Shown here in pieces: positions 1-64,000 of a DNA stretch of 64,000 nt. The notes under the pieces are model-generated. The model was not told the DNA's origin and did not search any database. It worked only from the letters and a program-made list of their open reading frames with translations. Each line of letters opens with the position of its first letter. The first letter of the stretch is position 1. The position numbers and the translations under genes were made by a program. The stretch covers positions 64,001 through 128,000 of the forward strand of contig CAZFHY010000010.1 of the NCBI GenBank assembly GCA_964519305.1, in the 5' to 3' direction. The DNA comes from Candidatus Undinarchaeota archaeon. Lineage in GTDB: Archaea; SpSt-1190; JASMDC01.

Positions 1-2
1 GG

Positions 3-332
3 CCCGATGTGGACATTGTCCTTGGAGAGCGCGCCGACCTCGCCCACTGGGGTGTTGCCGGCAGGGCGGTCCATACCCCGGGCCACACCTCCGGCTCCGT
101 CTCTGTGGTGCTGGACAGCGGTGATGCGATCGTTGGTGACCTCGCGATGAACGGCCTTCCCATGCGGCGGGGGCCTGGCATGCCCGTTTTCGCCGAGGAC
201 GTCGGACAGGTGTATCGTTCATGGGCCCACTTGCTGGACATGCATGCAGAGACCGTCCACCCGGCGCACGGACGACCGTTCCCTGCCTCGGTGCTAGAGC
301 GTGCGCTCGCCGGTCGGGCGCAAGATGTTTAA
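3..332 (+). CDS. MBL-fold metallo-hydrolase, C-terminal part (5' truncated by window edge)
   Basis: HTPGHTSGS, GD and PAHG motifs of the metallo-beta-lactamase fold; the frame is open to the window start. Confidence 0.8.
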   Translation, partial: PDVDIVLGERADLAHWGVAGRAVHTPGHTSGSVSVVLDSGDAIVGDLAMNGLPMRRGPGMPVFAEDVGQVYRSWAHLLDMHAETVHPAHGRPFPASVLERALAGRAQDV

Positions 333-356
333 GCGATGGTCGACCGGTAGCGGACC

Positions 357-1133
357 GTGGAATGCAGGAAGGTCGAGCTCGAGTGTGGTCCGGTCGCCGT
401 GTGGGAACGGTCCGGGCACGGGCTGCCAGTACTCCTTCTCCACGGTCTGGGCGCCGACGCTCAGACCTTCGCCGGCGCCTTCGGGCCCGGAGTGCTGCCT
501 GACAGACACCTCATCGCCCTGGACCTCCCCGGCCATGGTGCTTCGCCCCGCGGCACGTGCACATGCACGGTTGGCGACTACGCAGAGGTGGTGCTTTCCC
601 TCCTGGCGGAGCTGGGCGTGGAGCACTACGACCTGGTGGCCCACTCCATGGGCGGTGCTGTGGGCATCGTGCTCGCCGAGCGATCCGGTGTGACCCGGTT
701 CCTCAACGCCGAGGGAAACCTCACTGGCGAGAACTGCTTCTTCTCGGGGCCTACTGCGGCCATGGAGCGGGACCGGTTCATGCGCGAGGGACGTGTGCAG
801 CTCCTCGGAAAGGTGGGCAGGCTCGCCGCCAGGGGCTCTGCGTGCTGGGAGTACTATGCACGGGCGCTCACCCGGTGCGATCCCGAGGCGCTCCACCGCG
901 CGGCATGCGCGCTGGTGGACGTGTCCAACAACGCCGACCTCCTGGAGCGCTACATCGCCCTCCACAGTTCCACATGCTACGTGGTGGGCACCGAGAACGC
1001 TACCGACTTCCCCGGCAGGGAGCGGTTGTTGGAGGCCGGGTGCGAAGTGCATGCGGTCACTGGCGGTCATTTCATGATGCTCGACGACCCTGATGGTTTC
1101 TACCAGGTGGTCCGTGGGTTCCTCTTCAACTGA
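357..1133 (+). CDS. Alpha/beta hydrolase
   Basis: LLHGLG oxyanion motif, DLPGHG, nucleophile elbow AHSMGG, C-terminal GGHF. Confidence 0.85.
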   Translation: MECRKVELECGPVAVWERSGHGLPVLLLHGLGADAQTFAGAFGPGVLPDRHLIALDLPGHGASPRGTCTCTVGDYAEVVLSLLAELGVEHYDLVAHSMGGAVGIVLAERSGVTRFLNAEGNLTGENCFFSGPTAAMERDRFMREGRVQLLGKVGRLAARGSACWEYYARALTRCDPEALHRAACALVDVSNNADLLERYIALHSSTCYVVGTENATDFPGRERLLEAGCEVHAVTGGHFMMLDDPDGFYQVVRGFLFN

Positions 1134-1173
1134 CCGTGCGGCACGTTCGCAGGGGGCAAGTCCCAACAATAGC

Positions 1174-1180
1174 TTTATAT
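1174..1180 (+). promoter_or_regulatory. Archaeal-type TATA box for the PEPCK-like gene
   Basis: TTTATAT about 32 nt upstream of ATG 1212 in an otherwise GC-rich context. Confidence 0.55.
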
Positions 1181-1211
1181 TGGCCTTTGCCGTCCTCGGA
1201 ATCGAGATACC

Positions 1212-3146
1212 ATGCCGGACGACACCATCCTCATCACACCTGATACCCGCATCCCACTGGCCCGCGTGACCAGGAACCCGGACGATGCGTTCTACCACGA
1301 GTTCCTCAAGGACTACTACGTCATCACGGCCGACGGCCAGTACCTCTTTGGGTCCACCCAACCGGGGCGGCGGCCGGACCGGGCGTTCTTCCTCGTGCCC
1401 GAGGGATACAAGCTCGGTTACAAGCAGCGGTCGTTCGACGATAAGATAGGCAAACGCGTGTACGAGGCGGCCCTTGCGTACCTCGCAGAAGAGAACGTCC
1501 CCATGGTCGTCATGGACGGTATCCAGGGCGAGGCCGGGTACGAGGTGGGGCTGCGGTTCGCTGCGAGCATGAAGAGCCGGCAGTCCGGATACATAACCTG
1601 GTTCGCCAAGCAGATGGTGTTCCCTGCCAAGGAAGGTCAGAGCCCCGACTGCTGGAACGTTATCGTGCCCGAGCGCCTGCCCGACAAGTACGTGGCCATG
1701 ATCCGCGAGGTGTGGCCCGACTACGATCCGAACGTCCCCATCACGCTCTACAACCTTACAGGTATGGACGACAACGTACGGATGGTGCTCTCTCTGGGCG
1801 TCGACTACTTCGGTGGCGACTTCAAGAAACCGAACCTCACCATGGTGTGGAACAAGGCCGAGGGCGAGGGGCTAATCTCCTACCACGCCGGATGTACCAC
1901 CGACCGGGTCCTCAAAGGCCTGTCGGGTACCGGCAAGACCACGCTCACCGTGGGTCCCGATCTGGAACAGGACGACGCCCTGCTGGGCAAGCCCGAGTAC
2001 GATGAGAACGGTAACGTCTCCCGCGTCCAGATCATCGGTCTGGAGGCCGCCTCCTACGCCAAGTCGGAGGGACTGTACGACGGCAGCCCCGAATGGGCAG
2101 GTCTCATGAGGTCCAAGATGGTCAATCCGGACGGCTCACGGCCCGTAGTGCTGTGCCAGAACATGGACTGCGAGAACGTGGAGTACGAGGTGTTCGAGGA
2201 GGGCGGCAAGCCCATCAAGGTACCCCGTGTCCAGCCCGGGAAGCAGCCGGGCCATCTCCTCTGCCAGCAGTACCACCGCTCCGGTACCACCAACGGCAGG
2301 TTCATCTTCCTGTTCACCGAGCTGAACCCCCAGTGGGGTGAGACCCCCTACAAGTACATGAAGACAGAGGCGCTGAGCTTCAAGAAGTTCGACGTGCTCG
2401 AGCCGATGTTCCGGGTGACCGATCCGGTCATGGCCGTGGCCCTCGACTCTGCATGCGAGTCGATCATCACTTCGGCCATCGCCGCCCAGCGGCCTGGCAC
2501 CCGCGTTCGTTCGTACGCCGCCACGGACTTCATGGCCCGGGAGCAGTGCCAGCAGGCCCTGCTCAAGCTCAAGGTGTACAAGGACCAGGGGCTCGGCCTT
2601 GACGGGAAGCTGGTGTTCTTCATCTCCAATGCCGGTTTCGTGGGCGAGTACAACATGGACGGAGAACAGATCAAGCACCTCGACGAGAACGACGAGCCCA
2701 TCCCCAAGATGGACAAGGAGACAGGAAAGCAGATGATCAACGCTGCGGGCGATCCCGTCTGGATCGGCCAGGGCGAGAAGATCGGCGTCCGCGACTCCAA
2801 GGGCCTTATCGACCTGGTCGAGCATCGCAAGATCAAGAGCTGGCTCGAACACCCTGTGTTCGGCTACCTCCTGCCCGATCCCAAGGAGCTTGAGGAGGTC
2901 CACGGGATGAAGGACTTCGGTAAGCGGTTCAATCCGCTCAACTACTACACTCCTGAGGAGTACATCGCCTTTGCTGAGCGGGAGATCCGCGAGCGCACGA
3001 CCTTCCTTGCAGAACTGTTCTCTGGACAGGAGGGGGAGGGCGACCTCCAGGACGTCATCCATGTGTGGGAGAACTGCACCATCCCGTCGAAGGAGGAGCT
3101 GGTCCGCTTCTACACCAAGCACTACGGACCCTGTAAGAAGGCGTAG
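1212..3146 (+). CDS. pckA: Phosphoenolpyruvate carboxykinase (ATP)-like, divergent
   Basis: YFGGDFKK (cf. YxGExKK), YHAGC, P-loop GLSGTGKTTL, QDD metal site, GLEAASYAK (cf. ExGCYAK), TTNGR. Confidence 0.75.
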   Translation: MPDDTILITPDTRIPLARVTRNPDDAFYHEFLKDYYVITADGQYLFGSTQPGRRPDRAFFLVPEGYKLGYKQRSFDDKIGKRVYEAALAYLAEENVPMVVMDGIQGEAGYEVGLRFAASMKSRQSGYITWFAKQMVFPAKEGQSPDCWNVIVPERLPDKYVAMIREVWPDYDPNVPITLYNLTGMDDNVRMVLSLGVDYFGGDFKKPNLTMVWNKAEGEGLISYHAGCTTDRVLKGLSGTGKTTLTVGPDLEQDDALLGKPEYDENGNVSRVQIIGLEAASYAKSEGLYDGSPEWAGLMRSKMVNPDGSRPVVLCQNMDCENVEYEVFEEGGKPIKVPRVQPGKQPGHLLCQQYHRSGTTNGRFIFLFTELNPQWGETPYKYMKTEALSFKKFDVLEPMFRVTDPVMAVALDSACESIITSAIAAQRPGTRVRSYAATDFMAREQCQQALLKLKVYKDQGLGLDGKLVFFISNAGFVGEYNMDGEQIKHLDENDEPIPKMDKETGKQMINAAGDPVWIGQGEKIGVRDSKGLIDLVEHRKIKSWLEHPVFGYLLPDPKELEEVHGMKDFGKRFNPLNYYTPEEYIAFAEREIRERTTFLAELFSGQEGEGDLQDVIHVWENCTIPSKEELVRFYTKHYGPCKKA

Positions 3147-3159
3147 TATCTGAACTACC

Positions 3160-4089
3160 ATGGACGTCCTGACGCACGGGCTCTTCTCCTACGGACTCGC
3201 ACGGCAGGTCATCGCCGAGCATGCCCTCCCCGTAGTGATAGCGGGCATTCTGCCCGACCTTGACTTCATAGCTGTCCTTATCAACCGGAAGACCGGATTA
3301 TTTGCCCACAGGAACAAGACGCACTCCATCCTAGCTACCATCCTTGGCCCCTTCCTAGTTGCAGCGGTCTACCTCGTTTCCTTCGATGTCCATGAACATG
3401 TCGGTGCTATCATCGCATTATCTGTGTTTGCAGGGATAAACCATATCCTTTTCGACATATTGACCTCGACAGCAATCCCGTTCGCATGGCCTTTCTCAGA
3501 AAAAAGGATAAAGTTCGATGTAGACAGGTCAGTAAATCCAATATTATTCGCAATAAGTGCAATATTCATCCTTGTTCTGATGTTTCTTCCCGATGAATCA
3601 CTTCTAATTACCAGAATATACATCGGACTCATTATTTTATCATTCTTCCTCAGGTTCTGCATCAAGCTATACCTTAGGTCGAAACATGGGGACGTCGATC
3701 CCATCCCCTCTTTCGACCCCTTCACCTGGGTTCTCGTGAAAAAAGAGGAAAAAGAAGAAGTACGCACAATATCATGGAGACGTATTTGCCTATATTCTTC
3801 AGAAAGTAAAGAATATTCGAATAAATATTCAATAAAGTCACCAAGATTGCCCCTAAAAAGTCCAGATGATGTCGCCGCACACACTAGAACATTCAGTATC
3901 ATCAAGAAATTCTTTGAAAGATTCAAATATCCGCTATTTGAATGCAGGAAGAATGAAAAAGAACAATGGATCGTCTTCTGGTATCCCCTGGAAATGGTGG
4001 CGTTCCACCGTTCATTCGGTATACAGTTGGTGCTTGACGATTCCTGCGACTGCGAATGGGAGTTCAGCCATCGAAAGGTGAACGCTTAG
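3160..4089 (+). CDS. Membrane-bound metal-dependent hydrolase (YdjM/YfhP-like)
   Basis: MDVLTHG, PDLD, HRxxTHS and HILFD motifs with several hydrophobic helices; the 3' two-thirds are markedly AT-rich. Confidence 0.75.
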   Translation: MDVLTHGLFSYGLARQVIAEHALPVVIAGILPDLDFIAVLINRKTGLFAHRNKTHSILATILGPFLVAAVYLVSFDVHEHVGAIIALSVFAGINHILFDILTSTAIPFAWPFSEKRIKFDVDRSVNPILFAISAIFILVLMFLPDESLLITRIYIGLIILSFFLRFCIKLYLRSKHGDVDPIPSFDPFTWVLVKKEEKEEVRTISWRRICLYSSESKEYSNKYSIKSPRLPLKSPDDVAAHTRTFSIIKKFFERFKYPLFECRKNEKEQWIVFWYPLEMVAFHRSFGIQLVLDDSCDCEWEFSHRKVNA

Positions 4090-4094
4090 AGCGA

Positions 4095-4664
4095 TCATCC
4101 AGGTATCGCATACTCGTGGAAGCGACCGGGCGCATCCCGGTCGTAGTAGCCGACGGGCGGGAGCTCCACGTTAAGTGCATCGAACCGGTCCCTCAGCTCG
4201 ACCAGCTCACCCTCACCGAGCCCCTGTGGGACATAGAGCCTGTTGGGCGCTGCCCCGATGACGGGGAGAATCCCTTCCCAGTCCACTCGACGCGCGTCGT
4301 AGCCAAGGACACCCTTGTCCGCGAAATCGTAGACAGAGTCCAGGTCGTACCGCTCGCCCACCGTGTGCTCCACGGTCTCCCAGAATCCGGGTTCGTCCTC
4401 CGGGCGGCAGGTGGGACATGGGATGAACCCTAGGTCGACCAGCTTCTCCAGCCCTTCGTCACCGACGGCGAGCACGACCTCCGAATAGCCCTTGGGGCCC
4501 CGGTTGCCCGCGGTGCAGTCGGTCCTTCCGAGCAGTCCCGTTGAAAGCCTGGCGGACCAGACGTCGGGCCGTTCCTCCCGCTGTCTGAGGACGCCCACGA
4601 GCTCGCGGGTGCTCATATCCCGGTCAGTACCGTCCAAGTAGACGTGGTACCGTTCTTCGGACAC
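4095..4664 (-). CDS. Hypothetical protein with an Ada-like Zn-binding segment
   Basis: GRTDC...GFIPCPTCRP resembles the Ada metal-binding GFRPCxxCRP motif; TATA-like TATTAATA upstream. Confidence 0.5.
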   Translation of the reverse strand: MSEERYHVYLDGTDRDMSTRELVGVLRQREERPDVWSARLSTGLLGRTDCTAGNRGPKGYSEVVLAVGDEGLEKLVDLGFIPCPTCRPEDEPGFWETVEHTVGERYDLDSVYDFADKGVLGYDARRVDWEGILPVIGAAPNRLYVPQGLGEGELVELRDRFDALNVELPPVGYYDRDAPGRFHEYAIPG

Positions 4665-4762
4665 AGCACCGGCGGCACGGGAACCGGTATTAATACCTTT
4701 CGAAGGTGCTTGGGCCGGACGCTGGCAAACCCTTATAGCTGCCCTCCTATCACACGAATGTC

Positions 4763-5461
4763 TTGGGAAAGACGAGCCGTCAGCGTGAGGTTGCGTCGGA
4801 CACGCTAGTGTTCTTCGTCCGGGGGGAAGCGACGTGCTCCGCCTGTGGGACAGGGATCGCCAATGGTGGCTTCATCACCAAGCAACGGGGCAGGACTCTC
4901 TGCCTGGGCTGCGCCGGCTTGGACGGTCTTACCTACCTCCCCAAAGGTGATGCTACTCTAACTCGTCGCGCGTCGAAGCACTCCCCTGTCACAGTGAAAG
5001 TGGTCACACGGGTCTACCGCAACCGACGCTACAAACGTCACGGCATCCTCGTGGAGCAGAAAGCACTGAAGCAGGCCGAGAAGGAGTGCCGGGCGGATGC
5101 CGAAGAGCGTGCTAGACGGCGGAAAGCGCGGGAGCGGGAACAGGTCTCGCGCTTCGCCCGTGCCGTGCGCCGGCGCTATCCCTCGTGCCCGAAGGGTGCT
5201 GAACGCAAGATCGCCCGCCATGCCTGCGAGACATCGAGCGGCCGCGTCGGACGTACCGCTGAGGCCAAGCGACTGGACGGCAGAGCAGTGGAGCTCGCGA
5301 TGCGGGCCCACATCCGCCACCATCACACAACCTACGACTCACTTATCGATGGAGGCATGGCCAAGGTCAAGGCCCGGGCTGCGGTCGCTCAGAAAGTGGA
5401 GTCCGTGGTCAAGCGGTGGAGCACACCACGTAAGGACAGCAGGGGCCCGGTACGCAGGTGA
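4763..5461 (+). CDS. DUF2293 domain protein with an N-terminal CxxC...CxxC finger
   Basis: IARHAC..SGRVGR, AHIRH..T.YD.L motif of DUF2293; CSAC and CLGC. Confidence 0.75.
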   Translation: MGKTSRQREVASDTLVFFVRGEATCSACGTGIANGGFITKQRGRTLCLGCAGLDGLTYLPKGDATLTRRASKHSPVTVKVVTRVYRNRRYKRHGILVEQKALKQAEKECRADAEERARRRKAREREQVSRFARAVRRRYPSCPKGAERKIARHACETSSGRVGRTAEAKRLDGRAVELAMRAHIRHHHTTYDSLIDGGMAKVKARAAVAQKVESVVKRWSTPRKDSRGPVRR

Positions 5462-5470
5462 TGGGTGAGC

Positions 5471-6391
5471 TCAGGCCTTCTCGGCGTTGGCCTTCTTCTC
5501 GGCCATCTTCTTCTTGACCTCAGCGAGCTTTGCGGCCTTCTCCTTCTCGGCCTTTGCCGCGCGTTCCTTACTTGAGGCCTCGATCTCGTCAGCGGGCCTG
5601 CGGTCATCGATGCACTTCTTCGGGCATTTGTCGGCGCACGCTCCGCACGCGGTGCACTTCTCATAGTCGATGACAGCGAGGTTATCCTCCACGTGGATAG
5701 CGTCAGCAGGGCACACACGCTCGCACATCTTGCAGGCTATACAGCCTACCTTGCACAGCTTGCCCACGACCTTCCCTGGATCGTGGGAGGAGCAGAGCAC
5801 GTGGATCTTAGCTTCCTTGGGCACGAGCTCGAACAGGCCCTTGGGACAGGCCTTGACGCACGCACCGCACGCTACACAGTTGGCCGTGATCACGTGCGGG
5901 ATCCCGCCTTCACCATAGGTGAGCGCGTTGAACTTGCAGGCGTCGACACAGTCGCCCAGCGCGATACACCCGTAGGAACACTTCTTAGGCCCAGTACCTA
6001 CAAGGGCCGCAGCAGAGCAGCACTCGATACCCTCGTACACGCAGTGGAGTCCGCACACGGCCTCGGTACCCCTGCACCGGTTCACGGCGACCTGTGGCTC
6101 TTTATCCTCTACCTCGGCCCCCATGATCTCAGCGATCTTGGCAGCGGCCTCTGCCCCGGCAGGAGTACAACCGTCAGCAGCGGCTTTGCCCTCGACCACG
6201 AGCTCGGCGTAGGCATCGCAGCCGGCCAGGCCGCACGCACCACAGTTGGCACCAGCCAGGAGCTCACGGATCTGGCCCACACGGGGATCTGTCTCCACGT
6301 GGAACGCCTTGGAGGCGAACGAAAGCCCGATGCCGAATATGAAGCCCAGCGCTCCCATGGCGGCCATTGCAGCGACGACCGGCTCTACCAT
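5471..6391 (-). CDS. rnfB: Rnf complex subunit B (polyferredoxin)
   Basis: N-terminal TM, GANCGACGLAGC, several CxxCxxCxxxCP motifs; last gene of the operon. Confidence 0.93.
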   Translation of the reverse strand: MVEPVVAAMAAMGALGFIFGIGLSFASKAFHVETDPRVGQIRELLAGANCGACGLAGCDAYAELVVEGKAAADGCTPAGAEAAAKIAEIMGAEVEDKEPQVAVNRCRGTEAVCGLHCVYEGIECCSAAALVGTGPKKCSYGCIALGDCVDACKFNALTYGEGGIPHVITANCVACGACVKACPKGLFELVPKEAKIHVLCSSHDPGKVVGKLCKVGCIACKMCERVCPADAIHVEDNLAVIDYEKCTACGACADKCPKKCIDDRRPADEIEASSKERAAKAEKEKAAKLAEVKKKMAEKKANAEKA

Positions 6392-6975
6392 CAGAGCATC
6401 CCCCCGAAGCCACTGAAGGCCATGGCCAGGATGCCCGCGGTAATGAGCGCGATCGGAGCGCCCTCCAGGGGCTTGGGTACGTCCGCCAGCTCAAGCCGCT
6501 CACGGATCCCCGACATGATGAGCAGCGCCAGAGTGAACCCGGCGCCCGCACCAAGGGCGAACACAACGGTCCTGATGAGGTCGTTGGCGTCGATGGTGTT
6601 GAGCAGGGTAAGACCCAAGATGGCGCAGTTCGTTGTGATGAGCGGCAGATAGATACCGAACGCCTTGAACAGCGCCTGCTGGTACTTCTTCATGTACATC
6701 TCGATCAGCTGCACCAATGTGGCGATGATGAGGATGTACGAGACTATCTGCAGGAACATCAGCCCGAACGGCTCCAGCACGTAGTTGAAGACCAGCCATG
6801 TGGCCAGGTTGGCCAGCGTCATCACGAAGGTGACGGCCGCGCCCATACCGGCGGCCGACTCGGTCTTCTTGGAGACGCCCAGGAACGGGCAGATCCCCAG
6901 GAACTTGTACAGCACGAAGTTGTTGACCACGGCTGCGCCGAAGAACAGGATGAACAGATCGCGGATCATCGGCAC
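6391..6975 (-). CDS. rnfA: Rnf complex subunit A
   Basis: NNFVLYKFLGICPFLGVSKK and YLPLITTNCAILG signatures. Confidence 0.95.
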   Translation of the reverse strand: MPMIRDLFILFFGAAVVNNFVLYKFLGICPFLGVSKKTESAAGMGAAVTFVMTLANLATWLVFNYVLEPFGLMFLQIVSYILIIATLVQLIEMYMKKYQQALFKAFGIYLPLITTNCAILGLTLLNTIDANDLIRTVVFALGAGAGFTLALLIMSGIRERLELADVPKPLEGAPIALITAGILAMAFSGFGGML

Positions 6976-7607
6976 TCACCTCCGCACTCGGCGCACGACA
7001 GTTTCGCTTGTCGCTGGTCATACCAGTTCATGAACCCGATGAGGAATCCCAGGGTGAGGAACGCCCCCGGCGGGAGCACCATGATGAGCATGGGCTTGAA
7101 ACCTGCCCAGAACACCGCGTAGCCGAAGATCGTGCCGAAGCCCAGCGCCTCGCGGATGCTGGCGAGCACGATGAGGCCGAGAGTGAACCCGAGCCCCGAG
7201 CCCAGCGCGTCCATGAGCGACGGGACGACGCCGTTCTTCGACGCGAACGCCTCGATGCGTCCGAGGATTATGCAGTTCACCACGATGAGGGGAACGAAGA
7301 TCCCCAGGATCTTGTGGATGTCCGGCAGGAACGCTGCGAGCATGTAGTCAGCTATGGTGACGAACGTCGCGACCACCACGATGAAGATCGGGATGCGCAC
7401 CTTCGGTGGGATGAAGCGCTTGAACATCGAGATGAGCACTGACGAGCACACCAGCACGAAGGTAGCGGCGCCGCCCATGACGACGCCATTGATCGCCGTG
7501 TTGGTCACGGCCAGCGTCGGACACATTCCCAGCAGTAGTCGGAGCACGGGGTTCTGCGCCCATACGCCCTTGGAGAATATGGTCCCGAGAGATTCTTCTT
7601 CCGCCAT
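6966..7607 (-). CDS. rnfE: Rnf complex subunit E
   Basis: NPVLRLLLGMCPTLAVT, PLIVVNCIILGR.EAFA and LPPGAF signatures. Confidence 0.95.
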   Translation of the reverse strand: MAEEESLGTIFSKGVWAQNPVLRLLLGMCPTLAVTNTAINGVVMGGAATFVLVCSSVLISMFKRFIPPKVRIPIFIVVVATFVTIADYMLAAFLPDIHKILGIFVPLIVVNCIILGRIEAFASKNGVVPSLMDALGSGLGFTLGLIVLASIREALGFGTIFGYAVFWAGFKPMLIMVLPPGAFLTLGFLIGFMNWYDQRQAKLSCAECGGECR

Positions 7608-8164
7608 TATTTACCTCCCCCCTGTGCATTGAGGCCGTTCACCGAACCGACCACCATATCGACCACTTTGCTCGACGAGATGGTTGCTCCAGTGATCGTG
7701 TCGAACTGGCCCGCCCTCAACGGAGCCTTCTTCCCGGCGAACTGGCCCTTGAAGAAGTCCTCCTTGATACGCTCGCCCAAGCCCGGGGTCTCGAGGTGGT
7801 CGAGCACCTTGATACCGGTGACGGTGGCCTTATTGCCCCTCACATCGACACCGACGAGCAGCTTCATGGAGCCGCCGAATCCGATGCCCTCGACCTTCAT
7901 GGCGTATCCGGCCACCGTGTTGCCGATGTACCCGGCGTATACGGCACGGACACCCTCCTTCTCGGTCGAGATGAGCGCATGATCAGCGAGCTCTTCAAAG
8001 CGTTCCCCGGCAGGGAACACCTCCTTCTGAGCTATCTCGAGGGCCTTGCGCTGGTTCTCCTCGATGTACGGCTTGGTGGTGTCGTACACCATGGCCAGCG
8101 ACATGCCCGAGAGCAGGCACACGACAACCAGCGCTGCTGTCAGCTGTACGGTCTCGCTCACCAT
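7607..8164 (-). CDS. rnfG: Rnf complex subunit G (covalent FMN)
   Basis: N-terminal TM, HLETPGLG, DTITGATISS flavinylation motif. Confidence 0.93.
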   Translation of the reverse strand: MVSETVQLTAALVVVCLLSGMSLAMVYDTTKPYIEENQRKALEIAQKEVFPAGERFEELADHALISTEKEGVRAVYAGYIGNTVAGYAMKVEGIGFGGSMKLLVGVDVRGNKATVTGIKVLDHLETPGLGERIKEDFFKGQFAGKKAPLRAGQFDTITGATISSSKVVDMVVGSVNGLNAQGGGK

Positions 8165-9234
8165 CAGTCATCACCCTCCTTGGTGACGGCCCCGAACGGT
8201 TCGGGTGCTGTGAGTCTGTCGATGAGCGGGGTGAACCCGTTCATGATGAGGATCGAGAACATCACTCCCTCGGGGAGCCCGCCGAACTGGCGGATCACGG
8301 CCGTAAGGAGGCCGCACCCCATGCCGAACACTATGCGTCCGCGCTGGGTGATGGGGCTGGTCACGTAATCGGTGGCCATGAAGAACGCGCCGAGGATGAG
8401 GCCGCCCGCAAGGACGTGGTAGAGGCCCATGAACATGTGAGCGTTGAACGCCATCATGAGCACGAACACCGTGCCCACATAGGAAAACGGGATGCGCCAG
8501 TCGATGATGTCCTTGTAGAATAGGTAGGCGGCACCCAATAGGAGCGCTGCCACCGAGGTCTCGCCGAGCACACCGCCAACGTTCCCCCAGAACGCGTCGG
8601 CGAAGGGCGGGAGGGGTCCTGCCGTGATGAACGGTTCGTGCGAGAAGTACGTTGTAAGGGGGCTTGCCTGCGTCACTGCGTCCGAGGACGCTAAGCGGGC
8701 CGCGGTCTTGAGGTGCGACAACGGTGTCGCCATGGTCACGGCATCGACGCCCACGGGCATCCGGGCCGCCATGAGCACGGGCCAGGAGGCCACGAGGAAC
8801 GCACGACCCGTGAGCGCTGGATTGAATATATTATAGCCCAGCCCGCCGAAGGCGAACTTCGCGACGATGATGGCGAAGGCACTGCCGATCGCGGCCATCC
8901 ACAGCGGGACACCGGAGGAGAGGGTGAGGGCGAGCAGGAGGCCTGTGAGCACTGCTGAACCATCGTTCACGGTGACGGGCTTGCAGAACCACTTCTGGAG
9001 CGCGGCCTCGGTGGCCACGCACGCGACGATGCAAGTAAGGATGACAAGGAGCGCGTCAGCACCGAAGAAGTACACACCGGCAGCGGCGGCCGGTACGAGG
9101 GCCAGTACGACGTCCCACATTATTGAACGGACGGTGTCGGGATTGCGCGCGTGGGGGCTCGTGGACAGGATGTACGGTTCTTCTACCTTCTTCTCGGCCT
9201 TCTTCTCAGTCTTCTTCTCGTCTGCCATCTTCAT
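8164..9234 (-). CDS. rnfD: Rnf complex subunit D
   Basis: SPH, FGGLGYNIFNPAL, DAVTMATPL, GAFFMATDYVTSP; true start probably ATG 9234 (overlapping the rnfC stop) or 9228, not 9768. Confidence 0.93.
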   Translation of the reverse strand: MKMADEKKTEKKAEKKVEEPYILSTSPHARNPDTVRSIMWDVVLALVPAAAAGVYFFGADALLVILTCIVACVATEAALQKWFCKPVTVNDGSAVLTGLLLALTLSSGVPLWMAAIGSAFAIIVAKFAFGGLGYNIFNPALTGRAFLVASWPVLMAARMPVGVDAVTMATPLSHLKTAARLASSDAVTQASPLTTYFSHEPFITAGPLPPFADAFWGNVGGVLGETSVAALLLGAAYLFYKDIIDWRIPFSYVGTVFVLMMAFNAHMFMGLYHVLAGGLILGAFFMATDYVTSPITQRGRIVFGMGCGLLTAVIRQFGGLPEGVMFSILIMNGFTPLIDRLTAPEPFGAVTKEGDD

Positions 9235-10550
9235 CCCCCCTTGCATGTCTTGGTGAACATGTTCTTTGCATGCTTGATCCAGTGCACCAGCGGGATGCGC
9301 GAGGGGCACGAGAAAGCGCACGAACCGCACTCGAAGCAGTCCATTGCATGCGCGTCCGCGGCCTCCTGGAACCGGTCCTTGCGCGCCAGTCGGGCGATGA
9401 GGCTCGGCATAAGGTACATGGGGCATGCGTCGACGCACCGGGCGCACTTGATGCAGGGACGTTCTGGTGAATCGTCGATGTCGGTCTCGATCTGGACGAG
9501 AACACCAGAGGAACCCTTGATGATAGGTATGTCGGTAGTGGTCTGGGCGATGCCCATCATGGGTCCGCCGCTGATGAGCTTCCTGATCGGACCTTTGGCG
9601 CCACCGCAGAGTTCGATGAGCTCTGCTGCCGAGGCACCGATGCGCACCACGATGTTCTTGGGCGTTCCGACAGCCCCGGTCACGGTGACCGCTCGCTCCA
9701 CCAATGGCTTCCCATCGTGGACCGCTTCGTGGATGGCCTTGCATGTGCCCACATTGGACACGACGCATCCCACGTCCATGGGGAGGCCACCGGTCGGTAC
9801 CTTTCGGCCGCTGGCGGCATAGATTAGCATCTTCTCGGCACCCTGGGGATACTTGACATCCATGGGCACGAGTTCGAAACCTGAGTATTCCTTCCGCTCG
9901 AGGAGCTCGGAGAACGCTTCGAGCGCGTCAGGCTTGTTATTCTCGATGCATACGTAGGCCTTATCGGCACCAACGGCGCGCCTGACGATATCGAATCCGG
10001 AGAGCACCTTCTCAACCATCTCGAGCATAAGGCAATGGTCGCAGGTGAGGAACGGTTCGCACTCAGCCCCGTTCAGGAACACCGCGTCGATGGGCTTGTC
10101 CTTTGGCGGGGACAGCTTCACGTGCGTTGGGAAGGCCGCACCTCCCAGACCGACGATTCCGGCGTTCTGGATGATGGACCTGAGCTCCTCGACGGTGAGC
10201 TTCCCGGTCTCCTCCTTGGAGCGTGTCTTAAGCTCCACCCATGTGTCCTCCCCATCGCCCTCGATGACGATTGCCGCGCTCCTTCCCTTGGCAGGATGGG
10301 GGTGATTCGCGATCTCCTTTACCGTACCGCTGATAGTAGCATGGATGGGTACGCTCACGAACCCTCCGGCCTCGGCGATAACCTGACCTACCTTGACTGT
10401 ATCGCCCTTTTCGACGATGGCTTTTGCCGGAGCACCGATGTGCTGGGAGAGCGGGAGCACCACCTGTGCGGGCAGAGGTGCTGTCTCGGCCGGCTTGGAG
10501 GCAGACAGTTTATTGTACCGGGGGTGAACACCGCCGATGAAAGTGGCCAT
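9231..10550 (-). CDS. rnfC: Rnf complex subunit C
   Basis: FIGGVHP, QHIGAP, GLGGAAFPTHVK, NGAECEP, two CxxCxxCxxxCP motifs; start ATG 10550 fits the TATA at about 10575-10583. Confidence 0.95.
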   Translation of the reverse strand: MATFIGGVHPRYNKLSASKPAETAPLPAQVVLPLSQHIGAPAKAIVEKGDTVKVGQVIAEAGGFVSVPIHATISGTVKEIANHPHPAKGRSAAIVIEGDGEDTWVELKTRSKEETGKLTVEELRSIIQNAGIVGLGGAAFPTHVKLSPPKDKPIDAVFLNGAECEPFLTCDHCLMLEMVEKVLSGFDIVRRAVGADKAYVCIENNKPDALEAFSELLERKEYSGFELVPMDVKYPQGAEKMLIYAASGRKVPTGGLPMDVGCVVSNVGTCKAIHEAVHDGKPLVERAVTVTGAVGTPKNIVVRIGASAAELIELCGGAKGPIRKLISGGPMMGIAQTTTDIPIIKGSSGVLVQIETDIDDSPERPCIKCARCVDACPMYLMPSLIARLARKDRFQEAADAHAMDCFECGSCAFSCPSRIPLVHWIKHAKNMFTKTCKGG

Positions 10551-10638
10551 TGCGAGGTTCACAATGATAAGTTGTTATAAAAAGTTACTTTTCTCCCAAG
10601 CACTTCCCGTCGGAGCGGGAACGAAGGAGTGTCTTGTC

Positions 10639-11625
10639 ATGGACCGCAAAGGAATGGTTGTAGCGCTCGTCCTGTCGGTCCTGCTGCTCCATGCCGGTTG
10701 CCAGCAGCCCCCCACCGAGATCGTGCGCAACGAGTCGCTCATGGGAACCATCGTGACCATCAAGGTGGTCCACACCGATGGTCAGGCGGCCAACGCCTCC
10801 ATCGACAAGGCCTTCGCCGAGATGCGGCGGATCGAAGCGCTGCTCACGAACACGGCAACCGATAGCGAGGTGTCCCGCCTTAATACGCAGGGGGAAGTTA
10901 AGCCAGCCAGCCCTGAGCTAATCCAGGTCTTGCGTCTCTCCGTTGAGGCCGGTGAGCTCTCGGGCGGTGCCTTCGACGTGACCGTCCAGCCGCTCCTCGA
11001 CCTCTACACCCACAGCTTCCGTGACCTCAAGCGCCCTCCCACCGGGGAAGAGATCAACACCACCCTCGAGGATGTCGACTACCGGAAGATCGAGGTCCAT
11101 GACGGATGGGCCGCTATTCCCACCAACATGTCGATCACGCTGGGCGGCATCGCGAAAGGATACATCATCGACGTCGCATTCCGTGTGCTCCAGGCCGACG
11201 GTATCGAGAACATCCTCGTCAACGCCGGAGGCGACATCCGGGCTCGGGGCAGCAACGCGCAGAGGCTACCATGGACGCTCGCCCTCCAGAACCCCCGAGA
11301 GGCCACCGATTACATCACGCGCATCCATGCGTCCGATGTTGCAGTGGCAACGAGCGGGGATTACGAGCGGTACTACGATGCTGAGAAGAAGTTCCACCAC
11401 ATCGTGAACCCCACGACCGGCTATTCCGCCCTCGGCCTCATCTCCGTGACCGTCATCGCCGACGAGGCGGTTCGCGCCGACTCCCTGGCAACGTCCGTTT
11501 TCGTGATGGGTAAGGACAAGGGGCTCACCCTCATCGATTCGCTGGAAGGTGTCGAAGCACTGGTCATCACCGAGGAGCGCGATGTGTTCCGCTCGAGCGG
11601 GTTCGCTTCCCACGAGCTGCCGTGA
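10639..11625 (+). CDS. apbE: FAD:protein FMN transferase (ApbE), lipoprotein
   Basis: LHAG-C lipobox, MGT, GAFDVTV, LGGIAKGY, NAGGD, ATSGDYER, HHIVNP; divergent from the rnf operon. Confidence 0.92.
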   Translation: MDRKGMVVALVLSVLLLHAGCQQPPTEIVRNESLMGTIVTIKVVHTDGQAANASIDKAFAEMRRIEALLTNTATDSEVSRLNTQGEVKPASPELIQVLRLSVEAGELSGGAFDVTVQPLLDLYTHSFRDLKRPPTGEEINTTLEDVDYRKIEVHDGWAAIPTNMSITLGGIAKGYIIDVAFRVLQADGIENILVNAGGDIRARGSNAQRLPWTLALQNPREATDYITRIHASDVAVATSGDYERYYDAEKKFHHIVNPTTGYSALGLISVTVIADEAVRADSLATSVFVMGKDKGLTLIDSLEGVEALVITEERDVFRSSGFASHELP

Positions 11626-11629
11626 GCGG

Positions 11630-12052
11630 TCACCAGTTGTACTTGAAATAGTTGATATCCACGTGCAGGTCGCGGTCCTTCGCGTCCACGTGGAGGCCCG
11701 GCGTCTCATGTCCCCAAGGCCCGGGCCAGGACGAAGTGCTCGTCTCCACCATCCCACGTGATGCCAGTTCGTCAACGACCTTCTCTGCCGTCCGGTAGAT
11801 GTCCAGGAAGTGGTACTTCTCACCGTGTACGTACGGACCGAAGGACAGCACGCTCTCCTTGACCTTCTCCTCGAGGTCCACGAGTGTATCGTAGAGCTCT
11901 ATCTCGCTCTTATCTTCCAGATCCACCGTCAATTTGCCGTCTATGGACAGTCTCACATAGTCTTGGGCCAGAGGGTTCATTCTAGTCCGGAACAGCTCAT
12001 CCCACGAGTCGCCGTCGCCATTGGAGGCACTATCTACCGGATCACCATACAT
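11630..12052 (-). CDS. Hypothetical protein, paralogue 3 of a tandem triplet
   Basis: Shares S(E/D)xELYD.L..L, SV, G..Y.F, EL..RG.V, GP(W/Y)G and DRDL.V.I.YF with the two upstream ORFs. Confidence 0.8.
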   Translation of the reverse strand: MYGDPVDSASNGDGDSWDELFRTRMNPLAQDYVRLSIDGKLTVDLEDKSEIELYDTLVDLEEKVKESVLSFGPYVHGEKYHFLDIYRTAEKVVDELASRGMVETSTSSWPGPWGHETPGLHVDAKDRDLHVDINYFKYNW

Positions 12053-12069
12053 GAGTGGAGTGCCCTGGT

Positions 12070-12083
12070 TTAGGCGAGATTAA
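12070..12083. promoter_or_regulatory. DtxR-like operator (TTAGG-CGAG-ATTAA) overlapping a TATA box
   Basis: Degenerate TTAGG-N4-CCTAA 18-31 nt upstream of ATG 12052. Confidence 0.5.
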
Positions 12084-12107
12084 ATACCTGCCCTTGGGAT
12101 TGTCGCC

Positions 12108-12449
12108 TCATCCCAGCGAGTGTACCTCGAACCAGTCCACGACCACATGAAGGTCACGGTCATGGGCATCGACGGCGTACCCGGGGATCGGGACGCCGTA
12201 CGGTCCCTTCCGAGGTGTGGTCTCCACATCGACCAGACCCCGCTCCTCAAGCTCACCGATCACTCGAACGGCCGTCTCGTAGACCTCCTGATATCGGTAC
12301 ACTGCTCCCTCGCACTGGGGCTGGCACCACATCACGCTCCGCTCGACCTTCTCAGAAAGGCCGATGAGCGCGTCATATAGCTGGATGTCTGACATATCTC
12401 CGGGATTCTCCAAATAGGAGCTCTCGAGCGGTACGACCTCTTGGACCAT
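12108..12449 (-). CDS. Hypothetical protein, paralogue 2 of a tandem triplet
   Basis: SDIQLYDAL, GAVYRYQEVY, GPYG, DRDLHV. Confidence 0.8.
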   Translation of the reverse strand: MVQEVVPLESSYLENPGDMSDIQLYDALIGLSEKVERSVMWCQPQCEGAVYRYQEVYETAVRVIGELEERGLVDVETTPRKGPYGVPIPGYAVDAHDRDLHVVVDWFEVHSLG

Positions 12450-12474
12450 GGGTGGACCCTCCCGATCCTACTGC

Positions 12475-12810
12475 CTACGTCCGGTCGGCGAAGTAGTCGA
12501 TGTCCACCGCAAGGTCGCGGTCCTTCGCTTCTACGTGTAGTGCGAAGGTGGTCGAGCCGTACGGTCCGGGTCGCGGGGTGCGCTCAACGTCCACTAGTTC
12601 CCTGGTCTCCAGCTCTCCGACCAGCTTGTTGGTCGCGCCGTAGACCTCCTGGAAGTGGTAGACCGAGCCGCCTGCCCGCGGATTGAGCAGCATCACGCTC
12701 TGCTCCATGATGCCGGGAAGCTCGTTCAACATATCGAAGAGCTCGACGTCGCTGTAGGAGGTAAGATCTCCCGTGTACGCGGCGTCGAGGTGGAGGACCT
12801 CTTGGTACAT
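12475..12810 (-). CDS. Hypothetical protein, paralogue 1 of a tandem triplet
   Basis: SDVELFDML, GSVYHFQEVY, GPYG, DRDLAVDIDYF; TTTATTAA box about 27 nt upstream. Confidence 0.8.
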   Translation of the reverse strand: MYQEVLHLDAAYTGDLTSYSDVELFDMLNELPGIMEQSVMLLNPRAGGSVYHFQEVYGATNKLVGELETRELVDVERTPRPGPYGSTTFALHVEAKDRDLAVDIDYFADRT

Positions 12811-12944
12811 GGATATCCCGCTGCCCCCAGGTCGGTTAATAAACGTTGCCTTTGCGGACGAGCATGATATCTGAGTGCACGGATTGGGAGACGCATGCGT
12901 TTCTTTAAAAGGTTACTACTGACCAATGGTAACGTTTATATATC

Positions 12945-13571
12945 ATGCCCGACTACAATATCACGATGGGGCCGACATTCCTTGATGGTGTGTCCGATGG
13001 CTATAGCGCTGTCAAGGAGAAGGTCGCCGATAACTACCACAATCATCCGGGCACATACAAGGCCGTGGGGACCGTGGCCGCGGGCGTGGGGGCCTACCTC
13101 CTTGCCAAGGAGGGCATGGACGCCATGGGATTCCAGGAGTATCTGGCCAACAGCATGCCCTGGCTCGGCCATTACGCTGATGCTGTCGCCAACGGCACCG
13201 CTGGTGTGCTCGCCGCCCTTGGGGCCAAGGCCCCTGTGGAGAAGACCATAAAGTACCTCGATGGCCAGCGGAAGCACGAGAAGGGCACGTATGCCGCTGA
13301 CGCCAGCGAGAGCGGTGCCAAGGAGGTCGCGGAGGAGATCATCGAGGGGATGGACGGCACGGACCTCGGGTGCGCCGCCCTCGGTATGCCCGTGGGGCTC
13401 ACCGACATGAAAGAGCTCTACGATGGCGTGAAGTCGGACTACCAGAAGAACCACGGCAAGGGTGTCTCGTACAAGGAGAAGGATCCAATCTTCGACGAGA
13501 ATATCCTCGGTGCCAACCCGGCACCGTACCACGTGTTCACAAAGGAGAAGAGCGGGAAGTCCGCACCGTGA
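12945..13571 (+). CDS. Hypothetical protein with Gly/Ala-rich hydrophobic segments
   Basis: Coding-like codon use; AVGTVAAGVGAYLLA and GTAGVLAALGA segments; AT-rich upstream region. Confidence 0.7.
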   Translation: MPDYNITMGPTFLDGVSDGYSAVKEKVADNYHNHPGTYKAVGTVAAGVGAYLLAKEGMDAMGFQEYLANSMPWLGHYADAVANGTAGVLAALGAKAPVEKTIKYLDGQRKHEKGTYAADASESGAKEVAEEIIEGMDGTDLGCAALGMPVGLTDMKELYDGVKSDYQKNHGKGVSYKEKDPIFDENILGANPAPYHVFTKEKSGKSAP

Positions 13572-13580
13572 GCCCGACCA

Positions 13581-14912
13581 CTACTTATCTAGCACCTGCT
13601 CGGCATCGTCCATCATCTCGATGAACCAGAGCACGGCAGGAAGGTTGTTATCGACAACGTCGTCGATCTCATCCTCGTCGGGATTGAACTGGGTGAATGT
13701 GTTGCCCCACCCTCCACCGCCTTCCAGCTCAACGGTGTAGGCGAGCATCCCCTTGGAGTCCGCCCAGTCCGTGTAGGTGCCGCTGGCCAGCGCCGTGCGA
13801 CCACCGTGGAGCACGTCGTAGGCCCGCTCCATGCGCTCGCTCATCCCATTGCCAATAGCGCGGTAGAGCTCCTCGCGTTCGCCATCCTCGGTGGTGTGGT
13901 CGGGAGCGTACTGGTATTCCCCGCCATAGGAGTGGAACGCCAGCGTTCCCTTGAAATCATGCTCGGCCACGAACTCGGCCATGGCCTTGGCCTCAGGCTC
14001 GCTCATGGCCTCGGGGCCACGGTAGGTCTGGTGCCAGTAGTTACCGCTCGCACCCGGTTTGCCCCAGGCCTCCGAGAAGTTGCGATTTAGGTCAACTCCG
14101 TGGAGAGAGGATGATTTCTCGGCCCAGGTCCCCTCCTCGACGAGCTCACTGTGGTCGCGGGCGGTCTTGCGGTGGTCCGAGTCACCGTACCGCCGCACCT
14201 GCTCGGCCACGATCATCCCGCCATCGGGATTGACGCTCGGGATTATCCATGTGTCCCTGCCGTCAACAAGCTGGGTGATGTAGGCGTCCTTACCATAGCC
14301 GTCGACCATCGCCTTCGCCACGTCGAGTGGTACCTCCACAGCGATGGCCTCCCGGGCATGGAACTGTCCTACCAGCAGCACTTCGGTCCGCGACTCGCGG
14401 TCCTTCACACGAGCATCGCTGCCGATTCGTATCGCGTAGATGGGATTGCCGAGCCCGCTCTTTCCGATTATCTCGACATGGGCTAGGTCGGGCGCCTTCT
14501 TCTCGAGGGCGTACAGTTCCTCTGCGACCTCCTCGGGAACGTGGTACTTGCCCAATCCCCCGTCCCTTAGCGGAGAATCGGTGGGTATACGCTGCCAGGA
14601 CCGGACGTACTGTCCCTGTTCGATGTATTTCTCAAGGGCATCGTCACGGTCGTAGGCGCCCCCTTCAGCGGGAAGCACCATCTCCTTGGGAAGCCGTACC
14701 TCGTAATCGCCGACATCGATCCGGTAGTCGTCCCCCAGCTCGTGCTCCAGCAGTTCCTGGTGGGCGGGAGGCGTCGTGGCCGGATGGTCCGCCGCATACG
14801 CTATCGGTGCGAGAGAAGTAATGGCCGTGGCGCCGAGGACGGCATAGGTAGCGGCGCGCTTCACCACACGGGCGAGCACACCCTCACCATCGCCGTCCCC
14901 GGCTTCTTCCAC
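13581..14912 (-). CDS. M14 zinc carboxypeptidase with an acidic extended signal peptide
   Basis: HARE, RKT, GVDLNRNF, FHSYG and TVEL motifs; leader MEEAGDGDGEG..VVKRAATYAVLG..AYA. Confidence 0.9.
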   Translation of the reverse strand: MEEAGDGDGEGVLARVVKRAATYAVLGATAITSLAPIAYAADHPATTPPAHQELLEHELGDDYRIDVGDYEVRLPKEMVLPAEGGAYDRDDALEKYIEQGQYVRSWQRIPTDSPLRDGGLGKYHVPEEVAEELYALEKKAPDLAHVEIIGKSGLGNPIYAIRIGSDARVKDRESRTEVLLVGQFHAREAIAVEVPLDVAKAMVDGYGKDAYITQLVDGRDTWIIPSVNPDGGMIVAEQVRRYGDSDHRKTARDHSELVEEGTWAEKSSSLHGVDLNRNFSEAWGKPGASGNYWHQTYRGPEAMSEPEAKAMAEFVAEHDFKGTLAFHSYGGEYQYAPDHTTEDGEREELYRAIGNGMSERMERAYDVLHGGRTALASGTYTDWADSKGMLAYTVELEGGGGWGNTFTQFNPDEDEIDDVVDNNLPAVLWFIEMMDDAEQVLDK

Positions 14913-14957
14913 GGCCTAAGTCCCCTGTTTCCCTTTATTCCCCTTTCAGATCGGACC

Positions 14958-16658
14958 TTACTCGTCGTCCCAGAAGGTCTCGAGCTCGTCCGTTTTGTTG
15001 GTGACAACCCACTCGTTCGCCGAGACCTCTTCGAGGTGGTACCCGTTCTTGCCGAACCGGGATACCTCCACCTTGTCCTGGCCGTCATCCAGCTTCCAGA
15101 GCTCTTTCTCTCCCATGGCCTTGATGCTCTTGACCACGGGGATGAAGTCCTTGATGCGGCGCTTGTGGGTTAGGTCGACGGTCTCCTCTTCGGAGCCGTT
15201 GTGTTTGATGTACAGATCACCATCGTTGAAGGCGACGGAGTAGTGGTTGTCGTCCTCCCTGACGATCTTACCCTGTTCACCCTTGAACGACACTTCCCAA
15301 CCGGAGTCGAATATGTACCGGTCACCATCATGGATGAAGGCAGTGCCCTCGATGGTGGTCTTGACCTCGGGCTTCTCGTTGTAGAGCGAGAAGAGGAAGT
15401 TGGAACCCACCCAGAGGGCGGCGCCGGCGGCGGCCACAGGCACGCTTGAGACGGGCCAGGCCTTGGTGGCGGCCACAGTGCCCGAATAGGTACCAAGATA
15501 GATGCCGCTGCCGATGGACGACTCTACGCCCATGATCTGCCAGAAGTTCTCCGAGTAGTCGTCGTGCTCATGCTCCTTCTTGTTGATGAGCTGGTCGTGG
15601 ATGGCGATGTTGGCCTTGCCGCTCATGACACCGGAGATAGCGCTGGCCACGGTTGCCGCGCCGTATATACCGATGAACGCATAGCCGGGGTTCTCTCCGA
15701 AGCGCTTGAGGATGTCAGGGTGGAGGGCGAAGTAGCTGGCGCCGGTGACGGTGCCTAGTCCGGCCGTGTAGAGGTTGACCTTCTTTAGCGCCTCCATGGG
15801 CTTTTCGGAGTTGACGGCGTTGTCGACAACACTCCCCAGTACGCTCTCTCCGAGGATACTGAGCGCGGGGCTGCCGATGTTACCGATCGAGGTGATTGTG
15901 CTGGCGATACCGTAGGCGGCGCCCTGCTCCCACAGCTTGGGCGTGATGACGCCCAAGAGCATGGCAGCACCGACGTTCCCCATCAGGTCACCGACCTTCA
16001 GGACGGCGTACTCGGGATCCTCCTTGAACAGTCGGTAGAACACCTTGAACTTGTCCATGAAGGACTTCTCATCCATCTGGTACATCTCAAGGGAGAGGTC
16101 GTCAGGGATGCCAAAGAAGCTCTTGAAGTCCTCGTTGAAACCGAACTCCTCGAACTCCACGGTCTCTTTGAGGTTGAAGCCGTTCTCCTTGAGGTACTCC
16201 TTGAGGCCAGGATCAGCATCATCGGGGACCGGCAGTTTCTTGGTGCCGATCAGCGAGCCGAAGAACTTACCTTCGCCCCGTTCGGTGATGACCTCGGTGC
16301 GGTATGCCATGGCCGGGTGGAAGGCAGGGTCCTTGACGTCGTACGCCGTGAAGACAGCGTCCTTGCCGGCGGCCGCAGCGGCACGGTAGGCGTCCACATG
16401 GATGCCCTCCTCGTCGGTGTGGTACACCACGGAGAACCGCGCGCCATCGTACCCGGCGTTCACCAGATCGATGTACTGCTCCTCAATCCCGAAGTTGGCC
16501 TTCGCGAACTCGATATTGTTCGGGTTCAGTTGGAACTCGTCGTACTGCGTTCCCGCTACGAAGAGCGGGTTCGCATCGAGCTTGCGAGTAAAGATCTCAG
16601 AGGCAGTGTTGTTCTCCTCATGAAAATCCTCTTCGGAGAGGACTGCTGCATCATACAT
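14958..16658 (-). CDS. Unknown protein: soluble N-domain, ~6-TM MFS-half-like core, soluble C-domain
   Basis: Start re-placed at ATG 16658 (MYDAAV) from the TTTTTTAAA box at about 16683-16691; hydrophobic block about 15380-16010 containing GSVVDN. Confidence 0.65.
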   Translation of the reverse strand: MYDAAVLSEEDFHEENNTASEIFTRKLDANPLFVAGTQYDEFQLNPNNIEFAKANFGIEEQYIDLVNAGYDGARFSVVYHTDEEGIHVDAYRAAAAAGKDAVFTAYDVKDPAFHPAMAYRTEVITERGEGKFFGSLIGTKKLPVPDDADPGLKEYLKENGFNLKETVEFEEFGFNEDFKSFFGIPDDLSLEMYQMDEKSFMDKFKVFYRLFKEDPEYAVLKVGDLMGNVGAAMLLGVITPKLWEQGAAYGIASTITSIGNIGSPALSILGESVLGSVVDNAVNSEKPMEALKKVNLYTAGLGTVTGASYFALHPDILKRFGENPGYAFIGIYGAATVASAISGVMSGKANIAIHDQLINKKEHEHDDYSENFWQIMGVESSIGSGIYLGTYSGTVAATKAWPVSSVPVAAAGAALWVGSNFLFSLYNEKPEVKTTIEGTAFIHDGDRYIFDSGWEVSFKGEQGKIVREDDNHYSVAFNDGDLYIKHNGSEEETVDLTHKRRIKDFIPVVKSIKAMGEKELWKLDDGQDKVEVSRFGKNGYHLEEVSANEWVVTNKTDELETFWDDE

Positions 16659-16856
16659 GAAGGCCACGGGCACCATCGACGGTTTAAAAAAGGTTTTCCT
16701 ACGCGAACCGGAAAACTCGTGTGTCACTACCGCAGAGACACACCACAAATCGCGAAAAGGAAAGGCATTATCACCCGGAATAGGGTGGTTCGCGAATGTC
16801 CGGCCAGAACCGGAATAAGGTGTCACCCGCGAGTAGGAACAAAAGGGAGGGGATAT

Positions 16857-19319
16857 CTAGGCGGTCGCCTCAGCGCCCTCAGGCGCTCCCTCGCTCGACG
16901 TCTCATCCTCTTTCTTCGTGATCTGGAAGTGGAAGAGAGACCTCGTCGACTGCCAGCGGATCCCGCTCTGCATCCCCTGGTACATGTTGAACGCCTCGGT
17001 CTGGTACTCGATGAACGGGTCCTTCTGAGCATAGGCCCTAAGGTGTACACCGCGCTTCATCTCATCCATACCCAGGAGGTGGTCCTTCCACGACATGTCA
17101 GCAGAGTGCAGAAGGACCTGTCGCTCCACCTGTCGGATGACATCCGTCCCTATCTCGGCCTCGCGTTCGTGGTAGCGTCGCATGGCCTCGTTCGTGAGGT
17201 TCTCGGTCAGCTCGTCAGCGTTCTTGACCGAGGCCACGTTGAGGTCGGCCACGTCGATGCCGAAGAGCGCCTGACAGTTATACGCGAACTGCTTCTGAAG
17301 GAACTCGTTCTCCCACTGGTGGGGCTTGGGGCCCTCGGCGGCGAACGATTCCACGACCTCCTCTGCCGTCCGCTCGATGACGTTGTACACGTCCTGCTGC
17401 AGGTCAGGCCGCTCGAGGATGACGTTGCGGTCCTCGTAGAAGATCTCCCGCTGCGTGTTCATGACCTCGTCGTACTTCAGCAGGTTCTTGCGCATCTCGA
17501 AGTGCATGCCCTCGACCTTGACTTGGGCTTGTCGGACGACCTTGTCGATGAGCTTGCCCGACAGCGGCTCGTCCTTGTGGGCGCCTGAGAAGTACTTCTC
17601 CATGTTCTCCGGTCCGTAGAACCGTAGAAGTTCGTCCTCAGCGGACAGGTAGAACCGGCAGGAACCAGGATCTCCCTGGCGACCCTCGCGTCCCAGGAGC
17701 TGGTCGTCGATGCGACGCGAGTCGTGGCGCTCGGTGCCGATGACATGGAGACCTCCGATGTCGGCCACGCCTTCTCCGAGCTTGATGTCGGTACCGCGAC
17801 CGGCCATGTTAGTGGCGACGGTCACTGCACCCTTCTGCCCGGCCCGGCCAATTATGTCGGCCTCCTGCTTATGGTGTTTGGCGTGGAGCACCTGGTGGTC
17901 GATGCCGCGGGCGATGAGCATATCGCTCAGGTGCTCGGACACATCGATGGAACGGGTGCCAACGAGCACGGGGCGGCCTGCCTCGTGCTGGGCCACGATG
18001 TCGTCAACGATCGCGTCGTACTTCTCCTCGGCTGTGCGGTACACCAGGTCGGGCTGGATGTCCCGCTGCATGGGCTCGTTCGTCGGTATCTGGGAGACGT
18101 CCATGCCATAGAGGGAGATGAACTCGCCCTCCTCGGTCTTTGCGGTCCCGGTCATGCCCGAGACGCGGTCGTACATCCGGAAGAAGTTGGGGAACGTGAT
18201 GGAAGCGTAGGTCTGGGAAGGCTCGCGGACCTTCATTTCGGTCTTCCCGGTGGCTAGAAGGTCGTTGTTGGCCTCTTTCGCCTCCAGGGCCTCGTGCAGC
18301 CCGGCCTCGTACCGCCTGCCGTGCATGAGGCGACCGGTGAACTCGTCGACGATTAGCAGCTCACCGTCCGAGACTACGTAGTTCTTGTCCTTTGTGAAGA
18401 GCGAGTGGGCGGCGATGCACTGGCGTGCCGAGTGGTAGAGATGCATGGTCCGCTCGTCCGTGGGCGAGTCCACCCCGAGGGCCTTGGCCAGCTTGTCATC
18501 CCCGCGCTCCGTGAAGAATACGATATGGTCCTTCTCGTGCACCTCATAGTCGCGCCCGGGTTCGAAGTCGCGGACGATACGGTCCATGATGAGGTACTCG
18601 CGGGCAGAGGTGCCCGTGCGTCCAGAGATGATGAGAGGAGTTCTCCCCTCGTCGATGAGGATGGAGTCGACCTCGTCGATGATAGCATAATGCATGCCCC
18701 GCATGACCCGGTCCTCGGGCCGGCGGACCATGTTGTCTTTGAGATGGTCGAATCCGAACTCGTTGTTCGTCCCGTAGGTGATGTCCGACTGGTATGCCGC
18801 CCTGCGGTCCTCGGGGGACTGGTCGTGCTGGATGGTACCGACGGACATCCCCATGAACTCGTAGACCGGAGCCATCTCCTCGGCGTCGCGACCGGCCAGA
18901 TAATCGTTGGCGGTGATGACGTGGACGCCCTTTCCTTCCAATGCATGGAGGTACCCGGAGAGGGTCGCCACCAGTGTCTTGCCCTCACCGGTCTGCATCT
19001 CGGCGATGCGGCCCTCGTGGAGGATCACGCCGCCCTTGACCTGGACGTCGTAATGGCGCATCCCGGTCACGCGGCTGCTCGCCTCGCGCACAGCAGCATA
19101 GGCCTCGGGCATGAGGTCGTCCAGGCTCTCGCCCTCCGCGTATCTATCCCGGAACTCGTTGGTCTTGCCTGCGAGCTCCTCGTCCGAGAGTGCCGCCATC
19201 TCGTCAGCGTAACCGTTGACCTCATCGACGATGTCGTCCAGACGCCGCTGCTCGCGATGGCTGTAGGAGAAGAAGGACTTCACGCCGTCGTAGAATCGAT
19301 CGAGCAACCCGTCCTCCAT
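16857..19319 (-). CDS. secA: Preprotein translocase ATPase SecA (no C-terminal Zn-binding tail)
   Basis: EMQTGEGKT, YLAGRDA, IIDEVDSILIDEGRTPLIISG, GMTGTA, ATNMAGRGTDI, RRIDDQL.GR.GRQGDPG, AYAQKDP. Confidence 0.95.
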   Translation of the reverse strand: MEDGLLDRFYDGVKSFFSYSHREQRRLDDIVDEVNGYADEMAALSDEELAGKTNEFRDRYAEGESLDDLMPEAYAAVREASSRVTGMRHYDVQVKGGVILHEGRIAEMQTGEGKTLVATLSGYLHALEGKGVHVITANDYLAGRDAEEMAPVYEFMGMSVGTIQHDQSPEDRRAAYQSDITYGTNNEFGFDHLKDNMVRRPEDRVMRGMHYAIIDEVDSILIDEGRTPLIISGRTGTSAREYLIMDRIVRDFEPGRDYEVHEKDHIVFFTERGDDKLAKALGVDSPTDERTMHLYHSARQCIAAHSLFTKDKNYVVSDGELLIVDEFTGRLMHGRRYEAGLHEALEAKEANNDLLATGKTEMKVREPSQTYASITFPNFFRMYDRVSGMTGTAKTEEGEFISLYGMDVSQIPTNEPMQRDIQPDLVYRTAEEKYDAIVDDIVAQHEAGRPVLVGTRSIDVSEHLSDMLIARGIDHQVLHAKHHKQEADIIGRAGQKGAVTVATNMAGRGTDIKLGEGVADIGGLHVIGTERHDSRRIDDQLLGREGRQGDPGSCRFYLSAEDELLRFYGPENMEKYFSGAHKDEPLSGKLIDKVVRQAQVKVEGMHFEMRKNLLKYDEVMNTQREIFYEDRNVILERPDLQQDVYNVIERTAEEVVESFAAEGPKPHQWENEFLQKQFAYNCQALFGIDVADLNVASVKNADELTENLTNEAMRRYHEREAEIGTDVIRQVERQVLLHSADMSWKDHLLGMDEMKRGVHLRAYAQKDPFIEYQTEAFNMYQGMQSGIRWQSTRSLFHFQITKKEDETSSEGAPEGAEATA

Positions 19320-19345
19320 CAAGTTGGCCTCGGCCCCGTACGGCC

Positions 19346-19360
19346 TTAATAAAGGTTTCT
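19346..19360 (-). promoter_or_regulatory. BRE/TATA promoter of secA
   Basis: Minus strand AGAAACC-TTTATTAA, 27 nt upstream of ATG 19319. Confidence 0.6.
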
Positions 19361-19394
19361 CTGCGGGGGACTGGAAAACGGCATACGTAGGTCC

Positions 19395-20018
19395 TCACCC
19401 CCCCAGAATCGGCTGGACGTCCGACACCTTATCGAACGCGTACCCACCATCCTCGGGGCCCCAGACCTGTTCGTCTCGCTCGTTGTAACCCCGGTCCCAG
19501 GCGTACATCCCGCTCTCGTCGATGACAAGCTCGGTCGTGGCGTACACGGCCCCGCCATAGCTGTTCTCGCACTCCTTGCCCCGGGTACCACCCACGAAGG
19601 CGTCGTTCTCCCGGTGGAGGTAGACGACGTTCCCGCGGAAGCCCTCCAGGTCATCGGTTGTGAGGTCGCGGGCCAGCCTACCGTCCTCCCATGTGCCGAC
19701 GAGCTCCTCGCCGTCCCGGATGCGGTAGATGTGGCTCTCGAGGGTACCGTCATCACCGGAAGTCAGCCGGTACGCCCGCTGACGGTAGGGGGAGCCCTCC
19801 ATTCCGGCCATGGCCTGCTCGACGTAGACCCAGTGGTCACTGTCGCTACCACCCTCTACCTCGATGGGGAGCATCTTGAGGCGGATGTCGTAGTAGCTGG
19901 GGTCCTTTTCGGACTGTCGCTGGCTGGAGAACTCGCCCGTCATCCACGCATGGAGCGTGTCGAGGTCGTTCCTCCCTTCGTTCACTTCAGGCACCATGGT
20001 CCCGATATTCCGTGCCAC
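19395..20018 (-). CDS. CpcT/CpeT lyase-family (lipocalin-like) protein
   Basis: WMTGEFSSQRQ, YVEQA, PYRQR.Y and WDRG...EQVWG signatures. Confidence 0.8.
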   Translation of the reverse strand: MARNIGTMVPEVNEGRNDLDTLHAWMTGEFSSQRQSEKDPSYYDIRLKMLPIEVEGGSDSDHWVYVEQAMAGMEGSPYRQRAYRLTSGDDGTLESHIYRIRDGEELVGTWEDGRLARDLTTDDLEGFRGNVVYLHRENDAFVGGTRGKECENSYGGAVYATTELVIDESGMYAWDRGYNERDEQVWGPEDGGYAFDKVSDVQPILGG

Positions 20019-20022
20019 TCGA

Positions 20023-20403
20023 TCAGAACCTTATCCTGAAGAGCGGGACCGCATGCGGGGCCCGGGGGTCGCTGTCCCACCTGTAGACTTCCAGGTCCAC
20101 GCCGGGCGACTCGCCCCTAGTGATATCGAGGTCCACTCCGATGCCCTCTTGTGGCATGTTGTCCATGTCGATCGTCTCGAGGTCGCTGGCATACACCGGG
20201 GCCTCGGCCTTCTCGACATAGGTGTTCGTCTCTTGCGTCATTACGCTCCCGGCCATGGCACCGACGCCCACCAGGAGACCGGCCGCAAGAGCACCTCCGG
20301 CCAGACCGTAGGTGGAAAGGTCGTCTGCCGCAGTATATCCGTCGGCCATCACCGCCGAGGCGGTTCCGGTCGTCTCAAGTTCTTCCATGTACATCATGAT
20401 CAC
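20023..20403 (-). CDS. Small membrane-anchored protein with an ELET-type acidic leader
   Basis: MYMEELETTG..ADGY..ADDL followed by a Gly/Ala TM; GGAGTGA RBS-like sequence. Confidence 0.7.
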   Translation of the reverse strand: MIMMYMEELETTGTASAVMADGYTAADDLSTYGLAGGALAAGLLVGVGAMAGSVMTQETNTYVEKAEAPVYASDLETIDMDNMPQEGIGVDLDITRGESPGVDLEVYRWDSDPRAPHAVPLFRIRF

Positions 20404-20440
20404 TCCTTTCAGTTCTTACAGTATGATATCGTTCGCGGCC

Positions 20441-20980
20441 TCATCGGATACGGAAGTCGAATCCGGGGATACGGATCCGGATGTCAACATCGCTCTGCTC
20501 GTAGGAGGGGTGGCTGTCAGGGGCCAAAGGGTCCGAACCGAACCCGAGCTCGTCCATGTCGGTGTAGCCGTCGTGATCGGTGTCGAACCAGTTCGGGTCC
20601 GTACCGAGCTCCATGACCTCAACACGGTCACTGATGCCGTCAGCGTCGGAGTCCCATTCCAACGTGCTCGTCCTGTACACACTGAGCTCCTTCGAGTCAG
20701 CGAGGCCGTCGTTGTCCGCGTCGGGTACGCCCCGGGCGTAGTCCATGCTGTCGATGAGCCCATCGCCGTCAGTGTCGGCGCTGAAGGGGTTGTTCCCGGT
20801 GACGATATCCTTGGCGGTCGAGTAGCCATCCTTGTCGAAGTCTACCGCGAGCACACCCGTGAGGGCGCCCACGGCTCCCAGGAGGGCGAGCCCCCGACCG
20901 TCCATATCGTCCGTGCTGCTGTATGCGTCGGCGGCCGATGCGCCGTAGCTTCCGTTCGTCTCAAGCTCGTATGCGATCAT
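20441..20980 (-). CDS. ELET-leader protein with Ca-binding TSP3-like (DxDxDG) repeats
   Basis: Start at ATG 20980 (MIAYELETNG); DTDGDGL, DADNDGL, DSDADGI and DTDHDGY repeats with GxDP. Confidence 0.75.
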   Translation of the reverse strand: MIAYELETNGSYGASAADAYSSTDDMDGRGLALLGAVGALTGVLAVDFDKDGYSTAKDIVTGNNPFSADTDGDGLIDSMDYARGVPDADNDGLADSKELSVYRTSTLEWDSDADGISDRVEVMELGTDPNWFDTDHDGYTDMDELGFGSDPLAPDSHPSYEQSDVDIRIRIPGFDFRIR

Positions 20981-21017
20981 GTCCGGCCCTGCCCCTTGTC
21001 CCCTTTTTATACCTTTC

Positions 21018-21049
21018 TTTGGTATACCTAATATATTGGGACTGCCTAA
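21018..21049. promoter_or_regulatory. Tandem DtxR-like operators
   Basis: TTTGG-TATA-CCTAA (21018-21031) and TTGGG-ACTG-CCTAA (21036-21049), 18 bp period. Confidence 0.6.
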
Positions 21050-21130
21050 TATATAGGGCTCTGAGCACAGCTTACCGACATACACAGTAATGTTAGGGGA
21101 TACGAATACATGCAGAGCCGATGAACGGCA

Positions 21131-22102
21131 TCATGCGTCTTCGGAGAGGGCCCAGCACCGGTCGAAGTACTCGATGAGCACCGGGATCAGAACGTTGCCT
21201 GTGGAGCTATGCCACCAGGGAGCGTCGTCGCCAAGCTCCACATCGATGAACGGCAGGCCCTCGGCCTTGAAGGCCAGATCCCGAACACGCCCTTCGGCCA
21301 TCGAATCGCCTGAGATCACCAGCTCACCATCCCCCCATGAGACAGATGCCCGCTTGACGGGGAAGTCGATCTCAATGAAGGGGAGCACCGGACGCTTCTC
21401 CGCGATGTAATAGGTCGCCGAGGCGGGCTCGTGGATTTCGTTGTCGTATTTCACGTCGAATACCTCGGTCACCCTGCCCTTCGGCCCGCGATACAGGAAC
21501 GACATGGACATGTGCGAGTCGCCATCCCGATCCCTGAATAAGTGATGGAACTCGTGGACCGTGAAGGAACCCTTGGTATAGCTGGTCGCCCGTAGGGGGA
21601 CCGCTGGGTGATTCACCAGGTTCTGGACTAGGGGTACACCCAGAGCAGGATGGCGCTCAAGGCCTCGTGCCACTTTCTCCGGATCACGGAGCCGCCAGCG
21701 CGCATAGGATGGCTGGGCGGCGTGCCGCAGCTTGAATGTGACGTCGTAACCATATATCCCATCGGTCTCGTCGTCCACGGCGACCAGATAGTGATGATAG
21801 GGCGATGGGAACACGGTGCGCTCCTCGACCAGATATGCGTTCTCGATGCCCGCGGCCTTGGCGAGCGAGAGCCAGACCAGGGATTGCTCAAGGCAGTTCC
21901 CCTCGCCTTGGGCAACGCACTCTTCCACTGAGCGGAGCCGGTACGGATCATCTGTCTTCAGCAGCTCCTCGTAGCCGTATTGGACGTTCTCCAAGACCCA
22001 GTCGTAGATGATATCTGCCTTCTCCCCATCGTCCATGTCCTGTGTAACAAGGGATTCGATGATTGGTTTGACTGACTCGGGATCCAGGTACTGTCCGTCC
22101 AA
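21131..22102 (-). CDS. Transglutaminase-like (Cys-His-Asp) protein
   Basis: IYDWV, GEGNCLEQS, HHY and YDVT motifs. Confidence 0.75.
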   Translation of the reverse strand: MDGQYLDPESVKPIIESLVTQDMDDGEKADIIYDWVLENVQYGYEELLKTDDPYRLRSVEECVAQGEGNCLEQSLVWLSLAKAAGIENAYLVEERTVFPSPYHHYLVAVDDETDGIYGYDVTFKLRHAAQPSYARWRLRDPEKVARGLERHPALGVPLVQNLVNHPAVPLRATSYTKGSFTVHEFHHLFRDRDGDSHMSMSFLYRGPKGRVTEVFDVKYDNEIHEPASATYYIAEKRPVLPFIEIDFPVKRASVSWGDGELVISGDSMAEGRVRDLAFKAEGLPFIDVELGDDAPWWHSSTGNVLIPVLIEYFDRCWALSEDA

Positions 22103-22131
22103 GGCGGTCTTAAAAATTTAGGCGTGCTTAA
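22100..22131. promoter_or_regulatory. Tandem DtxR-like operators overlapping the start of the transglutaminase-like gene
   Basis: CAAGG-CGGT-CTTAA (22100-22113) and TTAGG-CGTG-CTTAA (22118-22131), 18 bp period. Confidence 0.55.
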
Positions 22132-22174
22132 TAATATTCCCTTTGGACACGTCGACTGTGTTCTGGTGCTCAAG

Positions 22175-22210
22175 GAAAAGTTTAAGTATGCCTAACTTAG
22201 GTGGCCCTAA
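22175..22210 (+). promoter_or_regulatory. BRE/TATA with tandem DtxR-like operators
   Basis: GAAAAG-TTTAAGTA promoter; TTAAG-TATG-CCTAA (22182-22195) and perfect TTAGG-TGGC-CCTAA (22197-22210). Confidence 0.7.
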
Positions 22211-22259
22211 CTCAAACCGCAAGGAACGCGGACCGGATGATTATCGAAGGTGATCTGAA

Positions 22260-22715
22260 ATGTTCGAAATGGAACTCGAGTCGGAAGGGTACGGTGCTAC
22301 CAACACCACGCAGGCCTATGGACAGGTGGATGACCTGAACCTCAGGGGTGCCGCCGTGGGTGCAGCTATCGGGGGTGCCGTCGGATTTGGCATGGCAGGC
22401 CTCGCCGGTTACGGCCTGGCAAACCACATCAGTGATCACTATCTTCAGGACGTCGGCCCTCTGCCGCAAGTGCTCCTTGAGGTGGACGCTACCATCGCCG
22501 GCCTCTACGTGCTCGGCGTGCCATTCGCTATCGGTGGCGCGCTGACCGCTGGTGCAGCCGGTGCTACCTCCACCCTATTCAGGGGCGAGGAGGAGGCACC
22601 TAACGATGGTGCGGCCTACGACTGGAACGGTGAGCAGGACCTCGACCGTGTCCCCCTCCGGCGCCAGGTACGGTACACGTATCCTCGCAGAGACGCGAAC
22701 GAACTGGACTGGTAA
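22260..22715 (+). CDS. Glycine-zipper membrane protein with an ELES-type acidic leader
   Basis: MFEMELESEG..QAY..DDL, then GAAVGAAIGGAVGFG and a second TM; AAGGTGA RBS. Confidence 0.72.
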   Translation: MFEMELESEGYGATNTTQAYGQVDDLNLRGAAVGAAIGGAVGFGMAGLAGYGLANHISDHYLQDVGPLPQVLLEVDATIAGLYVLGVPFAIGGALTAGAAGATSTLFRGEEEAPNDGAAYDWNGEQDLDRVPLRRQVRYTYPRRDANELDW

Positions 22716-22725
22716 CGGGATACCT

Positions 22726-24279
22726 GTGTACGAGCCCGAAGGGGACGGACAGTTGGAGGAGAGGCCTGAGGACGGAGAGAATCCGGTCGGGCAAGTCCTT
22801 ACCTACCAGAACCCTATCGACTATACGGTCACACATGACCTATTATCGCAGGATCCCGCATACTGTATGATGACGTTCGAGATGTATCGGCCCCTGTCGG
22901 ACGCGCTGGGCTTCCCGATCGCCAGCGATATGACACTCAGTGCCACGTACCATCCTGATCCATATGATCCGCCCCCGGGACAATCCCTTACTTTCGACCG
23001 CGTCACCCTCGCTAAGAAGCCTGGGGCCGCATGGCTCACCCCTGTGGACCTGGACGGTGACGGGTACGACGAACTGGTGCTCTCCACCCTCTTCGAAGGG
23101 CTCGCAGTGGCCATCCCCCCTATCGGGAACGGAGGGGCGTACATACTCTCAAGAGATGGCGGAGCATCGACGGACGACTCCATCGGCCAGTGGTCGGTCG
23201 ATCCGCTCTTCACGCCCAAGGACGGGATCGGCTTCCCGAACAGTCCGGTCCTCATGGATGTGGACAACGACGGTGTGGAGGACATAGTGGTCCCGTGCGG
23301 TTTCCTCCTAAAACCAACCGGTCGGATCGTGTGGATGAAGGGCGAACCGGTCGACGGTCAGCTCACCTACGGCCCACCACAGGACATCCCCATCCCGGAC
23401 AGCTCCCGCTGGTACCATGCCATCGTACCGGCGGACCTCACCGGCAATGGCCGTATGGACTTCGTCACCACCAACCACGACGGAACGCTCCTATCCCCGG
23501 GCACCAGCAAGGTGGAATGGTTCGAGAACGTGGGCGGTCCTGGTGAGGCCAGGTTCGTCCACCACCATATCGCGGATAGGGGCGGATCCCACCTTGCCCT
23601 CTACGATATGACCGGTAATGGTAAACAGGACATCATCCTCCCCCAATACTTCGATGGCCCGTCGCTCATATGGCTCGAACAGCCCGATACTCCCGACAGT
23701 GACTGGAAGGAGCACGTCATCAACGACACCACCGGTAGAGGATTCGGGATCGAGGTCGTCGATATCGATGGTGACGGTAGACCGGAACTTGTCTACGGCA
23801 ACCACAACCACCAAGGTGCAGCCGATCCCGCTCACCGGACCATGGGTGTGTACTGGTTCGATATCCCCGCCCCCTCCGAGGTCCGCGACCTCAATAACTG
23901 GGACGACCATATGCATGTAGTCCATGAGGGTTTCCATGTCCGTGCCCGGGATCCCAATGCCAACGCCGCTCCAGGGGTCGTGCACGTGGGGGACGTCACC
24001 GGGAACGGTAGGATGGACATCACCGTGTCAGGTGACGGGGACGACGGGCTTTACATATTCACACAGCAGGACGACGGCACTTTCGAGAAGGTTGTTGTCG
24101 ATCGTCAGCCCATGTCCGGCGACCATCACCTGATGGACGTCAACGGGGATGGACGGATGGACGTGGTATGGACCGTGTTCGGGGAGGTCGGCCTCCGCGG
24201 CCCGCGTTCAATGGTGTACGCCTACATCCAGAAAGAGAACGGACAAGCAGACAATGAAAAGAGTAGTGACAAGGAGTGA
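22726..24279 (+). CDS. FG-GAP/VCBS repeat beta-propeller protein
   Basis: Seven DxxGxGxxD-type repeats (DLDGDGYDE, DVDNDGVED, DLTGNGRMD, DMTGNGKQD, DIDGDGRPE, DVTGNGRMD, DVNGDGRMD); probable GTG start 22726 (MYEPEGDG). Confidence 0.85.
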   Translation: MYEPEGDGQLEERPEDGENPVGQVLTYQNPIDYTVTHDLLSQDPAYCMMTFEMYRPLSDALGFPIASDMTLSATYHPDPYDPPPGQSLTFDRVTLAKKPGAAWLTPVDLDGDGYDELVLSTLFEGLAVAIPPIGNGGAYILSRDGGASTDDSIGQWSVDPLFTPKDGIGFPNSPVLMDVDNDGVEDIVVPCGFLLKPTGRIVWMKGEPVDGQLTYGPPQDIPIPDSSRWYHAIVPADLTGNGRMDFVTTNHDGTLLSPGTSKVEWFENVGGPGEARFVHHHIADRGGSHLALYDMTGNGKQDIILPQYFDGPSLIWLEQPDTPDSDWKEHVINDTTGRGFGIEVVDIDGDGRPELVYGNHNHQGAADPAHRTMGVYWFDIPAPSEVRDLNNWDDHMHVVHEGFHVRARDPNANAAPGVVHVGDVTGNGRMDITVSGDGDDGLYIFTQQDDGTFEKVVVDRQPMSGDHHLMDVNGDGRMDVVWTVFGEVGLRGPRSMVYAYIQKENGQADNEKSSDKE

Positions 24280-24282
24280 TAC

Positions 24283-25044
24283 ATGATGGAGACCGAAGAC
24301 ATGCTCACTAATGATACGAAAAAGACCGGGATTGACACACAAACGGTGTTGGGGGACCCTCGGGCGGCCAGGTTCGTGGAGGACCTTGTGCTGTACTCGA
24401 AGCACACGTTAGATCCATCATTGCTCGAGTTGGATGGAGGTTCGCGATCAGCAGAGGGCCTCCCGCCGGTCAACGAGAGCAACATCGTAGAGCTCATCGA
24501 GTTCTACCGCATGGACCCAGAGCGGGTTAACGGTTTCTTCGAATCCCTGTACGAGGCCCATGAGGGCGATCCGGATGCCCGGGGTTACCTCCACGCTGCG
24601 TACGGCATCGTGGGCGGGAAGGCCGGGCAGGTCGACCGGATAGAGATGCGGTACAAGGAAGGGGTTGAACAGCTGCTCCGTCAGTATGACAGCGAGCTCA
24701 CCGAGATCATCGACTGGATGGACAACATGGACAGCAGGAGCCCCTATCTCGGCCTGCTGACCGGTGTTAGCGCGAGCACTGTGTTCGGGTACATCACCGA
24801 TCATGGAGCGGGAGTGACCGCTGCCGTTGCCGCAGGTCTGGCCCTTGGAGGAACGCTCCTGGGATACATGATCCCCCACGCTTGGGGCAACCACCGCATA
24901 GCTGTCGGCTGGAAGCGCATCACGTCAGAGACCGAGCGAATCGACGGACAGTTCTGCGAGCGAAGAGAAGAGCTCTACGAGCGTGCCGTAGAGAACATCG
25001 GTCAACTCCGGGGCGAGTACGACCTCGAAGAGATTATCTGCTGA
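24283..25044 (+). CDS. Hypothetical protein with a hydrophobic hairpin flanked by helical/coiled segments
   Basis: GGAGTGA RBS; two adjacent hydrophobic segments around residues 155-200. Confidence 0.7.
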   Translation: MMETEDMLTNDTKKTGIDTQTVLGDPRAARFVEDLVLYSKHTLDPSLLELDGGSRSAEGLPPVNESNIVELIEFYRMDPERVNGFFESLYEAHEGDPDARGYLHAAYGIVGGKAGQVDRIEMRYKEGVEQLLRQYDSELTEIIDWMDNMDSRSPYLGLLTGVSASTVFGYITDHGAGVTAAVAAGLALGGTLLGYMIPHAWGNHRIAVGWKRITSETERIDGQFCERREELYERAVENIGQLRGEYDLEEIIC

Positions 25045-25050
25045 GCCGGC

Positions 25051-25854
25051 CTAGATGCCATCCCCTCTCTCGGCCTCCTTCAGCTTCTTGAAGTAGGTCC
25101 AGCTCGTCTCGTTGGGCGTTGTGAAGGTGTCAGGTGCGTGCTCGAACTTCGGCGCCTGTGCGCGCACTTCGTCCTTTATGCGCTGTGGGAGGTCCTCGAA
25201 GCCACATTCCAGCTTGTGGCCCCGACAGTGGTACACCAGCTGTCCTGGCCGATCGCCCATGCCCATCCAGGGCAGCCACTGTCCCGTCCGCGTCCAGCTG
25301 AACGTCATGGGTACGCTGTCCAAGTCATCGTTCTCCAGCTCGTCCTTTCGCACGATGAAGTTGAACAGCTCGGCCGACTCGTACATGTCGCTCTGGGCGT
25401 TGTCAGGGTACTCGTCGCGGGTGAGGGGCGAGGGATAGCGGAGGAACATCTCCGCATGCCAGGCGACGTCATCCCCCAGGTCTGTGGTGGGCACCTTGAA
25501 GTAGGTCTCTCCAAACTCCATGTTCACGGGATCGTTCCACACATGGACCACGTCCTCCCGCCGGCCGGTGTAGGGATTGCTCCACGTATCAAGGAGCTCA
25601 TCGGTGTGCGGATCGTAGTAGAAGGACACCTCGCGGGTGAGCAGCTGGTAGACGCCGTTCACCTTCTCGACGCGGGCGATGTTGTACCCCTCGAAGTGGA
25701 AGAGACGATCGGCTGTCATGTCAGGACGCTTGGCATAGACCTCACCCGACCAGTAGGTGACGACCTCGCTGCCGTCGAGAGATGCCCGTGTGCGCAGGAA
25801 GTCGTGGAGGTTCCCTGCTGAACCCTCAAGGTCATAGTGGTCCATCGCGTCCAT
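25051..25854 (-). CDS. DUF1838 family protein
   Basis: YWSGEVYA, LF.FEG.N, RE..YYDP.T.E, WSNPYTG, HVWNDPVN, WLPWM.MG. Confidence 0.8.
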   Translation of the reverse strand: MDAMDHYDLEGSAGNLHDFLRTRASLDGSEVVTYWSGEVYAKRPDMTADRLFHFEGYNIARVEKVNGVYQLLTREVSFYYDPHTDELLDTWSNPYTGRREDVVHVWNDPVNMEFGETYFKVPTTDLGDDVAWHAEMFLRYPSPLTRDEYPDNAQSDMYESAELFNFIVRKDELENDDLDSVPMTFSWTRTGQWLPWMGMGDRPGQLVYHCRGHKLECGFEDLPQRIKDEVRAQAPKFEHAPDTFTTPNETSWTYFKKLKEAERGDGI

Positions 25855-25855
25855 C

Positions 25856-26671
25856 TCAGAGCAGTTCCTCGAGCGTTCGCGGCATGTCGTTCAGGAGGTC
25901 GTCCATACTGATGCTCTCCCAGGTCACCCGCTCGGCCACGTAGCCGTAACCGATGCCGTAAGCGTGGTACGACGCGTTCAGGGCCGTTGCGACCGCATCC
26001 ATATCGATCACACCACTGGCCAGCGTCTCGCGTGCGGCCATAAGCTCTCGCACCGCAGGACGTCGATCCCGCTCGCCCCATGCCAGACGCTCCTCGAAGG
26101 CAGTTTCGGCGAACTCGGCCCCTGCGGGTAGCTCCGTGGCGCGCGCCCGGAACATGTTGGTCGCCATGTACTCTGCCTGCCCCTCAAGTGCGGCGAGGAC
26201 AGGTACAGCATCGATGAGGGAGCGGATGTAGTCGCCATGGGTCTCGTCCCGTTGCCGGGCCAGCTCCTTCTGGAGCCCCGCGCCGATGAGCGCGCCGTGG
26301 TTCGCCTGGTAGGCATGGACGAGCTCGTGAGCGAGCACGTACACCAGCTCGCCATCCTGCTCAGGATCAGTGAGGTCCGGTGTTACGACACGGTCCGATA
26401 TGAGCACCCGGTGGTTCAGGTCGTCGTACATACCTTTGTTGCCATGGTAATGTACCGCGGCGTCATGGATGGTCGCCTCATCGGCCTCTACACCCAGGTG
26501 ATCGCAGATATCACGGGCCAATCCTTCATACACGGCAACATCGGCGATGACCACTTCCGGTAGCGGGCCGAAAGCGATCCCGAACTCATCCTCGTAAGCG
26601 GTGACTATGTCATCCATAAGCGAATCGTAGGCATCCACGACAGGACGCCCGTCCCTTTCAATGTCGTACAT
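25856..26671 (-). CDS. Zincin-like metalloprotease
   Basis: VLAHELVHAYQ followed by the EGQAEY third-ligand motif. Confidence 0.72.
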   Translation of the reverse strand: MYDIERDGRPVVDAYDSLMDDIVTAYEDEFGIAFGPLPEVVIADVAVYEGLARDICDHLGVEADEATIHDAAVHYHGNKGMYDDLNHRVLISDRVVTPDLTDPEQDGELVYVLAHELVHAYQANHGALIGAGLQKELARQRDETHGDYIRSLIDAVPVLAALEGQAEYMATNMFRARATELPAGAEFAETAFEERLAWGERDRRPAVRELMAARETLASGVIDMDAVATALNASYHAYGIGYGYVAERVTWESISMDDLLNDMPRTLEELL

Positions 26672-26684
26672 GTCGCAGGTAAAT

Positions 26685-26698
26685 TTAGGCTTACCTTA
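26685..26698. promoter_or_regulatory. DtxR-like operator overlapping a TATA box
   Basis: TTAGG-CTTA-CCTTA 14-27 nt upstream of ATG 26671. Confidence 0.6.
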
Positions 26699-26740
26699 TA
26701 TTCGTTACTATTCTGTACAAGAATCGCTCCGGAAGATCCC

Positions 26741-28564
26741 TCAGCAGCCCTCGATGCGTGTCACGTACTCGTACCCCTTGCTCGTATGCACGGGGATGAG
26801 CGGATACATCTCAACGGGGACGTTCGTATCGCCCCGTACCCGCACGACTATACCGCGCGACCGCACCTTGTAGGCAGGACGATCGGCCGTGTCGGTCGTG
26901 GCGTGGGCAAGGAGAAGGTACGTACCTGCGTCCACCTCGGGGAACTCGTACTTACCCTCCTCGTCGGCGACCACTGTGACAACGGAGCCCGGGTAGCCGT
27001 CCAAGGGTACCATGTGGAGGCGGACGGCACGGGGCGGCACTCCGTCCACGTAGGCCAGCGTGCGCTCGCCCACTGCTTTCGTACGCCGGTCACCTGAGCA
27101 CGATATCCGGTCCTTGACGAACACGCGGCCGTGCACCCTGCCCTTGTTCCCCAGCTCCACGTCCTTTGTGAGATGGCCGGAGAGCTCTACACGCTCGATG
27201 AGACGACCAAGCCCGGGAGGACTGCTTGCCTCAACGACAAGGGTGTGCTCACCACAGGGTACCTTCGTCCGCTCCAGACGGCCTCCCTCGAATGGATGGA
27301 GACAGGTGTCCAGCCATGCCTGACCGTCAACGGGAGCGTTCCCAGGTCCGGTAACGGTGAGCTCCAGCTCGCATCCGCCGCTCCCGCACAGGTCATCCAC
27401 TGCTGGCGGGTGCTCCTGGCCGAACCGGGCATAAGGATCCACACCGGTTAAGTAGGGGTCGAGCACGAAGGCGAACTCAAGCGGTCGTCCCTCTGTCCGG
27501 ACGCCCATAGCCACCGGTCTGAGGTCCCGCAGGACCATCATAACATTGAACTGGGCGGTATAGCTCACGTTGTACCTGCTCAGGCAGATGGGCTCGTCGG
27601 CATCGCGTCGGTCGATGAACGGGAAAGGGACAGGTACGTATTCCACGTGCTTCGTGCTCTCCTGCTGGGTACCAGGATTGGCCGACAGTGTCATATCGAC
27701 ATGCTCTCGTACCATCTCCATGGACCACTCGATGTCAGGCTCGTCCTTTGCAGCGCTACGCTGTCGCTGAAGCTCCTTTGCTACCGACAGCTGTGCGTTC
27801 TCCACGAAGGGCTGGGCCATGTCGCGCTTAGTGGCGATGATACGCTGTTTGTTGCACGCCATGGTCTCGCCGATGCCACCAGGTGGGCTGGGGATACGGT
27901 CGTCGTTGATGATACCGGAAAGGAGGTTGCGTTCCATGTACCGCTCCTTCTCGTACGTCTCAAGATAGGCCTTGGCCCGGGACCAAAGGGTACGCAGACG
28001 CAGGGGAAGGGTGATGGTCATGTCCTCCACCGAACGGATCGCCTTATCGTCCCCCTGGAGGTGGTAGGTGAGCTCGAGCGTCGCCTCAACCCCCTCCTCC
28101 TGTAGCGTCGCTATGATCCGTGGCGCGCCGAAGACGACCTGGGCCTTCTCGCCCGCGCGGATCGCCTCGAGGCGCGGGACCAAGCGTCGGGTGGACTCCT
28201 GAGAGAGGAGACCCTCCATGACCTGCACCGATGGGAAGAGCACCAAACGGCCCTTCTGAAGATAGACGGGGCGTTTGTTCACCACAGGCCCCGGTAACGA
28301 GTTGGACGTGTAGCCACCGCGCCGTCCCAGCTCGTACACGGACTCCTCCACAGAGTCGCGGAGAGCGCTCTCGATGACGTCAGAAAGGTCGCGTAGGCGG
28401 TCCACGGTCGCCTTCACCTCCCCTGCCGCGGTCCGGGCCTCACGCTCGGTCTTGCTACCGCGCAGGACGAAGGAGACGATCACAAGAACGGCAATGGAGA
28501 TAGCTATGAGGCCGATGAGGCTTATCTGGGCACGCGCACGTTCCCGTACGATCCGGCCGCGCAT
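26741..28564 (-). CDS. Large pilin-like protein with a class III signal peptide
   Basis: MRGRIVRERARA-Q-ISLIGLIAISIAVLVIV (basic leader, AQ junction, hydrophobic N-terminus); ELGRRGGY helix; beta-rich C-terminus. Confidence 0.65.
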   Translation of the reverse strand: MRGRIVRERARAQISLIGLIAISIAVLVIVSFVLRGSKTEREARTAAGEVKATVDRLRDLSDVIESALRDSVEESVYELGRRGGYTSNSLPGPVVNKRPVYLQKGRLVLFPSVQVMEGLLSQESTRRLVPRLEAIRAGEKAQVVFGAPRIIATLQEEGVEATLELTYHLQGDDKAIRSVEDMTITLPLRLRTLWSRAKAYLETYEKERYMERNLLSGIINDDRIPSPPGGIGETMACNKQRIIATKRDMAQPFVENAQLSVAKELQRQRSAAKDEPDIEWSMEMVREHVDMTLSANPGTQQESTKHVEYVPVPFPFIDRRDADEPICLSRYNVSYTAQFNVMMVLRDLRPVAMGVRTEGRPLEFAFVLDPYLTGVDPYARFGQEHPPAVDDLCGSGGCELELTVTGPGNAPVDGQAWLDTCLHPFEGGRLERTKVPCGEHTLVVEASSPPGLGRLIERVELSGHLTKDVELGNKGRVHGRVFVKDRISCSGDRRTKAVGERTLAYVDGVPPRAVRLHMVPLDGYPGSVVTVVADEEGKYEFPEVDAGTYLLLAHATTDTADRPAYKVRSRGIVVRVRGDTNVPVEMYPLIPVHTSKGYEYVTRIEGC

Positions 28565-31401
28565 CAGCAAACCACCCCCTCAAGATTGCGCCAGTTACCC
28601 GGATTACCGGAGAGCTGGACCCGTGTCGTGTCCGAGGTCTCGTCCCCGGTGTTATCGCGGACCGTCACCACCACATCGAGCGGCATGGCATGCTCGGGTG
28701 TCGGACAAAGGCGGATGGCTGACAGGTGGAGACGGACTCCGACACTGGTGCGATAAACGAAAGCGACGGTGTCGCTCACGTCATGCGCACCCACCCTGAC
28801 GGAGAAGCTATCCTTGTCGATCGTCTCTCCGCCCTCGAGGTCCATCAGGACGTCCATATCGAACCCGAGCCCCGCCAGGAGCAGGAATAGTGGCCGCTCC
28901 TTGGTCCCCGGCTCCACGCTCAGGATGCGCATGGACAAGGGGACGTGCTCAAGCACTTCCAGCTGGGTCCGGGCCTGACCGGTCCGTCCGAGGTGGTTCA
29001 CCGCAAGTGTCAGGTGGTCCGCCTCCGTGCTCTCCCCATGGAGGTACACGACAACGGTCCAGGTGCCGGTGTGCCGGTCATAGGTGGCCGAGGTCACGTC
29101 CGCCCGAACTGTACTATCGCCACCGCCCAGGTGCGCGGTCATGGCCGAGACGGGTACGTACGGGATATCCTTGTCACCGGTGTCGGTTATGCGCAGACCG
29201 AGACGCACAGTGGCCCCATGCTCCACCGATGCTCGCGATAACCTGCGCGGTGCCACCGAGATCACCTCGATGTCCATCTCGCTCTGCTCCAGGGGGTACC
29301 ATACCTCGAACGGCCTGCGGACGAGGTGCATATCGTCACCGACATTGAGCATGAGGAACGCGTCGTAACGTCCCGGTGCGAGCGTGTGGTTGAAGGCCGT
29401 GGTGAAGGTCCACTCGTTGACGCTTCCGTCGAAGGAGATTCCTGGCGGAGGCCCGCCCGTGCCGCCCAGGAAGCTAGACGCTTCCAGCTCCTCGTGGACG
29501 CGCTTGTCGGCCACGCGATCGTCCATCTTCACGACCCCGGTCCAGGTCAAGGCCACACCATCGCCCATGTCATTGGTGCGCACGTGGATGGGTTTGAAGT
29601 CCTTGACCTCGAAGGTGAAATCCGGTAGCTGGCATCCGGCGAGAGTGCACACCTGACCCGCGGTACATGGGGAGAGCGCCTGGTCCGACGGATCGAGGCA
29701 CACGCACGTGCCTGAGCAGATCTCGCCCACCTCCACGCACGAGAGGGTCTCCACTCCCCGCTTGGCCACGCAGGCACCGCGGGTCCGGACGACCGTGAAC
29801 GGCGATGTCGAGGCAGAGGGGGATGAACATGCAGTGGCGCTCCCTGGCATCGGGAGGCAGGTGTCCTGATATTCGCACACGTCCCGCGGCATACCGTTCT
29901 CATCGAAGCATAGGCAGAGAGGGAAGGCGGAAGACGTGGGATGGCAGGTCATCCGGGGGCCGATGCATGGGATACTGGTGTCGAGCACGGGAAGGGAGCC
30001 TCCGAAGCAAAGGTCGGAGTGCACGGAATCCTGCCTAGGTCGCCAATCCACAATCTCGAACGTCTTGATACCGGTGGCGACCTTCTCACCACCCTGGTAG
30101 ACCTCCATCTCGACCTCGTACATCCCAGGATCTAGCTCCTCCTCAAGTTCGAGGTCGGCGGGCTCGCAGCCGCCGGAGCTCGTCCGGGTCACGATGTTGC
30201 CATCGCTGTCGGTGATAGTGACTTCGCACAGCTCACCTTCTCCGGTGGGGAACACGGCGAGGTTCTCTCCCGGCGAGTACACATCCTTGTCCGTCGTGAT
30301 CTCGACAGTCCCCTCTCCCGTCTCGGCGAAGGTGAACGTTGCTGTACCCGTGCTCGTCGAATCGCCCCGGGTGGCACGTGCGCGGACCAGGTAGTCGCCG
30401 GGGACCAGCCCGGCCGTGCCCAACCGGACATTGTCGCACGAGGCGAGGTCGAGCTCATCCCATCGATGCCCCTCCAGGTCGAGCACGGTAACCTCGCACC
30501 GGTCTACATCACCATCGACGGACAGGTCGACCTCGAAGGACGAACCGGTGACCGTGGTACTGCCGACGTCCACTGAGACCGTCAGGTCCGCACGGGTGGA
30601 TTCCAGAGGTGTGCGCGCGGTGGATATCCGGGGCAGGTCGCCCCATGTGTCAATCGCGATCAATACCAGCTCGGCCCCTTCCTCGACAAGGAGCCCTGTC
30701 GTCGGGAGCACGAAGGGATCACAGGCCGGTGAGACCGCGCTCAGCGCAGGGCGCGCCTCTCCCGATTGCATGATGGCGGCGATGCAGAGCGATCCCTGGA
30801 GACGGGGGATGTTGAACGCGTCGCCGATGACGAGCGCACCAGCGAGCTCCTTTACTGAGGAAGGGATGTCCAGCGGGTTGTTCTTGCCTGATACAGTGAA
30901 GGTGGAGAGGGTGGGCGAATCGCGCACGTCCTCGACGACCGCGCGGTAGGCCGGATAGCGGATCGAGAGCTCGCGTTTCTGAGCAAGCATCCCGGGAGCG
31001 AGGGTGAACTGTCGGGACCGGTACTCGTGGGAGAGCCGGACGCGGACACCATCTTCGCCCCATACGTCCTCCCAGCCGATCTCCTCGATGCCGAAGGCTG
31101 GCTCATCGTTCACCGTGAAGATGATCCTGCCCGTTGAAGTATCACGCCAGGGTTTGCAGTCCGCAGCCGGAGCAGCGATACGGCACCGCGTCTGCAGGTC
31201 GGCGTCCGTCAGTGCAGCAGCTGCGGTCGGCTCGAGGTTGAAGGTGATGATGGCGGTCTGTCCATCGAGCGACGCGAAGTCCACTTCCTCCGTCACCGAT
31301 GAGGAGATGATGGCCATCACAGGCACGGATACGAGCAGGAGCGTAACGAGCAGTGGAAGGAAAGGGAAATTCATCCGGTCCTTCTTCGCAGGAGGCACCA
31401 T
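28564..31401 (-). CDS. Large secreted Ig-like / Cys-rich protein
   Basis: Start ATG 31401 fits the TTTTATAA box at about 31427-31434; Sec-type signal; TTDKDVYSPGE Ig-like motif; central Cys-rich block. Confidence 0.75.
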   Translation of the reverse strand: MVPPAKKDRMNFPFLPLLVTLLLVSVPVMAIISSSVTEEVDFASLDGQTAIITFNLEPTAAAALTDADLQTRCRIAAPAADCKPWRDTSTGRIIFTVNDEPAFGIEEIGWEDVWGEDGVRVRLSHEYRSRQFTLAPGMLAQKRELSIRYPAYRAVVEDVRDSPTLSTFTVSGKNNPLDIPSSVKELAGALVIGDAFNIPRLQGSLCIAAIMQSGEARPALSAVSPACDPFVLPTTGLLVEEGAELVLIAIDTWGDLPRISTARTPLESTRADLTVSVDVGSTTVTGSSFEVDLSVDGDVDRCEVTVLDLEGHRWDELDLASCDNVRLGTAGLVPGDYLVRARATRGDSTSTGTATFTFAETGEGTVEITTDKDVYSPGENLAVFPTGEGELCEVTITDSDGNIVTRTSSGGCEPADLELEEELDPGMYEVEMEVYQGGEKVATGIKTFEIVDWRPRQDSVHSDLCFGGSLPVLDTSIPCIGPRMTCHPTSSAFPLCLCFDENGMPRDVCEYQDTCLPMPGSATACSSPSASTSPFTVVRTRGACVAKRGVETLSCVEVGEICSGTCVCLDPSDQALSPCTAGQVCTLAGCQLPDFTFEVKDFKPIHVRTNDMGDGVALTWTGVVKMDDRVADKRVHEELEASSFLGGTGGPPPGISFDGSVNEWTFTTAFNHTLAPGRYDAFLMLNVGDDMHLVRRPFEVWYPLEQSEMDIEVISVAPRRLSRASVEHGATVRLGLRITDTGDKDIPYVPVSAMTAHLGGGDSTVRADVTSATYDRHTGTWTVVVYLHGESTEADHLTLAVNHLGRTGQARTQLEVLEHVPLSMRILSVEPGTKERPLFLLLAGLGFDMDVLMDLEGGETIDKDSFSVRVGAHDVSDTVAFVYRTSVGVRLHLSAIRLCPTPEHAMPLDVVVTVRDNTGDETSDTTRVQLSGNPGNWRNLEGVVC

Positions 31402-31500
31402 CCGCCCATCACCACCGCGCATTCCTTTATAAAACGAAGGAGAGAGAACGCACGTCGGCCCCCCCTCTCCGTGTCCCCCTTCATCGTTAACCATTCATCA

Positions 31501-34500
31501 TTACCTCCGTGTTGTGCATGTGCACTCGCACTTGTCGGTCACGAGAGTGCAGCTCTCGGGCTCGATGGTGAGCGTACAGGTCGGCAGACAGGCGTCGCAC
31601 GATACCTCCAGGTAGCAGTCGCCCACGGTGAAGGACGCGTCGATGGGCTGGCGCGGACCCTCGCCCTCCCAGACACCTTCTTCGAGCTCCAGGCGGGAGT
31701 AAGGATGGGCCGTCGAGTCCATATCCTCATCCAGCCAGGTCGTGCCGTCCCTATCACGGACAATGACGTGGAGGCCCATGGTGCTGCCACCGGGCGGATC
31801 GTTGAACGCTCCGAAGACCGGGCCCTGGAGGGCGAAGACATCGTTGTGCTCAAGGCCGGTGACGTCCTGCGTGACACGGGAATTGGTGACCTCACGCCCG
31901 TCGGCCAGCTGCGCCCATGCCTCGATCGTGCCCGCGAACATCGTACTCGCGGAATTCTCCACGGTCACCTCGAACGTGACGGGCTCACGGACAGCGGCAG
32001 CGTCCATGGCCATACCATCGCTGTCCAGGAACGCGGCCTTGGTCACCCTGGCCCGTCCCTCCTTGACCTCGATGTGTCCCTGTGGGAACTCGGGAACTGC
32101 CCGTTCCCGCTCATACAGACACCCGGCCGTCATCTCCGGACCCGTGCAGCTGTCATGATCGAATCCCTTCTCGGGCAGGACCATGTCCAGGACCGGCTGG
32201 CCATCGCTGTCGAGCAGACGGACGCCGATCTGGAGCGGCCAGCCAAGATGGTCTTCTGTCAGGGCGACCGGCTCGGTCATGAGCTCGATGTGCTCACCGG
32301 TCCCGTTGAGTACGGTCACGGTCCTGCTCCCGGCGAGCTCCTGCCCTGCTCCGAGCACTGCGTAGACCTCTGCCGTAACGGGCGCCTTTGTGTTGGAGAT
32401 ACGGACTCGACCTGCCACCTCCATCCCGGGGTTGCCCTCAGAGATAGGGGTCCCGAGTTCAGCATCCACGAACGAGCCATGGACGACCGCTGCGTCACCG
32501 ATCTCGACAATATGAGATAGCACCCCGTCGGCCCAGGCCACGCCCTCACCTTCGGTGTCCAGGACGTCGATCTCGAGCTGGATTGTAGTGCCTGACAGCC
32601 CGTGTTCGAGCGTGAACGGGTCAGAGAGGTAGTCCCAGGACTCACCGGGTGGTAGCAGTGGCATGCGGATAGCGCCTAGTTCGATGAATCCCTCCTCGCA
32701 CGTACAGGGGCAGGAACCGCCCCCGGTGCAAGCAGAGCAGTCGCACTCCCCAATGACGCGGAGCCGTGCGTTCGCACGGCCTAGTTCGAAGGTGCCATCG
32801 CCAGTGTTCTCCACCTCTGCGTACACTCGGACGAGGTCTCCTGCATGGAAGGTGCGGACCGCGGTCGGGTTCACCCGGAGTATGTTGAGGGTGGGTATCT
32901 TGAGCCACGATGGGACCATCTTCCGTATGAATTCCATTGGCCTCGGGGCGGGTCTGTTACGGGGGGCCGTACTGCTGCCCGGGGAGCTGTCGGGCTTCGT
33001 ACCACCACCCGAGCTCCCACTGCTGGACGACGAGGGCCTCCCCCCCCTACGGTATTGCCTCCTACGGTCACCCACCCCTCGTGGCGTTGAGTACCGGAAG
33101 CACTGGTCCATGTTCAAGAACAGCTTGTTAGGATCCAGTCGGGCAAGGTTGCCCAGTGCCATCCGTTGCCCCTTGGCCCAGGTGTCGGTCTCCCGGACCT
33201 GGAGCTGTGCACCACCCTTCAGTTCGGACTCGCACCGGCCCGGAGGTTTCCCGCATCCGGCCTTCGGTGCGTCCTTGACGATCCTCTGGACGGTCTGCTT
33301 GACCTGCTGGGGGGACTTGCCTCCACTGCTGCTGCCTGCCTGCTTGTCCTTCCCCTCGTCCTTGAGGTTGAACCTGCCGCAGTACTTGGACCACTCCTTG
33401 TCACCCCGGTAACCAACCGTGGCGACCATCAGGCCACGGGCCTTGCGCACGTGTTCAGCGGCCTGGTCCAGGGTGGCCGCATGGGCAGGGGCCATGCCGA
33501 GCCGCTTCTGGAGCCAGCCGCCAGCGGCCTGCATGCGCTGTCCCCAGCCGCCTCCACCGATGCCCCCGCCCACGTCGCGTGCCATGGGACCCTTGGTGAG
33601 GGTCACCAGCTTGGTTATGTCGGTCTGGAACGCGGCGAGCCCGGCACCGTCCTTGGCGTTCGCCGAGGCCGTGTTCACCAGGGCGTCGATGCGGCTCTGA
33701 GCCCCGGCCACGGGTTGCCCTGTCCGCATGGCCGTCCCGACGTCGCCGGCCACGCCCCTGAGCCCGGAGCTCACTGGACCGAGGTTCCCGGTGAGCCCGT
33801 CGAGCTTCCCGCGGTCAGAGGACACACGCTGCTGGAGGCTGCAGGGATCGAGGGTGGCGCCACCCAGGGAGGCGGACCCGTCCACGGTGCAGGCGTCCTT
33901 GACGTCGGCGAGCGCCTGCTGGCAGGCCGCGAGCATTGCAGGGACGGTGATGACCGTGCGCGAGGGCGCGGTGACCAGCGTCGCCTTGGGCTGACTGCAC
34001 GACTTGTCCTTCCCGCGTCCTGCCTTGCACGTGTGGACGCCATCCTTTCGCTCGACCTTCGTGACCTCGCCGCAGCCCTTGGAGGCGTCGCACTTCTCGC
34101 CCGAGGAGGACGGCCCCCCGACCTCGCACGCGTCGGCATAAGCGCACGGCACGACCGCGCAGAGCGGGCACTTCGCCGCGTTCTTCTCGGCCTCCCCCGG
34201 CGGTGGCGGGGTGGCCGCAGACGAGCCTGTGTCGCTCGGATATGACCCTTTCCCGGCCGTCATCGGATTGGGCTTCCCGCCCATCTCGCGGCAGGCGCGT
34301 TCGAGCCGTTCCGCGATGAGCTCGGGGTAGCGCGGGCCCATCCCTTTCTTCCTGCAATAGTAGTTGGCGTTGTTCCACCTAGTGCCGGGGCCGTAGTAGT
34401 GGACGCACGACGCCATCATGGCATCGTACAGCCCCATGCCACGCTTCCGGTTACTGATGGCCCGGGTCATGGCGCTGCCCCCGCGGTTGAACCCGAACTC

Positions 34501-35457
34501 CACGAGGGCCAGCGCCTCGCTGGGTGACGCGCCGAGCTTCTGGGCCTTGTCCAGCTGGTGCCGCAACTCCTTCATCCCGAGGTCGATGCCGATCCTTGCG
34601 TTCCCCTTGCACTTGCAGTACAGCGGATGGCCCTTCTGCACCCGACACGGGTAGTCCACCTGCATGATGCCACCGCAGTTCGCACTGGGATTGCACGTCG
34701 ACTCCTGCATCATGAGCGCGGTCGCCTGGAGGGGGTCGACGCGCCCTGCGAGGCCGTGCTTGGCCAGATGCTCCTTGACGAGCCCGAGGTACGGTGCACA
34801 CCTCCCAAGGCTGGTCTGGGGCAGCTTGCTCAGGTCGCCGCCCTCGCAGCTAGGAAGCTCGCCCTTGCCCTCATTCTGATCTCCCCCCTCGTCCTTCTTC
34901 TCGTCACCCTTGCACGTCTTGAGATCCTTGCGCTCGCACGTCTGCTTGACAGCGCGGTCGCACACGGTAGGACCGAACCCCGTATCCGCGGCCACCTTGG
35001 CTGCCGTGAGACCGGCGAGGGCCGGGTCACAGCCATCGAGCCCCAGCGCCTTCACCTTCTGGAGGGCGGCCTGGCATCCCTGGCACTGCTTGGCGAACCC
35101 CGCCTCTATCAGAGCGAGGTTGCCTGAGAGCGCTTTATAGTGCCCCGCCATCTTGTCGATCGCCCCTGCCATGTCATTGAGGTATCCGGGCATGTTCCGG
35201 TAGGTCCGCCCGCACTGGACGTTCAGGTCAGAGACGGACATTGGGCCCGGGCCGGCACCAGGGTCACCGGGCGCTTTCCCGGAAACATCGGCGCGTGTGA
35301 ACTCCCCGCTCCCACTGTCGGCATTCTTCAACGAGCCCTGCTCGTGGCCGTCAGTGATATCCTTGCGCGTCTGGCCGGCCGCTGTGACGAACGGTAGGAG
35401 CGCGATGACAAGTAGGAGCGTCAGGAGCACTGCTGCGCGACGCTCGCGGACCGCCAT
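31501..35457 (-). CDS. Giant secreted Cys-rich protein with a lytic transglycosylase (SLT-like) domain and a C-terminal Ig/CARDB-like region
   Basis: Signal peptide; ALMMQES..N..CGGIMQV..FGFNRG; paralogous to 35461-41103. Confidence 0.78.
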   Translation of the reverse strand: MAVRERRAAVLLTLLLVIALLPFVTAAGQTRKDITDGHEQGSLKNADSGSGEFTRADVSGKAPGDPGAGPGPMSVSDLNVQCGRTYRNMPGYLNDMAGAIDKMAGHYKALSGNLALIEAGFAKQCQGCQAALQKVKALGLDGCDPALAGLTAAKVAADTGFGPTVCDRAVKQTCERKDLKTCKGDEKKDEGGDQNEGKGELPSCEGGDLSKLPQTSLGRCAPYLGLVKEHLAKHGLAGRVDPLQATALMMQESTCNPSANCGGIMQVDYPCRVQKGHPLYCKCKGNARIGIDLGMKELRHQLDKAQKLGASPSEALALVEFGFNRGGSAMTRAISNRKRGMGLYDAMMASCVHYYGPGTRWNNANYYCRKKGMGPRYPELIAERLERACREMGGKPNPMTAGKGSYPSDTGSSAATPPPPGEAEKNAAKCPLCAVVPCAYADACEVGGPSSSGEKCDASKGCGEVTKVERKDGVHTCKAGRGKDKSCSQPKATLVTAPSRTVITVPAMLAACQQALADVKDACTVDGSASLGGATLDPCSLQQRVSSDRGKLDGLTGNLGPVSSGLRGVAGDVGTAMRTGQPVAGAQSRIDALVNTASANAKDGAGLAAFQTDITKLVTLTKGPMARDVGGGIGGGGWGQRMQAAGGWLQKRLGMAPAHAATLDQAAEHVRKARGLMVATVGYRGDKEWSKYCGRFNLKDEGKDKQAGSSSGGKSPQQVKQTVQRIVKDAPKAGCGKPPGRCESELKGGAQLQVRETDTWAKGQRMALGNLARLDPNKLFLNMDQCFRYSTPRGVGDRRRQYRRGGRPSSSSSGSSGGGTKPDSSPGSSTAPRNRPAPRPMEFIRKMVPSWLKIPTLNILRVNPTAVRTFHAGDLVRVYAEVENTGDGTFELGRANARLRVIGECDCSACTGGGSCPCTCEEGFIELGAIRMPLLPPGESWDYLSDPFTLEHGLSGTTIQLEIDVLDTEGEGVAWADGVLSHIVEIGDAAVVHGSFVDAELGTPISEGNPGMEVAGRVRISNTKAPVTAEVYAVLGAGQELAGSRTVTVLNGTGEHIELMTEPVALTEDHLGWPLQIGVRLLDSDGQPVLDMVLPEKGFDHDSCTGPEMTAGCLYERERAVPEFPQGHIEVKEGRARVTKAAFLDSDGMAMDAAAVREPVTFEVTVENSASTMFAGTIEAWAQLADGREVTNSRVTQDVTGLEHNDVFALQGPVFGAFNDPPGGSTMGLHVIVRDRDGTTWLDEDMDSTAHPYSRLELEEGVWEGEGPRQPIDASFTVGDCYLEVSCDACLPTCTLTIEPESCTLVTDKCECTCTTRR

Positions 35458-35460
35458 CGA

Positions 35461-38400
35461 TCATCCTCTCCGTGGTGCACAAGTGCATCCGCACGAACGT
35501 GTCTCGATAGTACAATCGTCGTTGTCGATATGGAGCTCGCAGGTGGGAAGACAGCCCTCGCACACGACCTCGATCCGGCATCCGCCCATGTCGAACGTGG
35601 CGTCTATGGTCTGACGCGCAGCGTCCTCGAGCTCGATCTTCTCTCCCATAGTGACCCAGGCATTAGGGTAGAGCGAGGGATCTGCATCATCGTCGAGCCA
35701 TAGGGCGCCGTCCCCGTCCGTGGCGGTGACGTGCAGCCCCATCGCGTTACCTCTTCCGGTATCCCCGAACGCGCCGAACACCGACGAGCGGAGCTTGATG
35801 GTACCCCCTCGTTCCAGCTCAGTGACGTCCTCTCGCACGTGTCCGCCGACGACGTTCATGCCATACTCGAGCCGTGAGGCTGCCTCGATGCTCCCGGAGA
35901 ACGGGACGTGGGCGAGGTTCCTGACATCGATCTCGAACGACACGGGCTGGCGCAGTACCGCCGTGGTGATGGGCTGGCCGTCAGCGTCGCGGTACACCGC
36001 TTCGGCGATCCTCAGACGGGGCCGCTTCACCTCGAGGTAGGCCAGGGGATAGCCGAGCTTGACGCGGGAGCGCTCCTGGACGCACCAAGAGGTCATGAGG
36101 CGTCCTGTGCACCTCTCCGGATCGAATCCCTGCTCGTCTAAGATCATGTCCAGGAGTAGGTCGCCGGCCCCGTCGGTGACACGGACGCCTATATGGAGGA
36201 CCCAGCCGAGCTGGTCTTCCATTAGCTGGAACGGCGCGGTCTCCACCACTAGTTCCTCACCAGGTGCATCGATCGTCCTTGTCGCGTGCGTTCCCGCCAG
36301 CTCCTGTGATGCACCGATGACCGCGTATGTTTCCACCGATATCGGGAACACCTTGGTCGTCACGACCAGTCGGCCGACGACCTGCATCCCGGGATTGCCG
36401 TCGGTCACCTCCTCGTCACGGTCCGTGGCCACGAATGCACCATGGGTGATGCTCACCTCGCCCATTTCGACTACGTGCGTCAGCGGTCCGGCGGCAGTGG
36501 CGACACCCTCGCCCTCATCATCGAACACTTCCAGCTGGAGCTGTACGGTGGCGTTGGCCATCCCCGGATCTAGGAGGATGGGATCGGAGATATACGCCCA
36601 TGAGTCACCAGGGGCCAGCGGACGGATGGGGATGTCCCGCAGCTCGATGATCTGCTCCTCGCACTCGCATCCGCACTCGTACGACTCGGGGCATGTCGGA
36701 CAGTCGCACTCACCGATGATCCTGAGCTGTGCCTTCGCGCGTCCCGTGAAGGGATAATCTCCGGTGTTGTTGACCACAGCACGGATCCTGACGCTCTCGT
36801 TGGCATAGAAGGTCAGGGACTCCTCGTCGTCGCGGAGGAGAGCGACGTCTGACACGACGACCTCGGAAGCAGTGGCCTTGCAGAGCTTAGCGCACTCCTT
36901 CTCGTTCCCGCCCGAGCTCGTGCAGTTTTCCATGCACGCGATGGTGGCGTTGGCCGGATCGCATCCCTTGAAGCAACGATCACGGCCGTCCCTGTCGTTC
37001 GGGAATCGCACGTTGCAGTCGGTCACGCACGCAGGATCCCTCCCGCACTCGACGAGGCAGTCATGCTGGATATCTAGGTCGTCCTCGCCCAGGCATCGCT
37101 CCTCGCAGGCGACCTGCACCTCGTCGCACTTCCGCATACATGTCCGTGCGTCGCCCGAGCTGGTCCCGAACTTGATGATGCACCCCTCCTCGCAGACTAT
37201 GTCAGCCCCTCCGTCACCAAGGCCCACGCACGCTTCCAGACAGGGGCGGAGAAGGACAGGATCAGGCCGCTCTCGTGCGCACGTGTCCTCACACGTCGAG
37301 TTGCTGGGATCACATTCGCGCATGCAGTCAAGGGCCACACTGACATCGTTCTCGGAAAGGCAGTCCTGTTTGCACTCGATACTATCGTTGAGCTCCTCCT
37401 CGGGCTCGGGTGTCGGTGTCGGCATCACCGAGGGCGAGGGGGAAGGTGTGACCGTAGCGTTGGGTGTCGGGCTGGGAGTGACCGTGGCGTTGGGTGTAGG
37501 CGAGGGTGTCGGGGACGGCGTTGGTGTGGGGGTTGCCGTGACGTTCCCCATGTTGCACTTCTTGATGCACTCACGTGCTGCTGTGCTGTTATCCTTGTGC
37601 TGGTCCAGACACGCCTCATCGCACGGCACCTCACGCGGCTCGCACTCGATCTTGCCCACAGGACGCTCGGCAAGCCCCTCAAGGCAGCATAGTCCGGTTT
37701 CGGACGTCCTCCCGACGCAAACGTCGTAGGTCATGCCCGCGGCCCTTATAGGCGTCTGACAAACGCTCGCTCCGCTCGTGGGCCCGGAGGGGGCATTATA
37801 GGATGGCGGCGGGAGCGTTCCTGTCCCAGGCTGGCCTGCAGCACCTCCCATCCCCTCCGGTGCACAGCACTCCCTGGCCAGCTCAAGCGCCTCCTGTCCC
37901 CAGTTTATTGGACAGTTCATGTCGATGGGGTGGTGACCGCTCCCGGTATGGCAAACGCACAGGCTGAGCTCGGGGTGACAGTGGGAGCCTTTCGCTCCGA
38001 AACATAGCTGGCACGCCTCCTGACACTGTCCCGGGGACAGCTGTGATTCATCCGGAGGTGTCGGCGGGCGATGGGTCTTGTATCTGAAGCAGTCCTGCAT
38101 GTCCATGAAGAGCGTGTCCGGGTCCAGGCGGGCAAGGTTCCGGAGCGCTGCGACGTGCCCGGACGGCCACGAGTCGACGTTCAGGTCCAGCAGCTCCGCA
38201 CCGTCCACCAGCTCGGACTCGCACCGGCCCGGTGCTTGGCCGTACCCGGCGACAGGTGCATCGCTGGTGATACGTCGTGACAGCTGGCGGAGTTCGGGTA
38301 CCTGCTTGCTCCCACCGGACGATGTGGACGTACCGCCGCTCGCTCGCTCCTTCGCCACAGCGGTCCGGTTCTTGACGCTGTACCGCCCGCAGAAGCCGTC

Positions 38401-41103
38401 CCATGGACCTGACCCACGGTAACCCATCCGCGCGCTCTGGAGCTCACTCTTGACGACTATCCCGATGTCCTCGCGTGACGCATCCTGGCCGGTCGTACTG
38501 TCGCTGACATCGTACCGTCGCCACGAGCTGGAAACCGGGGATGAGCTGCCGGTCGTGGGGCCTGCGTTGGCGTCAGTGTACCCTATCGCATCGCTGTTAC
38601 CTGGTGTCCTAGGACTGGCAACGTCGCGGATGATTGGGTCCCCGGTGAGGGTGACGAGGGTGGTGAGCTCGTACTGGAACGTTGTGACCGGCGTGTTGGC
38701 GCCCGCTTCCAGCGTCCCGACCAGGTCGTTCACGTGCTGCTCGAGCTCGGGCGGCGGGGCACCGGTCCGCATGGAACCGCGCACGTCGCTGGCGAGCGTG
38801 CGCAGTTGTCGTGCGAGCACCGTCATCATCTGCGTCCGCTGGTCGAGGGCCGCCATGTTCTTACCAATAATCTCTGCCAGCGAGCAGGGATCGAGCACAC
38901 GCTCCCCGATGACGTCGGACCCTCCGGCGGAGCACGCGTCATGGAGGTCCGCCATGGCACGCTGACATGCCACGAGCACGGACGGTAGGGTGATGGTCGC
39001 CCGGGAGGAGAGGGTGCGCAGGGTCGCGTTCGCGATGTCGCAGTCGCCCTTGCACTTCGAGGGGCAGGTCGCATCCTTGCGGATGCAGCAGTCGCCCTGC
39101 TCCCCGGGCTTGACGACGCACTTGTAGTTGCCTGTTTTGTCGTCCTTCTCCGCCCGCAGGACCTCACCGCACGTGTCCTTCGTGTCGAGGGTCCCGCCCT
39201 CCCCGGGATTGCCGATCCTGCATTCCATCCCGTACGAGCAGGGCACCGCCGCGCAGAGCGGGCACGTCACCGACTCGTCGACGCTCTTGGCCTTTGTTAT
39301 CTTGTGGACAGGACCGCTCGTGCCATGGGTCGCCGGGCCGCCATGAGCTGGTGTCCCCCCTATCTGCCGGCAGGCCTCTTCGAACCGCTCCTGGATGATC
39401 TCCGGGTAGCGGGGACCGTGACCCTTCTTCCGACAGTAGTAGTCGGCATCGTTCCACTTGGTTCCCGGGCCGTAGTACTTCTCGCAGGACCGCATCATGG
39501 CGTCGTAGGTCGACGCACCGCCCTTGCTGTACCCGATGGCGCTCTCCATGGCGCCCATGCCGCGATTGTACCCGAACTGGACGAATGTGAGCGCATCCGA
39601 CTGGGACGCTCCCATCGACTGTGCCTTGTTGAGGTTGGCCGCCAGCTCCTTGAGCCCCAGGTCGATGCCCAGGTCCGCGTTGCCCTTGCACGCGCAGTAT
39701 AGCGGTGACGATTTTTCCACCCGGCACGGGTAGTCCACCTGCATGATGCCACCGCAGTTCACGCTCGGGTTGCAGCTGGACTCCTGCATCATCAATGCGG
39801 CTACCTGGAGCGGGTCGATGCGACCGTGGAGGCCGTGCTTGCCCATGTACTTGTCGACGATGTCCATATAGGGAGCGCAGGCCCCGAGGCTGGTCGAACC
39901 GAGCTTGCTCATGTCACCGCCCTGACATCCATAGGCACCACTGGCCTCTTCCGAGCCGTCGTCACCAGTACTTTCACCCGAACTATCCGCGCCTCCACTG
40001 AAGAACATGTCCCTGATCTCCAATGGGTCCATGTACTGCCCGGGCCCCTGGGGACGGGCTATGAGGATGCCGAAGTGTAGGTGAGGGACCTTGTTGCCCA
40101 GACCGACGGTCCCCACGTTCGTCCCCTTTGTGACATGCCTGCCACCGCTCCCATCGGGGACGTGGAACGCCAGGCTCTTCATATGGGTGTACCATGCGAA
40201 ATAGTACGTCTTCCCCTTGTTCTTGATGGGCTTGTCGAACTTGAGGAGGATGCTGTTGGGCGTGTCCGGGGGCGTGGTCCATGTCGTATGGCCGCGCTCG
40301 CTGTAGATGAGCGTACCATCAGCGACGGCATAGGCGGGGGTGCCTGCATGGACGTGGATGTCGATGCCCCGATGCGCCCCTGGGGCACCGTACGTCTTCC
40401 ACTGGGATTGGCTCGTCCCCTTTATGGGCATATGGAGGTCGCCACTTGAGCCCTGGCCGCCTGAGGGTGACTGCTGCTCGCTCCCGGTGGTGTCACTTCC
40501 ACTTCCATCGCCATCACCCTCGCTCGCGCTATCGTCCTCCTCGATCTCCCGCTCGTCGTCAGGACGGCACTCCTTGAGCCCCTTCACCTCGCACTTGGCC
40601 TGCGTCACCATATGGCAGAGCGCAGGGCCGACCCCCTCGCCCGCGACCTGTGCGGCAGTGAGCCCCTCGCCACCAAGACGCGGATCGCACTCACCAAGCC
40701 CGAGCCCCTTCACCTGCTGGATCGCCTTCTGGCACACGAGGCACTGCTGGACGAACCCGTCCTGGGCGATGAGCATGTTAGTTGAAATCGTCCTGTAATG
40801 CCAGGCCATCTGCTCGTACGCGGACGCCATGGCATCAAGGTAATCGGCCATGTTATCGAACACTTGGCCCGTACAGGGGATTGCGAGGTTGGAGATTGGC
40901 GGACCGGCGGCCCCGGAGCCGCCGATGCCATCGAGGTTGAGGCCGCCGATCTCGCTGGTGGAAACCTCCTCGTTACCCGCCGTGACGTTCGTGAGCTCCC
41001 CCTGCTCATGTCCGTCCTCTACCTCGAGGCTCGTGACCGAAAGGGCGGGTGTGATGAGTAGGAGGACTATAATGAACGCATACAGTGCCTTTGTTTCACC
41101 CAT
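35461..41103 (-). CDS. Giant secreted protein with M23 peptidase, SLT-like domain, PT linker, CxxxC repeats and Ig/CARDB-like C-terminus
   Basis: Signal peptide; M23 HRGID..GTPAYAVADG..YTHM..HLHFG; ALMMQES..GIMQV..YNRG; start ATG 41103 or GTG 41112. Confidence 0.82.
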   Translation of the reverse strand: MGETKALYAFIIVLLLITPALSVTSLEVEDGHEQGELTNVTAGNEEVSTSEIGGLNLDGIGGSGAAGPPISNLAIPCTGQVFDNMADYLDAMASAYEQMAWHYRTISTNMLIAQDGFVQQCLVCQKAIQQVKGLGLGECDPRLGGEGLTAAQVAGEGVGPALCHMVTQAKCEVKGLKECRPDDEREIEEDDSASEGDGDGSGSDTTGSEQQSPSGGQGSSGDLHMPIKGTSQSQWKTYGAPGAHRGIDIHVHAGTPAYAVADGTLIYSERGHTTWTTPPDTPNSILLKFDKPIKNKGKTYYFAWYTHMKSLAFHVPDGSGGRHVTKGTNVGTVGLGNKVPHLHFGILIARPQGPGQYMDPLEIRDMFFSGGADSSGESTGDDGSEEASGAYGCQGGDMSKLGSTSLGACAPYMDIVDKYMGKHGLHGRIDPLQVAALMMQESSCNPSVNCGGIMQVDYPCRVEKSSPLYCACKGNADLGIDLGLKELAANLNKAQSMGASQSDALTFVQFGYNRGMGAMESAIGYSKGGASTYDAMMRSCEKYYGPGTKWNDADYYCRKKGHGPRYPEIIQERFEEACRQIGGTPAHGGPATHGTSGPVHKITKAKSVDESVTCPLCAAVPCSYGMECRIGNPGEGGTLDTKDTCGEVLRAEKDDKTGNYKCVVKPGEQGDCCIRKDATCPSKCKGDCDIANATLRTLSSRATITLPSVLVACQRAMADLHDACSAGGSDVIGERVLDPCSLAEIIGKNMAALDQRTQMMTVLARQLRTLASDVRGSMRTGAPPPELEQHVNDLVGTLEAGANTPVTTFQYELTTLVTLTGDPIIRDVASPRTPGNSDAIGYTDANAGPTTGSSSPVSSSWRRYDVSDSTTGQDASREDIGIVVKSELQSARMGYRGSGPWDGFCGRYSVKNRTAVAKERASGGTSTSSGGSKQVPELRQLSRRITSDAPVAGYGQAPGRCESELVDGAELLDLNVDSWPSGHVAALRNLARLDPDTLFMDMQDCFRYKTHRPPTPPDESQLSPGQCQEACQLCFGAKGSHCHPELSLCVCHTGSGHHPIDMNCPINWGQEALELARECCAPEGMGGAAGQPGTGTLPPPSYNAPSGPTSGASVCQTPIRAAGMTYDVCVGRTSETGLCCLEGLAERPVGKIECEPREVPCDEACLDQHKDNSTAARECIKKCNMGNVTATPTPTPSPTPSPTPNATVTPSPTPNATVTPSPSPSVMPTPTPEPEEELNDSIECKQDCLSENDVSVALDCMRECDPSNSTCEDTCARERPDPVLLRPCLEACVGLGDGGADIVCEEGCIIKFGTSSGDARTCMRKCDEVQVACEERCLGEDDLDIQHDCLVECGRDPACVTDCNVRFPNDRDGRDRCFKGCDPANATIACMENCTSSGGNEKECAKLCKATASEVVVSDVALLRDDEESLTFYANESVRIRAVVNNTGDYPFTGRAKAQLRIIGECDCPTCPESYECGCECEEQIIELRDIPIRPLAPGDSWAYISDPILLDPGMANATVQLQLEVFDDEGEGVATAAGPLTHVVEMGEVSITHGAFVATDRDEEVTDGNPGMQVVGRLVVTTKVFPISVETYAVIGASQELAGTHATRTIDAPGEELVVETAPFQLMEDQLGWVLHIGVRVTDGAGDLLLDMILDEQGFDPERCTGRLMTSWCVQERSRVKLGYPLAYLEVKRPRLRIAEAVYRDADGQPITTAVLRQPVSFEIDVRNLAHVPFSGSIEAASRLEYGMNVVGGHVREDVTELERGGTIKLRSSVFGAFGDTGRGNAMGLHVTATDGDGALWLDDDADPSLYPNAWVTMGEKIELEDAARQTIDATFDMGGCRIEVVCEGCLPTCELHIDNDDCTIETRSCGCTCAPRRG
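36880..37630 (-). repeat. Tandem C-x3-C-x(8-12)-C-x3-C repeats and a Pro/Thr linker in the 1883-aa protein
   Basis: About 8 units (CDEAC..CIKKC, CKQDC..CMREC, CEDTC..CLEAC, etc.); TPTPSPTPNAT repeats at about 37400-37545. Confidence 0.8.
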
Positions 41104-41128
41104 TTTCACCACGCTTCCAGTACACTAT

Positions 41129-41147
41129 GTCACTACTTACTAGTGAC
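41129..41147. promoter_or_regulatory. Inverted repeat GTCACTA-N5-TAGTGAC, candidate operator
   Basis: Perfect 7-bp arms between the TATATATA box (41173-41180) and the giant gene start; near-copy at 56111-56129. Confidence 0.5.
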
Positions 41148-41298
41148 TGTTACTATATTATCTGTCGTTTCCTATATATACGGCTTTCGGTACCGTCATG
41201 TTCGAACAGGTGATCAGTCCCCGTACTACACCTATTCCTATCACTTGACAGCCCATAACCGGGCTATCTTTAAACACCTACTGCGTCGGGCCAAGGCC

Positions 41299-42813
41299 TC
41301 ACTGTGATGGTGGAGAGACACCGTTCATCAGGTAGAAGAACAGGAGCATCTCATAGAGCGCCTGGTTCTCAGTGCTCGAGGGATGGTTCTCATCGGCCAT
41401 GGTGTCGTGGAACTCGTCCCAGCGGGTGTCGCGGGCAAAGGGCGTCGCCTTGTATGCCGATGTGGCCTTATCGAACTCCTCCTGCATCCTTGGCAGGTAG
41501 ATGTGGAGCCCGTGGGCGCGCTCGTGGAACTCGCTGTTCCTGTTGTCGAGAACAGCATCCTCAACGGTGGTGAGCACGTCCTTGGCGGTCGCTCGTACGG
41601 CACCTTCGATGTTACCGTTGGCCACGATCTTGTGTGCGAGATCATAGACGTCGACCATGGAAGTGCCGCCGAAGTACGTGTTCGTCAGCTGGTGTGTAGC
41701 GAAGAATACTTCCTTGAGCTCGGTGTACGGCGTATCGTACTCGATGATGGCCCCTGCCATCCGGTCGATGGCCTCGGCCACGGCGGGCATCTTCTCGATG
41801 TCGATTGCCGACATGGTACTGACACCGTCCTTCTCCGATGCGACCTCGTCCACTACGAGAAGGGCCATCTGACGGGGCGTGAGCTCCGTTCCAGCGGTTT
41901 GCTTCTCCATCATGATGAGTGACGCCTCGTTGAGCAGGCCCTCGTAGTCCCAACCCCCTGCATTGATGACCGACTCACTGGCGACCATGTAGCGAGCCAC
42001 ACCGCGGACGGCGTAGGCGCCTTCCGTGGAGGCCATGAGGCATGCATCGAAGCCCAGAACGTCGATCTTCTCGCCCGTGGTCCGCTGGACGGAGGTGAGC
42101 GCTTGTCGGATGCCCTCCCAGCTCAGGGGTCCTGAATCCGCCGACTGGTCGTCAATGACACCCAACCATCCTGCACCATGGTCGGCGATGATGAGCATGT
42201 AGTTCTCGGCAGGGTAGTTCTTCACACCCCAGGAGACGAAGTCATAGAGGGTCTTCGGGCTGGCCATGTCGACCTGTCCGAGCTCGCCCAGCACCGGCGA
42301 TGTGACGATATCATCCTTACCCTCCTTCTGGATGAGGTAGCGTCGGGCCCCGCTCCAGGAGTCGCCTTCGTTCGTGGTGATGTTGTTGCCACGGTCGTAC
42401 TGTACAACGACGTTCATCTGGTCCGTGGAACCGACGGCCTCCATCTCGTCGATGTTCTGATACATATGGGTCGAGAGGTTGTTGTCGGCGGCGGAGTAGA
42501 CGAGGACCGTCCACGGCTTCTCTTGGGCGATGCGCTCGCGCTGCCCAGGAACACCCGCCATCTCGGTCGGCAGGGATACCTGATAGCCGTCGATGTTGAA
42601 CTGTGAACCTTGCTCCAGGGAGGTGTACGAGCCCTGCTCGAGCACGTAGGCGGGCCGTTCGGACATCCTGCCTGATGTAATGAGATCATCGATGGCCCCC
42701 GTAGGTGGTGCTATATCTGATGCAAGACCCATGCCTCCGTAGAGGAGGCCGAGCCCCAAGCTAGCGACCCTTTGTGCCGTCCGTCCGATATCATGATTAG
42801 CATCGTTCTCCAT
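41299..42813 (-). CDS. Clostripain-family (C11) cysteine peptidase 1
   Basis: WTVLVYSAADNNL, DHGAGW (His), GFDACLM (Cys), VASE; start ATG 42813 after an AAGGTGA RBS. Confidence 0.9.
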   Translation of the reverse strand: MENDANHDIGRTAQRVASLGLGLLYGGMGLASDIAPPTGAIDDLITSGRMSERPAYVLEQGSYTSLEQGSQFNIDGYQVSLPTEMAGVPGQRERIAQEKPWTVLVYSAADNNLSTHMYQNIDEMEAVGSTDQMNVVVQYDRGNNITTNEGDSWSGARRYLIQKEGKDDIVTSPVLGELGQVDMASPKTLYDFVSWGVKNYPAENYMLIIADHGAGWLGVIDDQSADSGPLSWEGIRQALTSVQRTTGEKIDVLGFDACLMASTEGAYAVRGVARYMVASESVINAGGWDYEGLLNEASLIMMEKQTAGTELTPRQMALLVVDEVASEKDGVSTMSAIDIEKMPAVAEAIDRMAGAIIEYDTPYTELKEVFFATHQLTNTYFGGTSMVDVYDLAHKIVANGNIEGAVRATAKDVLTTVEDAVLDNRNSEFHERAHGLHIYLPRMQEEFDKATSAYKATPFARDTRWDEFHDTMADENHPSSTENQALYEMLLFFYLMNGVSPPSQ

Positions 42814-42979
42814 GGTTGTCACCTTCAGTTCTTGTTCACGTTCAGCAAGTTCTCTACGAACCGTGCTGCCTCTGAAACGGCAGCGATACCGCTGTAGAGA
42901 ATACCTAGCCCGATAATCTTGGAGCGTCGCCCCGTCAACTTTGGACAATACATTTCTACGCGCTTCATGGCCGTCACCT

Positions 42980-44092
42980 TCACCTCTCGTTCACGTCCAG
43001 CAGATGATCCACGAACCGCGCCACCGCAGCGTCCATGGCGACCCTGCGGGTGCCGGTGTCACCTGACATGGGATCGGTGGGGTCGAGCAGGTGATGGCCC
43101 CCAGGGACGAGCAAGAGCTCAGCATGTCCTCCGGAGGCCTGATGGATCGACTCTGCGTTGTACATGGGCACCACGTCGTCATCAGTGCCGTGAATGATCG
43201 TGTACGGGACCTTGATATCTGCTGCCATCTCCTTGAGGTTTGGTTGTGCCGGGTCCATAATCTCGTTCACAAGGCACCCGACGGAGTCCACCTGGATGAA
43301 CTCCTTTCCGAAGGGGATGTGTAGGATACGAGAGAGACCGGATTGGTACAGGAAGCGGGAGAGCTTGCCGTCCGGGTGGTCCATGGTGGAATCGCGCATG
43401 CTGGTGGGCGCGCCCCAGGTCACTAGGACCTCGGGATCGGCACCCTCGGCAACGCTGCGTGCCGTCAGGTAGCCGCCCATGCTGTGACCGAATAGCCCGA
43501 CCTTGCCACCGCCGAGCTGTTCGCGCAGGTAGTCCACGGCGAAGTCAGCGTCATTGGCCATGCTCTGGAGGTGGAAGTCGTCCGTTGATGTGGCGTGTGC
43601 CCGCTGGTCGTAGAGGAGGACGGTGAACCCCTCGTCGTAGAGCATCTGTGCGAGGTCGTAGTGGTTCGCGCGTGTTCCATTGTAGCCATGGGCGATCACG
43701 ACACCAGCACCATTAGCGTTCGGCGGGGACCAGACCTCGCCGTGGATTGTGACGCCGTTCGCATCGAGGTGCACCTGCTCGACCATGTAACCGGCCGGGA
43801 CGGCCAGGGGATCGGCCTGCTGGTGCTCGACCTGTGCGACCGCCTCTGGCAGGTTGACCGTGTATCCGTCGACGGTAAGCTCCTGTCCGGCCTGGACGTC
43901 CGGGTGCTCTACTATATAGGCAGGTGTCTCGGCGTACATACCGTCATGTCCAGGGACCATCGGTCCGGGCTCTGTCACCATCGACCCAGCGCATGACGCG
44001 GCCATGAGCGCTGCCATCCCCGCTCCGAGATACCGCCTGAACTGCGGGCGGTTCTCCCCCGCGTCATCCTGGTACGATACGCCTTCAACCAT
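42980..44092 (-). CDS. Alpha/beta hydrolase with an acidic leader and PAY..YxVxLP module
   Basis: IAHG, GHSMGG, HGTDDDVVP and GGHH motifs. Confidence 0.87.
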   Translation of the reverse strand: MVEGVSYQDDAGENRPQFRRYLGAGMAALMAASCAGSMVTEPGPMVPGHDGMYAETPAYIVEHPDVQAGQELTVDGYTVNLPEAVAQVEHQQADPLAVPAGYMVEQVHLDANGVTIHGEVWSPPNANGAGVVIAHGYNGTRANHYDLAQMLYDEGFTVLLYDQRAHATSTDDFHLQSMANDADFAVDYLREQLGGGKVGLFGHSMGGYLTARSVAEGADPEVLVTWGAPTSMRDSTMDHPDGKLSRFLYQSGLSRILHIPFGKEFIQVDSVGCLVNEIMDPAQPNLKEMAADIKVPYTIIHGTDDDVVPMYNAESIHQASGGHAELLLVPGGHHLLDPTDPMSGDTGTRRVAMDAAVARFVDHLLDVNER

Positions 44093-44122
44093 TAGGTCTG
44101 CCTAAGCTTAAGGGTCACCTAA
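44092..44122. promoter_or_regulatory. Tandem DtxR-like operators
   Basis: Perfect TTAGG-TCTG-CCTAA (44092-44105) and TAAGG-GTCA-CCTAA (44109-44122), spanning from the start codon to the TATA. Confidence 0.72.
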
Positions 44123-44310
44123 TAAATGTTTCCTTTCTCCCAAGAGAAGCTACCATTAAAGCTAACAGGTGACCAAATTGTGGCCTGGGGCGGCGGCCGG
44201 GCATGGCATGCCCAGGTGACGTGGTGGCCACCGGCCCCAGACCTATGGTGTCCCCCATGGGGACAATCCCCTATCCTGTTCTCCTTTCTACTGTTCCTGA
44301 CTGTAGCGAT

Positions 44311-45093
44311 TCACGCCACGAGGGCCTTCTCGAGATCGTCGATGATGGCCTCTTTCCTTTCCCGTTCGCGCCAGAGACTGTTGAGCTGTCGTTCGCGGGC
44401 CGCTTCGCCCACGACGGGCAGCTTGGTGAGCGTGGATTCATCGATGCGCTCACGGGTTTCGGTCATCGTGTCGTCGAGCTTGGATCGCAGCGCCGTATAG
44501 GTGTCTGCACTGGTGAGGTCGAACACATCCGTGGTGTTCCCCCTCCTGTTAGCATAACCCTCAAGATGGTCGATGAGGTCGAAGAGGACCTGTTCCTGAC
44601 CGGCGAACTGGAGAGCAAGCCGTACGCGTTCCGTGTGCGCAAGACCATCGAGGGTCTCGGTGATGGTCTCGGGGAGCGCACCGTACTCGGCTACGTTGAA
44701 CGAGTGGTCGTCCGTGTAACGCGTCCCGATGTAGTGGTCTGTGCTGACGTCCTTGGTCACCAGGTTCCGCGTCTCGATGACCTCGTACCGCGAACATAGT
44801 AGTCCGCTCACGAGATCACTGTCGAACCGGGCTTGGAGCCCCAGCTCGGCGGCCCGCTCCTCGACCTCGACCAACGTCCGCTCAGCATCGTCCTTGGTCT
44901 GACCATAGACGTGGACCTCTTCACAATAGCTCCCGTCGCTCCACAGCTCGTGGATCTCGGTGAAGTGGTAGTTAGTCCTCAGACGGTTCTCGTACGCGAC
45001 CTCGGCACCGACGGCGCCAAGGAACTCGCAGGTCCCGGGGCTCACTTGCCCTTCGTAGGGCATGGTCACCCTCTCTTCGTTCTCGATTATCAT
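44311..45093 (-). CDS. Hypothetical acidic protein with a C-terminal coiled coil
   Basis: Own TATA plus operators; coding-like codon use; no family recognised. Confidence 0.7.
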   Translation of the reverse strand: MIIENEERVTMPYEGQVSPGTCEFLGAVGAEVAYENRLRTNYHFTEIHELWSDGSYCEEVHVYGQTKDDAERTLVEVEERAAELGLQARFDSDLVSGLLCSRYEVIETRNLVTKDVSTDHYIGTRYTDDHSFNVAEYGALPETITETLDGLAHTERVRLALQFAGQEQVLFDLIDHLEGYANRRGNTTDVFDLTSADTYTALRSKLDDTMTETRERIDESTLTKLPVVGEAARERQLNSLWRERERKEAIIDDLEKALVA

Positions 45094-45094
45094 T

Positions 45095-45126
45095 TTAGAC
45101 GCGCCTAAACGTTTAGGTCGTCCTTA
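45095..45126. promoter_or_regulatory. Tandem DtxR-like operators
   Basis: TTAGA-CGCG-CCTAA (45095-45108) and TTAGG-TCGT-CCTTA (45113-45126), 18 bp period, between the start and the TATA. Confidence 0.7.
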
Positions 45127-45182
45127 AATAAGTTCCCTTGGTTACTGAGCGAACTATATTATTGGGGGGAATTGACCCTTTC

Positions 45183-46481
45183 TCACACGTCCTTGAGCCG
45201 TGCCGAGAAGGAGGAGTCCTCGCCCGAGATGTTAGTGACCACCAGCCAGAGGACCCCGTCCTCGGCGATGTCGATGTCCGTCACACCACCATCGAAGGAG
45301 TCGGCCACGAGGGTTGGCCCCGAAGGCGCCACGACGCCAGCGCGCAACCGGAGCCTTCCGGGGGCAGGGCTCTCCACCCGCACCGTGTCCCCCGCAGTGA
45401 CGCTGGTCTTCATGAACGACATCCCACCACGACCGGACACGTCGACATAGGTACTCGCAGAGAGCCCGGTCGCCGTCACCTCGCCGAGATTGAGCCGCTC
45501 GAACCCGTACACGCCTCCATCGAACGAGGTGTCGTTCACCGCGATGGCCAAGCCCAGGTCAGCGTACACGGTGTCGAGGTCGAGCGTAGGATCGATATCC
45601 CCGAGACGTGCGTCCAGCGAATCCTTCCCATGCAGCGGATCGGCCGTGATCTCCTTGACGAAGCCGTTCCCGAACCGCTCCCAGAGGTAGTCGCCGAAGA
45701 GCATATAGAGACCGTAGTGCCCCTGCCCGATTTGATCGGGGATGAGCGGATGGGACGGGTCGCGCAACCATGCGTCGACCCACTTCTCGTCCGCACCATA
45801 CCCGGTGACCACCATCGCCACCTCGCTCATGGCCTCGTTTAGCCAGCTCTCCTCCTCCGCGTCGTGGCCCCAGTGGATGAGGTGCTGTAGCTCATGGGCC
45901 TGTACTGAGAGCATGTAGTCCGAGTCGGGAGCGTAATGGAGCGTGTTGATATGGAGGGTCTCGTGACGGTTGGACACGGGGACGTCGAGCTGGTCCTCGA
46001 CCTTGAAGTAGCCGTCGAACCCGTGCCCGTTGTACGATCCCATCTCGTACAGGAACAGGTATACCTTCGGATCGTTGTCGAACTCATCCGGTGGATCCCC
46101 GAACAGTCCGGTGACCTGGTCGTAGATACCACGCTCGGGATCAGAGGGCGTTCCCTCGTCCCATGCCTTGATGAGATTGTCCACCGTTCTCTCATCGACG
46201 GAGTGGCCCCAGGCCGCGTCCTCGACGACGACGTAGACGTTCCTCCCCTCACCGCGGACGCTGGCCGCGATCTGCTTGTCCCGGGGAGGCATCACCGAGA
46301 GGTCCCACACCCACCACATATCGTTGGCAGGAGCGTACGGTCCAGAAGGTGTCACACCGCGGTCATCATAGGCCGGAGGGTACTGACAGAAGGGCCGGTG
46401 GGCCGCTCCATATTCCGGGATCGGGTCCCCTGGCTCTGGAACGTACTCCACGACCTCGTCAACGGGACCTGTGTCCTCCAT
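45183..46481 (-). CDS. Zinc metalloprotease (M30/M6-like)
   Basis: FGDPP.FDND.KV, GYF, AHELQHLIH and WLNEAMSE; start ATG 46481 or GTG 46493. Confidence 0.78.
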   Translation of the reverse strand: MEDTGPVDEVVEYVPEPGDPIPEYGAAHRPFCQYPPAYDDRGVTPSGPYAPANDMWWVWDLSVMPPRDKQIAASVRGEGRNVYVVVEDAAWGHSVDERTVDNLIKAWDEGTPSDPERGIYDQVTGLFGDPPDEFDNDPKVYLFLYEMGSYNGHGFDGYFKVEDQLDVPVSNRHETLHINTLHYAPDSDYMLSVQAHELQHLIHWGHDAEEESWLNEAMSEVAMVVTGYGADEKWVDAWLRDPSHPLIPDQIGQGHYGLYMLFGDYLWERFGNGFVKEITADPLHGKDSLDARLGDIDPTLDLDTVYADLGLAIAVNDTSFDGGVYGFERLNLGEVTATGLSASTYVDVSGRGGMSFMKTSVTAGDTVRVESPAPGRLRLRAGVVAPSGPTLVADSFDGGVTDIDIAEDGVLWLVVTNISGEDSSFSARLKDV

Positions 46482-46489
46482 CGGACCGC

Positions 46490-48037
46490 TCACTGGTTGC
46501 CCTGCTGCGACTGCAGGTAGATCTGGAGCCACAGAGGGATCTCGAAGGCCTCCTCGATGGTGGGGTTCCGCTTCTGCATGAGCTCATCCCACGAGGTGTC
46601 CTCAGCGAATCCTGTCTTCTCATACAGCTCCTTGTAGTGATCGTACTCCCGCTGCACGCTGGGGACGTAGATGTGGAGCCCCGTCGCAGTCCCATGGGAC
46701 TGGGCGTTGTGCTGCTCGGCGACGACCACCTGTCCGATGGACTCGAGCACCTTGTTGGCAGCATCGCGCACCGCGGGTTCGTACTTCTCGTTAGCAGCGA
46801 GCCGCTCGGCCAGGTCACCCAGGTCCACTAGAGGCTCCGGGAAACCGAGAAGAGGATGGGTACCGAAATGGAGGCTGGCGTCGTTGGCCTTGTTGAACTC
46901 CTCCATGGGGACCTTGGATTCGAGAAGAGCATCGGCCAGTCCGTCCACGGCCTCGGCCACCTTGGGCATCTTGCCCACTTCGGTGGCGGAAAGGGTCCTG
47001 AGGTTCTGCTGGTCGTTCTCGGCCTCCTTTACTATAAGGTAGCTCATCAGCTTGGGCGAGAGCTCGGGGCGCTGCCCGTCCTTGAACGCCTTGGAGTACT
47101 TCTCCATGACCACGAGCGCACGGTTGCCCATGATACCCTCGTAGGGCCAGCCTTCGGCGCCCTCCAGCTCCTCGCTGGCCACCAGGAAGTCGGTGACGCT
47201 CCGTACCTGGTAGGCACCCTCGGTTGAGGCCATCAGGCACGCATCGTACCCGAGCACGTCGATCTTGACGCCCGTCTTCTGCTTGACCTTGCCCAGGGCC
47301 TCCTGGACCTGTGCCCAGGTCATGGAATCGCTACCCGCAGAGTCGTCGGTGATGGAGCCTGTCCAGCCCATACCGTGGTCCGAGATGACGACCATGTAGT
47401 TCTTCGCGGGGAAGTTCTGGACGCCCCACTCCACGAAGTCCTGAAGGTTGGCGGGATCGGCCATGTCGATCTGACCTAGCTCGCCCAGAACTGGGGAGTT
47501 GAGCTCGCCCTTCGTAGCATCCTTCTGGAGGTGGTAGCGCCGGGCGCCGGTCCAAGCCCGCTTCGCCATGTCCGTCTTGCCCTCGGCCTTCTCGCCGCGG
47601 TCGAGCTGAACGACCACGTCCGCGTTGTCGGTGGAACCGATCTTCTCCATATCGTCCACGTCGGCGACCTGATAGGCCTCGAGGTTGTTGTCGGCAGCGG
47701 AGTAGACCAGGATGGTCCATTCCTTGCCTTCGGCCTGGTCGTCCTGGGCAGCATAATTGAGCGGGATGGAGGACGGGAGGGTGACCTGGTAATCGCCCAT
47801 ATCGATGACGTTGCCCTGCTTGGTCTGCTCGGTCTCGATGACGTACGCCGGCTGGGGGTCCGTGCCGGGAGGCGGGAGCGTGTTGGGGAGCATGCCGCCA
47901 CCGATGCCGACAATAGCACCACCGATGGTGGCTACAAGTCCAAGTCCTGCGGCGGCGTAGGTGGCCACCTGCTTGGTAGTAAGCCCCTCTTCCTTCTCGT
48001 TCGCTTCCGGTTCAGGTTCCTGCTCGACGTACATCAT
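46490..48037 (-). CDS. Clostripain-family (C11) cysteine peptidase 2
   Basis: WTILVYSAADNNL, SDHGMGW, GYDACLM; GGAGG RBS. Confidence 0.9.
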   Translation of the reverse strand: MMYVEQEPEPEANEKEEGLTTKQVATYAAAGLGLVATIGGAIVGIGGGMLPNTLPPPGTDPQPAYVIETEQTKQGNVIDMGDYQVTLPSSIPLNYAAQDDQAEGKEWTILVYSAADNNLEAYQVADVDDMEKIGSTDNADVVVQLDRGEKAEGKTDMAKRAWTGARRYHLQKDATKGELNSPVLGELGQIDMADPANLQDFVEWGVQNFPAKNYMVVISDHGMGWTGSITDDSAGSDSMTWAQVQEALGKVKQKTGVKIDVLGYDACLMASTEGAYQVRSVTDFLVASEELEGAEGWPYEGIMGNRALVVMEKYSKAFKDGQRPELSPKLMSYLIVKEAENDQQNLRTLSATEVGKMPKVAEAVDGLADALLESKVPMEEFNKANDASLHFGTHPLLGFPEPLVDLGDLAERLAANEKYEPAVRDAANKVLESIGQVVVAEQHNAQSHGTATGLHIYVPSVQREYDHYKELYEKTGFAEDTSWDELMQKRNPTIEEAFEIPLWLQIYLQSQQGNQ

Positions 48038-48045
48038 TATCCCTC

Positions 48046-49527
48046 CTACTGGTCTCCCTTACTCTGATTCGCCCGCTCCTGGAGGAACTCGTCCCACTGG
48101 GTGTCCTCTGCGAAGTCGAGCTCACCGTACCTCTCACCCTCGAAGGAGTACTTGCCCTCGAAGGGCACGTAGATGTGCAGACCATGGGCGTTGGGATGAG
48201 TGGCCTCGTTGTTCTGCTCGGCGACGACGACCTGGTCAACGGCCTCGATGACCTTTGCCGCGGCCTCGCGCACATCAGCGCCGTAGGCGTCATTGGCAGA
48301 TACCTTCTCGGCCAGTTCTACTGCGTCCACGAGCGGCTCCACGGACCACCACTGCCTCCCGAAGTGGAAGGATTCCTCGGCGATCTGGTTGAACTCGCTT
48401 ATTGGTACCTTGGACCCTCGCAGGGCCTCGGCGAACCCGTCCATGGCCTCGGCGACCTTGGGCATCTTCTCGACCTCGACGGCAGAGAGGGTGGGTAGGT
48501 TCCGCTGGTCGTTCTCGGCCTCCTTGACGATGAGGAAGCTCATCAGCTTGGGTGTGAGCTCTGGGCGCTTTCCATCCTTGAAGGCCGTAGAGAACTTCTC
48601 CATGACCACAAGGGCGCGGTTGCCCATGATGCCCTCGTATGGCCAGCCCTCGGCGCCCTCAAGCTCCTGGCTCGCCACCAGGTAGTCCGTCACGGACCGG
48701 ACCTGGTAGGCGCCCTCGGCAGATGCCATGAGGCATGCATCGTACCCGAGAACGTCGATCTTCGCACCGGTCTTCTGCATGACCTTGCCCAGGGCTTCCT
48801 GGACCTCGACCCATGTCATCTCGTGGTCCCCGGAGGAGTCGTCCCCGATGGCACCAGTCCATCCGGCGCCGTGGTCCGAGATGACGAGCATGTAGTTCTT
48901 GGCCGGGTAGTTCTGGACACCCCACTCGAGGAAGTCCGCCAGCACATCGGGATCGGCCATGTTGACCTGCCCGAGCTCGCCCATCATGGGGGAGTTGAGC
49001 TTCCCTTTCTCGGCGTCCTTCTGGAGGTGGTAGCGCCGGGCACCGGTCCAGGCCCTCTCTCCCGAGTCGACCTGACCCTCGGCGACCGTGCCGCGGTCGA
49101 CCTGGACCACGACGTCCACGTACTTGTCCGAACCGACCGTCTCCATGTCGTCGTTGTCGGCCATGAGATAGGGCTCGAGGTTGTTGTCGGCGGCCGAGTA
49201 GACGAGGATGGTCCACTCCTTGCCCTGTGTTCGGGCGTCCTCTGCCGCGTAGTTCAGCGGGATGGACGAGGGGAGGGTGACTGAGTAGTTACCCATGTCG
49301 ATGACGTTCCCCTGTGTGCTCTGCTCGGTCTCGGTCACATAGGCCGGTCTCGGGGTCGTGCCCGGGGGCGGCTGGAACGGAGGTAGGATATTTATGGCGC
49401 CACCGATGGCGGCCACGAGGCCCAGGCCCACAGCGCTGTAGGTAGCTACCTGCTTGAGCGTGAGCCCTTCCTCTTCTTCTCGTTCCGGTACTTCATCATT
49501 CTCGTTCTCGATGTACATCATGATCAC
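48046..49527 (-). CDS. Clostripain-family (C11) cysteine peptidase 3
   Basis: SDHGAGW and GYDACLM; close paralogue of peptidase 2 in the catalytic domain. Confidence 0.9.
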   Translation of the reverse strand: MIMMYIENENDEVPEREEEEGLTLKQVATYSAVGLGLVAAIGGAINILPPFQPPPGTTPRPAYVTETEQSTQGNVIDMGNYSVTLPSSIPLNYAAEDARTQGKEWTILVYSAADNNLEPYLMADNDDMETVGSDKYVDVVVQVDRGTVAEGQVDSGERAWTGARRYHLQKDAEKGKLNSPMMGELGQVNMADPDVLADFLEWGVQNYPAKNYMLVISDHGAGWTGAIGDDSSGDHEMTWVEVQEALGKVMQKTGAKIDVLGYDACLMASAEGAYQVRSVTDYLVASQELEGAEGWPYEGIMGNRALVVMEKFSTAFKDGKRPELTPKLMSFLIVKEAENDQRNLPTLSAVEVEKMPKVAEAMDGFAEALRGSKVPISEFNQIAEESFHFGRQWWSVEPLVDAVELAEKVSANDAYGADVREAAAKVIEAVDQVVVAEQNNEATHPNAHGLHIYVPFEGKYSFEGERYGELDFAEDTQWDEFLQERANQSKGDQ

Positions 49528-50787
49528 CTATTGAACATCACTGACCCGACGGGGTCTGCTTCATCTTCTCTGCTCGGTCCTTGAGCCACTCGTCCCACTG
49601 GGTGTCCTCGGCGAACTCCATCTGCTCGTACGCCTCACCGTCGTAGGATCCTGCCCACCAGCTCGACGGTACGTAGATGTGCAGCCCGTGGGAACCGGGA
49701 TGGCTCGAGTTGTGGTGCTCGGCCACGATCGCCTGGTCAACGGCCTCGATGACCTTGTTGGCAGCGAGCTTCACGTCCTTGCCGTACTGCTCGTTGGCAG
49801 CAAGGTTCTTTGCCAGGTCGACCACGTCCACCAGGGGCGATCCCCAGCCGTAATCCTGGCTGTTGCCCTCCACGGTGTTGAACTCGGTAACGGGTACCTC
49901 GGACGCGCGCAGCGCCTCGGCCAGCCCGTTCACGGCTGATGCCACCTTGGGCATCTTCTCGAGCTCTGTTGAGGAGAGCGTGTCGAAAGTGGCGGTATCG
50001 TTAGCGCCTTCCTTGACTATTAGATAGGAGTAGAGCTTGGGCGAGAGCGCGGGGCGGTCAGCGTCCTTGAAGGAGCGGTTGAACTTCTCCATGACGTCCA
50101 GGGCCCGCTGGCTGATGATGCCCTCGAAGGGCCAGCCCTCGACGCCCTCCAGCTCCTCGCTGGCCACCAGGAACCCGGCCGCGTCGCGGACCTGGTAGGC
50201 TACCTCGGTCGAGCCCATGAGGCACGCGTCGAAGCCGAGGATGTCGATCTGTGCGCCGGTGCGCTCCTTGACCTGCTCGAGCGCCTGGTCGAGCTCCGGC
50301 GTGGACATCTGTCCTGCGTGGTGTGAGCTGTCGTCGATGAAGCCCTCCCAGCCCGAACCATGGTCGGCGATGATGAGCATGTAGTGCTTGGCAGGGAAGT
50401 TGTTGACGGTGAACTCCACGAACTCCGCCAGTGTCTCAGGAGCGGCCATGTCCACCTGTCCGAGCTCCTCCAGCACCGGTGAGTTGTAGTTGATAGGGTC
50501 CGTGTCCTTCTGGATGTGATAGCGCCGGGCACCGGTCCAGTCACCGCCTTGCGGTGTGTCGGCGGTGTAACCGCGGTCCACCTGGACCACGATGTCCATG
50601 TAGTCGTTGGACCCCAGCTTCTCCATGTCGTTGATGTCGGTGAGCTGGTCGTTCTCGAGGTTGTTGTCAGAGGCGGAGTAGATCATGACGGTCCATTCCT
50701 TGGCCTCGGAGGGAACCCGGGCATCCTCGCCATACACAAGGGGGATGTCCTCGGGCAGGGTGACCTGGTATTCGCCCATGTCGATGG
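49215..50787. repeat. Copy 1 of a ~1.57 kb direct duplication
   Basis: Matches about 52130-53700 at an offset of 2913 bp across most of its length, including the intergenic CTATTGAACA (49528/52441). Confidence 0.85.
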
Positions 50788-50956
50788 CATCGGGACCGGT
50801 GACGGTCCCCTGCTGGTGGACGTAGGCGGGCTGCACCGGCGCGGCGCCCATGACTGGCGCCATCACGCCGCCGACGGCCGAGAGCACGCCCGCTGCAAGA
50901 GCGGCGTAGCCCGCGACCTTCCCGACAGGTGCTCCGTCACCGTCGGCCTCCTCCAT
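49538..50956 (-). CDS. Clostripain-family (C11) cysteine peptidase 4
   Basis: ADHGSGW and GFDACLM; start ATG 50956 (MEEADGDG) next to the upstream stop. Confidence 0.9.
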   Translation of the reverse strand: MEEADGDGAPVGKVAGYAALAAGVLSAVGGVMAPVMGAAPVQPAYVHQQGTVTGPDAIDMGEYQVTLPEDIPLVYGEDARVPSEAKEWTVMIYSASDNNLENDQLTDINDMEKLGSNDYMDIVVQVDRGYTADTPQGGDWTGARRYHIQKDTDPINYNSPVLEELGQVDMAAPETLAEFVEFTVNNFPAKHYMLIIADHGSGWEGFIDDSSHHAGQMSTPELDQALEQVKERTGAQIDILGFDACLMGSTEVAYQVRDAAGFLVASEELEGVEGWPFEGIISQRALDVMEKFNRSFKDADRPALSPKLYSYLIVKEGANDTATFDTLSSTELEKMPKVASAVNGLAEALRASEVPVTEFNTVEGNSQDYGWGSPLVDVVDLAKNLAANEQYGKDVKLAANKVIEAVDQAIVAEHHNSSHPGSHGLHIYVPSSWWAGSYDGEAYEQMEFAEDTQWDEWLKDRAEKMKQTPSGQ

Positions 50957-50957
50957 C

Positions 50958-52430
50958 CTAGGTACCCCCGTCCCGCTCGTTGGTCTCGGCCACCGCCCGC
51001 TCCACGAGCTCGTCCCAGTGGGTGTCCCGGGCGAACGCAGTGGCGCGGTACTCGTCACCATACTTCCCGAACACCCGATCGTCGAACGTGAGGAACACCT
51101 GCAGCCCGTGCGCGTCCCGGTTCTCCTCGTTGTGCTGCTCCGCGACGACCGTCTTCGCGAGTGCGTCGAGCACGCCCCGGGCAGCGTCCCGGACCACCTC
51201 GTCGCCGGCGTACGCGTCGCTTGCGAGAATCCTCTCAGCGAGGTCGCCCGTGTCCACGACCACGCCGTTGGCGTACCACCATAAGGTGTTGTCCCCCACC
51301 TCCTCGAACGTGCTCATGGACACGCCCGATGCATCGAGCGCCCTGGCGAGCGAGTCCATCGCCTCGACCACGTCGGGCATCCCGGACAGCTCGACCGCGG
51401 ACAGTGTCTCGATCACGTCCTGATGACGCTCGGCCTCGCTCACGATGAGGTACGACATGATCCGTGGTGTGAGCTCGGGCCGCTCGCCGTCCTTGAACGC
51501 ATCGGTGAACCTCTTGCCGACCCCCACGGCGGCTCTTCCAAGGAACCCGTCGTAGGACCAGCCGTCCGCCCACTCGACCGCCTCGCTGGCCACCATGTAG
51601 TCTGCCGAGCCACGCAGCCGGTACGCGACCTCGGTGGAGGCCATGAGGCACATGTCGAACCCGAGGACGTCGATTTTCACGCCCGTCCTCTCCTTCACCA
51701 CCGCCAGTGCTTCCTGCATCTGCGCCGGCGTCATCAGGGTCGACCCGCTGGCCGAGTAGTCCACTATGGCACCGTGCCAGCCGAGGCCGTGGTCGTGGAT
51801 GACGAGCAGGTAGTGCTCGGCGGGGAAGCTCGAGAGGCCCCAGGTGACGAAGTCCGCGAGCGTCGCCGGGTCGGCCATATCGACCTGCCCGAGCTCGGCC
51901 AGCACCGGCGACGTGATACCCACCTCGCCGTCGTCCCTCTGGAGGCGGTACCGCCGGGCGCCGGTCCACTCGCCGTGCCCCTCGGCCACAGCATCGGCCT
52001 CCACGCCCCGGTCCATCTGGACGACGACGTCCATGTACTCGCTGGAGCCCACGCTCTCCATCTCGTCGATGTTGTCCATCAGGTAGTGCTCCAGATCGTT
52101 GTCTCCTGCGGCGTAGACGAGCACGGTCCACTCCTTGCCCTCGGCCCTTTCGCCGTCTGCTTCATAGTTCAGCGGGATGGACGAGGGGAGGGTGACAGAA
52201 TAGTTGCCCATGTCGATGACGTTCCCCTGGGTGCTCTGCTCGACCTCAGTCACATAGGCCGGCTGCGGGGTAGTGCCCGGGGGCGGCTGTACTGGCGGGA
52301 GGATGCTTAAGGCGCCGCCGATGGCGGCCACAAGTCCTAGGCCAGCTGCACCGTAGGTCGCGACCTGTTTGAGCGTGAGTCCTTCCTCTTCTCGTTCCGG
52401 CGTTTCATCCTGCTCGTTCTCGATATACAG
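50958..52430 (-). CDS. Clostripain-family (C11) cysteine peptidase 5 (CTG start or start-proximal frameshift)
   Basis: HDHGLGW and GFDMCLM; the frame is open to CTG 52430 (LYIENEQDE..), while ATG 52434 is out of frame. Confidence 0.82.
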   Translation of the reverse strand: MYIENEQDETPEREEEGLTLKQVATYGAAGLGLVAAIGGALSILPPVQPPPGTTPQPAYVTEVEQSTQGNVIDMGNYSVTLPSSIPLNYEADGERAEGKEWTVLVYAAGDNDLEHYLMDNIDEMESVGSSEYMDVVVQMDRGVEADAVAEGHGEWTGARRYRLQRDDGEVGITSPVLAELGQVDMADPATLADFVTWGLSSFPAEHYLLVIHDHGLGWHGAIVDYSASGSTLMTPAQMQEALAVVKERTGVKIDVLGFDMCLMASTEVAYRLRGSADYMVASEAVEWADGWSYDGFLGRAAVGVGKRFTDAFKDGERPELTPRIMSYLIVSEAERHQDVIETLSAVELSGMPDVVEAMDSLARALDASGVSMSTFEEVGDNTLWWYANGVVVDTGDLAERILASDAYAGDEVVRDAARGVLDALAKTVVAEQHNEENRDAHGLQVFLTFDDRVFGKYGDEYRATAFARDTHWDELVERAVAETNERDGGT

Positions 52431-53700
52431 TCATAATCACCTATTGAACATCACTGACCCGACGGGGTCTGCTTCATCTTCTCTACTCGGTCCTTGAGCC
52501 ACTCGTCCCACTGGGTGTCCTCGGCGAACTCCATCTGCTCGTACGCCTCGCCGTCGTAGGACCCTGCCCAATAGCTCGACGGGACGTAGATGTGCAGCCC
52601 ATGGGAACCGGGATGGCTCGAGTTGTGGTGCTCGGCCACGATCGCCTGGTCTACGGCCTCGATCACCTTGTTGGCCGCGAGCTTCACGTCCTTACCGTAC
52701 TGCTCGTTGGCAGCAAGGTTCTTTGCCAGGTCCACCACGTCCACCAGGGGCGAGCCCCAGCCGTAGTCCTGGCTGTTGCCCTCCACTGTGTTGAACTCGG
52801 TGACGGGTACCTCGGACGCACGCAGCGCCTCGGCTAGCCCGTTCACGGCTGATGCCACCTTGGGCATCTTCTCAAGTTCAGTGGAGGAAAGGGTGTCGAA
52901 GGTGGCGGTATCGTTGGCGCCCTCCTTGACGATTAAGTAGGAGTATAGCTTGGGCGTGAGCGCGGGACGGTCGGCGTCCTTGAACGATTGGTTGAACTTC
53001 TCCATGACGTCCAGGGCCCGCTGGCTGATGATGCCCTCGAAGGGCCAGCCCTCGACGCCCTCCAGCTCCTCGCTGGCCACCAGGAACCCGGCCGCGTCGC
53101 GGACCTGGTAGGCTACCTCGGTCGAGCCCATGAGGCACGCGTCGAAGCCGAGGATGTCGATCTGTGCGCCGGTGCGCTCCTTGACCTGCTCGAGCGCCTG
53201 GTCGAGCTCCGGCGTGGACATCTGTCCTGCGTGGTGTGAGCTGTCGTCGATGAAGCCCTCCCAGCCCGAACCATGGTCGGCGATGATGAGCATGTAGTGC
53301 TTGGCAGGGAAGTTGTTGACGGTGAACTCCACGAACTCCGCCAGTGTCTCCGGGGCGGCCATGTCCACCTGTCCCAGTTCCGCCAGGATTGGTGAGTTGT
53401 AGTTGATGGGATCCGTGTCCTTCTGGATCAGATAGCGTCGGGCGCCGGTCCAGTCGCCGCCCTGAGGCGTGTCAGCGGTGTAGCCGCGGTCCACCTGGAC
53501 CACTATGTCCATGTAGTCGTTGGATCCCAGTTTCTCCATGTCGTTGATATCGGTGAGCTGGTCGTTCTCGAGGTTGTTGTCCGACGCGGAGTAGATCATG
53601 ATGGTCCATTCCTTGGCCTCGGAGGGCACGCGGGCATCCTCGCCGTAAACGAGGGGGATGTCCTCGGGCAGGGTGACCTGGTATTCGCCCATGTCGATGG
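52130..53700. repeat. Copy 2 of the ~1.57 kb direct duplication
   Basis: See 49215-50787. Confidence 0.85.
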
Positions 53701-53923
53701 TACGGGACTTGACGACATCCTGGGCCTCCGTGATGAAGGCGGGCCTGTGAGGCCCGGTCCCCGGAGCGGGCGCGGTATCGCCGGGACCCGCGGTGACGCC
53801 GATGGCGCCGCCCACGGCTGCAGCGAGGCCGAGGCCCAGTGCGACATACCCGCCGACCTTCTTGAGGGTGAGCCCTTCCTTCTCGTTCTCCAAGTCAGTT
53901 TCGTACTCTACGTCCATGATCAT
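52451..53923 (-). CDS. Clostripain-family (C11) cysteine peptidase 6
   Basis: Near-identical to peptidase 4 from IDMGEYQ onward; start overlaps the upstream stop (TGATG). Confidence 0.9.
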   Translation of the reverse strand: MIMDVEYETDLENEKEGLTLKKVGGYVALGLGLAAAVGGAIGVTAGPGDTAPAPGTGPHRPAFITEAQDVVKSRTIDMGEYQVTLPEDIPLVYGEDARVPSEAKEWTIMIYSASDNNLENDQLTDINDMEKLGSNDYMDIVVQVDRGYTADTPQGGDWTGARRYLIQKDTDPINYNSPILAELGQVDMAAPETLAEFVEFTVNNFPAKHYMLIIADHGSGWEGFIDDSSHHAGQMSTPELDQALEQVKERTGAQIDILGFDACLMGSTEVAYQVRDAAGFLVASEELEGVEGWPFEGIISQRALDVMEKFNQSFKDADRPALTPKLYSYLIVKEGANDTATFDTLSSTELEKMPKVASAVNGLAEALRASEVPVTEFNTVEGNSQDYGWGSPLVDVVDLAKNLAANEQYGKDVKLAANKVIEAVDQAIVAEHHNSSHPGSHGLHIYVPSSYWAGSYDGEAYEQMEFAEDTQWDEWLKDRVEKMKQTPSGQ

Positions 53924-54981
53924 CACTCCCACTCTACCCAGTCAGGGTTGTAGGTGCCCAGGGGCAGGTCGTCCCCGAACATCGATTGTGGTGAATATCC
54001 TAGTTGAGAATAAGCGACATCCCGGGGGATGAGCAGGTCGCGAACGTTGTTATCGGTGAGATAGGCCTTGCCGTCGATGATGGTCTCGGTCCAGGCATGA
54101 CCTCCGCCCTTCATCGTCCCGAGCACGACCACCGAATCGTATCCCTTGGCCTCGAGCAGTGAGTTCGATGCGAGCGCGTAGTCCTCGCAGTCGCCCCGGG
54201 AGAGGCCTGTGAGGAAGTGATCAGGGTTCTGCCAGTAATCGGTGTGACCTAGATGATCGGCGTCGAAGAAGTACTTCCCCATGAGCGGATTGCCGTCGGC
54301 GAACCGCATGAACTTGATACCGGATATGTTGTTCCCACCGATGTTGATCGCGGCGGGATAGTCGCGGACCTCGAGGTTGTTGGCGAAACCCTGGACCACC
54401 TCGTTGTCCGGTGTGATGTAGGACGAGGGATTATTGGGCATGTAGAAGCCCCGCTGCTCGCCGATCTCCTGGTGCCGGAGCGAGGGGAAGCCGTCGGGGA
54501 TCCCGTCGCTGTTGGCGTCGGGATTATCAGGGTGAAGGTCGTAGCCGTCAGCGAGCCCGTCGCCGTCCCGATCGAGGACCATGAAGTCGGGATCCTTGCC
54601 GTCGATGATACCGTCAGCGTCCACGTCGGGATTGGACCAGTCCCAGTCCCTACCGTCGAGGATACCGTCCCCGTCGATGTCGGGATTACCGGGATGAGGG
54701 TCGATGGAATCGTAGAGGTGGTCGCCGTCAGCGTCCGCCATGGCCTGCTCGGGGGAGAGCGTGGGAACGCTGTCGTCGCCCAGCACACGGGCCTTGGGCG
54801 GACCGGGTTCGGCCTCTTTGCCGAGCAGTGCACCGAGGACGAGCCCACCGGTGATTGTGAGTCCGACCGCGATGAAGCCCTTGGCCACCGACTCGGCGTT
54901 CAGGTCCTCGGTGACCATGTAGCCGTCGGCCGCCGTGGCGGTCCCGGCATCATCGGTCTCGAGGTCGATGTCCATAGCCAT
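53923..54981 (-). CDS. DLET-leader protein with TSP3-like Ca-binding repeats and a C-terminal transglutaminase-like Cys peptidase
   Basis: DADGD, DIDGDG, DVDADG and DRDGDG repeats; WQNP..RGDCEDYA, GHAW, D. Confidence 0.8.
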   Translation of the reverse strand: MAMDIDLETDDAGTATAADGYMVTEDLNAESVAKGFIAVGLTITGGLVLGALLGKEAEPGPPKARVLGDDSVPTLSPEQAMADADGDHLYDSIDPHPGNPDIDGDGILDGRDWDWSNPDVDADGIIDGKDPDFMVLDRDGDGLADGYDLHPDNPDANSDGIPDGFPSLRHQEIGEQRGFYMPNNPSSYITPDNEVVQGFANNLEVRDYPAAINIGGNNISGIKFMRFADGNPLMGKYFFDADHLGHTDYWQNPDHFLTGLSRGDCEDYALASNSLLEAKGYDSVVVLGTMKGGGHAWTETIIDGKAYLTDNNVRDLLIPRDVAYSQLGYSPQSMFGDDLPLGTYNPDWVEWE

Positions 54982-55961
54982 CAGTTCCCCTCCCTGACTT
55001 CAAGCTCGTAGCCACCGTTATCGATGTCGTACACCTGGACACCGTACACGTCCTCGAACGAGGGGATGATGTGCATGTCCTGGCCCTGACCCCGCATGTG
55101 GAGCGAGGCCTCGAAATCCTCGATGACCTTTGAAGGATCGTTCTGGATATCCTGGTAGAACTGCTGGGCGGCCTTCTTGAGCTCGCCCTTGAAGTAGGGG
55201 ACTCGGTCGCGTTCGAAGGTCTTGACCGCCTCCTCGCCCCCGAAAGCAGCAAGTGTGGCCTCGTCCTTGTACTGTTTCTGTACGGGTTCGAGGTACTCGT
55301 TCAGCGTCGCCTGGACAACCTGGGCACCCACGTACTCGAGCGTTGTCTTCAGTGCCCCCTCGCGTGAGGAGAACTGCATCCAGATGGCGTCCTTCTCCTG
55401 CTCGGAGAGCGGGCCGTTGCCACCGTTGATCCGGGCGGTCTCGATGGTCTCGATGAGGTTGTGATAGTCGGTCCGGGCATCGAACTGCGCCAGGTTCTCT
55501 ACGCTGTAGGACACCTGGCCATGGATGAAGACATCCTTGGCGGCGTCTGCCTTCTGGCCGGTGTAGGTGGCGAGCTGCCCGACGGGGATGTCGATGTCGA
55601 CCGTCTGCCGCTCAAGGGACACCTCCTCGTAGCTGGAGAAGGGGACAGGGAGACGAAGGACGAACTTGCTCCCATCGGTCTCGTTCTCGATGTAGCGGGT
55701 ACCACCTTCGAAGTCGAGGATGCCTCGTTCATCGAGCTGGACGGACTCGTGGATGATGGCGCCGGTGTTGGGGGGGACGATACCGACCGTGGACACCATA
55801 CCGAAACCGACACCGAGGGAGGCGAGACCGAGGCCGATGTACTTGCCGACGGTCATGGCCTGCGCGCCCAGCGGCAGGTCCGAGAACTTAGTTGCTTCCT
55901 CCTCACGGTTGTCCGGTTGTAGGTCTTCCTCTTTGAGCTTCTCGTCCTCAATGTCCCTCAT
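54981..55961 (-). CDS. SPFH/Band-7-like membrane protein, divergent
   Basis: Acidic N-terminus, one TM, then IVPP..GAI, PVPF..V.L..Q, V.Y.V.N and YGVQV.DI patterns; probable start ATG 55961. Confidence 0.5.
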   Translation of the reverse strand: MRDIEDEKLKEEDLQPDNREEEATKFSDLPLGAQAMTVGKYIGLGLASLGVGFGMVSTVGIVPPNTGAIIHESVQLDERGILDFEGGTRYIENETDGSKFVLRLPVPFSSYEEVSLERQTVDIDIPVGQLATYTGQKADAAKDVFIHGQVSYSVENLAQFDARTDYHNLIETIETARINGGNGPLSEQEKDAIWMQFSSREGALKTTLEYVGAQVVQATLNEYLEPVQKQYKDEATLAAFGGEEAVKTFERDRVPYFKGELKKAAQQFYQDIQNDPSKVIEDFEASLHMRGQGQDMHIIPSFEDVYGVQVYDIDNGGYELEVREGN

Positions 55962-56110
55962 ATCGGTTACCCCCAATGTTTCATACGTCCGTCCCCGTAG
56001 CCACGGCTGCGGCATGCCATACTGTACCGTGGCGTCCGGACCTAAATCGCCACCCTCCCGCCCTTATATAGGTTGTTCCTCCATATATCGGAAAAACTTA
56101 CGAGAAACGC

Positions 56111-56129
56111 ATCACTACGGCTTAGTTAC
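56111..56129. promoter_or_regulatory. Inverted repeat ATCACTA-N5-TAGTTAC, candidate operator
   Basis: Two mismatches to the 41129 palindrome; upstream of the TATATAA box at about 56064-56070. Confidence 0.4.
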
Positions 56130-56181
56130 AACTCCGAAGTACGGCGGAAAAATACACATTTCAAGTGGGGATCTTCAGTCC

Positions 56182-56973
56182 CTACACGGGCTTCCCGAGC
56201 GAGTCCCAGTAGGTATCGAAGATGCCACAGAACAGGGAGACGAAGTCTGCGTTCTTGGAGAAGAGCACGATATCCTCTCCCTTGCTTATAGTGAGGCTGT
56301 CACGTGTTGTCCGCAGGAGCATGGCCATCTCGGACTTGTCGACGATCACGATGCGGGGGAGCGGGGCGTCGAGCATCCGCACCTCAGCGAACCGCTTCGC
56401 ACGCTCCAGCTGCTCTGGATGCGTGATGTCGAACACCAGCATCCTGATCTTCTTCCCCTCGTCGCGGAGGCGCTGGTGGACGCTGCTCTTCGACTCGTAG
56501 AGCAGCATCTTCCCCAGACCCGCCTCGTTGACGGTGATGCGCACCTCGTTCTCGGTGGTGTTCATCATCTTGTCGATGCGCAGGTACTTCTTGGACCTGC
56601 CATGGATGAACCAGAACTCGGGGATACTGGCCGACTCATCGCTCTTCGCAGCGAAGGACGCGAGCTGGGCGCGAGCGGTCTCGTGGCTCTGCTCCAGCGC
56701 GTCTATCATCGAGCGCGTGTGCTCCTTGAGCGCGATGTCGGGCTCCACGGCGATGTAGCGGATGGGCTTGATATCCTGCTTGTAGATGAACCCGCGCTTC
56801 TCGAGCATGTCGAGCGCCTCGTAGATGCGGGCCTTTGGGATCTTGAGCATGTCGTAGAGGTCCGAAACGGTGGCGCTCTCCCTCATCAGGAGATGGGGGT
56901 ACACGAGCACCTCGTACCGTCCAAGGCCGAGGTTGGTCATAGCGTTCAATAGGCGCTCACTGATCTTGAGCAT
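56182..56973 (-). CDS. TrmB-family transcriptional regulator
   Basis: LGL..YE..VY..LL, IP.ARIYEAL..LE.RGF, P.RY.AV.P winged HTH; IVIVD effector domain. Confidence 0.88.
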   Translation of the reverse strand: MLKISERLLNAMTNLGLGRYEVLVYPHLLMRESATVSDLYDMLKIPKARIYEALDMLEKRGFIYKQDIKPIRYIAVEPDIALKEHTRSMIDALEQSHETARAQLASFAAKSDESASIPEFWFIHGRSKKYLRIDKMMNTTENEVRITVNEAGLGKMLLYESKSSVHQRLRDEGKKIRMLVFDITHPEQLERAKRFAEVRMLDAPLPRIVIVDKSEMAMLLRTTRDSLTISKGEDIVLFSKNADFVSLFCGIFDTYWDSLGKPV

Positions 56974-57031
56974 CTAAGTGACAGTATGCTGCATCACTCT
57001 TTTATTCTTTAGGCCGAGCCGGCCGGTCCCG

Positions 57032-57979
57032 CTACTGCTGGGCCAGCATCCGTTCGACGTACGAGCGGACGTGTGGTGTGTTGTTCACGGCCTGCTCGAC
57101 GAGATCAGGGTTCCGATCTGAGAACTCCTGGATTATGTCACCGTGCATCCCCAAACCCTCCAGGCCCACCGACGCGCGCACGCTCTCCTCGAACTCGGCC
57201 CCTGCCACGATGAGGGAGAACTGGAAGTCCGAGATGTCCACGTCCACCTTGGATAGGCCCTTAGGTGTGAGCTTGGCGACCCGCATGGAGTTCAGCCGCT
57301 TGTGTCCTTCACCTGTCCCAATCTTCTCTACGAACTCGCCCACGTTGACGCCCTCCGGTGCATAGCCCTGCCTGAGCAACGCCTTGAACGAGATGGGTGA
57401 CGTCGCGTCAGCGAAGGTCTTCTCAAGTCCGAGCTCCTCTGCGTACGTGTCGAGCAGGGCGATGGCCTTCCCGCCGATGTGGCTCCCCTGGTACTCCTTC
57501 TTGATGGCGAACCGCGCCATCTCACCGGAGAGGTCGTCGCTATGGACGTTGATCGCGAAGGAGCCGACCATCTCGGCGTACTCGCCGGGAGCGGTCTCCT
57601 TCTCCACGACGAACCAGAGGTCGAAGTTAGGGATTTGCCCGCCGCCCTTGGTGAGGTAGTCCGAGCCGTAGAAGGACATGGTCTTGTGGTCCTTCTGGAA
57701 CCTCTCGGCCTTGAATATCGATTTATCGCAGTGCTCCTGGTTGGAGTACACGTTGTTGTAGACCTCGGCCAGGCCGTCCGCGTCGTCGGCCTCCCAGAGG
57801 CGCATCCGGTAGGTCTCGCCCAGGTCGTTGGAGAACGTATGGGTCTCCATTGAGGCCAGGTTGACCAGGATCGTCTCCTGGGCGGATGGTATGTGCAGGG
57901 TGTAGGACTCCTTCACGGAGGAGTCGTACGGTTCAAGAATGACCGCTTCAACAGCCCCGGCAACGTAATTCATGTCCAT
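57032..57979 (-). CDS. GNAT-family acetyltransferase
   Basis: GEMARFAIKKEYQGSHIGGK acetyl-CoA motif. Confidence 0.7.
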   Translation of the reverse strand: MDMNYVAGAVEAVILEPYDSSVKESYTLHIPSAQETILVNLASMETHTFSNDLGETYRMRLWEADDADGLAEVYNNVYSNQEHCDKSIFKAERFQKDHKTMSFYGSDYLTKGGGQIPNFDLWFVVEKETAPGEYAEMVGSFAINVHSDDLSGEMARFAIKKEYQGSHIGGKAIALLDTYAEELGLEKTFADATSPISFKALLRQGYAPEGVNVGEFVEKIGTGEGHKRLNSMRVAKLTPKGLSKVDVDISDFQFSLIVAGAEFEESVRASVGLEGLGMHGDIIQEFSDRNPDLVEQAVNNTPHVRSYVERMLAQQ

Positions 57980-58117
57980 CCAGCCCCCCACAGGGAACGC
58001 CCCTGCGATGGTAACACATCGGGCGGCCCCGTGGCCGCTATATAAGCCTTTTGATTTTCCTCCGGTCGCCGGTGGAACGAGCTTTATAAACCGGGTAATA
58101 TTAGACCGGTACGGGAC

Positions 58118-58747
58118 ATGGAAGGGGAAGACATCCTAGATACGTGCATCGACGGCCTCTACGCCCGTCGCTCCTTGGAGCTCGATGTGTACGCCGAGGG
58201 TGTTTTCCTAGGTGACTACATGGCAGATCTTGCCCGGAAGCTCAGTGAGGAGGGGAAAAGGCAGCTCCCGGACCTTCTCAATGGTAAGATCGACGAAGAC
58301 GAGGCCTATGAACGCACTATCTCGTCCTTCATTGGTCTGTACGAGCACTGCGGAGAAACGTTACTGGAACAGATGGTCTCATACATCAAGCCCCATGTCC
58401 ACAATCCAGCGGTCAAGGCATTCGCTCAGGCCGAGCTCAAGCTCAACACATACGTCATCCGCACCTACGAGCGGGCCCTTGACGCCCAGCCCGAAGCGGC
58501 CTGCGACGACCTCTTCCTTGACGATGACATCTACTGCTCCGTCATGGCCTTCGAAGGTGATGTCGATACGTACGAGTCGTTGGTCGAGCGACGGGACAAG
58601 GCCTCACAAGGGTTCGTTGACATGGTTGTCGATGAGGCTGGGTACTTCCGAGGACGCATCATCAAGGGGCCGCTCACGACCATTCTCGTCGACCGTCCCG
58701 GTGAGCGTGAGAGGGAGCTCGTGCAGCGGATGCGGTCGAGCGACTAG
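58118..58747 (+). CDS. Hypothetical helical protein
   Basis: TTTATAAA at 58083-58090 ahead of the ATG; coding-like codon use. Confidence 0.7.
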   Translation: MEGEDILDTCIDGLYARRSLELDVYAEGVFLGDYMADLARKLSEEGKRQLPDLLNGKIDEDEAYERTISSFIGLYEHCGETLLEQMVSYIKPHVHNPAVKAFAQAELKLNTYVIRTYERALDAQPEAACDDLFLDDDIYCSVMAFEGDVDTYESLVERRDKASQGFVDMVVDEAGYFRGRIIKGPLTTILVDRPGERERELVQRMRSSD

Positions 58748-59346
58748 TCCTCAAGGGGCCTTGTACTATCCTCGATGGTGAGGACCTCGATGTTGTTCCG
58801 CACTAGAAGGGCTGCGGCCACGCCCCGGCCCGGGACCACTTTTCCCTTGAACGTGCCATCGTGGACGTTCTTCGGTCCACATGCGGGGCTCCGATCCATG
58901 AGGACCGCGGTCCTCGCCCCCACTGCCTTGGCCAACGCGAGCGTCTGCAGGGAACCAAGCAGATAGGGTTCAGTCACGTCGTCCCCGAGCTTCGTGAGCA
59001 CCTGTGCGACGCCTCCTACCACGTGATCCCCGTTCCTGCCCGGCTCGATCTCTGCGGGTGCATGGGGAACGGGCAGCCCGCCCAGGGACTCGGGGCAGGC
59101 GAACACCAGAGCGTACCGCCGGGCGAGGCGGGCGATGGCAGGATCGTACCGAGCGGTGCCATCATAGCGTGTCGGGCACCCGCCCAGGCATGCGCTCACA
59201 AGCACGACCTCCTTCTCGGCCGGGCCTGTCAGTCCCTTCCACGCTACGAGGTCGATTTTGTGCGTGAATTTGGGCCCGGCCTCGTACACTGGGATGAGCC
59301 GATCATTCCCCGCATACCAGTGACCGAGGACCTCCCGTGTCGTCAC
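58744..59346 (-). CDS. DUF523 (2-thiouracil desulfurase-like) protein
   Basis: VSACLGG..RYDG, CPE.LGGL.VP and RSPACG; GTG start overlaps the ogg stop. Confidence 0.85.
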   Translation of the reverse strand: MTTREVLGHWYAGNDRLIPVYEAGPKFTHKIDLVAWKGLTGPAEKEVVLVSACLGGCPTRYDGTARYDPAIARLARRYALVFACPESLGGLPVPHAPAEIEPGRNGDHVVGGVAQVLTKLGDDVTEPYLLGSLQTLALAKAVGARTAVLMDRSPACGPKNVHDGTFKGKVVPGRGVAAALLVRNNIEVLTIEDSTRPLED

Positions 59347-59993
59347 TTGAACACCTCGCCCGTGGCCCGTGCCCAGAACACCAGGTCCAGATGGTCGAGC
59401 GGGATGCCCTCGCGTTCGGCGAAAGCGGCCATGTCCCGCTCGATGTCGAGGTACCTGCGGCGCGTGACGCTCTTGGGCACCTCTGGGATTACCTCTAGCT
59501 CCTTGAGGCAGCGGAGGATGTGGCGGTCGAGGATCGCTAGGTCCGATCCCATGCCCAGGTTGCGCAGGAGGTGACCCGCTTCCTTGTACCCGAGACCGTT
59601 CACGTGCTCGACCAGCCACTCCCGTGCCTTCTTGGGGGCCTTGAACTGGCCGAGCACGGTGCGGACGGACGGCCTACCCTCCGGTGCGAAGAGCAGGCGG
59701 GCGGCCACCACCCGGCGTGCCTTGGTATGGTGGAACCGCACACCAGTGCTCGCCAGTGCCGCGGCCACTTCCTCCGCGGTACCTGTTAGGAGCAGGCCCA
59801 CGTCATCTAGGCCACAGGCTGCGTCCCAGCATGCCCGACCCTTCGACTGAGGGGTGAGCAGGCAGAACACTACCTCGCGGAACAGCTCCTCCTCGGAGGC
59901 GCTCTCCCATTGTTCGCGGAATCCCTGCAGGCGCTCCTCGATGATCGGGCGGAGGGTGCGGTGGAGCTCGTGAAGGTCGGTCAAGGAGACCAC
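59343..59993 (-). CDS. ogg: N-glycosylase/DNA lyase (8-oxoguanine glycosylase, Ogg2 type)
   Basis: LF.E..FCLLTPQS, GVRF, GLGYKEA.H.LRN.G, AILDRHI, DLVFW and terminal K. Confidence 0.88.
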   Translation of the reverse strand: MVSLTDLHELHRTLRPIIEERLQGFREQWESASEEELFREVVFCLLTPQSKGRACWDAACGLDDVGLLLTGTAEEVAAALASTGVRFHHTKARRVVAARLLFAPEGRPSVRTVLGQFKAPKKAREWLVEHVNGLGYKEAGHLLRNLGMGSDLAILDRHILRCLKELEVIPEVPKSVTRRRYLDIERDMAAFAEREGIPLDHLDLVFWARATGEVFK

Positions 59994-60875
59994 CTATCGG
60001 TCGACCGGAAGGATGTCGGTCCGCACGGCATCGAGCCGCTCCCGGTTCTCTCCCTCCCAGGGCACACGTATGCCCAGCTCGTCGAGCACGGCATCGATCA
60101 GCACCAGATGATGGGCGAAACCGACCGGCTCCTTCGCGAGCTGCGAGACCGGTACGACCAGGGCGTGGGACGCGTCGTCGCCGGGCGAGATCCGGGCGGC
60201 CAGCCGCTCGGACGGGCCGTCCAGCTCCAGCATGAAGAGGGACGTGCGCACGGCCCCGCGCGGGAACCGTGGGTCGTCCCAGCCGTCAATGACCCGCTCC
60301 AGGTAGATGGCCCCTACGACGGGGCCGTCGGGCTTGAGCGACACCTCCTGTTCGATGGAACCGAAGGTGGCGGACCGGCGGGCGAGCTCGTCCAGGGAGA
60401 GCAGGGAGAGCTCACGGTCGCGAGGGTAGAGCAGGAGCCCGGTCTCCTCGGCGAGCTCCCGTACAGCTGCCCCCTGGGGGGGCTCACGGTACTCGACGAA
60501 GCCACCGGGAAGGGCCAGCATCCCCTCGTACGGTGGGCGTCCGCGCCGGATGAGGAGAACCGCTGGTTCCTCGCCATAGCACTTGGTGAGCACGAGGACG
60601 TCCACGGTCTCGGCGTTCCTGCGGAACTCAAGGGCCACTGGGAGGACCGGACAGCGCCCGTCCACCCGCTCGCCCAGGGAGACGAACTTGCATCCTGCAG
60701 GCAGGGCCGCAGCAACGTCCCGGGCAAGGTCCGCGTCCCCATCGCACCGGACCACGAGGGGAGGTCCTGAGGCAACCGCCCGCTTCCCGGACGGGACGGT
60801 CACGGATTCGAGCGCTGGCCCCTCGTCCCCCATCACCACGCGGAGGACATGGAGCTCGACGCCCTCAGAATCCAT
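59994..60875 (-). CDS. Nudix hydrolase
   Basis: VLLIRR..PY.G..ALPGGFVE...AAVRELAEETGL, DPR, GDDA. Confidence 0.85.
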   Translation of the reverse strand: MDSEGVELHVLRVVMGDEGPALESVTVPSGKRAVASGPPLVVRCDGDADLARDVAAALPAGCKFVSLGERVDGRCPVLPVALEFRRNAETVDVLVLTKCYGEEPAVLLIRRGRPPYEGMLALPGGFVEYREPPQGAAVRELAEETGLLLYPRDRELSLLSLDELARRSATFGSIEQEVSLKPDGPVVGAIYLERVIDGWDDPRFPRGAVRTSLFMLELDGPSERLAARISPGDDASHALVVPVSQLAKEPVGFAHHLVLIDAVLDELGIRVPWEGENRERLDAVRTDILPVDR

Positions 60876-60919
60876 GGACCGGCAGGTATGTCGAAGGTTT
60901 TTATACTTGCGCACGCCAC

Positions 60920-61543
60920 ATGGTGATGATGGGCCGGAAATCGGAACTCGGGCAAGCCGTCCTCTCCGACTTCGGCCGGGCCATCGTCGTGTTCTTCCTC
61001 GCGGGTATGTTCGCAGAGAGCATGCTTGCCGACATCCTCGTCATCTCTATGTTCTACTACGTGCTCCGGGGGGTGTTCCGTTCGTTCCTGCTGGCGGTCA
61101 GCATGCTCACCGACGAGGGAGAGAGCCCATTGGACAGCTTCATCCCTTCAGTGGAAGGACAGAACGATATCGAGGGTCTCGCCAAGGCCCTGATGCGCGA
61201 GGGGGAGTATGAGGAAGCGCTCGACTTCCTGGACAAGGCGCTCGAGGCGGATCCCACCGACGCCAGACGCTACCTCCTGCGCGGCTTGGTACTGCGACAT
61301 TTGGCCGAGGATGGCGGTTCGGACGAGCTTGTGCGCAGCGCCATCCGTGACCTCCAGTCCGCCATGGTGCTATCCCGCACCATCGCTGCCATCCCGCAGA
61401 CTGACCTGCTCGTCGGCAGGCTGTTCACCAGGCTGGGGGAGAAGGAGAAGGCACGGCGTCATCTCCAGCGGGTACTGGCCCACAACGATGCGCCGGACCA
61501 CGTTCTAGAAGAGGCGAAGCGCATGACAGCGTCGCTTTCATAG
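60920..61543 (+). CDS. Membrane-anchored TPR protein
   Basis: Two N-terminal hydrophobic helices; GEYEEAL..L.KAL..DP and G....LGE..KA...L..VL TPR patterns. Confidence 0.72.
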   Translation: MVMMGRKSELGQAVLSDFGRAIVVFFLAGMFAESMLADILVISMFYYVLRGVFRSFLLAVSMLTDEGESPLDSFIPSVEGQNDIEGLAKALMREGEYEEALDFLDKALEADPTDARRYLLRGLVLRHLAEDGGSDELVRSAIRDLQSAMVLSRTIAAIPQTDLLVGRLFTRLGEKEKARRHLQRVLAHNDAPDHVLEEAKRMTASLS

Positions 61544-61557
61544 GAACCTGTGCGGGT

Positions 61558-62577
61558 TCACTGGCCGTTGGGGCGCACCATGACCTTCATCACACCCTTC
61601 TTCCCGGACTCGATGAGTCCGATGCCGCGCTCGAGCTCCTCCAAAGGGATCCTGTGGGAGATCAGATCGTCCACACGCACCCTCCCTGCCCGGAGAAGCG
61701 CCACCGCCTGGAGCGAGTTCCTCACCGAGGTAAAGGACGAGAGCAGGATCAGTCCTTTGTGAAAGAGCACGAAGGGGTCCAGCGCTATGGTCTGATCCAC
61801 GGGCGGGACTCCGAACAGAAGGACAGTCCCCCCTCTGCGAGCAAGCGTGGGTGCCCGCTCCATCACCGGGACGGCCCCGGTGGCGTCCACCACAGCGTCG
61901 TAGGCGTCCTCGGGCAGGTCGGCAACGTCCTCCACCACCGTATCCGCTCCGGCCCTCTTGGCGAAGGCTGCTCGGTCCGGGATGCGCTCGGCCATGTCCA
62001 CGGCCGCCGCTCCCCGCGCCAGCATCGTCCGCATGAGCAGGATACCGATCGGCCCTGCGCCCAGAACCGCCACACGGTCGCCAAGTGCGATCCCCGCCCG
62101 CTCCACGCCGTGGAGCACACAGGAAAGTGGTTCGACAAACGCCCCATGCTCGAAAGGGATGTCACCAATGGGGAACACAGCGTTCTCAGGCGCCACAACG
62201 TACTGTGCCATCCCCCCGGACAGGGTCACACCGAGGGCCTGCCAGTTCTCGCAGAAGTTCTGGTGGTTGCTCAGGCACGCAGGGCAGTCATCGCAGGCAA
62301 TGTTGGGCTCGACGGTCACCCGACCCTCCAGGTCGATGCGGCGAACACCGGGACCCACCGCCGCTACTTCCCCTGCAAGTTCGTGGCCGGGTACGACGGG
62401 GTAGGTGCCCATATATCGGCCACGGAATATGTGGACATCGGTCCCGCAGATACCGCATGCCATGACCCGGATGAGCACTTCGCCCTTCTCAGGCCTGGGC
62501 ACGGGACGCTCCCGTACCTCGAACCTGCCAGGCGCCACCACCGTGGCGGCATGCATCCGCTCGGCTATACGGTTCAT
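61558..62577 (-). CDS. Zn-dependent alcohol dehydrogenase (MDR, polyol type)
   Basis: CGICGTD, GHE, CxxCxxC..C, EPLSC and GAGPIG. Confidence 0.92.
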   Translation of the reverse strand: MNRIAERMHAATVVAPGRFEVRERPVPRPEKGEVLIRVMACGICGTDVHIFRGRYMGTYPVVPGHELAGEVAAVGPGVRRIDLEGRVTVEPNIACDDCPACLSNHQNFCENWQALGVTLSGGMAQYVVAPENAVFPIGDIPFEHGAFVEPLSCVLHGVERAGIALGDRVAVLGAGPIGILLMRTMLARGAAAVDMAERIPDRAAFAKRAGADTVVEDVADLPEDAYDAVVDATGAVPVMERAPTLARRGGTVLLFGVPPVDQTIALDPFVLFHKGLILLSSFTSVRNSLQAVALLRAGRVRVDDLISHRIPLEELERGIGLIESGKKGVMKVMVRPNGQ

Positions 62578-63998
62578 CCCTTCTCGACCTGCAGGACCAT
62601 GACCTCGTCGGGCTCTAGCTCGACGCTCAGAGCCCCGTTGTCGAGGGCGACCACATCGCCGGACTCCAGGTCGTAAGCGGCTGTGACTGTGTCAGAGATC
62701 GCGACGGCCGCGGACCGCCGCTCGCTTGTGAGGTTGCGAAGGAACACGACATCACGGTCACCGTCCCGGTGCTCCCAGTGCGCCACGTCCACGAACCGGT
62801 CATCGCAACGGTAGGCAGGGGTGATGCCCGCCAGCTCGGCGGCGTGCTGGTAGAGGGTATATGCCTCGTCCGTGGCAAAGGCGTTGGGCACCTGGCTGAC
62901 GTGGTACTCGACGGGAGCGGTGACCAGCATTGTATGTCCCCGTCCGTGATCGTTCACCACCACGGCGGGATTCCCGTCAGCGTCCCGGCCGAGCGCCCGA
63001 CCGGTGGTCGCCTCCACGATGCCTACCTTGGCCCGCCGGTCCCGCTCCAGGCCGTCATATGCCATGGTCATGGGCCCCTTGCCGAGGTCGACGTCGAGGG
63101 AAATGGGCCTGATGTCCAGCCGCTCGTACCCCACCTGCACCCCGAACATCTCGTTCACCTTCGGGGCACCGGGATTGCCCCAGGAGAGGTAGAGGCTGCC
63201 ACCGTCCTTGACGAACGCGTCCAGCCGATCCCAGGCGACGGTCGACACGACCCCGGTGTTCTTGAGGATGGGTGAGGGCAGGAGCACCAGGCGGTACTCG
63301 TCCAGCGCACCCTCCTCTTCGATGTCCTCCTCGTCCACGAGGGCCACGTCGATACCGGCCATCCGCGCCATGCAGAATGCATTGTAGAGGACGGGGGCCA
63401 TGGTGTCCACGTTCTCGTAGTAGAACCGGGGCACGACGATGGCCGCTTCAGGCGCAGGTCGCCGGTACTCGCCAGGACTGCCCAAGGCGTCGGTAAGCTG
63501 TCGGGCCCGTCGGACCTCGTCGACCACCGGCCGATCCCGCTCGTTCCCGTCCGCATCCACGGCGATGAGGCCGAACTCCAGCTCAAAGGGCTCCTTGCGG
63601 TAGGGGAGCCGGTCCCTGATGGGTGTGAAATCCTTGGCGCACCAGGACCATGCGCTGGCTGCGCCGTACATCAGGGCCGAGGTCACGGTCTGGCGATAGA
63701 GCACCGCCTGGAAGCGCTCGTCCGTGGTCGCGAGGGTGGTACCGAACTCCTCAAGGTGGACGGGCGCGTCCCCCTTGGACGCCATGGCGATGGAGAAGGC
63801 GGCCAGGTACTTGTGCCTGGTGGCCGGCGTCCAGGCGTCGTCGAGCATGGTGTTCTCGTCGTAGATGGTGTAGAAGTGGGTGGTGAGCGCGTCGAGCATG
63901 CCACCGTACTCGCGCTGGTGGAAGTTGACCTCTTTGAGCATGCAGGGATTGTCCAGTCCGTGGACCACCAGGTGGTTGGGATCGCTGCGCCGGACGGC
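62574..63998 (-). CDS. Clan-A glycoside hydrolase (GH5/GH42-like) with a trimerisation-like C-domain, 5' truncated
   Basis: THFY, LEEFG nucleophile, WCAKD, EFGL; DEY.LVLLP and FV..GG.L; frame open to the window end. Confidence 0.78.
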   Translation of the reverse strand, partial: AVRRSDPNHLVVHGLDNPCMLKEVNFHQREYGGMLDALTTHFYTIYDENTMLDDAWTPATRHKYLAAFSIAMASKGDAPVHLEEFGTTLATTDERFQAVLYRQTVTSALMYGAASAWSWCAKDFTPIRDRLPYRKEPFELEFGLIAVDADGNERDRPVVDEVRRARQLTDALGSPGEYRRPAPEAAIVVPRFYYENVDTMAPVLYNAFCMARMAGIDVALVDEEDIEEEGALDEYRLVLLPSPILKNTGVVSTVAWDRLDAFVKDGGSLYLSWGNPGAPKVNEMFGVQVGYERLDIRPISLDVDLGKGPMTMAYDGLERDRRAKVGIVEATTGRALGRDADGNPAVVVNDHGRGHTMLVTAPVEYHVSQVPNAFATDEAYTLYQHAAELAGITPAYRCDDRFVDVAHWEHRDGDRDVVFLRNLTSERRSAAVAISDTVTAAYDLESGDVVALDNGALSVELEPDEVMVLQVEKG

Positions 63999-64000
63999 CG

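What the first reader, a model, noticed from the sequence alone, without database searches (positions are those of the whole stretch)
11630..56130. Candidate archaeal anti-bacterial export and effector island (SecA, pilin-like protein, peptidoglycan hydrolases, tagged hydrolases)
Seen: about 44 kb of mostly co-oriented genes combining an intact SecA, a class III-signal protein, two giant M23/SLT proteins, six clostripains, other peptidases and membrane-hairpin unknowns. They are linked by shared leaders and a shared operator. Known: archaea make no bacterial-type peptidoglycan and typically lack SecA, and M23 and SLT domains cleave peptidoglycan. Inference: the island encodes a contact-dependent predation or parasitism toolkit that opens a bacterial wall and delivers or displays digestive enzymes, possibly induced by metal limitation.
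Basis: partly seen in the sequence, partly recalled or inferred. Interest (0 to 1): 0.93.

Follow-up and report, generated by a model that had tools for sequence, protein, structure and literature searches.

The report
Archaeal SecA beside secreted hydrolase genes
A marine archaeon that makes no bacterial-type cell wall carries a working-looking copy of SecA, a protein-export motor said to be absent from archaea, surrounded by genes for exported protein- and bacterial-wall-digesting enzymes.

Summary
The contig is archaeal: MCM, aIF1A and Topo VI lie on the same contig. The genome is 99.8% complete, and no Mur ligase, PBP or FtsW/RodA gene was found.

Window 16857-19322 encodes a full SecA that passes NCBIfam's housekeeping-SecA cut-offs. 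It is one of two paralogs, under purifying selection (dN/dS 0.076), behind a TATA/BRE-like promoter. A SecA-specific domain was found in 2 of 401 archaeal genomes searched, both in this genus.

All six clostripains of the genome lie here with intact His/Cys. Thirteen window genes share a peculiar acidic, Gly/Ala-rich leader. The best other leader hit in the genome lies beside the second secA.

- Only one giant has M23. Both giants have a divergent SLT-like domain.
- The giant/976/609-aa trio is one of about 20 such cassettes genome-wide, so it is not specific to this cluster.
- The "operator" motif is real but sits in five promoters only. None of these is the SecA, giant or main clostripain promoter.

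Best reading (0.5): SecA-assisted export of surface hydrolases for digesting bacterial material. Contact-dependent predation and metal control are not shown.

The parts
16857..19322 (-). SecA, bacterial-type preprotein translocase ATPase (820 aa from the ATG at 19319)
   Evidence: Pfam SecA_DEAD 7e-120, P-loop_SecA, SecA_PP_bind and SecA_SW. NCBIfam PRK12904 1000.7 bits against cut-off 814 and TIGR00963 932.5 against 800; all SecA2 models fall below their cut-offs. Walker A/B intact and no SEC-C tail. dN/dS 0.076 against the sister species.
19323..19394 (-). SecA promoter region: purine-rich stretch plus TTTATTAAGG, ending 24 nt before the ATG
   Evidence: Read. It is 97% identical in the sister species. 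The archaeal BRE/TATA reading rests on recalled promoter architecture.
14958..16826 (-). u622, an unknown protein in the SecA operon. It has an N-terminal alpha/beta domain, six long Gly/Ala-rich helices and a C-terminal beta domain
   Evidence: No Pfam or NCBIfam family. 11 relatives among 1.84 billion representatives. AF2 mean pLDDT 64.9. No fold match at E<=0.001. dN/dS 0.091.
13581..14912 (-). M14 carboxypeptidase with the shared leader; last gene of the SecA operon
   Evidence: Pfam Peptidase_M14 1.8e-52. The nearest solved structure is carboxypeptidase T, 1.8e-25. Leader HMM 5e-22.
11630..12810 (-). Three small acidic paralogs (140, 113 and 111 aa) without hydrophobic segments; function unknown
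   Evidence: No Pfam family. 43-47% identical to each other. The 111-aa protein has dN/dS 0.029.
19395..26671 (.). Variable block absent from the sister species. It holds a CpeT/DUF1001 protein, a 124-aa leader ORF (20023-20397), a TSP3-repeat leader protein, a transglutaminase-core protein, a 151-aa hairpin ORF, an FG-GAP protein, a 253-aa ORF, a DUF1838 protein and a 271-aa peptidase-like ORF
   Evidence: Pfam. Absence in G001 contig C41. Leaders.
26741..28570 (-). u609, a pilin-like (class III signal-like) protein with a C-terminal Cys; one of 21 paralogs
   Evidence: The N-terminus reads RARAQ followed by ISLIGLIAISIAVLVIV. The family pattern holds in 19 of 21 paralogs, and a C-terminal Cys lies within the last 4 residues in 21 of 21. 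Found in 2 of 301 archaeal genomes, plus 1 weak hit.
28564..31494 (-). u976, a Sec-signal protein paired with u609; C-terminus PGNW.N....C
   Evidence: Paralog family, nearly always adjacent to a u609-like gene.
31501..35457 (-). Giant 1318-aa secreted protein with an SLT-like domain and no M23
   Evidence: 44% identical to the 1883-aa giant and lacks its residues ~200-380. Pfam SLT 13.7 bits, below the cut-off.
35461..41112 (-). Giant 1883-aa secreted protein: Sec signal, M23 (residues 246-351), SLT-like domain (~400-590), Cys-rich and PT-rich middle, and a conserved C-terminal module (~1400-1883)
   Evidence: Pfam M23 1.1e-10. Profile against PDB: zoocin A 1e-4. Motifs. SLT 18.2 bits. The top Foldseek hits are g-type lysozymes and MltE/C/F, best E 0.021, from a model of mean pLDDT 49. 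The C-terminal module occurs in about 22 giants.
41299..44092 (-). Alpha/beta hydrolase (42980-44092) and clostripain C11a (41299-42948), both with the leader; absent from the sister species
44311..45093 (-). u260, unknown. Its promoter carries the palindrome CCTAAACGTTTAGG
45183..56015 (-). Main protease operon: u344 (leader), transglutaminase-core protein Tgl2 (leader), five clostripains (52451-53932, 50958-52331, 49538-51061, 48046-49527, 46490-48037) and a 449-aa HExxH-like protein
   Evidence: Pfam. NCBIfam MXAN_6640_HExxH 6e-7, below its cut-off. Tight or overlapping gene spacing. All six C11 genes found in the genome by tblastn are in the window. dN/dS 0.07-0.2.
56182..56973 (-). TrmB-family transcription regulator at the edge of the cluster
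   Evidence: Pfam TrmB 4e-17. 98% identical in the sister species. No link to the cluster's promoters was shown.

Best explanation
This is a conserved chromosomal gene cluster of a deep-branching, large-genome marine archaeon in which no murein-synthesis genes were found.

At its centre is a SecA ATPase acquired once from bacteria and then duplicated. It is transcribed with an unknown six-helix membrane-like protein (u622) and a carboxypeptidase.

Around it lie 13 genes whose products carry one lineage-specific leader. They include six clostripains, the M14 carboxypeptidase, an esterase-like hydrolase, a transglutaminase-like protease and several unknowns. The leader has a long net-acidic N-region, a weakly hydrophobic Gly/Ala-rich core, a Pro-rich stalk and a conserved PAYV..IDMGxYxVxLP box.

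Proposed mechanism (inferred): these weakly hydrophobic leaders are poor substrates for co-translational targeting. SecA pushes them post-translationally through the archaeal SecYE-beta channel. They then stay on, or are released from, the cell surface as a digestive layer.

The neighbouring cassette puts an M23 endopeptidase and SLT-like muramidase heads on giant secreted proteins. Its partners are u976 and the pilin-like u609. This is one copy of a roughly 20-copy family.

Together the enzymes would open bacterial murein and digest the proteins behind it, from living or from dead bacteria.

Shown: gene content, intact motifs, purifying selection, synteny in one sister species, archaeal context, and no murein-synthesis genes found. 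Inferred: that SecA serves these leaders, that the enzymes are extracellular, and that bacteria are the substrate.
For: - Archaeal context and assembly. MCM, aIF1A and Topo VI A/B lie on the same contig. Per-run contigs of 4 runs from 2 studies cover 12000-31900 with no differences and even depth. These runs may be the source data.
- SecA. It passes the housekeeping cut-offs. The second paralog on C36 does too. Motifs are intact and the paralogs are 62.7% identical. dN/dS is 0.076. The archaeal copies form one clade with support 1.0.
- Leader-secA link. The leader HMM built from 8 window proteins found, among 31,001 ORFs, 9 strong hits, all in the window. The best hit elsewhere (8.5e-6) is the DUF302 gene directly downstream of the second secA.
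- Leader chemistry. The 15-residue hydrophobic core scores 1.5-2.2 (Kyte-Doolittle). Acidic residues outnumber basic ones in the N-region of 13 of 13 leaders. The giants, u976 and u609 score 2.7-3.3 and have basic N-regions.
- Operon. SecA, u622 and M14 are separated by 30 and 45 nt, and the order is kept in the sister species.
- No Mur ligase, PBP or FtsW/RodA was found.
- M23 motifs are intact. M23 is found in none of the 4 control archaea but 5 times in this genome, 4 of them in giants. NlpC/P60 is found in 4 giants.
- The C11 dyad is invariant in 6 of 6 copies.
- Archaeal secreted peptidoglycan hydrolases that kill bacteria are documented (PMC12352652, passages read).
Against: - Only one SecY is present and it is of archaeal type. 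No SecA is known to work with such a channel. Its cytosolic C5 loop looks like that of SecA-less relatives. No bacterial SecG was found.
- The SecA promoter lacks the motif shared by some neighbouring promoters.
- Synteny rests on a single sister species with dS of only 0.3-0.9, which is weak evidence for functional linkage.
- Seven further leader-like ORFs lie on other contigs, away from either secA. The second HMM matches its 14 training sequences by construction.
- The giants, u976 and u609 carry ordinary, strongly hydrophobic signals, so they need no SecA. Their cassette type occurs about 20 times elsewhere.
- The SLT domain falls below Pfam's cut-off, and its structural model has low confidence.
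- No known peptidoglycan-binding domain was found in the giants.
- Export, cleavage and topology of the leader proteins were not predicted with a dedicated tool.
Confidence: 0.5

Rival explanations
1. One reading: a contact-dependent predation or parasitism toolkit. The archaeon attaches to bacteria, breaches the wall with the giant hydrolases and delivers or displays digestive enzymes on the prey.
For: - Everything listed for the best explanation applies here too.
- Other giants of the same family carry adhesion-type heads: three C-type lectin domains on C20 and FG-GAP repeats on C15. An FG-GAP protein also lies in the window.
- u609 is pilin-like, and 4 prepilin-peptidase-like genes exist in the genome.
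- The conserved C-terminal cysteines suggest a disulfide-linked surface assembly.
Against: - No injection or contractile apparatus was seen in the window.
- No attachment, expression or host data exist.
- 6 of the 9 further giants scanned have no recognisable domain.
- A 3.6 Mb genome with an Rnf complex fits a free-living heterotroph.
- The same enzymes would serve scavenging of dead cells equally well.
Confidence: 0.17
2. The neighbourhood is a coincidence. SecA is a general housekeeping addition to this archaeon's export system, or has another role. The surrounding hydrolase genes are ordinary detrital-protein degradation genes, like the clostripains of sediment archaea, and have no special tie to SecA. 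The cluster is not a functional unit.
For: - The SecAs pass housekeeping models, not accessory ones.
- Promoters differ between units, and the shared motif skips SecA.
- Two blocks come and go between sister species.
- The giant cassette is one of about 20.
- M14 paralogs without this context sit on C28, C29 and C37.
- Clostripains are reported in protein-degrading archaea (PMC6461988 and others, search listing only).
Against: - The leader is concentrated around both secA genes, including the independent hit next to the second paralog.
- M14 with this leader is in the SecA operon itself.
- All six clostripains found in the genome lie here.
Confidence: 0.28
3. Artefact: the secA region is bacterial DNA wrongly binned or mis-joined into an archaeal assembly.
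For: - SecA's nearest relatives outside the genus are bacterial, at 49-53% identity.
- The genome is a MAG with 4.29% estimated contamination.
Against: - The same 136-kb contig carries MCM, aIF1A and Topo VI.
- Separate per-run contigs show the same joins at even depth.
- An independent MAG of the sister species has the same arrangement.
- secA has a TATA/BRE-like promoter and the acidic composition of its neighbours.
- No bacterial L19, Mur ligase, PBP or FtsW was found anywhere in the bin.
Confidence: 0.03

Closest known systems
Bacterial housekeeping SecA (SecA1) of the general Sec pathway
   Same: Full domain set: NBD1, PPXD, NBD2 and the scaffold/wing domains. Walker A/B are intact. It scores above NCBIfam's equivalog cut-offs and is about 50% identical to SecA of Bacillota and Desulfobacterota.
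   Different: The host is an archaeon whose only SecY is of archaeal type, and no SecG was found. There is no C-terminal zinc-binding SEC-C tail. Two paralogs exist. The promoter looks archaeal. A 2026 review states that archaea have no SecA homolog (PMC13673990, passages read).
Accessory Sec systems (SecA2, or SecA2/SecY2) of Gram-positive bacteria
   Same: There are two SecA paralogs. One sits beside genes for a special set of exported proteins.
   Different: Both paralogs fall below every SecA2 model cut-off. No second SecY was found. No Asp/Gtf accessory genes were seen in the window.
Archaeal secreted peptidoglycan hydrolases that kill bacteria (zoocin A-like M23 proteins of Halobacteriales; PMC12352652)
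   Same: An M23 domain sits on a signal-peptide protein in an archaeon without murein. The best PDB profile match is zoocin A.
   Different: Here the domain sits in a 1883-aa Cys-rich giant together with an SLT-like domain. No recognised peptidoglycan-binding domain is present. The protein belongs to a multi-copy cassette with a pilin-like partner. Antibacterial activity is untested. The paper's supplementary tables, which I could not open, may or may not list this lineage.
Extracellular clostripain (C11) sets of protein-degrading sediment archaea such as Thermoprofundales/MBG-D
   Same: Multiple C11 peptidases with export signals in a heterotrophic archaeon (listing only; the original single-cell genome report is recalled, not seen).
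   Different: Six tandem copies sit in one cluster, all with one unusual acidic leader, next to secA and murein hydrolases.

Membership tests
SecA (housekeeping preprotein translocase ATPase) | DEAD-like motor with Walker A and B, preprotein cross-linking domain, and helical scaffold/wing domains | tested here: met
   Pfam finds all four SecA domains. GEGKT, DEVD and TNMAGRG are present in both paralogs (the motif strings are recalled).
SecA (housekeeping preprotein translocase ATPase) | Score above the curated equivalog cut-off | tested here: met
   PRK12904 1000.7 bits against 814 and TIGR00963 932.5 against 800. The C36 paralog scores 977.2 and 920.4.
SecA (housekeeping preprotein translocase ATPase) | Works on a bacterial-type SecYEG channel | tested here: not met
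   One SecY only, matching NF006341 and lying next to archaeal uL30. The SecG hit scores 24.3 bits against cut-off 29.2, inside a 698-aa frame. Whether SecA can use the archaeal channel could not be tested.
SecA (housekeeping preprotein translocase ATPase) | ATP-driven translocation of preproteins | not testable with these tools
   Purifying selection (dN/dS 0.076) shows only that the protein is in use.
Accessory SecA2 system | SecA2-type sequence, plus SecY2 or accessory Asp genes | tested here: not met
   All four or five SecA2 models fall below their cut-offs. There is a single SecY.
Peptidase M23 | HxxxD and HxH zinc ligands, and a Pfam score above the gathering cut-off | tested here: met
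   HRGID and HLH are present. 42 bits against 28.7. This holds for the 1883-aa giant only.
SLT / family 1 lytic transglycosylase (goose-lysozyme-like fold) | Catalytic Glu in an E-S motif, GLMQ-like and AYNxG-like motifs | tested here: met
   QES, GIMQ and GYNRG are present in both giants. The motif definitions are recalled.
SLT / family 1 lytic transglycosylase (goose-lysozyme-like fold) | Pfam score above the gathering cut-off, or a confident fold match | tested here: inconclusive
   18.2 and 13.7 bits against 21.3, although the alignment covers 4-110 of 117 profile positions. Foldseek's best E is 0.021 and none reaches 0.001; the model has mean pLDDT 49.
Peptidase C11 (clostripain) | His/Cys catalytic dyad and a full-length family match | tested here: met
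   6 of 6 copies match 1-357 of 359 profile positions. His and Cys are invariant. The clostripain equivalog itself is not met: 76.7 bits against 550.
Archaeal class III (prepilin-like) signal protein | Short basic N-region, [GA] at -1, then about 20 hydrophobic residues | tested here: met
   The window copy reads RARAQ followed by ISLIGLIAISIAVLVIV. The pattern holds in 19 of 21 paralogs. This is pattern only; no dedicated predictor was run.
Archaeal class III (prepilin-like) signal protein | A prepilin peptidase in the genome; processing and assembly into a filament | tested here: inconclusive
   4 Peptidase_A24 matches in the genome. Processing, assembly ATPase and platform genes were not examined.
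Modular archaeal peptidoglycan hydrolase (sense of PMC12352652) | A catalytic domain plus a recognised cell-wall-binding domain | tested here: not met
   The catalytic M23 is present. No binding domain was found by Pfam or NCBIfam.

The most novel reading that the evidence does not exclude
This lineage has built a second, post-translational export route that no other known archaeon has. A bacterial SecA, perhaps coupled to the archaeal channel or to the six-helix protein u622, recognises a dedicated acidic Gly/Ala-rich leader. It arms the cell surface with proteases. In parallel, about 20 disulfide-stapled, pilin-anchored giant proteins carry interchangeable heads (murein hydrolases, lectins). 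Together these would make the organism the first archaeal bacterivore.
Probability: 0.15. Interest if true: 0.95.

Novelty: new variant of a known kind. Interest (0 to 1): 0.8.

Why it matters
Textbooks, and a review from September 2026 (PMC13673990), state that archaea have no SecA. How archaea move finished proteins across the membrane is a long-standing open question.

This genus holds two intact, selected SecA genes next to a recognisable candidate substrate class and an archaeal SecY. That makes the question testable: can SecA drive an archaeal channel, and what had to change?

The cluster also adds a large, unusual case to the very recent evidence that archaea attack bacterial walls. It comes from a deep-branching marine lineage whose genome is three to six times larger than those of the genomes classed with it.

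Tried and rejected
- Donor of SecA. A FastTree of 122 SecA sequences put the archaeal copies in one clade (support 1.0) on a long branch. That clade was sister to all 118 bacterial hits under midpoint rooting, so no donor can be named.
- SecY co-adaptation. G000 and G001 SecY carry a 45-60 residue insertion. It lies between TM7 and TM8 on the outer side, not in the cytosolic SecA/ribosome loop, so it is not evidence for adaptation to SecA.
- u622 identity. There is no Pfam family in 10 of 10 family members and no NCBIfam family. No fold match reached E<=0.001; only weak likeness to six-helix halves of MFS transporters was seen. It remains unexplained.
- Metal regulation. I found no metal-related gene or regulator. 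A CopC hit in u976 (E 0.003, below cut-off) was dismissed as noise. A Binary_toxB hit in the TSP3 protein (E 0.0073, below cut-off) was dismissed likewise.
- The operator as a link across the whole cluster was rejected.
- M14 as a murein-peptide amidase was rejected. Its nearest structures are digestive carboxypeptidases T, A and B.
- Expression. No RNA holder was listed for the stretch, so nothing can be said about expression.
- Complex prediction was not attempted. SecA plus SecY exceed the 1000-residue limit, and other pairs were too speculative.
- Literature. 'archaeal SecA' returned one paper, the review that denies its existence. 'Undinarchaeota' with 'large genome' returned nothing relevant.

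Full report
**What organism and contig this is.** The window is bases 64001-128000 of a 136-kb contig (C10). The genome is 3.63 Mb in 42 contigs, GC 0.54-0.65, with estimated completeness 99.83% and contamination 4.29%.
- It has an archaeal 16S rRNA (1508 bits) and ribosomal protein S6e. No bacterial L19 was found.
- About 45-60 kb upstream of secA, the same contig carries MCM, aIF1A and both Topo VI subunits.
- Mur_ligase_M, PBP transpeptidase and FtsW/RodA were each found 0 times. Each rang in 10-12 of the 14 control genomes.
- Logan contigs of four runs from two studies cover 12000-31900 with no differences. Depth is equal on both sides of every join. The only break is a 37-nt piece of double depth inside secA, as expected from the second paralog. 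These runs may be the data the window was assembled from, so this checks the assembler, not the sample.
- I conclude the contig is archaeal and not chimeric.

**Placement of the lineage.** The genomes classed with it are 0.6-1.2 Mb, and only one same-genus genome (G001, 3.8 Mb) resembles it.
- Its 16S is 74-78% identical to those class-mates. The best match among the 60 other genomes searched is 81%.
- Public records label close copies of its SecA inconsistently, as 'Undinarchaeales' and as 'Methanopyri'.

**SecA.** The ORF at 16857-19322 has SecA_DEAD, the SecA P-loop, the preprotein cross-linking domain and the wing/scaffold domain.
- It passes NCBIfam's housekeeping SecA equivalogs and fails every SecA2 model.
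- Walker A, Walker B and the TNMAGRG motif are intact. The SEC-C zinc tail that most bacterial hits carry is missing.
- A second paralog, 62.7% identical, lies on the 8-kb contig C36 and passes the same models.
- Outside the genus, the best of 8000 scored proteins are bacterial at 49-53% identity.
- The four archaeal sequences form one clade with support 1.0. This points to one acquisition followed by a duplication.
- Against the sister species, dN/dS is 0.076.
- The SecA-specific SecA_SW domain was found in 2 of 401 archaeal genomes searched, 1 of 268 genera.
- A 2026 review says no archaeal SecA homolog exists. My search for 'archaeal SecA' found only that paper.
- The genome has one SecY. 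It is of archaeal type and sits in the ribosomal protein operon. No SecG passed the cut-off.

**Transcription units, read from the intergenic sequences.** Purine-rich stretches followed by TTTATTAAG-like boxes sit 24-35 nt before the start codons of several genes. This is the archaeal leaderless pattern; that architecture is recalled, not tested here.
- By spacing and promoters, the units are:
  - SecA-u622-M14
  - the three small paralogs
  - Tgl-TSP3-small ORF-CpeT
  - a plus-strand unit (u151, FG-GAP, u253)
  - u271-DUF1838
  - giant-giant-u976-u609
  - abH-C11a
  - u260
  - u344-Tgl2-five C11-u449
- The SecA promoter is 97% conserved in the sister species.

**The shared leader.** Eight N-termini align over an acidic stretch, a Gly/Ala-rich hydrophobic core, a Pro-rich segment, PAYV.E and IDMG.Y.V.LP.
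- An HMM of these found 9 strong hits among 31,001 ORFs. These are the eight training sequences plus the sixth clostripain, all in the window.
- Three weak hits followed. The best of them (8.5e-6) is the DUF302 gene immediately downstream of the second secA. This is the main independent evidence for a leader-secA link.
- A broader HMM was built from 14 N-termini, which match it by construction. It gave 21 ORFs at E<1e-3: 14 on C10, 1 beside the second secA and 6 elsewhere. Seven of the 21 were not in the training set.
- The leaders have net-acidic N-regions in 13 of 13 cases, and cores of Kyte-Doolittle 1.5-2.2.
- The giants, u976 and u609 have short basic N-regions and cores of 2.7-3.3.
- In bacteria, weakly hydrophobic signals go the SecA route and strongly hydrophobic ones the SRP route. 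This is established knowledge, recalled. It underlies my proposed mechanism and is an inference here.

**The enzymes.**
- All six C11 genes found in the genome by tblastn are in the window. All keep the His and Cys.
- M14 is nearest to carboxypeptidase T.
- The alpha/beta hydrolase is nearest to esterases and lipases. A bactericidal archaeal alpha/beta hydrolase has been reported (bioRxiv 10.64898/2026.06.10.730825, listing only). I did not compare the two.
- The 1883-aa giant has a Sec signal, M23 with HRGID and HLH, an SLT-like domain, Cys-rich and PT-rich parts and NxS/T sequons.
- The 1318-aa giant is a 44% paralog that lacks the M23 segment.
- SLT is sub-threshold in Pfam, although the alignment covers nearly the whole profile.
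- The AF2 model is poor overall (mean pLDDT 49) but reaches 65-86 in the SLT part. Its top Foldseek matches are goose-type lysozymes and MltE/MltC/MltF at E 0.02-0.04. None reaches 0.001. I call this domain SLT-like and probable, not proven.

**The trio is a multi-copy cassette.** tblastn and blastp within the genome show 21 u609-like and about 22 u976-like genes, nearly always adjacent. About 22 giants share the C-terminal ~480-residue module, and many lie next to such pairs.
- The u609 family has R-x-[GA]-Q before the hydrophobic stretch in 19 of 21 members. It has a Cys within the last four residues in 21 of 21.
- The u976 family ends in PGNW.N....C.
- Heads differ between giants:
  - M23 in 4 giants
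  - NlpC/P60 in 4 giants
  - SLT-like in 4 giants
  - C-type lectin x3 in one and FG-GAP in one
  - nothing recognisable in 6 of the 9 additional giants scanned
- The u609 family was found in 2 of 301 archaeal genomes, plus one weak hit.
- The giant family has 5 clusters among 5.8 billion proteins, and u609 has 3.
- The murein-hydrolase giants are therefore a trait of the whole genome, not of this cluster. Their adjacency to secA may be chance.

**Synteny.** The sister species' 43-kb contig reads: Rnf ... M14-u622-SecA-u609-u976-one giant-u449-clostripains-Tgl2-u344-TrmB.
- It lacks window 19397-26738, the second giant and 41030-45182.
- All tested genes are under purifying selection, with dN/dS 0.03-0.27.
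- With dS of only 0.3-0.9, conserved order says little about function.

**The operator.** RCCTAAAY occurs 7 times in the window (1.57 expected; 0 of 100 shuffles reach 7). It occurs 42 times in the genome, so its density is 9.5-fold higher here.
- In the promoters of s140, Tgl, u271 and u260 it lies 4-6 nt after the TATA-like box. In u260 it forms CCTAAACGTTTAGG. The abH promoter has a variant.
- Four of these five promoters lie in segments absent from the sister species.
- The instance before u344 is not conserved there. That 43-kb contig has one copy only.
- So the motif is real and local. It does not tie together SecA, the giants and the main protease operon.

**Verdict.** The best-supported reading is a SecA-assisted export cluster for surface hydrolases, used with the genome-wide giant murein hydrolases to digest bacterial material. 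Whether the bacteria are alive and touched (predation) or dead (scavenging) cannot be told from sequence.

Noticed in passing
G000 contig C36:3068-5542 (+), locus L025; next gene at C36:5776-6639: A second intact SecA paralog, 62.7% identical to the window copy. It is followed by a DUF302 protein carrying the same kind of leader. The contig is only 8 kb, so its wider context is unknown.
   Followed up: partly
Genome-wide, e.g. C1:2714-29964, C2:101424-110612, C7:78573-86793, C15:29781-39027, C19:1070-12084, C20:68337-81428: About 20 cassettes, each with one to three giant proteins (1.1-2.8 thousand aa, sharing a ~480-aa C-terminal module), a ~940-aa Sec-signal protein and a ~610-aa pilin-like protein. 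All families have conserved C-terminal cysteines, which suggests a disulfide-linked surface assembly. By my rough arithmetic from the gene lengths (not computed by a call), they make up roughly 6% of the genome. The family was found only in this genus among 301 archaeal genomes searched.
   Followed up: partly
G000 C10:31514-48757, upstream of the window (locus L026): Three consecutive giants of 2224, 2015 and 1505 aa. The first has NlpC/P60 and the second has M23 plus NlpC/P60.
   Followed up: partly
G000 C25:29880-31466 (locus L030/L047): SecY of this genus is 529 aa, against 465-490 aa in 12 class-mates. The difference is a 45-60 residue Cys-containing insertion in the outer loop between TM7 and TM8.
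   Followed up: partly
G000 C14:33511-34979 (locus L001): The 16S rRNA is at most 81% identical to any of the 60 other archaeal genomes searched, and 74-78% to those classed with it. Those class-mates have genomes of 0.6-1.2 Mb against 3.6 Mb here. The lineage looks much deeper and more unusual than its labels suggest.
   Followed up: partly
window 52332-52430: The fifth clostripain (50958-52331) has its leader in frame upstream, but there is no ATG, GTG or TTG there. A stop codon directly precedes a CTG. This means either a rare start codon or a copy with a truncated leader.
   Followed up: no
window 41113-41298: The promoter region of the giant operon holds a different palindrome, GTCACTA-N5-TAGTGAC, between the TATA-like box and the start. 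It could be the site of the TrmB-family regulator at 56182-56973, but this was not tested.
   Followed up: no
window 5471-11625: An Rnf-type complex (RnfB-like Fe-S protein, Rnf-Nqr subunit, FMN-binding subunit, RnfD) and ApbE lie directly beside the cluster. They are conserved in the sister species.
   Followed up: no
window 19395-20018: A CpeT/CpcT (DUF1001) protein, E 1.6e-40. This family is known from cyanobacterial bilin attachment. Here it sits in an archaeon, in a block absent from the sister species.
   Followed up: no
window 18647-18683: A 37-nt piece inside secA has twice the depth of its flanks in three of the four runs laid. This fits an identical stretch in the second paralog, and it is where the per-run contigs break.
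   Followed up: partly

What the first reader, a model, noticed from the sequence alone, without database searches (positions are those of the whole stretch)
12070..45126. TTAGG-N4-CCTAA (DtxR/MntR-type) operators mark at least seven island promoters
Sites occur at 12070, 21018+21036, 22100+22118, 22182+22197, 26685, 44092+44109 and 45095+45113. Pairs have 15-18 bp periods (18 three times) and lie on or next to the TATA box, mostly between it and the start codon, as expected for a repressor. The core matches the TTAGGTTAGCCTAA-type box of DtxR-family Fe/Mn repressors. The downstream genes are hydrolases and unknowns rather than metal transporters, and I saw no full site in the housekeeping flanks. 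No DtxR gene is in the window.
Basis: partly seen in the sequence, partly recalled or inferred. Interest (0 to 1): 0.78.

Follow-up and report, generated by a model that had tools for sequence, protein, structure and literature searches.

The report
DtxR/TroR-type operators on variable-island promoters
A 14-base palindrome, usually doubled, sits on the core promoters of about sixteen gene groups in this salt-loving archaeon and is most likely the landing site of its single DtxR-family metal regulator, which here controls mostly strain-specific genes for hydrolases and small membrane proteins rather than metal transporters.

Summary
TTAGG-N4-CCTAA occurs 30 times in the 3.63 Mb genome at one mismatch or fewer, and 10 of these are in this window. 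26 of the 30 are non-coding. They form 11 adjacent pairs, against 0 pairs for eight control palindromes.

The host is an archaeon (TBP genes, no sigma-70), so the TATA-box reading applies. The motif equals the ChIP-seq motif of Haloferax volcanii TroR, a DtxR-family regulator (TTTAGGC-NNN-CCTAAA, PMC10783522).

The genome has one DtxR protein with a DNA-binding domain. It lies in a feoAB-dtxR operon that carries a tandem box 9 nt before the feoAB start codon. That box is conserved in the congeneric genome. Two small-genome class relatives have exact boxes at their own dtxR-feoA genes and the same recognition helix.

Two things are unusual:
- feoAB is the only classical metal gene with a box.
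- 11 box clusters lie in seven segments that the congeneric genome lacks.

The regulator also lacks the canonical metal-ligand motif, so the co-repressor is uncertain. Binding, metal dependence and transcription starts are untested.

The parts
12070..12083 (.). Weak single box TTAGGcgagATTAA (2 mismatches), 17 nt upstream of the ATG of gene 11630-12052 (-).
   Evidence: (PWM 12.8). The orthologous G001 sequence is TAAGGcttgCTCAA, which is weaker. This is a marginal member.
21018..21049 (.). Tandem boxes TTTGGtataCCTAA and TTGGGactgCCTAA, 18 bp apart, with a TATA-like spacer.
   Evidence: (PWM 18.5 and 14.5). They lie 37 nt upstream of the ATG at 20980 (-). A further TATAAAAA lies between the boxes and the ATG.
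19395..20980 (-). Genes downstream of the 21018 boxes: a TSP3-repeat small membrane protein (20441-20980), a 126-aa unknown, and a CpeT/DUF1001-like protein. They may read on into SecA (16857-19322), a 622-aa unknown and an M14 carboxypeptidase (13581-14912).
   Evidence: The genes share a strand and have short gaps. Operon extent is inferred.
22100..22131 (.). Pair CAAGGcggtCTTAA (3 mismatches) and TTAGGcgtgCTTAA (1 mismatch), 18 bp apart, at the start of the transglutaminase-like gene 21131-22102 (-).
22182..22210 (.). Tandem boxes TTAAGtatgCCTAA and TTAGGtggcCCTAA, 15 bp apart, 49 nt upstream of the ATG at 22260 (+).
   Evidence: An SD-like GAAGGTGATC lies in the gap.
22260..25044 (+). Downstream genes: a 151-aa acidic Gly-zipper membrane protein, an FG-GAP repeat protein (ORF to 24279) and a 253-aa unknown.
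26685..26698 (.). Single box TTAGGcttaCCTTA, 13 nt upstream of the ATG at 26671 (-). AATATAA lies directly on its gene-distal side.
   Evidence: PWM 17.6.
25051..26671 (-). A 271-aa protein with an HELVH (HExxH) motif, followed by a DUF1838 protein.
   Evidence: Four box-less paralogues exist in the genome.
44092..44122 (.). Tandem boxes TTAGGtctgCCTAA (exact) and TAAGGgtcaCCTAA, 17 bp apart. They abut the ATG at 44092 (-), and TTTATTA is fused to the distal box.
   Evidence: PWM 19.9 and 16.6.
26741..44092 (-). Same-strand gene array downstream: an alpha/beta hydrolase with an RR and lipobox-like N-terminus (42980-44092), a C11 peptidase (41299-42948), a 1883-aa protein with an M23 domain, and 1318-, 976- and 609-aa unknowns.
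   Evidence: The signal-peptide reading comes from the sequence. Only the first two genes lie in the G000-specific segment. Co-transcription is inferred.
45095..45126 (.). Tandem boxes TTAGAcgcgCCTAA and TTAGGtcgtCCTTA, 18 bp apart, 1 nt from the ATG at 45093 (-). TTATTTAA is fused to the distal box.
44311..45093 (-). A 260-aa orphan protein. Its paralogue at C7:120580-121308 also has tandem boxes.
   Evidence: 12 clusters in 1.84 billion representatives; conserved M-x8-MPYE N-terminus supports the start at 45093; confident model; no informative fold match.
19398..26738 (.). Segment absent from the syntenic contig of the congeneric genome G001. It carries four of the window's box clusters.
   Evidence: the matches to G001:C41 stop at window 19397 and resume at 26738.
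41032..45182 (.). Second segment absent from G001's syntenic contig, where about 275 bp stand instead. It carries two box clusters.

Best explanation
The TTAGG-N4-CCTAA boxes are operators for the genome's single HTH-bearing DtxR-family regulator. This is a two-domain MntR/TroR-like protein encoded at C6 downstream of feoAB.

One dimer reads one 14-bp palindrome. Most promoters carry two or three boxes 15-26 bp apart. In every promoter an A/T-rich, TATA-like run is fused to the gene-distal edge of a box (for example TTTA-TTAGG). One box therefore fills the stretch between the TATA box and the start. A second box covers either the BRE/TATA side or the start site.

With its co-repressor bound (most likely Fe2+ or a related divalent metal), the regulator would keep TBP/TFB or RNA polymerase off these promoters. 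Loss of the signal would switch them on together with feoAB.

Shown: the motif, its statistics and positions, the regulator gene, and conservation of the feo box, the C1 box and the recognition helix.

Inferred: binding, repression, the metal signal, the transcription starts and the extent of the operons.
For: (1) The motif equals the ChIP-seq TroR motif of Hfx. volcanii, where multiple copies per promoter mediate iron-dependent repression (PMC10783522).

(2) The genome has one DtxR with an HTH. The second PF01325 hit is an Lrp/AsnC protein.

(3) A tandem box lies 9 nt upstream of the feoAB-DtxR_C/FeoA-dtxR operon. It is conserved in G001 at the same distance.

(4) In G012 and G006 (same class), exact boxes sit at the dtxR start and between dtxR and feoA. 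The recognition helix (V/I)(K/R)PPSVTEML is identical over PPSVTEML in all three regulators.

(5) The C1:208258 box keeps both half-sites in G001 while 3 of 4 spacer bases differ.

(6) Statistics: 11 adjacent pairs against 0 in eight controls, 26 of 30 sites non-coding, and 18 sites at 16 bits or more against 1 simulated.

(7) The boxes are not a by-product of gene families. All 13 paralogues or N-terminal look-alikes checked have a best upstream score of 5.1 or less.

(8) Box-to-start gaps are -3 to 49 nt. Seven are 9-18 nt, which fits leaderless or short-leader archaeal promoters. A TATA-like run adjoins a box in all 15 gene-oriented promoters listed.
Against: There are no binding, expression or TSS data. 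No RNA run was listed, so expression is simply unknown.

Of about 16 box-bearing regions, only feoAB (plus a divergent ferredoxin) is a classical metal function. The one Peripla_BP_2 gene and both ferritin-family genes have no box. This differs from the TroR regulon of Hfx. volcanii.

The regulator lacks the C/E-x-x-E-H motif kept by its relatives and by the neighbouring HTH-less paralogue. It scores below the NCBIfam MntR cut-offs (106.9 against 138). Metal sensing is therefore in doubt.

The three metagenomic homologues of the 260-aa target have no tandem box. The congeneric genome has only the feo pair and a few single sites. The link between box and target is thus seen in one genome only.

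At the 21018 cluster the boxes lie upstream of a good TATA box, which could mean activation.
Confidence: 0.78

Rival explanations
1. The protein and boxes are the same, but the signal or the sign differs. The regulator has lost classical metal sensing and responds to something else. This could be redox or metal sensed through its Cys-rich tail, or sensing through a hetero-oligomer with the adjacent HTH-less DtxR_C+FeoA protein. It may also activate some promoters.
For: The HTH-bearing protein reads AEVGHH where G012, G006 and the 214-aa neighbour read C-x-x-E-H. It carries a C-terminal C-x4-C-x7-C tail that is conserved in G001. The 214-aa neighbour keeps the ligand pattern and a FeoA/SH3-like domain but lacks a recognisable HTH. 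TroR activates dpsA in Hfx. volcanii. The boxes at 21018 lie upstream of a TATAAAAA.
Against: Operon linkage to feoAB and the conserved box there point to iron. D8, E11, H77 and H103 (MntR numbering, recalled) are retained in the alignment to B. subtilis MntR. Ligand assignment rests on alignment and on recalled residue numbers.
Confidence: 0.25
2. The island boxes are read by a different, unidentified factor, for example one brought in by the cassettes. Their likeness to the DtxR box would then be coincidental or mimicry.
For: The best-scoring boxes (16-20 bits) are on cassette promoters, while the feo boxes score only 13-14. The cassettes are strain-specific. Many cassette proteins have no known family.
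Against: No DNA-binding domain was found in any cassette protein scanned. The half-sites, spacing and pairing are the same as at feoAB, and as at the dtxR genes of relatives that lack the cassettes. Weak autoregulatory sites are common, which is general knowledge.
Confidence: 0.08
3. The boxes are not regulatory. They would be recombination or insertion scars, or repeats of a mobile cassette system, or an RNA hairpin in the transcripts.
For: 11 clusters lie in seven segments missing from G001, often within 15-60 nt of a segment boundary. One segment abuts a tRNA-Glu gene. One viral contig has an array of seven or more such boxes.
Against: The boxes keep a fixed relation to TATA-like runs and start codons. 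They also occur at the non-mobile feoAB and C1 loci conserved in G001. No integrase or shared boundary repeat was seen. There is no Rfam match, and predicted RNA folds differ from site to site, with z-scores from -0.3 to -2.7.
Confidence: 0.05

Closest known systems
TroR (DtxR family) regulon and box of Haloferax volcanii (PMC10783522)
   Same: The half-sites and spacing are the same (TTTAGGC-NNN-CCTAAA is TTAGG-N4-CCTAA with A/T flanks). Several boxes occur per promoter. The sites lie next to the TATA box. The regulator has no SH3 extension. A DtxR-family gene is among the targets.
   Different: There the regulon is mainly siderophore synthesis, iron ABC transporters and dpsA. Here only feoAB is a metal gene, and most targets are orphan, hydrolase or small-membrane-protein genes in strain-specific segments. 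The paper describes its tandem motifs as about 30 bp apart and about 100 nt upstream of start codons. Here the pairs are 15-26 bp apart and 0-49 nt from the start. The host is not a member of the Halobacteria: every other genome of its phylum held here (apart from its congener G001) is 0.6-1.2 Mb. Orthology to TroR, as opposed to Idr or SirR, was not tested.
Bacterial DtxR/IdeR and the 19-bp tox/iron box, with DtxR control of the phage-borne tox gene (recalled knowledge, not from a call)
   Same: The TTAGG/CCTAA pentamers are the same. The logic is also alike: a chromosomal metal repressor controls horizontally acquired genes for secreted proteins.
   Different: In the bacterial box two dimer sites are interleaved 5 bp apart. 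Here separate palindromes lie 15-26 bp apart. The protein is closer to MntR (E 1e-21) than to DtxR (E 1e-8) among solved structures. It lacks the SH3-like third domain.
Bacillus subtilis MntR (PDB 1on1 and others)
   Same: It is the best solved-structure match over residues 22-139. It has the same two-domain layout and a PSSVTKM-like recognition helix.
   Different: Scores are below both NCBIfam MntR equivalog cut-offs. Two of the six Mn ligands (E99, E102; numbering recalled) are not aligned to acidic residues. No Nramp gene is in the genome.

Membership tests
Haloarchaeal TroR/DtxR-type operator | Inverted repeat TTAGG-N4-CCTAA with A/T-rich flanks. | tested here: met
   Column counts of 24 sites: T24 T22 A16 G22 G22 - N4 - C23 C23 T23 A21 A23. 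The published motif is TTTAGGC-NNN-CCTAAAANAN.
Haloarchaeal TroR/DtxR-type operator | More than one box at many target promoters. | tested here: met
   21 of 30 sites at up to 1 mismatch lie in 10 clusters, giving 11 adjacent pairs.
Haloarchaeal TroR/DtxR-type operator | A cognate DtxR-family regulator is encoded in the genome. | tested here: met
   One protein carries PF01325 and PF02742 (C6). One further protein has PF02742 and FeoA without an HTH.
Haloarchaeal TroR/DtxR-type operator | Boxes at metal-uptake or regulator genes, conserved in relatives. | tested here: met
   The feoAB-dtxR operon has boxes in G000 and G001. The dtxR and feoA genes have boxes in G012 and G006.
Haloarchaeal TroR/DtxR-type operator | Regulon dominated by iron uptake and storage genes. 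| tested here: not met
   Of about 16 box-bearing regions, only feoAB (and a ferredoxin) qualifies. Ferritin and Peripla_BP_2 genes have best upstream scores of 2.7 or less.
Haloarchaeal TroR/DtxR-type operator | Metal-dependent binding of the regulator to the box (ChIP, EMSA). | not testable with these tools
   This needs protein and DNA at the bench. No RNA or ChIP data are available.
Bacterial DtxR/IdeR 19-bp iron box | Two dimer sites interleaved with a 5-bp offset in one 19-bp palindrome (feature recalled). | tested here: not met
   Neighbouring boxes are 15, 17, 18, 25 or 26 bp apart and never 5.
DtxR protein family (the regulator) | N-terminal winged HTH (PF01325) and a dimerisation/metal domain (PF02742). 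| tested here: met
   67.2 and 53.5 bits, both above the cut-offs.
DtxR protein family (the regulator) | Canonical primary-site ligands C/E-x-x-E-H (positions recalled). | tested here: not met
   It reads AEVGHH where G012 and G006 read C-K/R-L-E-H and the 214-aa neighbour reads C-R-F-E-H. The same holds in G001.
MntR (NCBIfam equivalogs NF003025, NF008273) | Score above the curated cut-off. | tested here: not met
   106.9 against 138, and 106.1 against 153.

The most novel reading that the evidence does not exclude
A large-genome archaeon, whose only phylum-level relatives held here apart from its congener are 0.6-1.2 Mb genomes, has wired a strain-specific arsenal to its DtxR-type repressor. 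The arsenal comprises secreted or membrane hydrolases (alpha/beta hydrolase, C11, HExxH, transglutaminase-like and M23-bearing giants, possibly with a bacterial-type SecA operon) and small acidic membrane proteins. Each cassette arrives with its own operator-bearing, near-leaderless promoter. Starvation for the sensed metal, or another signal read by a regulator with a rebuilt sensor site, would then fire feoAB and a lytic or scavenging programme together. This would be an archaeal counterpart of DtxR control of the diphtheria toxin gene.
Probability: 0.3. Interest if true: 0.75.

Novelty: new variant of a known kind. Interest (0 to 1): 0.55.

Why it matters
The box and its regulator family are known. 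This case shows a DtxR-type regulon made mostly of accessory, strain-specific genes rather than metal-homeostasis genes, in a lineage with no experimental genetics. It gives a concrete, testable handle (one regulator, about 16 promoters) on what a set of orphan genes, peptidases and giant proteins is for. It may also show how newly acquired cassettes get plugged into an existing regulatory circuit. The regulator's altered ligand motif, next to an HTH-less paralogue that keeps it, is a small puzzle for the DtxR field.

Tried and rejected
- Bacterial host. My first guess was a cyanobacterium or Salinibacter, because of SecA and CpeT, with the A/T runs as -10 boxes. I rejected this: three TBP genes, no sigma-70, archaeal ribosomal proteins, prefoldin and NAC.
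- Second DtxR. The weaker PF01325 hit on C1 is an Lrp/AsnC protein.
- General promoter element. Rejected: 14 of 2919 genes have an upstream score of 14 or more.
- Hitch-hiking with a duplicated gene family. Rejected: 13 of 13 paralogues or look-alikes lack boxes.
- RNA element. No Rfam family matched in the window, and the folds are inconsistent.
- Expression and TSS. No RNA holder was listed.
- Function of the 260-aa target family:
  - Pfam, NCBIfam and PHROGs gave nothing.
  - The best Atlas hit scored 0.82, a lead only.
  - The AF2 model is confident, but Foldseek found nothing at E 0.001 or better, and VIA-align hits (Z 6.3 or less) cover only the C-terminal helices.
  - The genome-contig scan gave one short cyanobacterial match, which I disregard.
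  - The viral scan found none.
A smaller alignment then found 3 loci, none with a tandem box.
- Small membrane protein. The Atlas gave no usable hit.
- Leyn & Rodionov 2015 (comparative DtxR regulons in Archaea) is not held. I saw it only in reference lists. Its motif logos and supplements may bear on how usual such targets are.
- The supplementary tables of PMC10783522 (the full TroR target list) were not opened.

Full report
**What is in the sequence.**
The exact pattern TTAGGNNNNCCTAA occurs twice in the window, against 0.01 expected. With up to 2 mismatches there are 15 sites against 8.6 expected, which alone is weak. Site 12070 has 2 mismatches and site 22100 has 3. The pair spacings are 18, 18, 15, 17 and 18 bp.

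I laid the whole 3.63 Mb genome and found 3 exact sites and 30 sites with at most 1 mismatch. The raw number is unremarkable. Eight control palindromes of the same base composition gave 9-100 sites, and the reversed pattern also has 3 exact matches.

What sets the real motif apart is where the sites lie:
- 26 of 30 are non-coding.
- 21 of 30 sit in 10 clusters, giving 11 adjacent pairs against 0 in every control.
- 10 of 30 lie in this window, which is 1.8% of the genome.

A weight matrix built from 24 sites finds 18 sites at 16 bits or more, against 1 in a Markov-simulated genome. Low-scoring hits are fewer than simulated. Only 14 of 2919 crudely called genes have an upstream score of 14 or more.

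**What the host is.**
SecA and a CpeT-like gene in the window first suggested a bacterium. The genome nevertheless has three TBP genes and no sigma-70 region 2. It also has archaeal ribosomal proteins, prefoldin and NAC. The proteins are very acidic. Its phylum, as held here, has 17 genomes. All are 0.6-1.2 Mb except this one and a 3.8 Mb congener, G001.

**What the motif is.**
[quoted passage not shown] The motif was found in all 32 intergenic ChIP-seq peaks that were used as input for motif discovery. It often occurs in several copies per promoter, and either of two copies suffices for iron-dependent repression (PMC10783522, passages and section 22 read). That is the present motif.

The genome has exactly one protein with both DtxR domains. 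It lies on contig C6 as the last gene of an operon: a feoA-feoB fusion, then a DtxR_C+FeoA protein without a recognisable HTH, then dtxR. The other PF01325 hit is an Lrp/AsnC protein. A tandem box with 18-bp spacing lies 9 nt upstream of the feoAB ATG, divergent from a small 2x[4Fe-4S] ferredoxin gene.

Three comparisons with other genomes support this:
- G001 has the same operon and the same tandem box at the same distance.
- Two small-genome relatives of the same class, G012 and G006, have exact boxes at the dtxR start and between dtxR and feoA.
- All three regulators share the recognition-helix segment PPSVTEML.

A single box upstream of a conserved C1 operon keeps both half-sites in G001, while three of the four spacer bases differ. 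Together this makes the DtxR reading well supported, although nothing here shows binding.

**How it probably works.**
I listed each promoter in gene orientation. An A/T-rich, TATA-like run is fused to the gene-distal side of a box in all of them (TTTA-TTAGG, TATA-TTAGG, AATA-TAAGG and similar).

Box-to-start gaps fall into three groups:
- 9-18 nt for seven genes (feoAB, three small membrane proteins, and the genes at 26671 and 12052, among them).
- About 0 nt for the genes at 44092, 45093 and 22102.
- 29-49 nt for five genes. Four of these have an SD-like AGGTGA in the gap.

This fits one box lying between the TATA box and the start site, with a second box over the BRE/TATA side or over the start site. 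Those are positions from which archaeal repressors exclude TBP/TFB or the polymerase (general knowledge). The 15-26 bp offsets put neighbouring dimers on different faces of the helix (inference). I found no RNA data to fix the transcription starts.

**What is unusual.**
feoAB is the only classical metal gene with a box. The one Peripla_BP_2 gene and both ferritin-family genes have none, and there is no Nramp gene. The other targets are:
- five paralogous small acidic Gly-zipper membrane proteins;
- an HExxH protein with a DUF1838 partner;
- a transglutaminase-like protein;
- an alpha/beta hydrolase with a Tat/lipobox-like N-terminus, followed by a C11 peptidase and giant proteins;
- an orphan 260-aa family;
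- further unknowns.

Comparison with G001 shows that 11 clusters lie in seven segments that G001 lacks or has replaced:
- window 19398-26738 and 41032-45182;
- C9:48167-48821 and C9:62977-63497;
- C7:120112-121443, next to a tRNA-Glu gene;
- C8:10144-10710;
- C26:1-1410.

This rests. G001's alternative content has no boxes. Shared between the two genomes are the feo pair, the C1 box and, in degraded form, site 12070. Two single boxes on C2 were not compared.

Paralogues of the targets lack boxes. So do three metagenomic homologues of the 260-aa protein, which have ordinary leaders instead. The link between box and accessory gene is therefore seen in one genome only.

**The regulator itself.**
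Its best solved relatives are MntR proteins (E 1e-21), ahead of DtxR/IdeR (E 1e-8). It falls below the NCBIfam MntR cut-offs. Its relatives and the neighbouring HTH-less protein read C-x-x-E-H, but it reads AEVGHH. It also carries a Cys-rich tail, and both features are conserved in G001. Ligand numbering is recalled, not computed. The identity of the co-repressor is therefore open.

**Verdict.**
The system is a known kind of operator-regulator pair with an unusual, largely accessory regulon. I rate interest at 0.55.

Noticed in passing
window 16857-19322 (-): A full-length bacterial-type SecA (821 aa; NCBIfam SecA equivalog 1000.7 bits against a cut-off of 814) lies in an archaeal genome, on the same strand as a 622-aa unknown and an M14 carboxypeptidase. 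It is also present at 89% DNA identity in the congeneric genome. SecA is not expected in archaea. Assembly contamination seems unlikely, because the contig also carries TrmB, Rnf and the box regulon.
   Followed up: partly
G000:C6:78436-79543 (L003:2436-3543, -): Two DtxR paralogues lie next to each other. The one with the HTH has lost the C-x-x-E-H ligand motif and gained a C-x4-C-x7-C tail. The one without a recognisable HTH keeps the ligands and has a FeoA/SH3-like domain. This may be a split sensor and DNA-binder pair. Both are conserved in G001.
   Followed up: partly
whole genome against its phylum: All 15 other genomes of the phylum held here are 0.6-1.2 Mb, while this one and its congener are 3.6-3.8 Mb. 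They carry Rnf (window 5471-10562), ApbE, MtrH, CofC/CofD, form-III-like RuBisCO and GH57 genes.
   Followed up: no
window 41299-53932 (-): Six paralogous C11 (clostripain-family) peptidase genes are present, five of them in a row (46490-53932). A TrmB-family regulator gene lies at 56182-56973.
   Followed up: no
window 22260, 20980, 26671; C9:48367; C8:10267; C7:121308; C26:1311; C1:208228 and others: Many box-controlled proteins, and at least eight box-less ones, begin with a shared acidic N-terminus M(Y/F)(D/E)x(D/E)LE(T/S)(D/E)G, often followed by a Gly-rich membrane helix. It may be an unrecognised targeting or anchoring signal.
   Followed up: partly
L101 1485-1640 (IMG/VR contig): A viral contig carries an array of at least seven TTAGG-N4-CCTAA-like boxes with alternating 15 and 18 bp periods. 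It could be an iteron-type origin or a regulator sink. The neighbouring genes were not examined.
   Followed up: no
G000:C1:208312-212726 (L011:5312-9726, -): Four tandem paralogues of GCS2-type carboxylate-amine ligase lie just upstream of the C1 box operon. Three tandem M14 carboxypeptidase genes lie at C28 near a weak box (PWM 12.4).
   Followed up: no
G000:C7:120024-120101: A tRNA-Glu(CTC) gene directly abuts a G000-specific box-bearing segment. An 85-bp stretch here recurs at 79-88% identity at three other places in G000 and three in G001. These could be integration-site remnants.
   Followed up: no
window 44311-45093 (-) and relatives P0002-P0013: This orphan family has only 12 clusters among 1.84 billion representatives. 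AlphaFold is confident (pLDDT 91.7), but there is no informative match in the PDB.
   Followed up: yes

Follow-up and report, generated by a model that had tools for sequence, protein, structure and literature searches.

Small modules that stand next to a leader and are common to unrelated enzymes address or organise secreted proteins, as the AST segments, dockerins and C-terminal sorting domains illustrate. In the accessory-Sec system of Gram-positive hosts, which exports serine-rich adhesins of the GspB/SRR type, the AST is described as a segment of 30-40 residues, needed for targeting, whose place is directly behind a signal peptide of atypical, long form (PMC6973325). The export route is described as being decided by glycines within the GspB signal peptide's hydrophobic core (PMC5578698). 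Archaea are stated in a review to have no known SecA substitute (PMC6098224). Polymorphic toxin systems are described as keeping an N-terminal trafficking part constant, with a conserved motif at its boundary, while the C-terminal domains behind it recombine and can be exchanged (PMC3482391). Our literature search returned nothing on the archaeal module analyzed here or on its lineage.

The window analyzed is a stretch of 64,000 nt from Candidatus Undinarchaeota archaeon SpSt-1190 (GCA_964519305.1, contig CAZFHY010000010.1, forward-strand positions 64,001-128,000). A total of eight proteins in the window, all encoded on the minus strand, were found to carry a module with a core of 26-29 residues that reads PA[Y/F/H]..E..[I/L/F]x[M/V/I][G/D]xYxVxLP. 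Six of the carriers are C11 clostripains, one is an M14 carboxypeptidase and one is an alpha/beta hydrolase (ABH). An earlier sequence-only reading had placed copies of this motif ahead of three unrelated enzyme folds; all eight were found where it had located them, and Pfam assigns the folds to Peptidase_M14 (1.8e-52, residues 132-424), Abhydrolase_1 (9.7e-19, together with Hydrolase_4 and related families) and Peptidase_C11 (six ORFs, E ~1e-40 to 1e-42). The 'IDxG' element of the motif it proposed is not universal, being NIDG in clostripain C1 and TVDG in the ABH.

The leaders ahead of the module are 42-62 residues long and contain a hydrophobic run of 16-28 residues, which in the window carriers is separated from the module core by 9-21 residues including a Pro/Gly/Thr-rich linker. 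The conserved positions of the module follow a strand-like alternating pattern whereas the flanking linkers vary freely, and the residues directly after the terminal LP are also variable (SS, ED, TE, EA, KE, EG). The module keeps a fixed position, and in all six C11 enzymes its distance to the catalytic domain is 16-17 residues. The M14 gene (13581..14912) has its module core at 14688-14768 (aa 49-75), behind a leader with a hydrophobic run at aa 20-35 and a small-x-small site, AYA|AD, identified by eye; this copy begins with PAH and is the weakest of the eight, being borderline alone at the genome-wide scale. The ABH gene (42980..44092; module core 43847-43924, aa 57-82) has a leader with an FRRY motif and a hydrophobic run at aa 21-40. 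Its orthologue P0016, with 82% identity, keeps both the RR and the module, which there ends in SMP instead of LP. A possible lipoprotein signal (AASC) in the ABH leader found no support, as the cysteine is missing in this orthologue.

The most divergent clostripain paralogue, C1 (41299..42948, Peptidase_C11 3.9e-42, likely start ATG at about 42813), has its module core at 42568-42654 with a three-residue insertion. The other five form a tandem array consisting of C3 (46490..48037; module core 47774-47851, aa 63-88), C4 (48046..49527; core 49270-49347), C5 (49538..51061; core 50753-50830, likely start ATG 50956), C6 (50958..52439; core 52185-52262) and C7 (52451..53932; core 53666-53743). C7 is the first gene of the array and its start overlaps the stop of the transglutaminase-like gene upstream by 10 nt. 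Upstream of C4 (49543-49556) there is an AGGTGAT Shine-Dalgarno-like site together with a GACCCCGTCGGGTC hairpin, and in C6 the ATG behind the Shine-Dalgarno site is 1 nt out of frame. The His/Cys dyad of the C11 fold (H220 and C266) is invariant in the eleven C11 sequences of the lineage. Between ABH and array lies an ORF (45183-46532) that is neither a clostripain nor a carrier of the module.

The copies in front of these non-homologous catalytic domains are homologous to each other. An HMM built from the six clostripain modules alone was searched against the entire 3.63-Mb genome, cut into 39,559 stop-to-stop segments, and the best two matches outside the training set were the ABH (E 1.2e-4, 23.0 bits) and the M14 protein (E 0.13, 13.2 bits), followed by a match with an E-value of only 0.95. 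Against shuffled controls, the comparison on which the sequence-only reading had staked its claim, the M14 copy scored 16.6 bits (shuffle maximum 6.7) and the ABH copy 26.9 bits (shuffle maximum 11.7), and none of 2000 shuffles reached the real score in either case. An HMM of all eight copies recovers exactly those eight genome-wide (E ≤ 1.1e-10, next E 0.86), with the M14 module scoring 42.1 bits.

The module is restricted to one uncultured, genus-level archaeal lineage, for which the sample is small (approximately 13 distinct copies from two genomes and a few metagenome contigs). Among 1.84 billion representative proteins, full-length matches were found only in proteins of this lineage. The exhaustive search gave thirteen matches at E ≤ 1e-3, eight of which are multi-stretch matches covering the 'GxYxVxLP' half only; the six of these eight that were inspected (all except P0014 and P0019) were dismissed as three Ig-repeat proteins of the Big_6/SdrD_B type and three low-complexity repeat translations. 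The earlier impression that this is not a named domain held in both collections searched: a Pfam hmmscan of the eight modules at E ≤ 10 returned only a chance-level match to DUF7510 (E 0.037, one of eight members) and a profile search of the PDB at E ≤ 10 returned none. A search of the ESM Atlas with C3 residues 20-100 gave no usable match. The module is also absent from 119 M14 homologues outside the lineage and from the N-termini of 49 bacterial C11 proteins. A 'D-x-V-x-L-G' stretch in the latter, placed by MAFFT under 'Y-x-V-x-L-P', was unsupported as a relative of the module, since no more than three of these 49 sequences score above the 95th percentile of 2450 shuffles, against an expectation of about 2.5.

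A fourth fold was found in the sister genome, where the module is carried by an S8 subtilase (P0009, 100% identical to G001:C41:30207-31613). Here the module lies at approximately residues 54-79, followed by a Fervidolysin_NPro-like prodomain (88-157) and the Peptidase_S8 domain (194-438), thus it is not the sole pro-segment between signal and catalytic domain. As the enzyme keeps a prodomain of its own behind the module, the latter is not a propeptide of the classical kind, and the match to a known propeptide that would have spoken against the sequence-only reading was not seen in Pfam.

Leader and module behave as a transferable unit in the clostripain/S8 array, where leaders recombine independently of enzyme bodies and the leader and body trees are discordant. 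C5 and C7 have bodies that are 98% identical and unrelated leaders, with only 43% identity ahead of the module and 54% in the modules; C4 and C6 show the reverse, with 84% in the leader, 96% in the module and only 54% in the body. At the DNA level, C5 has its breakpoint around nt 160, within the module, and C4 around nt 250, at the module end. C7 and the S8 gene of the sister genome are 87-97% identical across the upstream region and the first 100 nt and are unrelated beyond, the same genomic slot having a clostripain body in one genome and a subtilase body swapped in for it in the other. Purifying selection acts on the module, with a pooled pN/pS of 0.18 (Sd 25, Nd 15; four orthologue pairs) compared with 0.11 for the catalytic parts. 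No DNA similarity connects the M14 and ABH leaders with each other or with the clostripain leaders compared (z -1.0 to 1.7; the ABH leader was compared with those of C5 and C1 among the clostripains), and their motif is kept at 27-44% protein identity, which indicates that it is maintained at the protein level. A kinship of the C5 and M14 leaders, suggested by a common start EEA.DGDG, was rejected as the DNA is not similar (z -0.3).

Two operon-mates upstream of the array (o53923, transglutaminase-like, and o54981; 53923..56015, minus strand) have an acidic N-tail, a Gly-rich helix and a Pro stretch comparable to the array leaders, and both lack the module (HMM ≤ 0 bits). A stretched copy suspected by eye in o54981 (…GAIIHE…FVLRLP) scored -0.1 bits and was discarded, and none of eight other island proteins tested scored above 0.9 bits. 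A genome-wide scan caught three of the array genes (C3, C4 and C7); their n-regions carry a net charge of -4 to -7 and their helices contain 21-32% Gly. The other 33 leaders that it returned are for the most part basic or neutral, and their Gly content is 0-16% (37% in one shadow ORF). By a second measure the net charge is -3 to -7 and the Gly content 17-33% in all five array leaders and that of the S8 protein, a type to which the leaders of the M14 protein (6% Gly) and the ABH (15%) do not belong. Acidic residues flank the Gly-rich helix on both sides, so the membrane orientation of the C11 proteins is not certain.

In the AF2 model of C3 (66-row alignment), module strands are predicted at residues 64-66, 76-78 and 83-85. 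These fall exactly on the conserved module positions, at low confidence (pLDDT 52-65); with an 11-row alignment the mean pLDDT was 44.9. Clostripain 9cip_B aligns to residues 95-491 of the model (Z 40.2, rmsd 2.3, 363 aligned), and known C11 structures align to C3 only from about residue 95. The module may be a lineage-specific mini-domain of approximately 26-29 residues with three short beta-strands between prolines. Within an N-terminal export leader it would be the outermost part, and leader and module together would be a portable 5' unit placed before secreted hydrolases that represent four folds or more (C11, S8, M14 and alpha/beta). Our preferred reading, put forward tentatively, is that this small three-strand element acts outside the membrane as a common handle of these secreted hydrolases, and after translocation might hold, space or dock them at the outer face of the membrane and hence at the cell surface. 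We infer an outer-face role because the module accompanies differing hydrophobic leaders and because like-anchored operon-mates of other families lack it. Cohesin-like repeats in the giant surface neighbours were considered as multiple docking sites and rejected, with no off-diagonal self-hits in any of the four proteins, which counts against docking.

Another reading is that the acidic, Gly-rich leader and the module route proteins to the archaeon's SecA in the manner of an AST, which we consider unlikely. A bacterial-type SecA is encoded at 16857..19322 on the minus strand (Pfam SecA_DEAD 7e-120, with PPXD, P-loop and wing/scaffold domains), is 92% conserved in the sister genome and lies two genes from the module-bearing M14 gene in both. 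Among 61 archaeal genomes searched, a full-length SecA was found in two only, the same two that carry the module; the co-occurrence that had been proposed earlier is therefore there, but both features are confined to one genus and it holds only trivially, as one event and not a correlation. The review cited above, by which archaea have no known SecA substitute, speaks for this reading; against it, the genome has a single SecY and no SecY2, and the second SecA gene (63% identical) lies on an 8-kb contig that has no such genes. The glycines of the array leaders recall those that matter in GspB, yet the leaders of the M14 protein and the ABH do not share this richness in Gly, and the operon-mates combine Gly-rich anchors with the absence of the module. 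Other proteins exported from this island, namely the giants and o28564, carry ordinary signal peptides without the module. The narrower proposal, in which the Gly-rich acidic leader and module serve as an address label dedicated to post-translational export driven by SecA, for a small surface-hydrolase regulon, appears quite improbable.

A shared maturation or latency segment made up of leader and module, which would tether the hydrolases or keep them inactive before a common protease released them by a cut close to the module, is likewise doubtful. Candidates for this protease would be a clostripain or the transglutaminase-like cysteine peptidase of the gene directly upstream; in both genomes translational coupling links the array to this transglutaminase-like/BTLCP-type gene. 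C11 enzymes cleave after basic residues, and K104, just ahead of the C11 catalytic domain, is invariant in eleven of eleven lineage sequences, with a Lys/Arg-rich 'KKW' at the corresponding place in bacterial homologues; but conservation across the three or four folds is not seen for any basic residue in or adjoining the module, and between module and domain the ABH lacks both Lys and Arg. The carriers are all hydrolases and mostly peptidases, which fits this explanation, although inhibition of four different active sites by one segment is unlikely, the S8 enzyme has its own prodomain downstream and no propeptide family matches the module. Finally, the module might lack a function of its own and persist as a conserved linker, a homology patch for leader exchange. 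Breakpoints at or inside it and its very narrow distribution fit such a linker, which is nevertheless very unlikely in view of the pN/pS ratio, the strand-like alternation between freely varying linkers and the retention of the M14 and ABH motif without DNA similarity, which is inexplicable by recombination.

If the common-handle reading with its surface organisation holds, the module would be a new and very small docking or spacing element, with no relative in Pfam, in the PDB or, outside its own lineage, among the representative proteins searched. If export targeting were true, it would offer a handle on what drives post-translational Sec export in an archaeon of a lineage that is unusual in encoding a bacterial-type SecA, and under the address-label version the archaeal leader and module would correspond to the bacterial accessory-Sec signal and AST, with the first defined SecA substrate set in Archaea. 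The gene-level exchange of leaders and enzyme bodies is clear here in any case.

In size and position the module is comparable to the AST, being 26-29 residues long and 9-21 residues behind the hydrophobic run, against 30-40 residues directly behind an atypical leader (PMC6973325). Glycines of the leader's hydrophobic core are of importance there (PMC5578698), and here a SecA gene is part of the island. Unlike the AST, which is 30-50% Ala/Ser/Thr-rich (PMC6973325), the module is strand-prone, has an Ala+Ser+Thr content of 4-27% in nine of nine copies and shows no sequence similarity to it, and the leaders ahead of it fall short of the approximately 90 residues seen there. In place of a dedicated SecA2 and SecY2 (+Asp) locus exporting serine-rich adhesins, there are two SecA genes, a single SecY and a hydrolase cargo in an archaeon, and no Asp-like or glycosyltransferase family came up in the general Pfam scans of the island. 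Peptidase propeptides (Fervidolysin_NPro/I9-type of S8, the M14 pro-domain and the clostripain pro-segment) are also N-terminal to the catalytic domain of secreted peptidases, but here one module serves four folds, and in S8 it comes as an extra element ahead of the real prodomain. As in the dockerin-cohesin system of cellulosomes, a small module is common to enzymes of different fold acting on one substrate class and encoded together, close to giant surface proteins; the differences are that no dockerin or cohesin Pfam match occurs in the module or island proteins, that the module is N-terminal and membrane-adjacent, and that the large neighbours are without repeats. The LPXTG signal of sortases stands at the C-terminus, with a hydrophobic stretch and then a basic tail behind it, unlike the N-terminal LP of the module with a catalytic domain after it. 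The mosaic tandem paralogues recall polymorphic toxins and other cassette systems (PMC3482391, as far as these are outlined there), although Pfam scans and ORF lists of the island gave no orphan cassettes or immunity genes, and the payloads are ordinary hydrolases in an exchange that moves the leader as much as the payload.

In the window a long series of genes runs in one direction on the minus strand, and eight of the encoded proteins carry a common short segment behind an N-terminal hydrophobic stretch. They are an M14 carboxypeptidase (13581-14912), an alpha/beta hydrolase (ABH, 42980-44092) and six C11 clostripains, namely C1 (41299-42948) and the five array genes C3 (46490-48037), C4 (48046-49527), C5 (49538-51061), C6 (50958 to about 52439) and C7 (52451-53932), all on the minus strand. 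The sequence-only reading had placed this module on three unrelated enzyme folds, and all three were borne out by Pfam. The order is constant: first 16-28 aa that are hydrophobic and uncharged, then a linker of 9-21 aa (10-56% Pro) and a module core of 26-29 aa, with the catalytic domain starting 16-17 aa past the core in all six C11 proteins. The residues P, A, Y, V, L and P are invariant in the eight window copies; V is near-invariant among twelve aligned copies, and L is replaced by M in the 82% ABH orthologue.

An HMM trained on the six clostripain modules alone was run over the complete 3.63-Mb genome, cut into 39,559 stop-to-stop segments. The best two non-training matches were ABH (E 1.2e-4) and M14 (E 0.13), followed by E 0.95, and none of 2000 shuffles reached the real score for either module, so that the claimed kinship withstood the comparison with shuffled controls that had been proposed for it. 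The M14 copy is borderline if taken alone and was accepted because of its rank, its place immediately behind the leader and the fact that the orthologue conserves it. Trained on all eight copies, an HMM found exactly those eight in the genome and no further copy (next E 0.86). Homology of the module across folds beyond chance is therefore a solid observation.

The module is distributed in one uncultured genus-level lineage. Per-genome profile searches found it in two of 61 archaeal genomes, the present one and its same-genus sister; counted within the class (the whole phylum in the set searched), this makes two of 17 genomes. Ten matches, all from this lineage (seven C11, ABH, M14 and an S8 subtilase), came out of a word-seeded profile search through 5.8 billion proteins. 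With HMMER run exhaustively on 1.84 billion representatives there were thirteen at E <= 1e-3, five of them full-length single matches from this lineage and eight summed short matches to the 'GxYxVxLP' half only. Of the latter, the six inspected were Ig-repeat proteins or junk repeats and were rejected as modules. One near-identical public protein bears the source label 'Methanopyri archaeon'. Neither Pfam nor PDB searched by sequence (both E <= 10) gave a match of note, in keeping with the earlier impression that this is no named domain, and no known propeptide was matched. Among C11 proteins from outside the lineage, the closest homologues (36-42% identity, bacterial labels) can be aligned over the catalytic ~75% only, and their N-termini score no higher than shuffles for the module, which is also absent from 119 non-lineage M14 homologues (best 1.5 bits). 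Those bacterial clostripains (P0020-P0044) lack a hydrophobic signal. In their low-complexity N-terminus of 30-80 aa a [DE]-D-x-V-x-L-G motif recurs, and KKW follows where the domain starts; this N-terminus may be an unrecognised secretion segment or pro-segment of another type. In an AF2 model of C3 (66-row alignment) the body is confident (mean pLDDT 80.8) and the module forms three short strands (64-66, 76-78 and 83-85) on conserved positions at a pLDDT of only 52-65. The module is an addition outside the known C11 fold, since the alignment with solved C11 structures begins only at about residue 95 (9cip_B: Z 40.2, rmsd 2.3, 363 aligned).

A fourth fold was found in the public protein P0009, an S8 subtilase with a complete leader that is 100% identical to the sister-genome product G001:C41:30207-31613. 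Its gene is the first of the array and immediately follows the transglutaminase-like gene, a slot held by C7 in the genome under study. Two other S8 genes inspected in the latter genome have neither hydrophobic leader nor module. The sister genome lacks C1, ABH and a 7-kb block; the block (window about 19395-26671; CpeT-like, TSP3-repeat, transglutaminase-like, FG-GAP, DUF1838 and Zn-peptidase-like genes) is missing from the orthologous place, as are C1, ABH and the gene o44311, which together span 41299-45093.

Leader and enzyme body have separate histories. C5 and C7 are 43% identical in the pre-module leader, 54% in the module and 98% in the catalytic body; for C4 and C6 the values are 84%, 96% and 54%. 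At the DNA level, C4 and C6 are 95-98% identical upstream and 78-90% across the leader, falling after about nt 250, the module end, and C5 and C7 are unrelated up to about nt 160 of C5, a point within the module past which their identity exceeds 90%. C7 and the sister S8 gene share 87-97% over the upstream region and first 100 nt and 65-80% over the module, and are unrelated beyond. Maximum-likelihood trees agree, with C5, C7 and g1C7 joined at 100/100 in the body tree and C6 grouped with C4/C3 at 90/99 in the leader tree, which has 92 columns only and is poorly resolved. These cassette dynamics are unusually clear. The cross-fold sharing, by contrast, is old and kept at the protein level, because the M14 and ABH leaders have no DNA similarity to one another or to the compared clostripain leaders (z -1.0 to 1.7; ABH compared only with C5, C1 and M14).

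Several further features were observed in the array. C6 (52400-52470, minus strand) has the upstream region and AGGTGAT site of C4, but its leader-encoding frame has no ATG, GTG or TTG start because the ATG is one base out of frame (ATGACTGTAT vs ATGATGTAC). The called protein (P0001, 457 aa; reported on 12 contigs) starts inside the hydrophobic helix; C6 could be a pseudogene or have a non-canonical start or leaderless form. An identical 14-nt hairpin, GACCCCGTCGGGTC, lies at 49543-49556 and 52456-52469 (minus strand), just downstream of the C5 and C7 stops and upstream of C4 and C6 (two matches vs 0.15 expected; one of 100 shuffles reached two). It is a candidate intercistronic processing element or terminator that may have been copied together with the leader. 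The ORF that closes the array on its downstream side (45183-46532, minus strand; 81% conserved in the sister genome) has no Pfam match and no hydrophobic leader and carries an HELQH...WLNEA motif, which we take to mark a gluzincin-like metallopeptidase.

The window covers positions 64001-128000 of contig C10, which is archaeal: elsewhere it carries genes for MCM, TFE-alpha, topoisomerase VI A and B, aIF-1A and RIO1. The two genomes of the genus measure 3.6-3.8 Mb (99.8% and 98% complete; 4% and 6% contamination) and fifteen others of the class 0.6-1.2 Mb. A bacterial-type SecA (16857-19322, minus strand) is encoded two genes from M14. Between them lies a 622-aa protein (14958-16826, minus strand; no Pfam family, 93% conserved in the sister genome) whose central part (about aa 290-480) is hydrophobic and rich in Gly/Ala; the protein could be a membrane partner of the pair. 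Two paralogous giant secreted proteins (31501-41112, minus strand; 1318 and 1883 aa, 48 and 92 Cys) share about 44% identity along most of the sequence and have no internal repeats; the larger has an M23 peptidase domain, and the sister genome has a single one of 1887 aa.

What the module does was weighed against these patterns. The more exciting reading, export targeting by SecA in the manner of the AST segment of accessory-Sec substrates, has real parallels in the literature (PMC6973325, PMC5578698), and a 2018 review (PMC6098224) describes archaeal SecA substitutes as not identified. A second full-length SecA, 63% identical to the first, lies on an 8-kb contig (G000:C36:3068-5542), and SecY is single-copy. 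The suggested co-occurrence of module and archaeal SecA held in that full-length SecA was found only in this genus, the same two of the 61 archaeal genomes searched; however, it rests on a single lineage, and three of the four AST properties tested were not found, which leaves this reading unlikely. A shared processing or latency segment seems similarly doubtful. In P0009 the module (~54-79) is followed by the enzyme's own prodomain, a Fervidolysin_NPro-like segment at 88-157, and then by the catalytic domain at 194-438; the module is therefore not a classical propeptide. Least probable is a functionless recombination patch; when four orthologue pairs are pooled, pN/pS comes to 0.18 for the module (25 synonymous and 15 non-synonymous differences), 0.20 for the rest of the leader and 0.11 for the bodies.

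A role after translocation fits the pattern better than targeting. In a scan of the whole genome, 36 ORFs had a hydrophobic N-terminal 19-mer ahead of a Pro-rich stretch. The three array genes among them are set apart by a net charge of -4 to -7 and a Gly content of 21-32%; most of the remaining 33 are basic or neutral, with 0-16% Gly except for one shadow ORF at 37%, and many have a lipobox-like Cys. The module goes with at least two leader types, Gly-rich acidic in the array and ordinary in M14 and ABH. It is absent from the two operon-mates upstream of the array, o53923 (transglutaminase-like) and o54981, despite their Gly-rich anchor of the array kind, and so is not required for that anchor; it is confined to hydrolases. 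Given these three observations we tentatively favour a putative surface handle, which would act after translocation in docking, spacing or organising. The module, unnamed and lineage-restricted, would then belong to a well-known class, the address or handle segments common to unrelated secreted enzymes.
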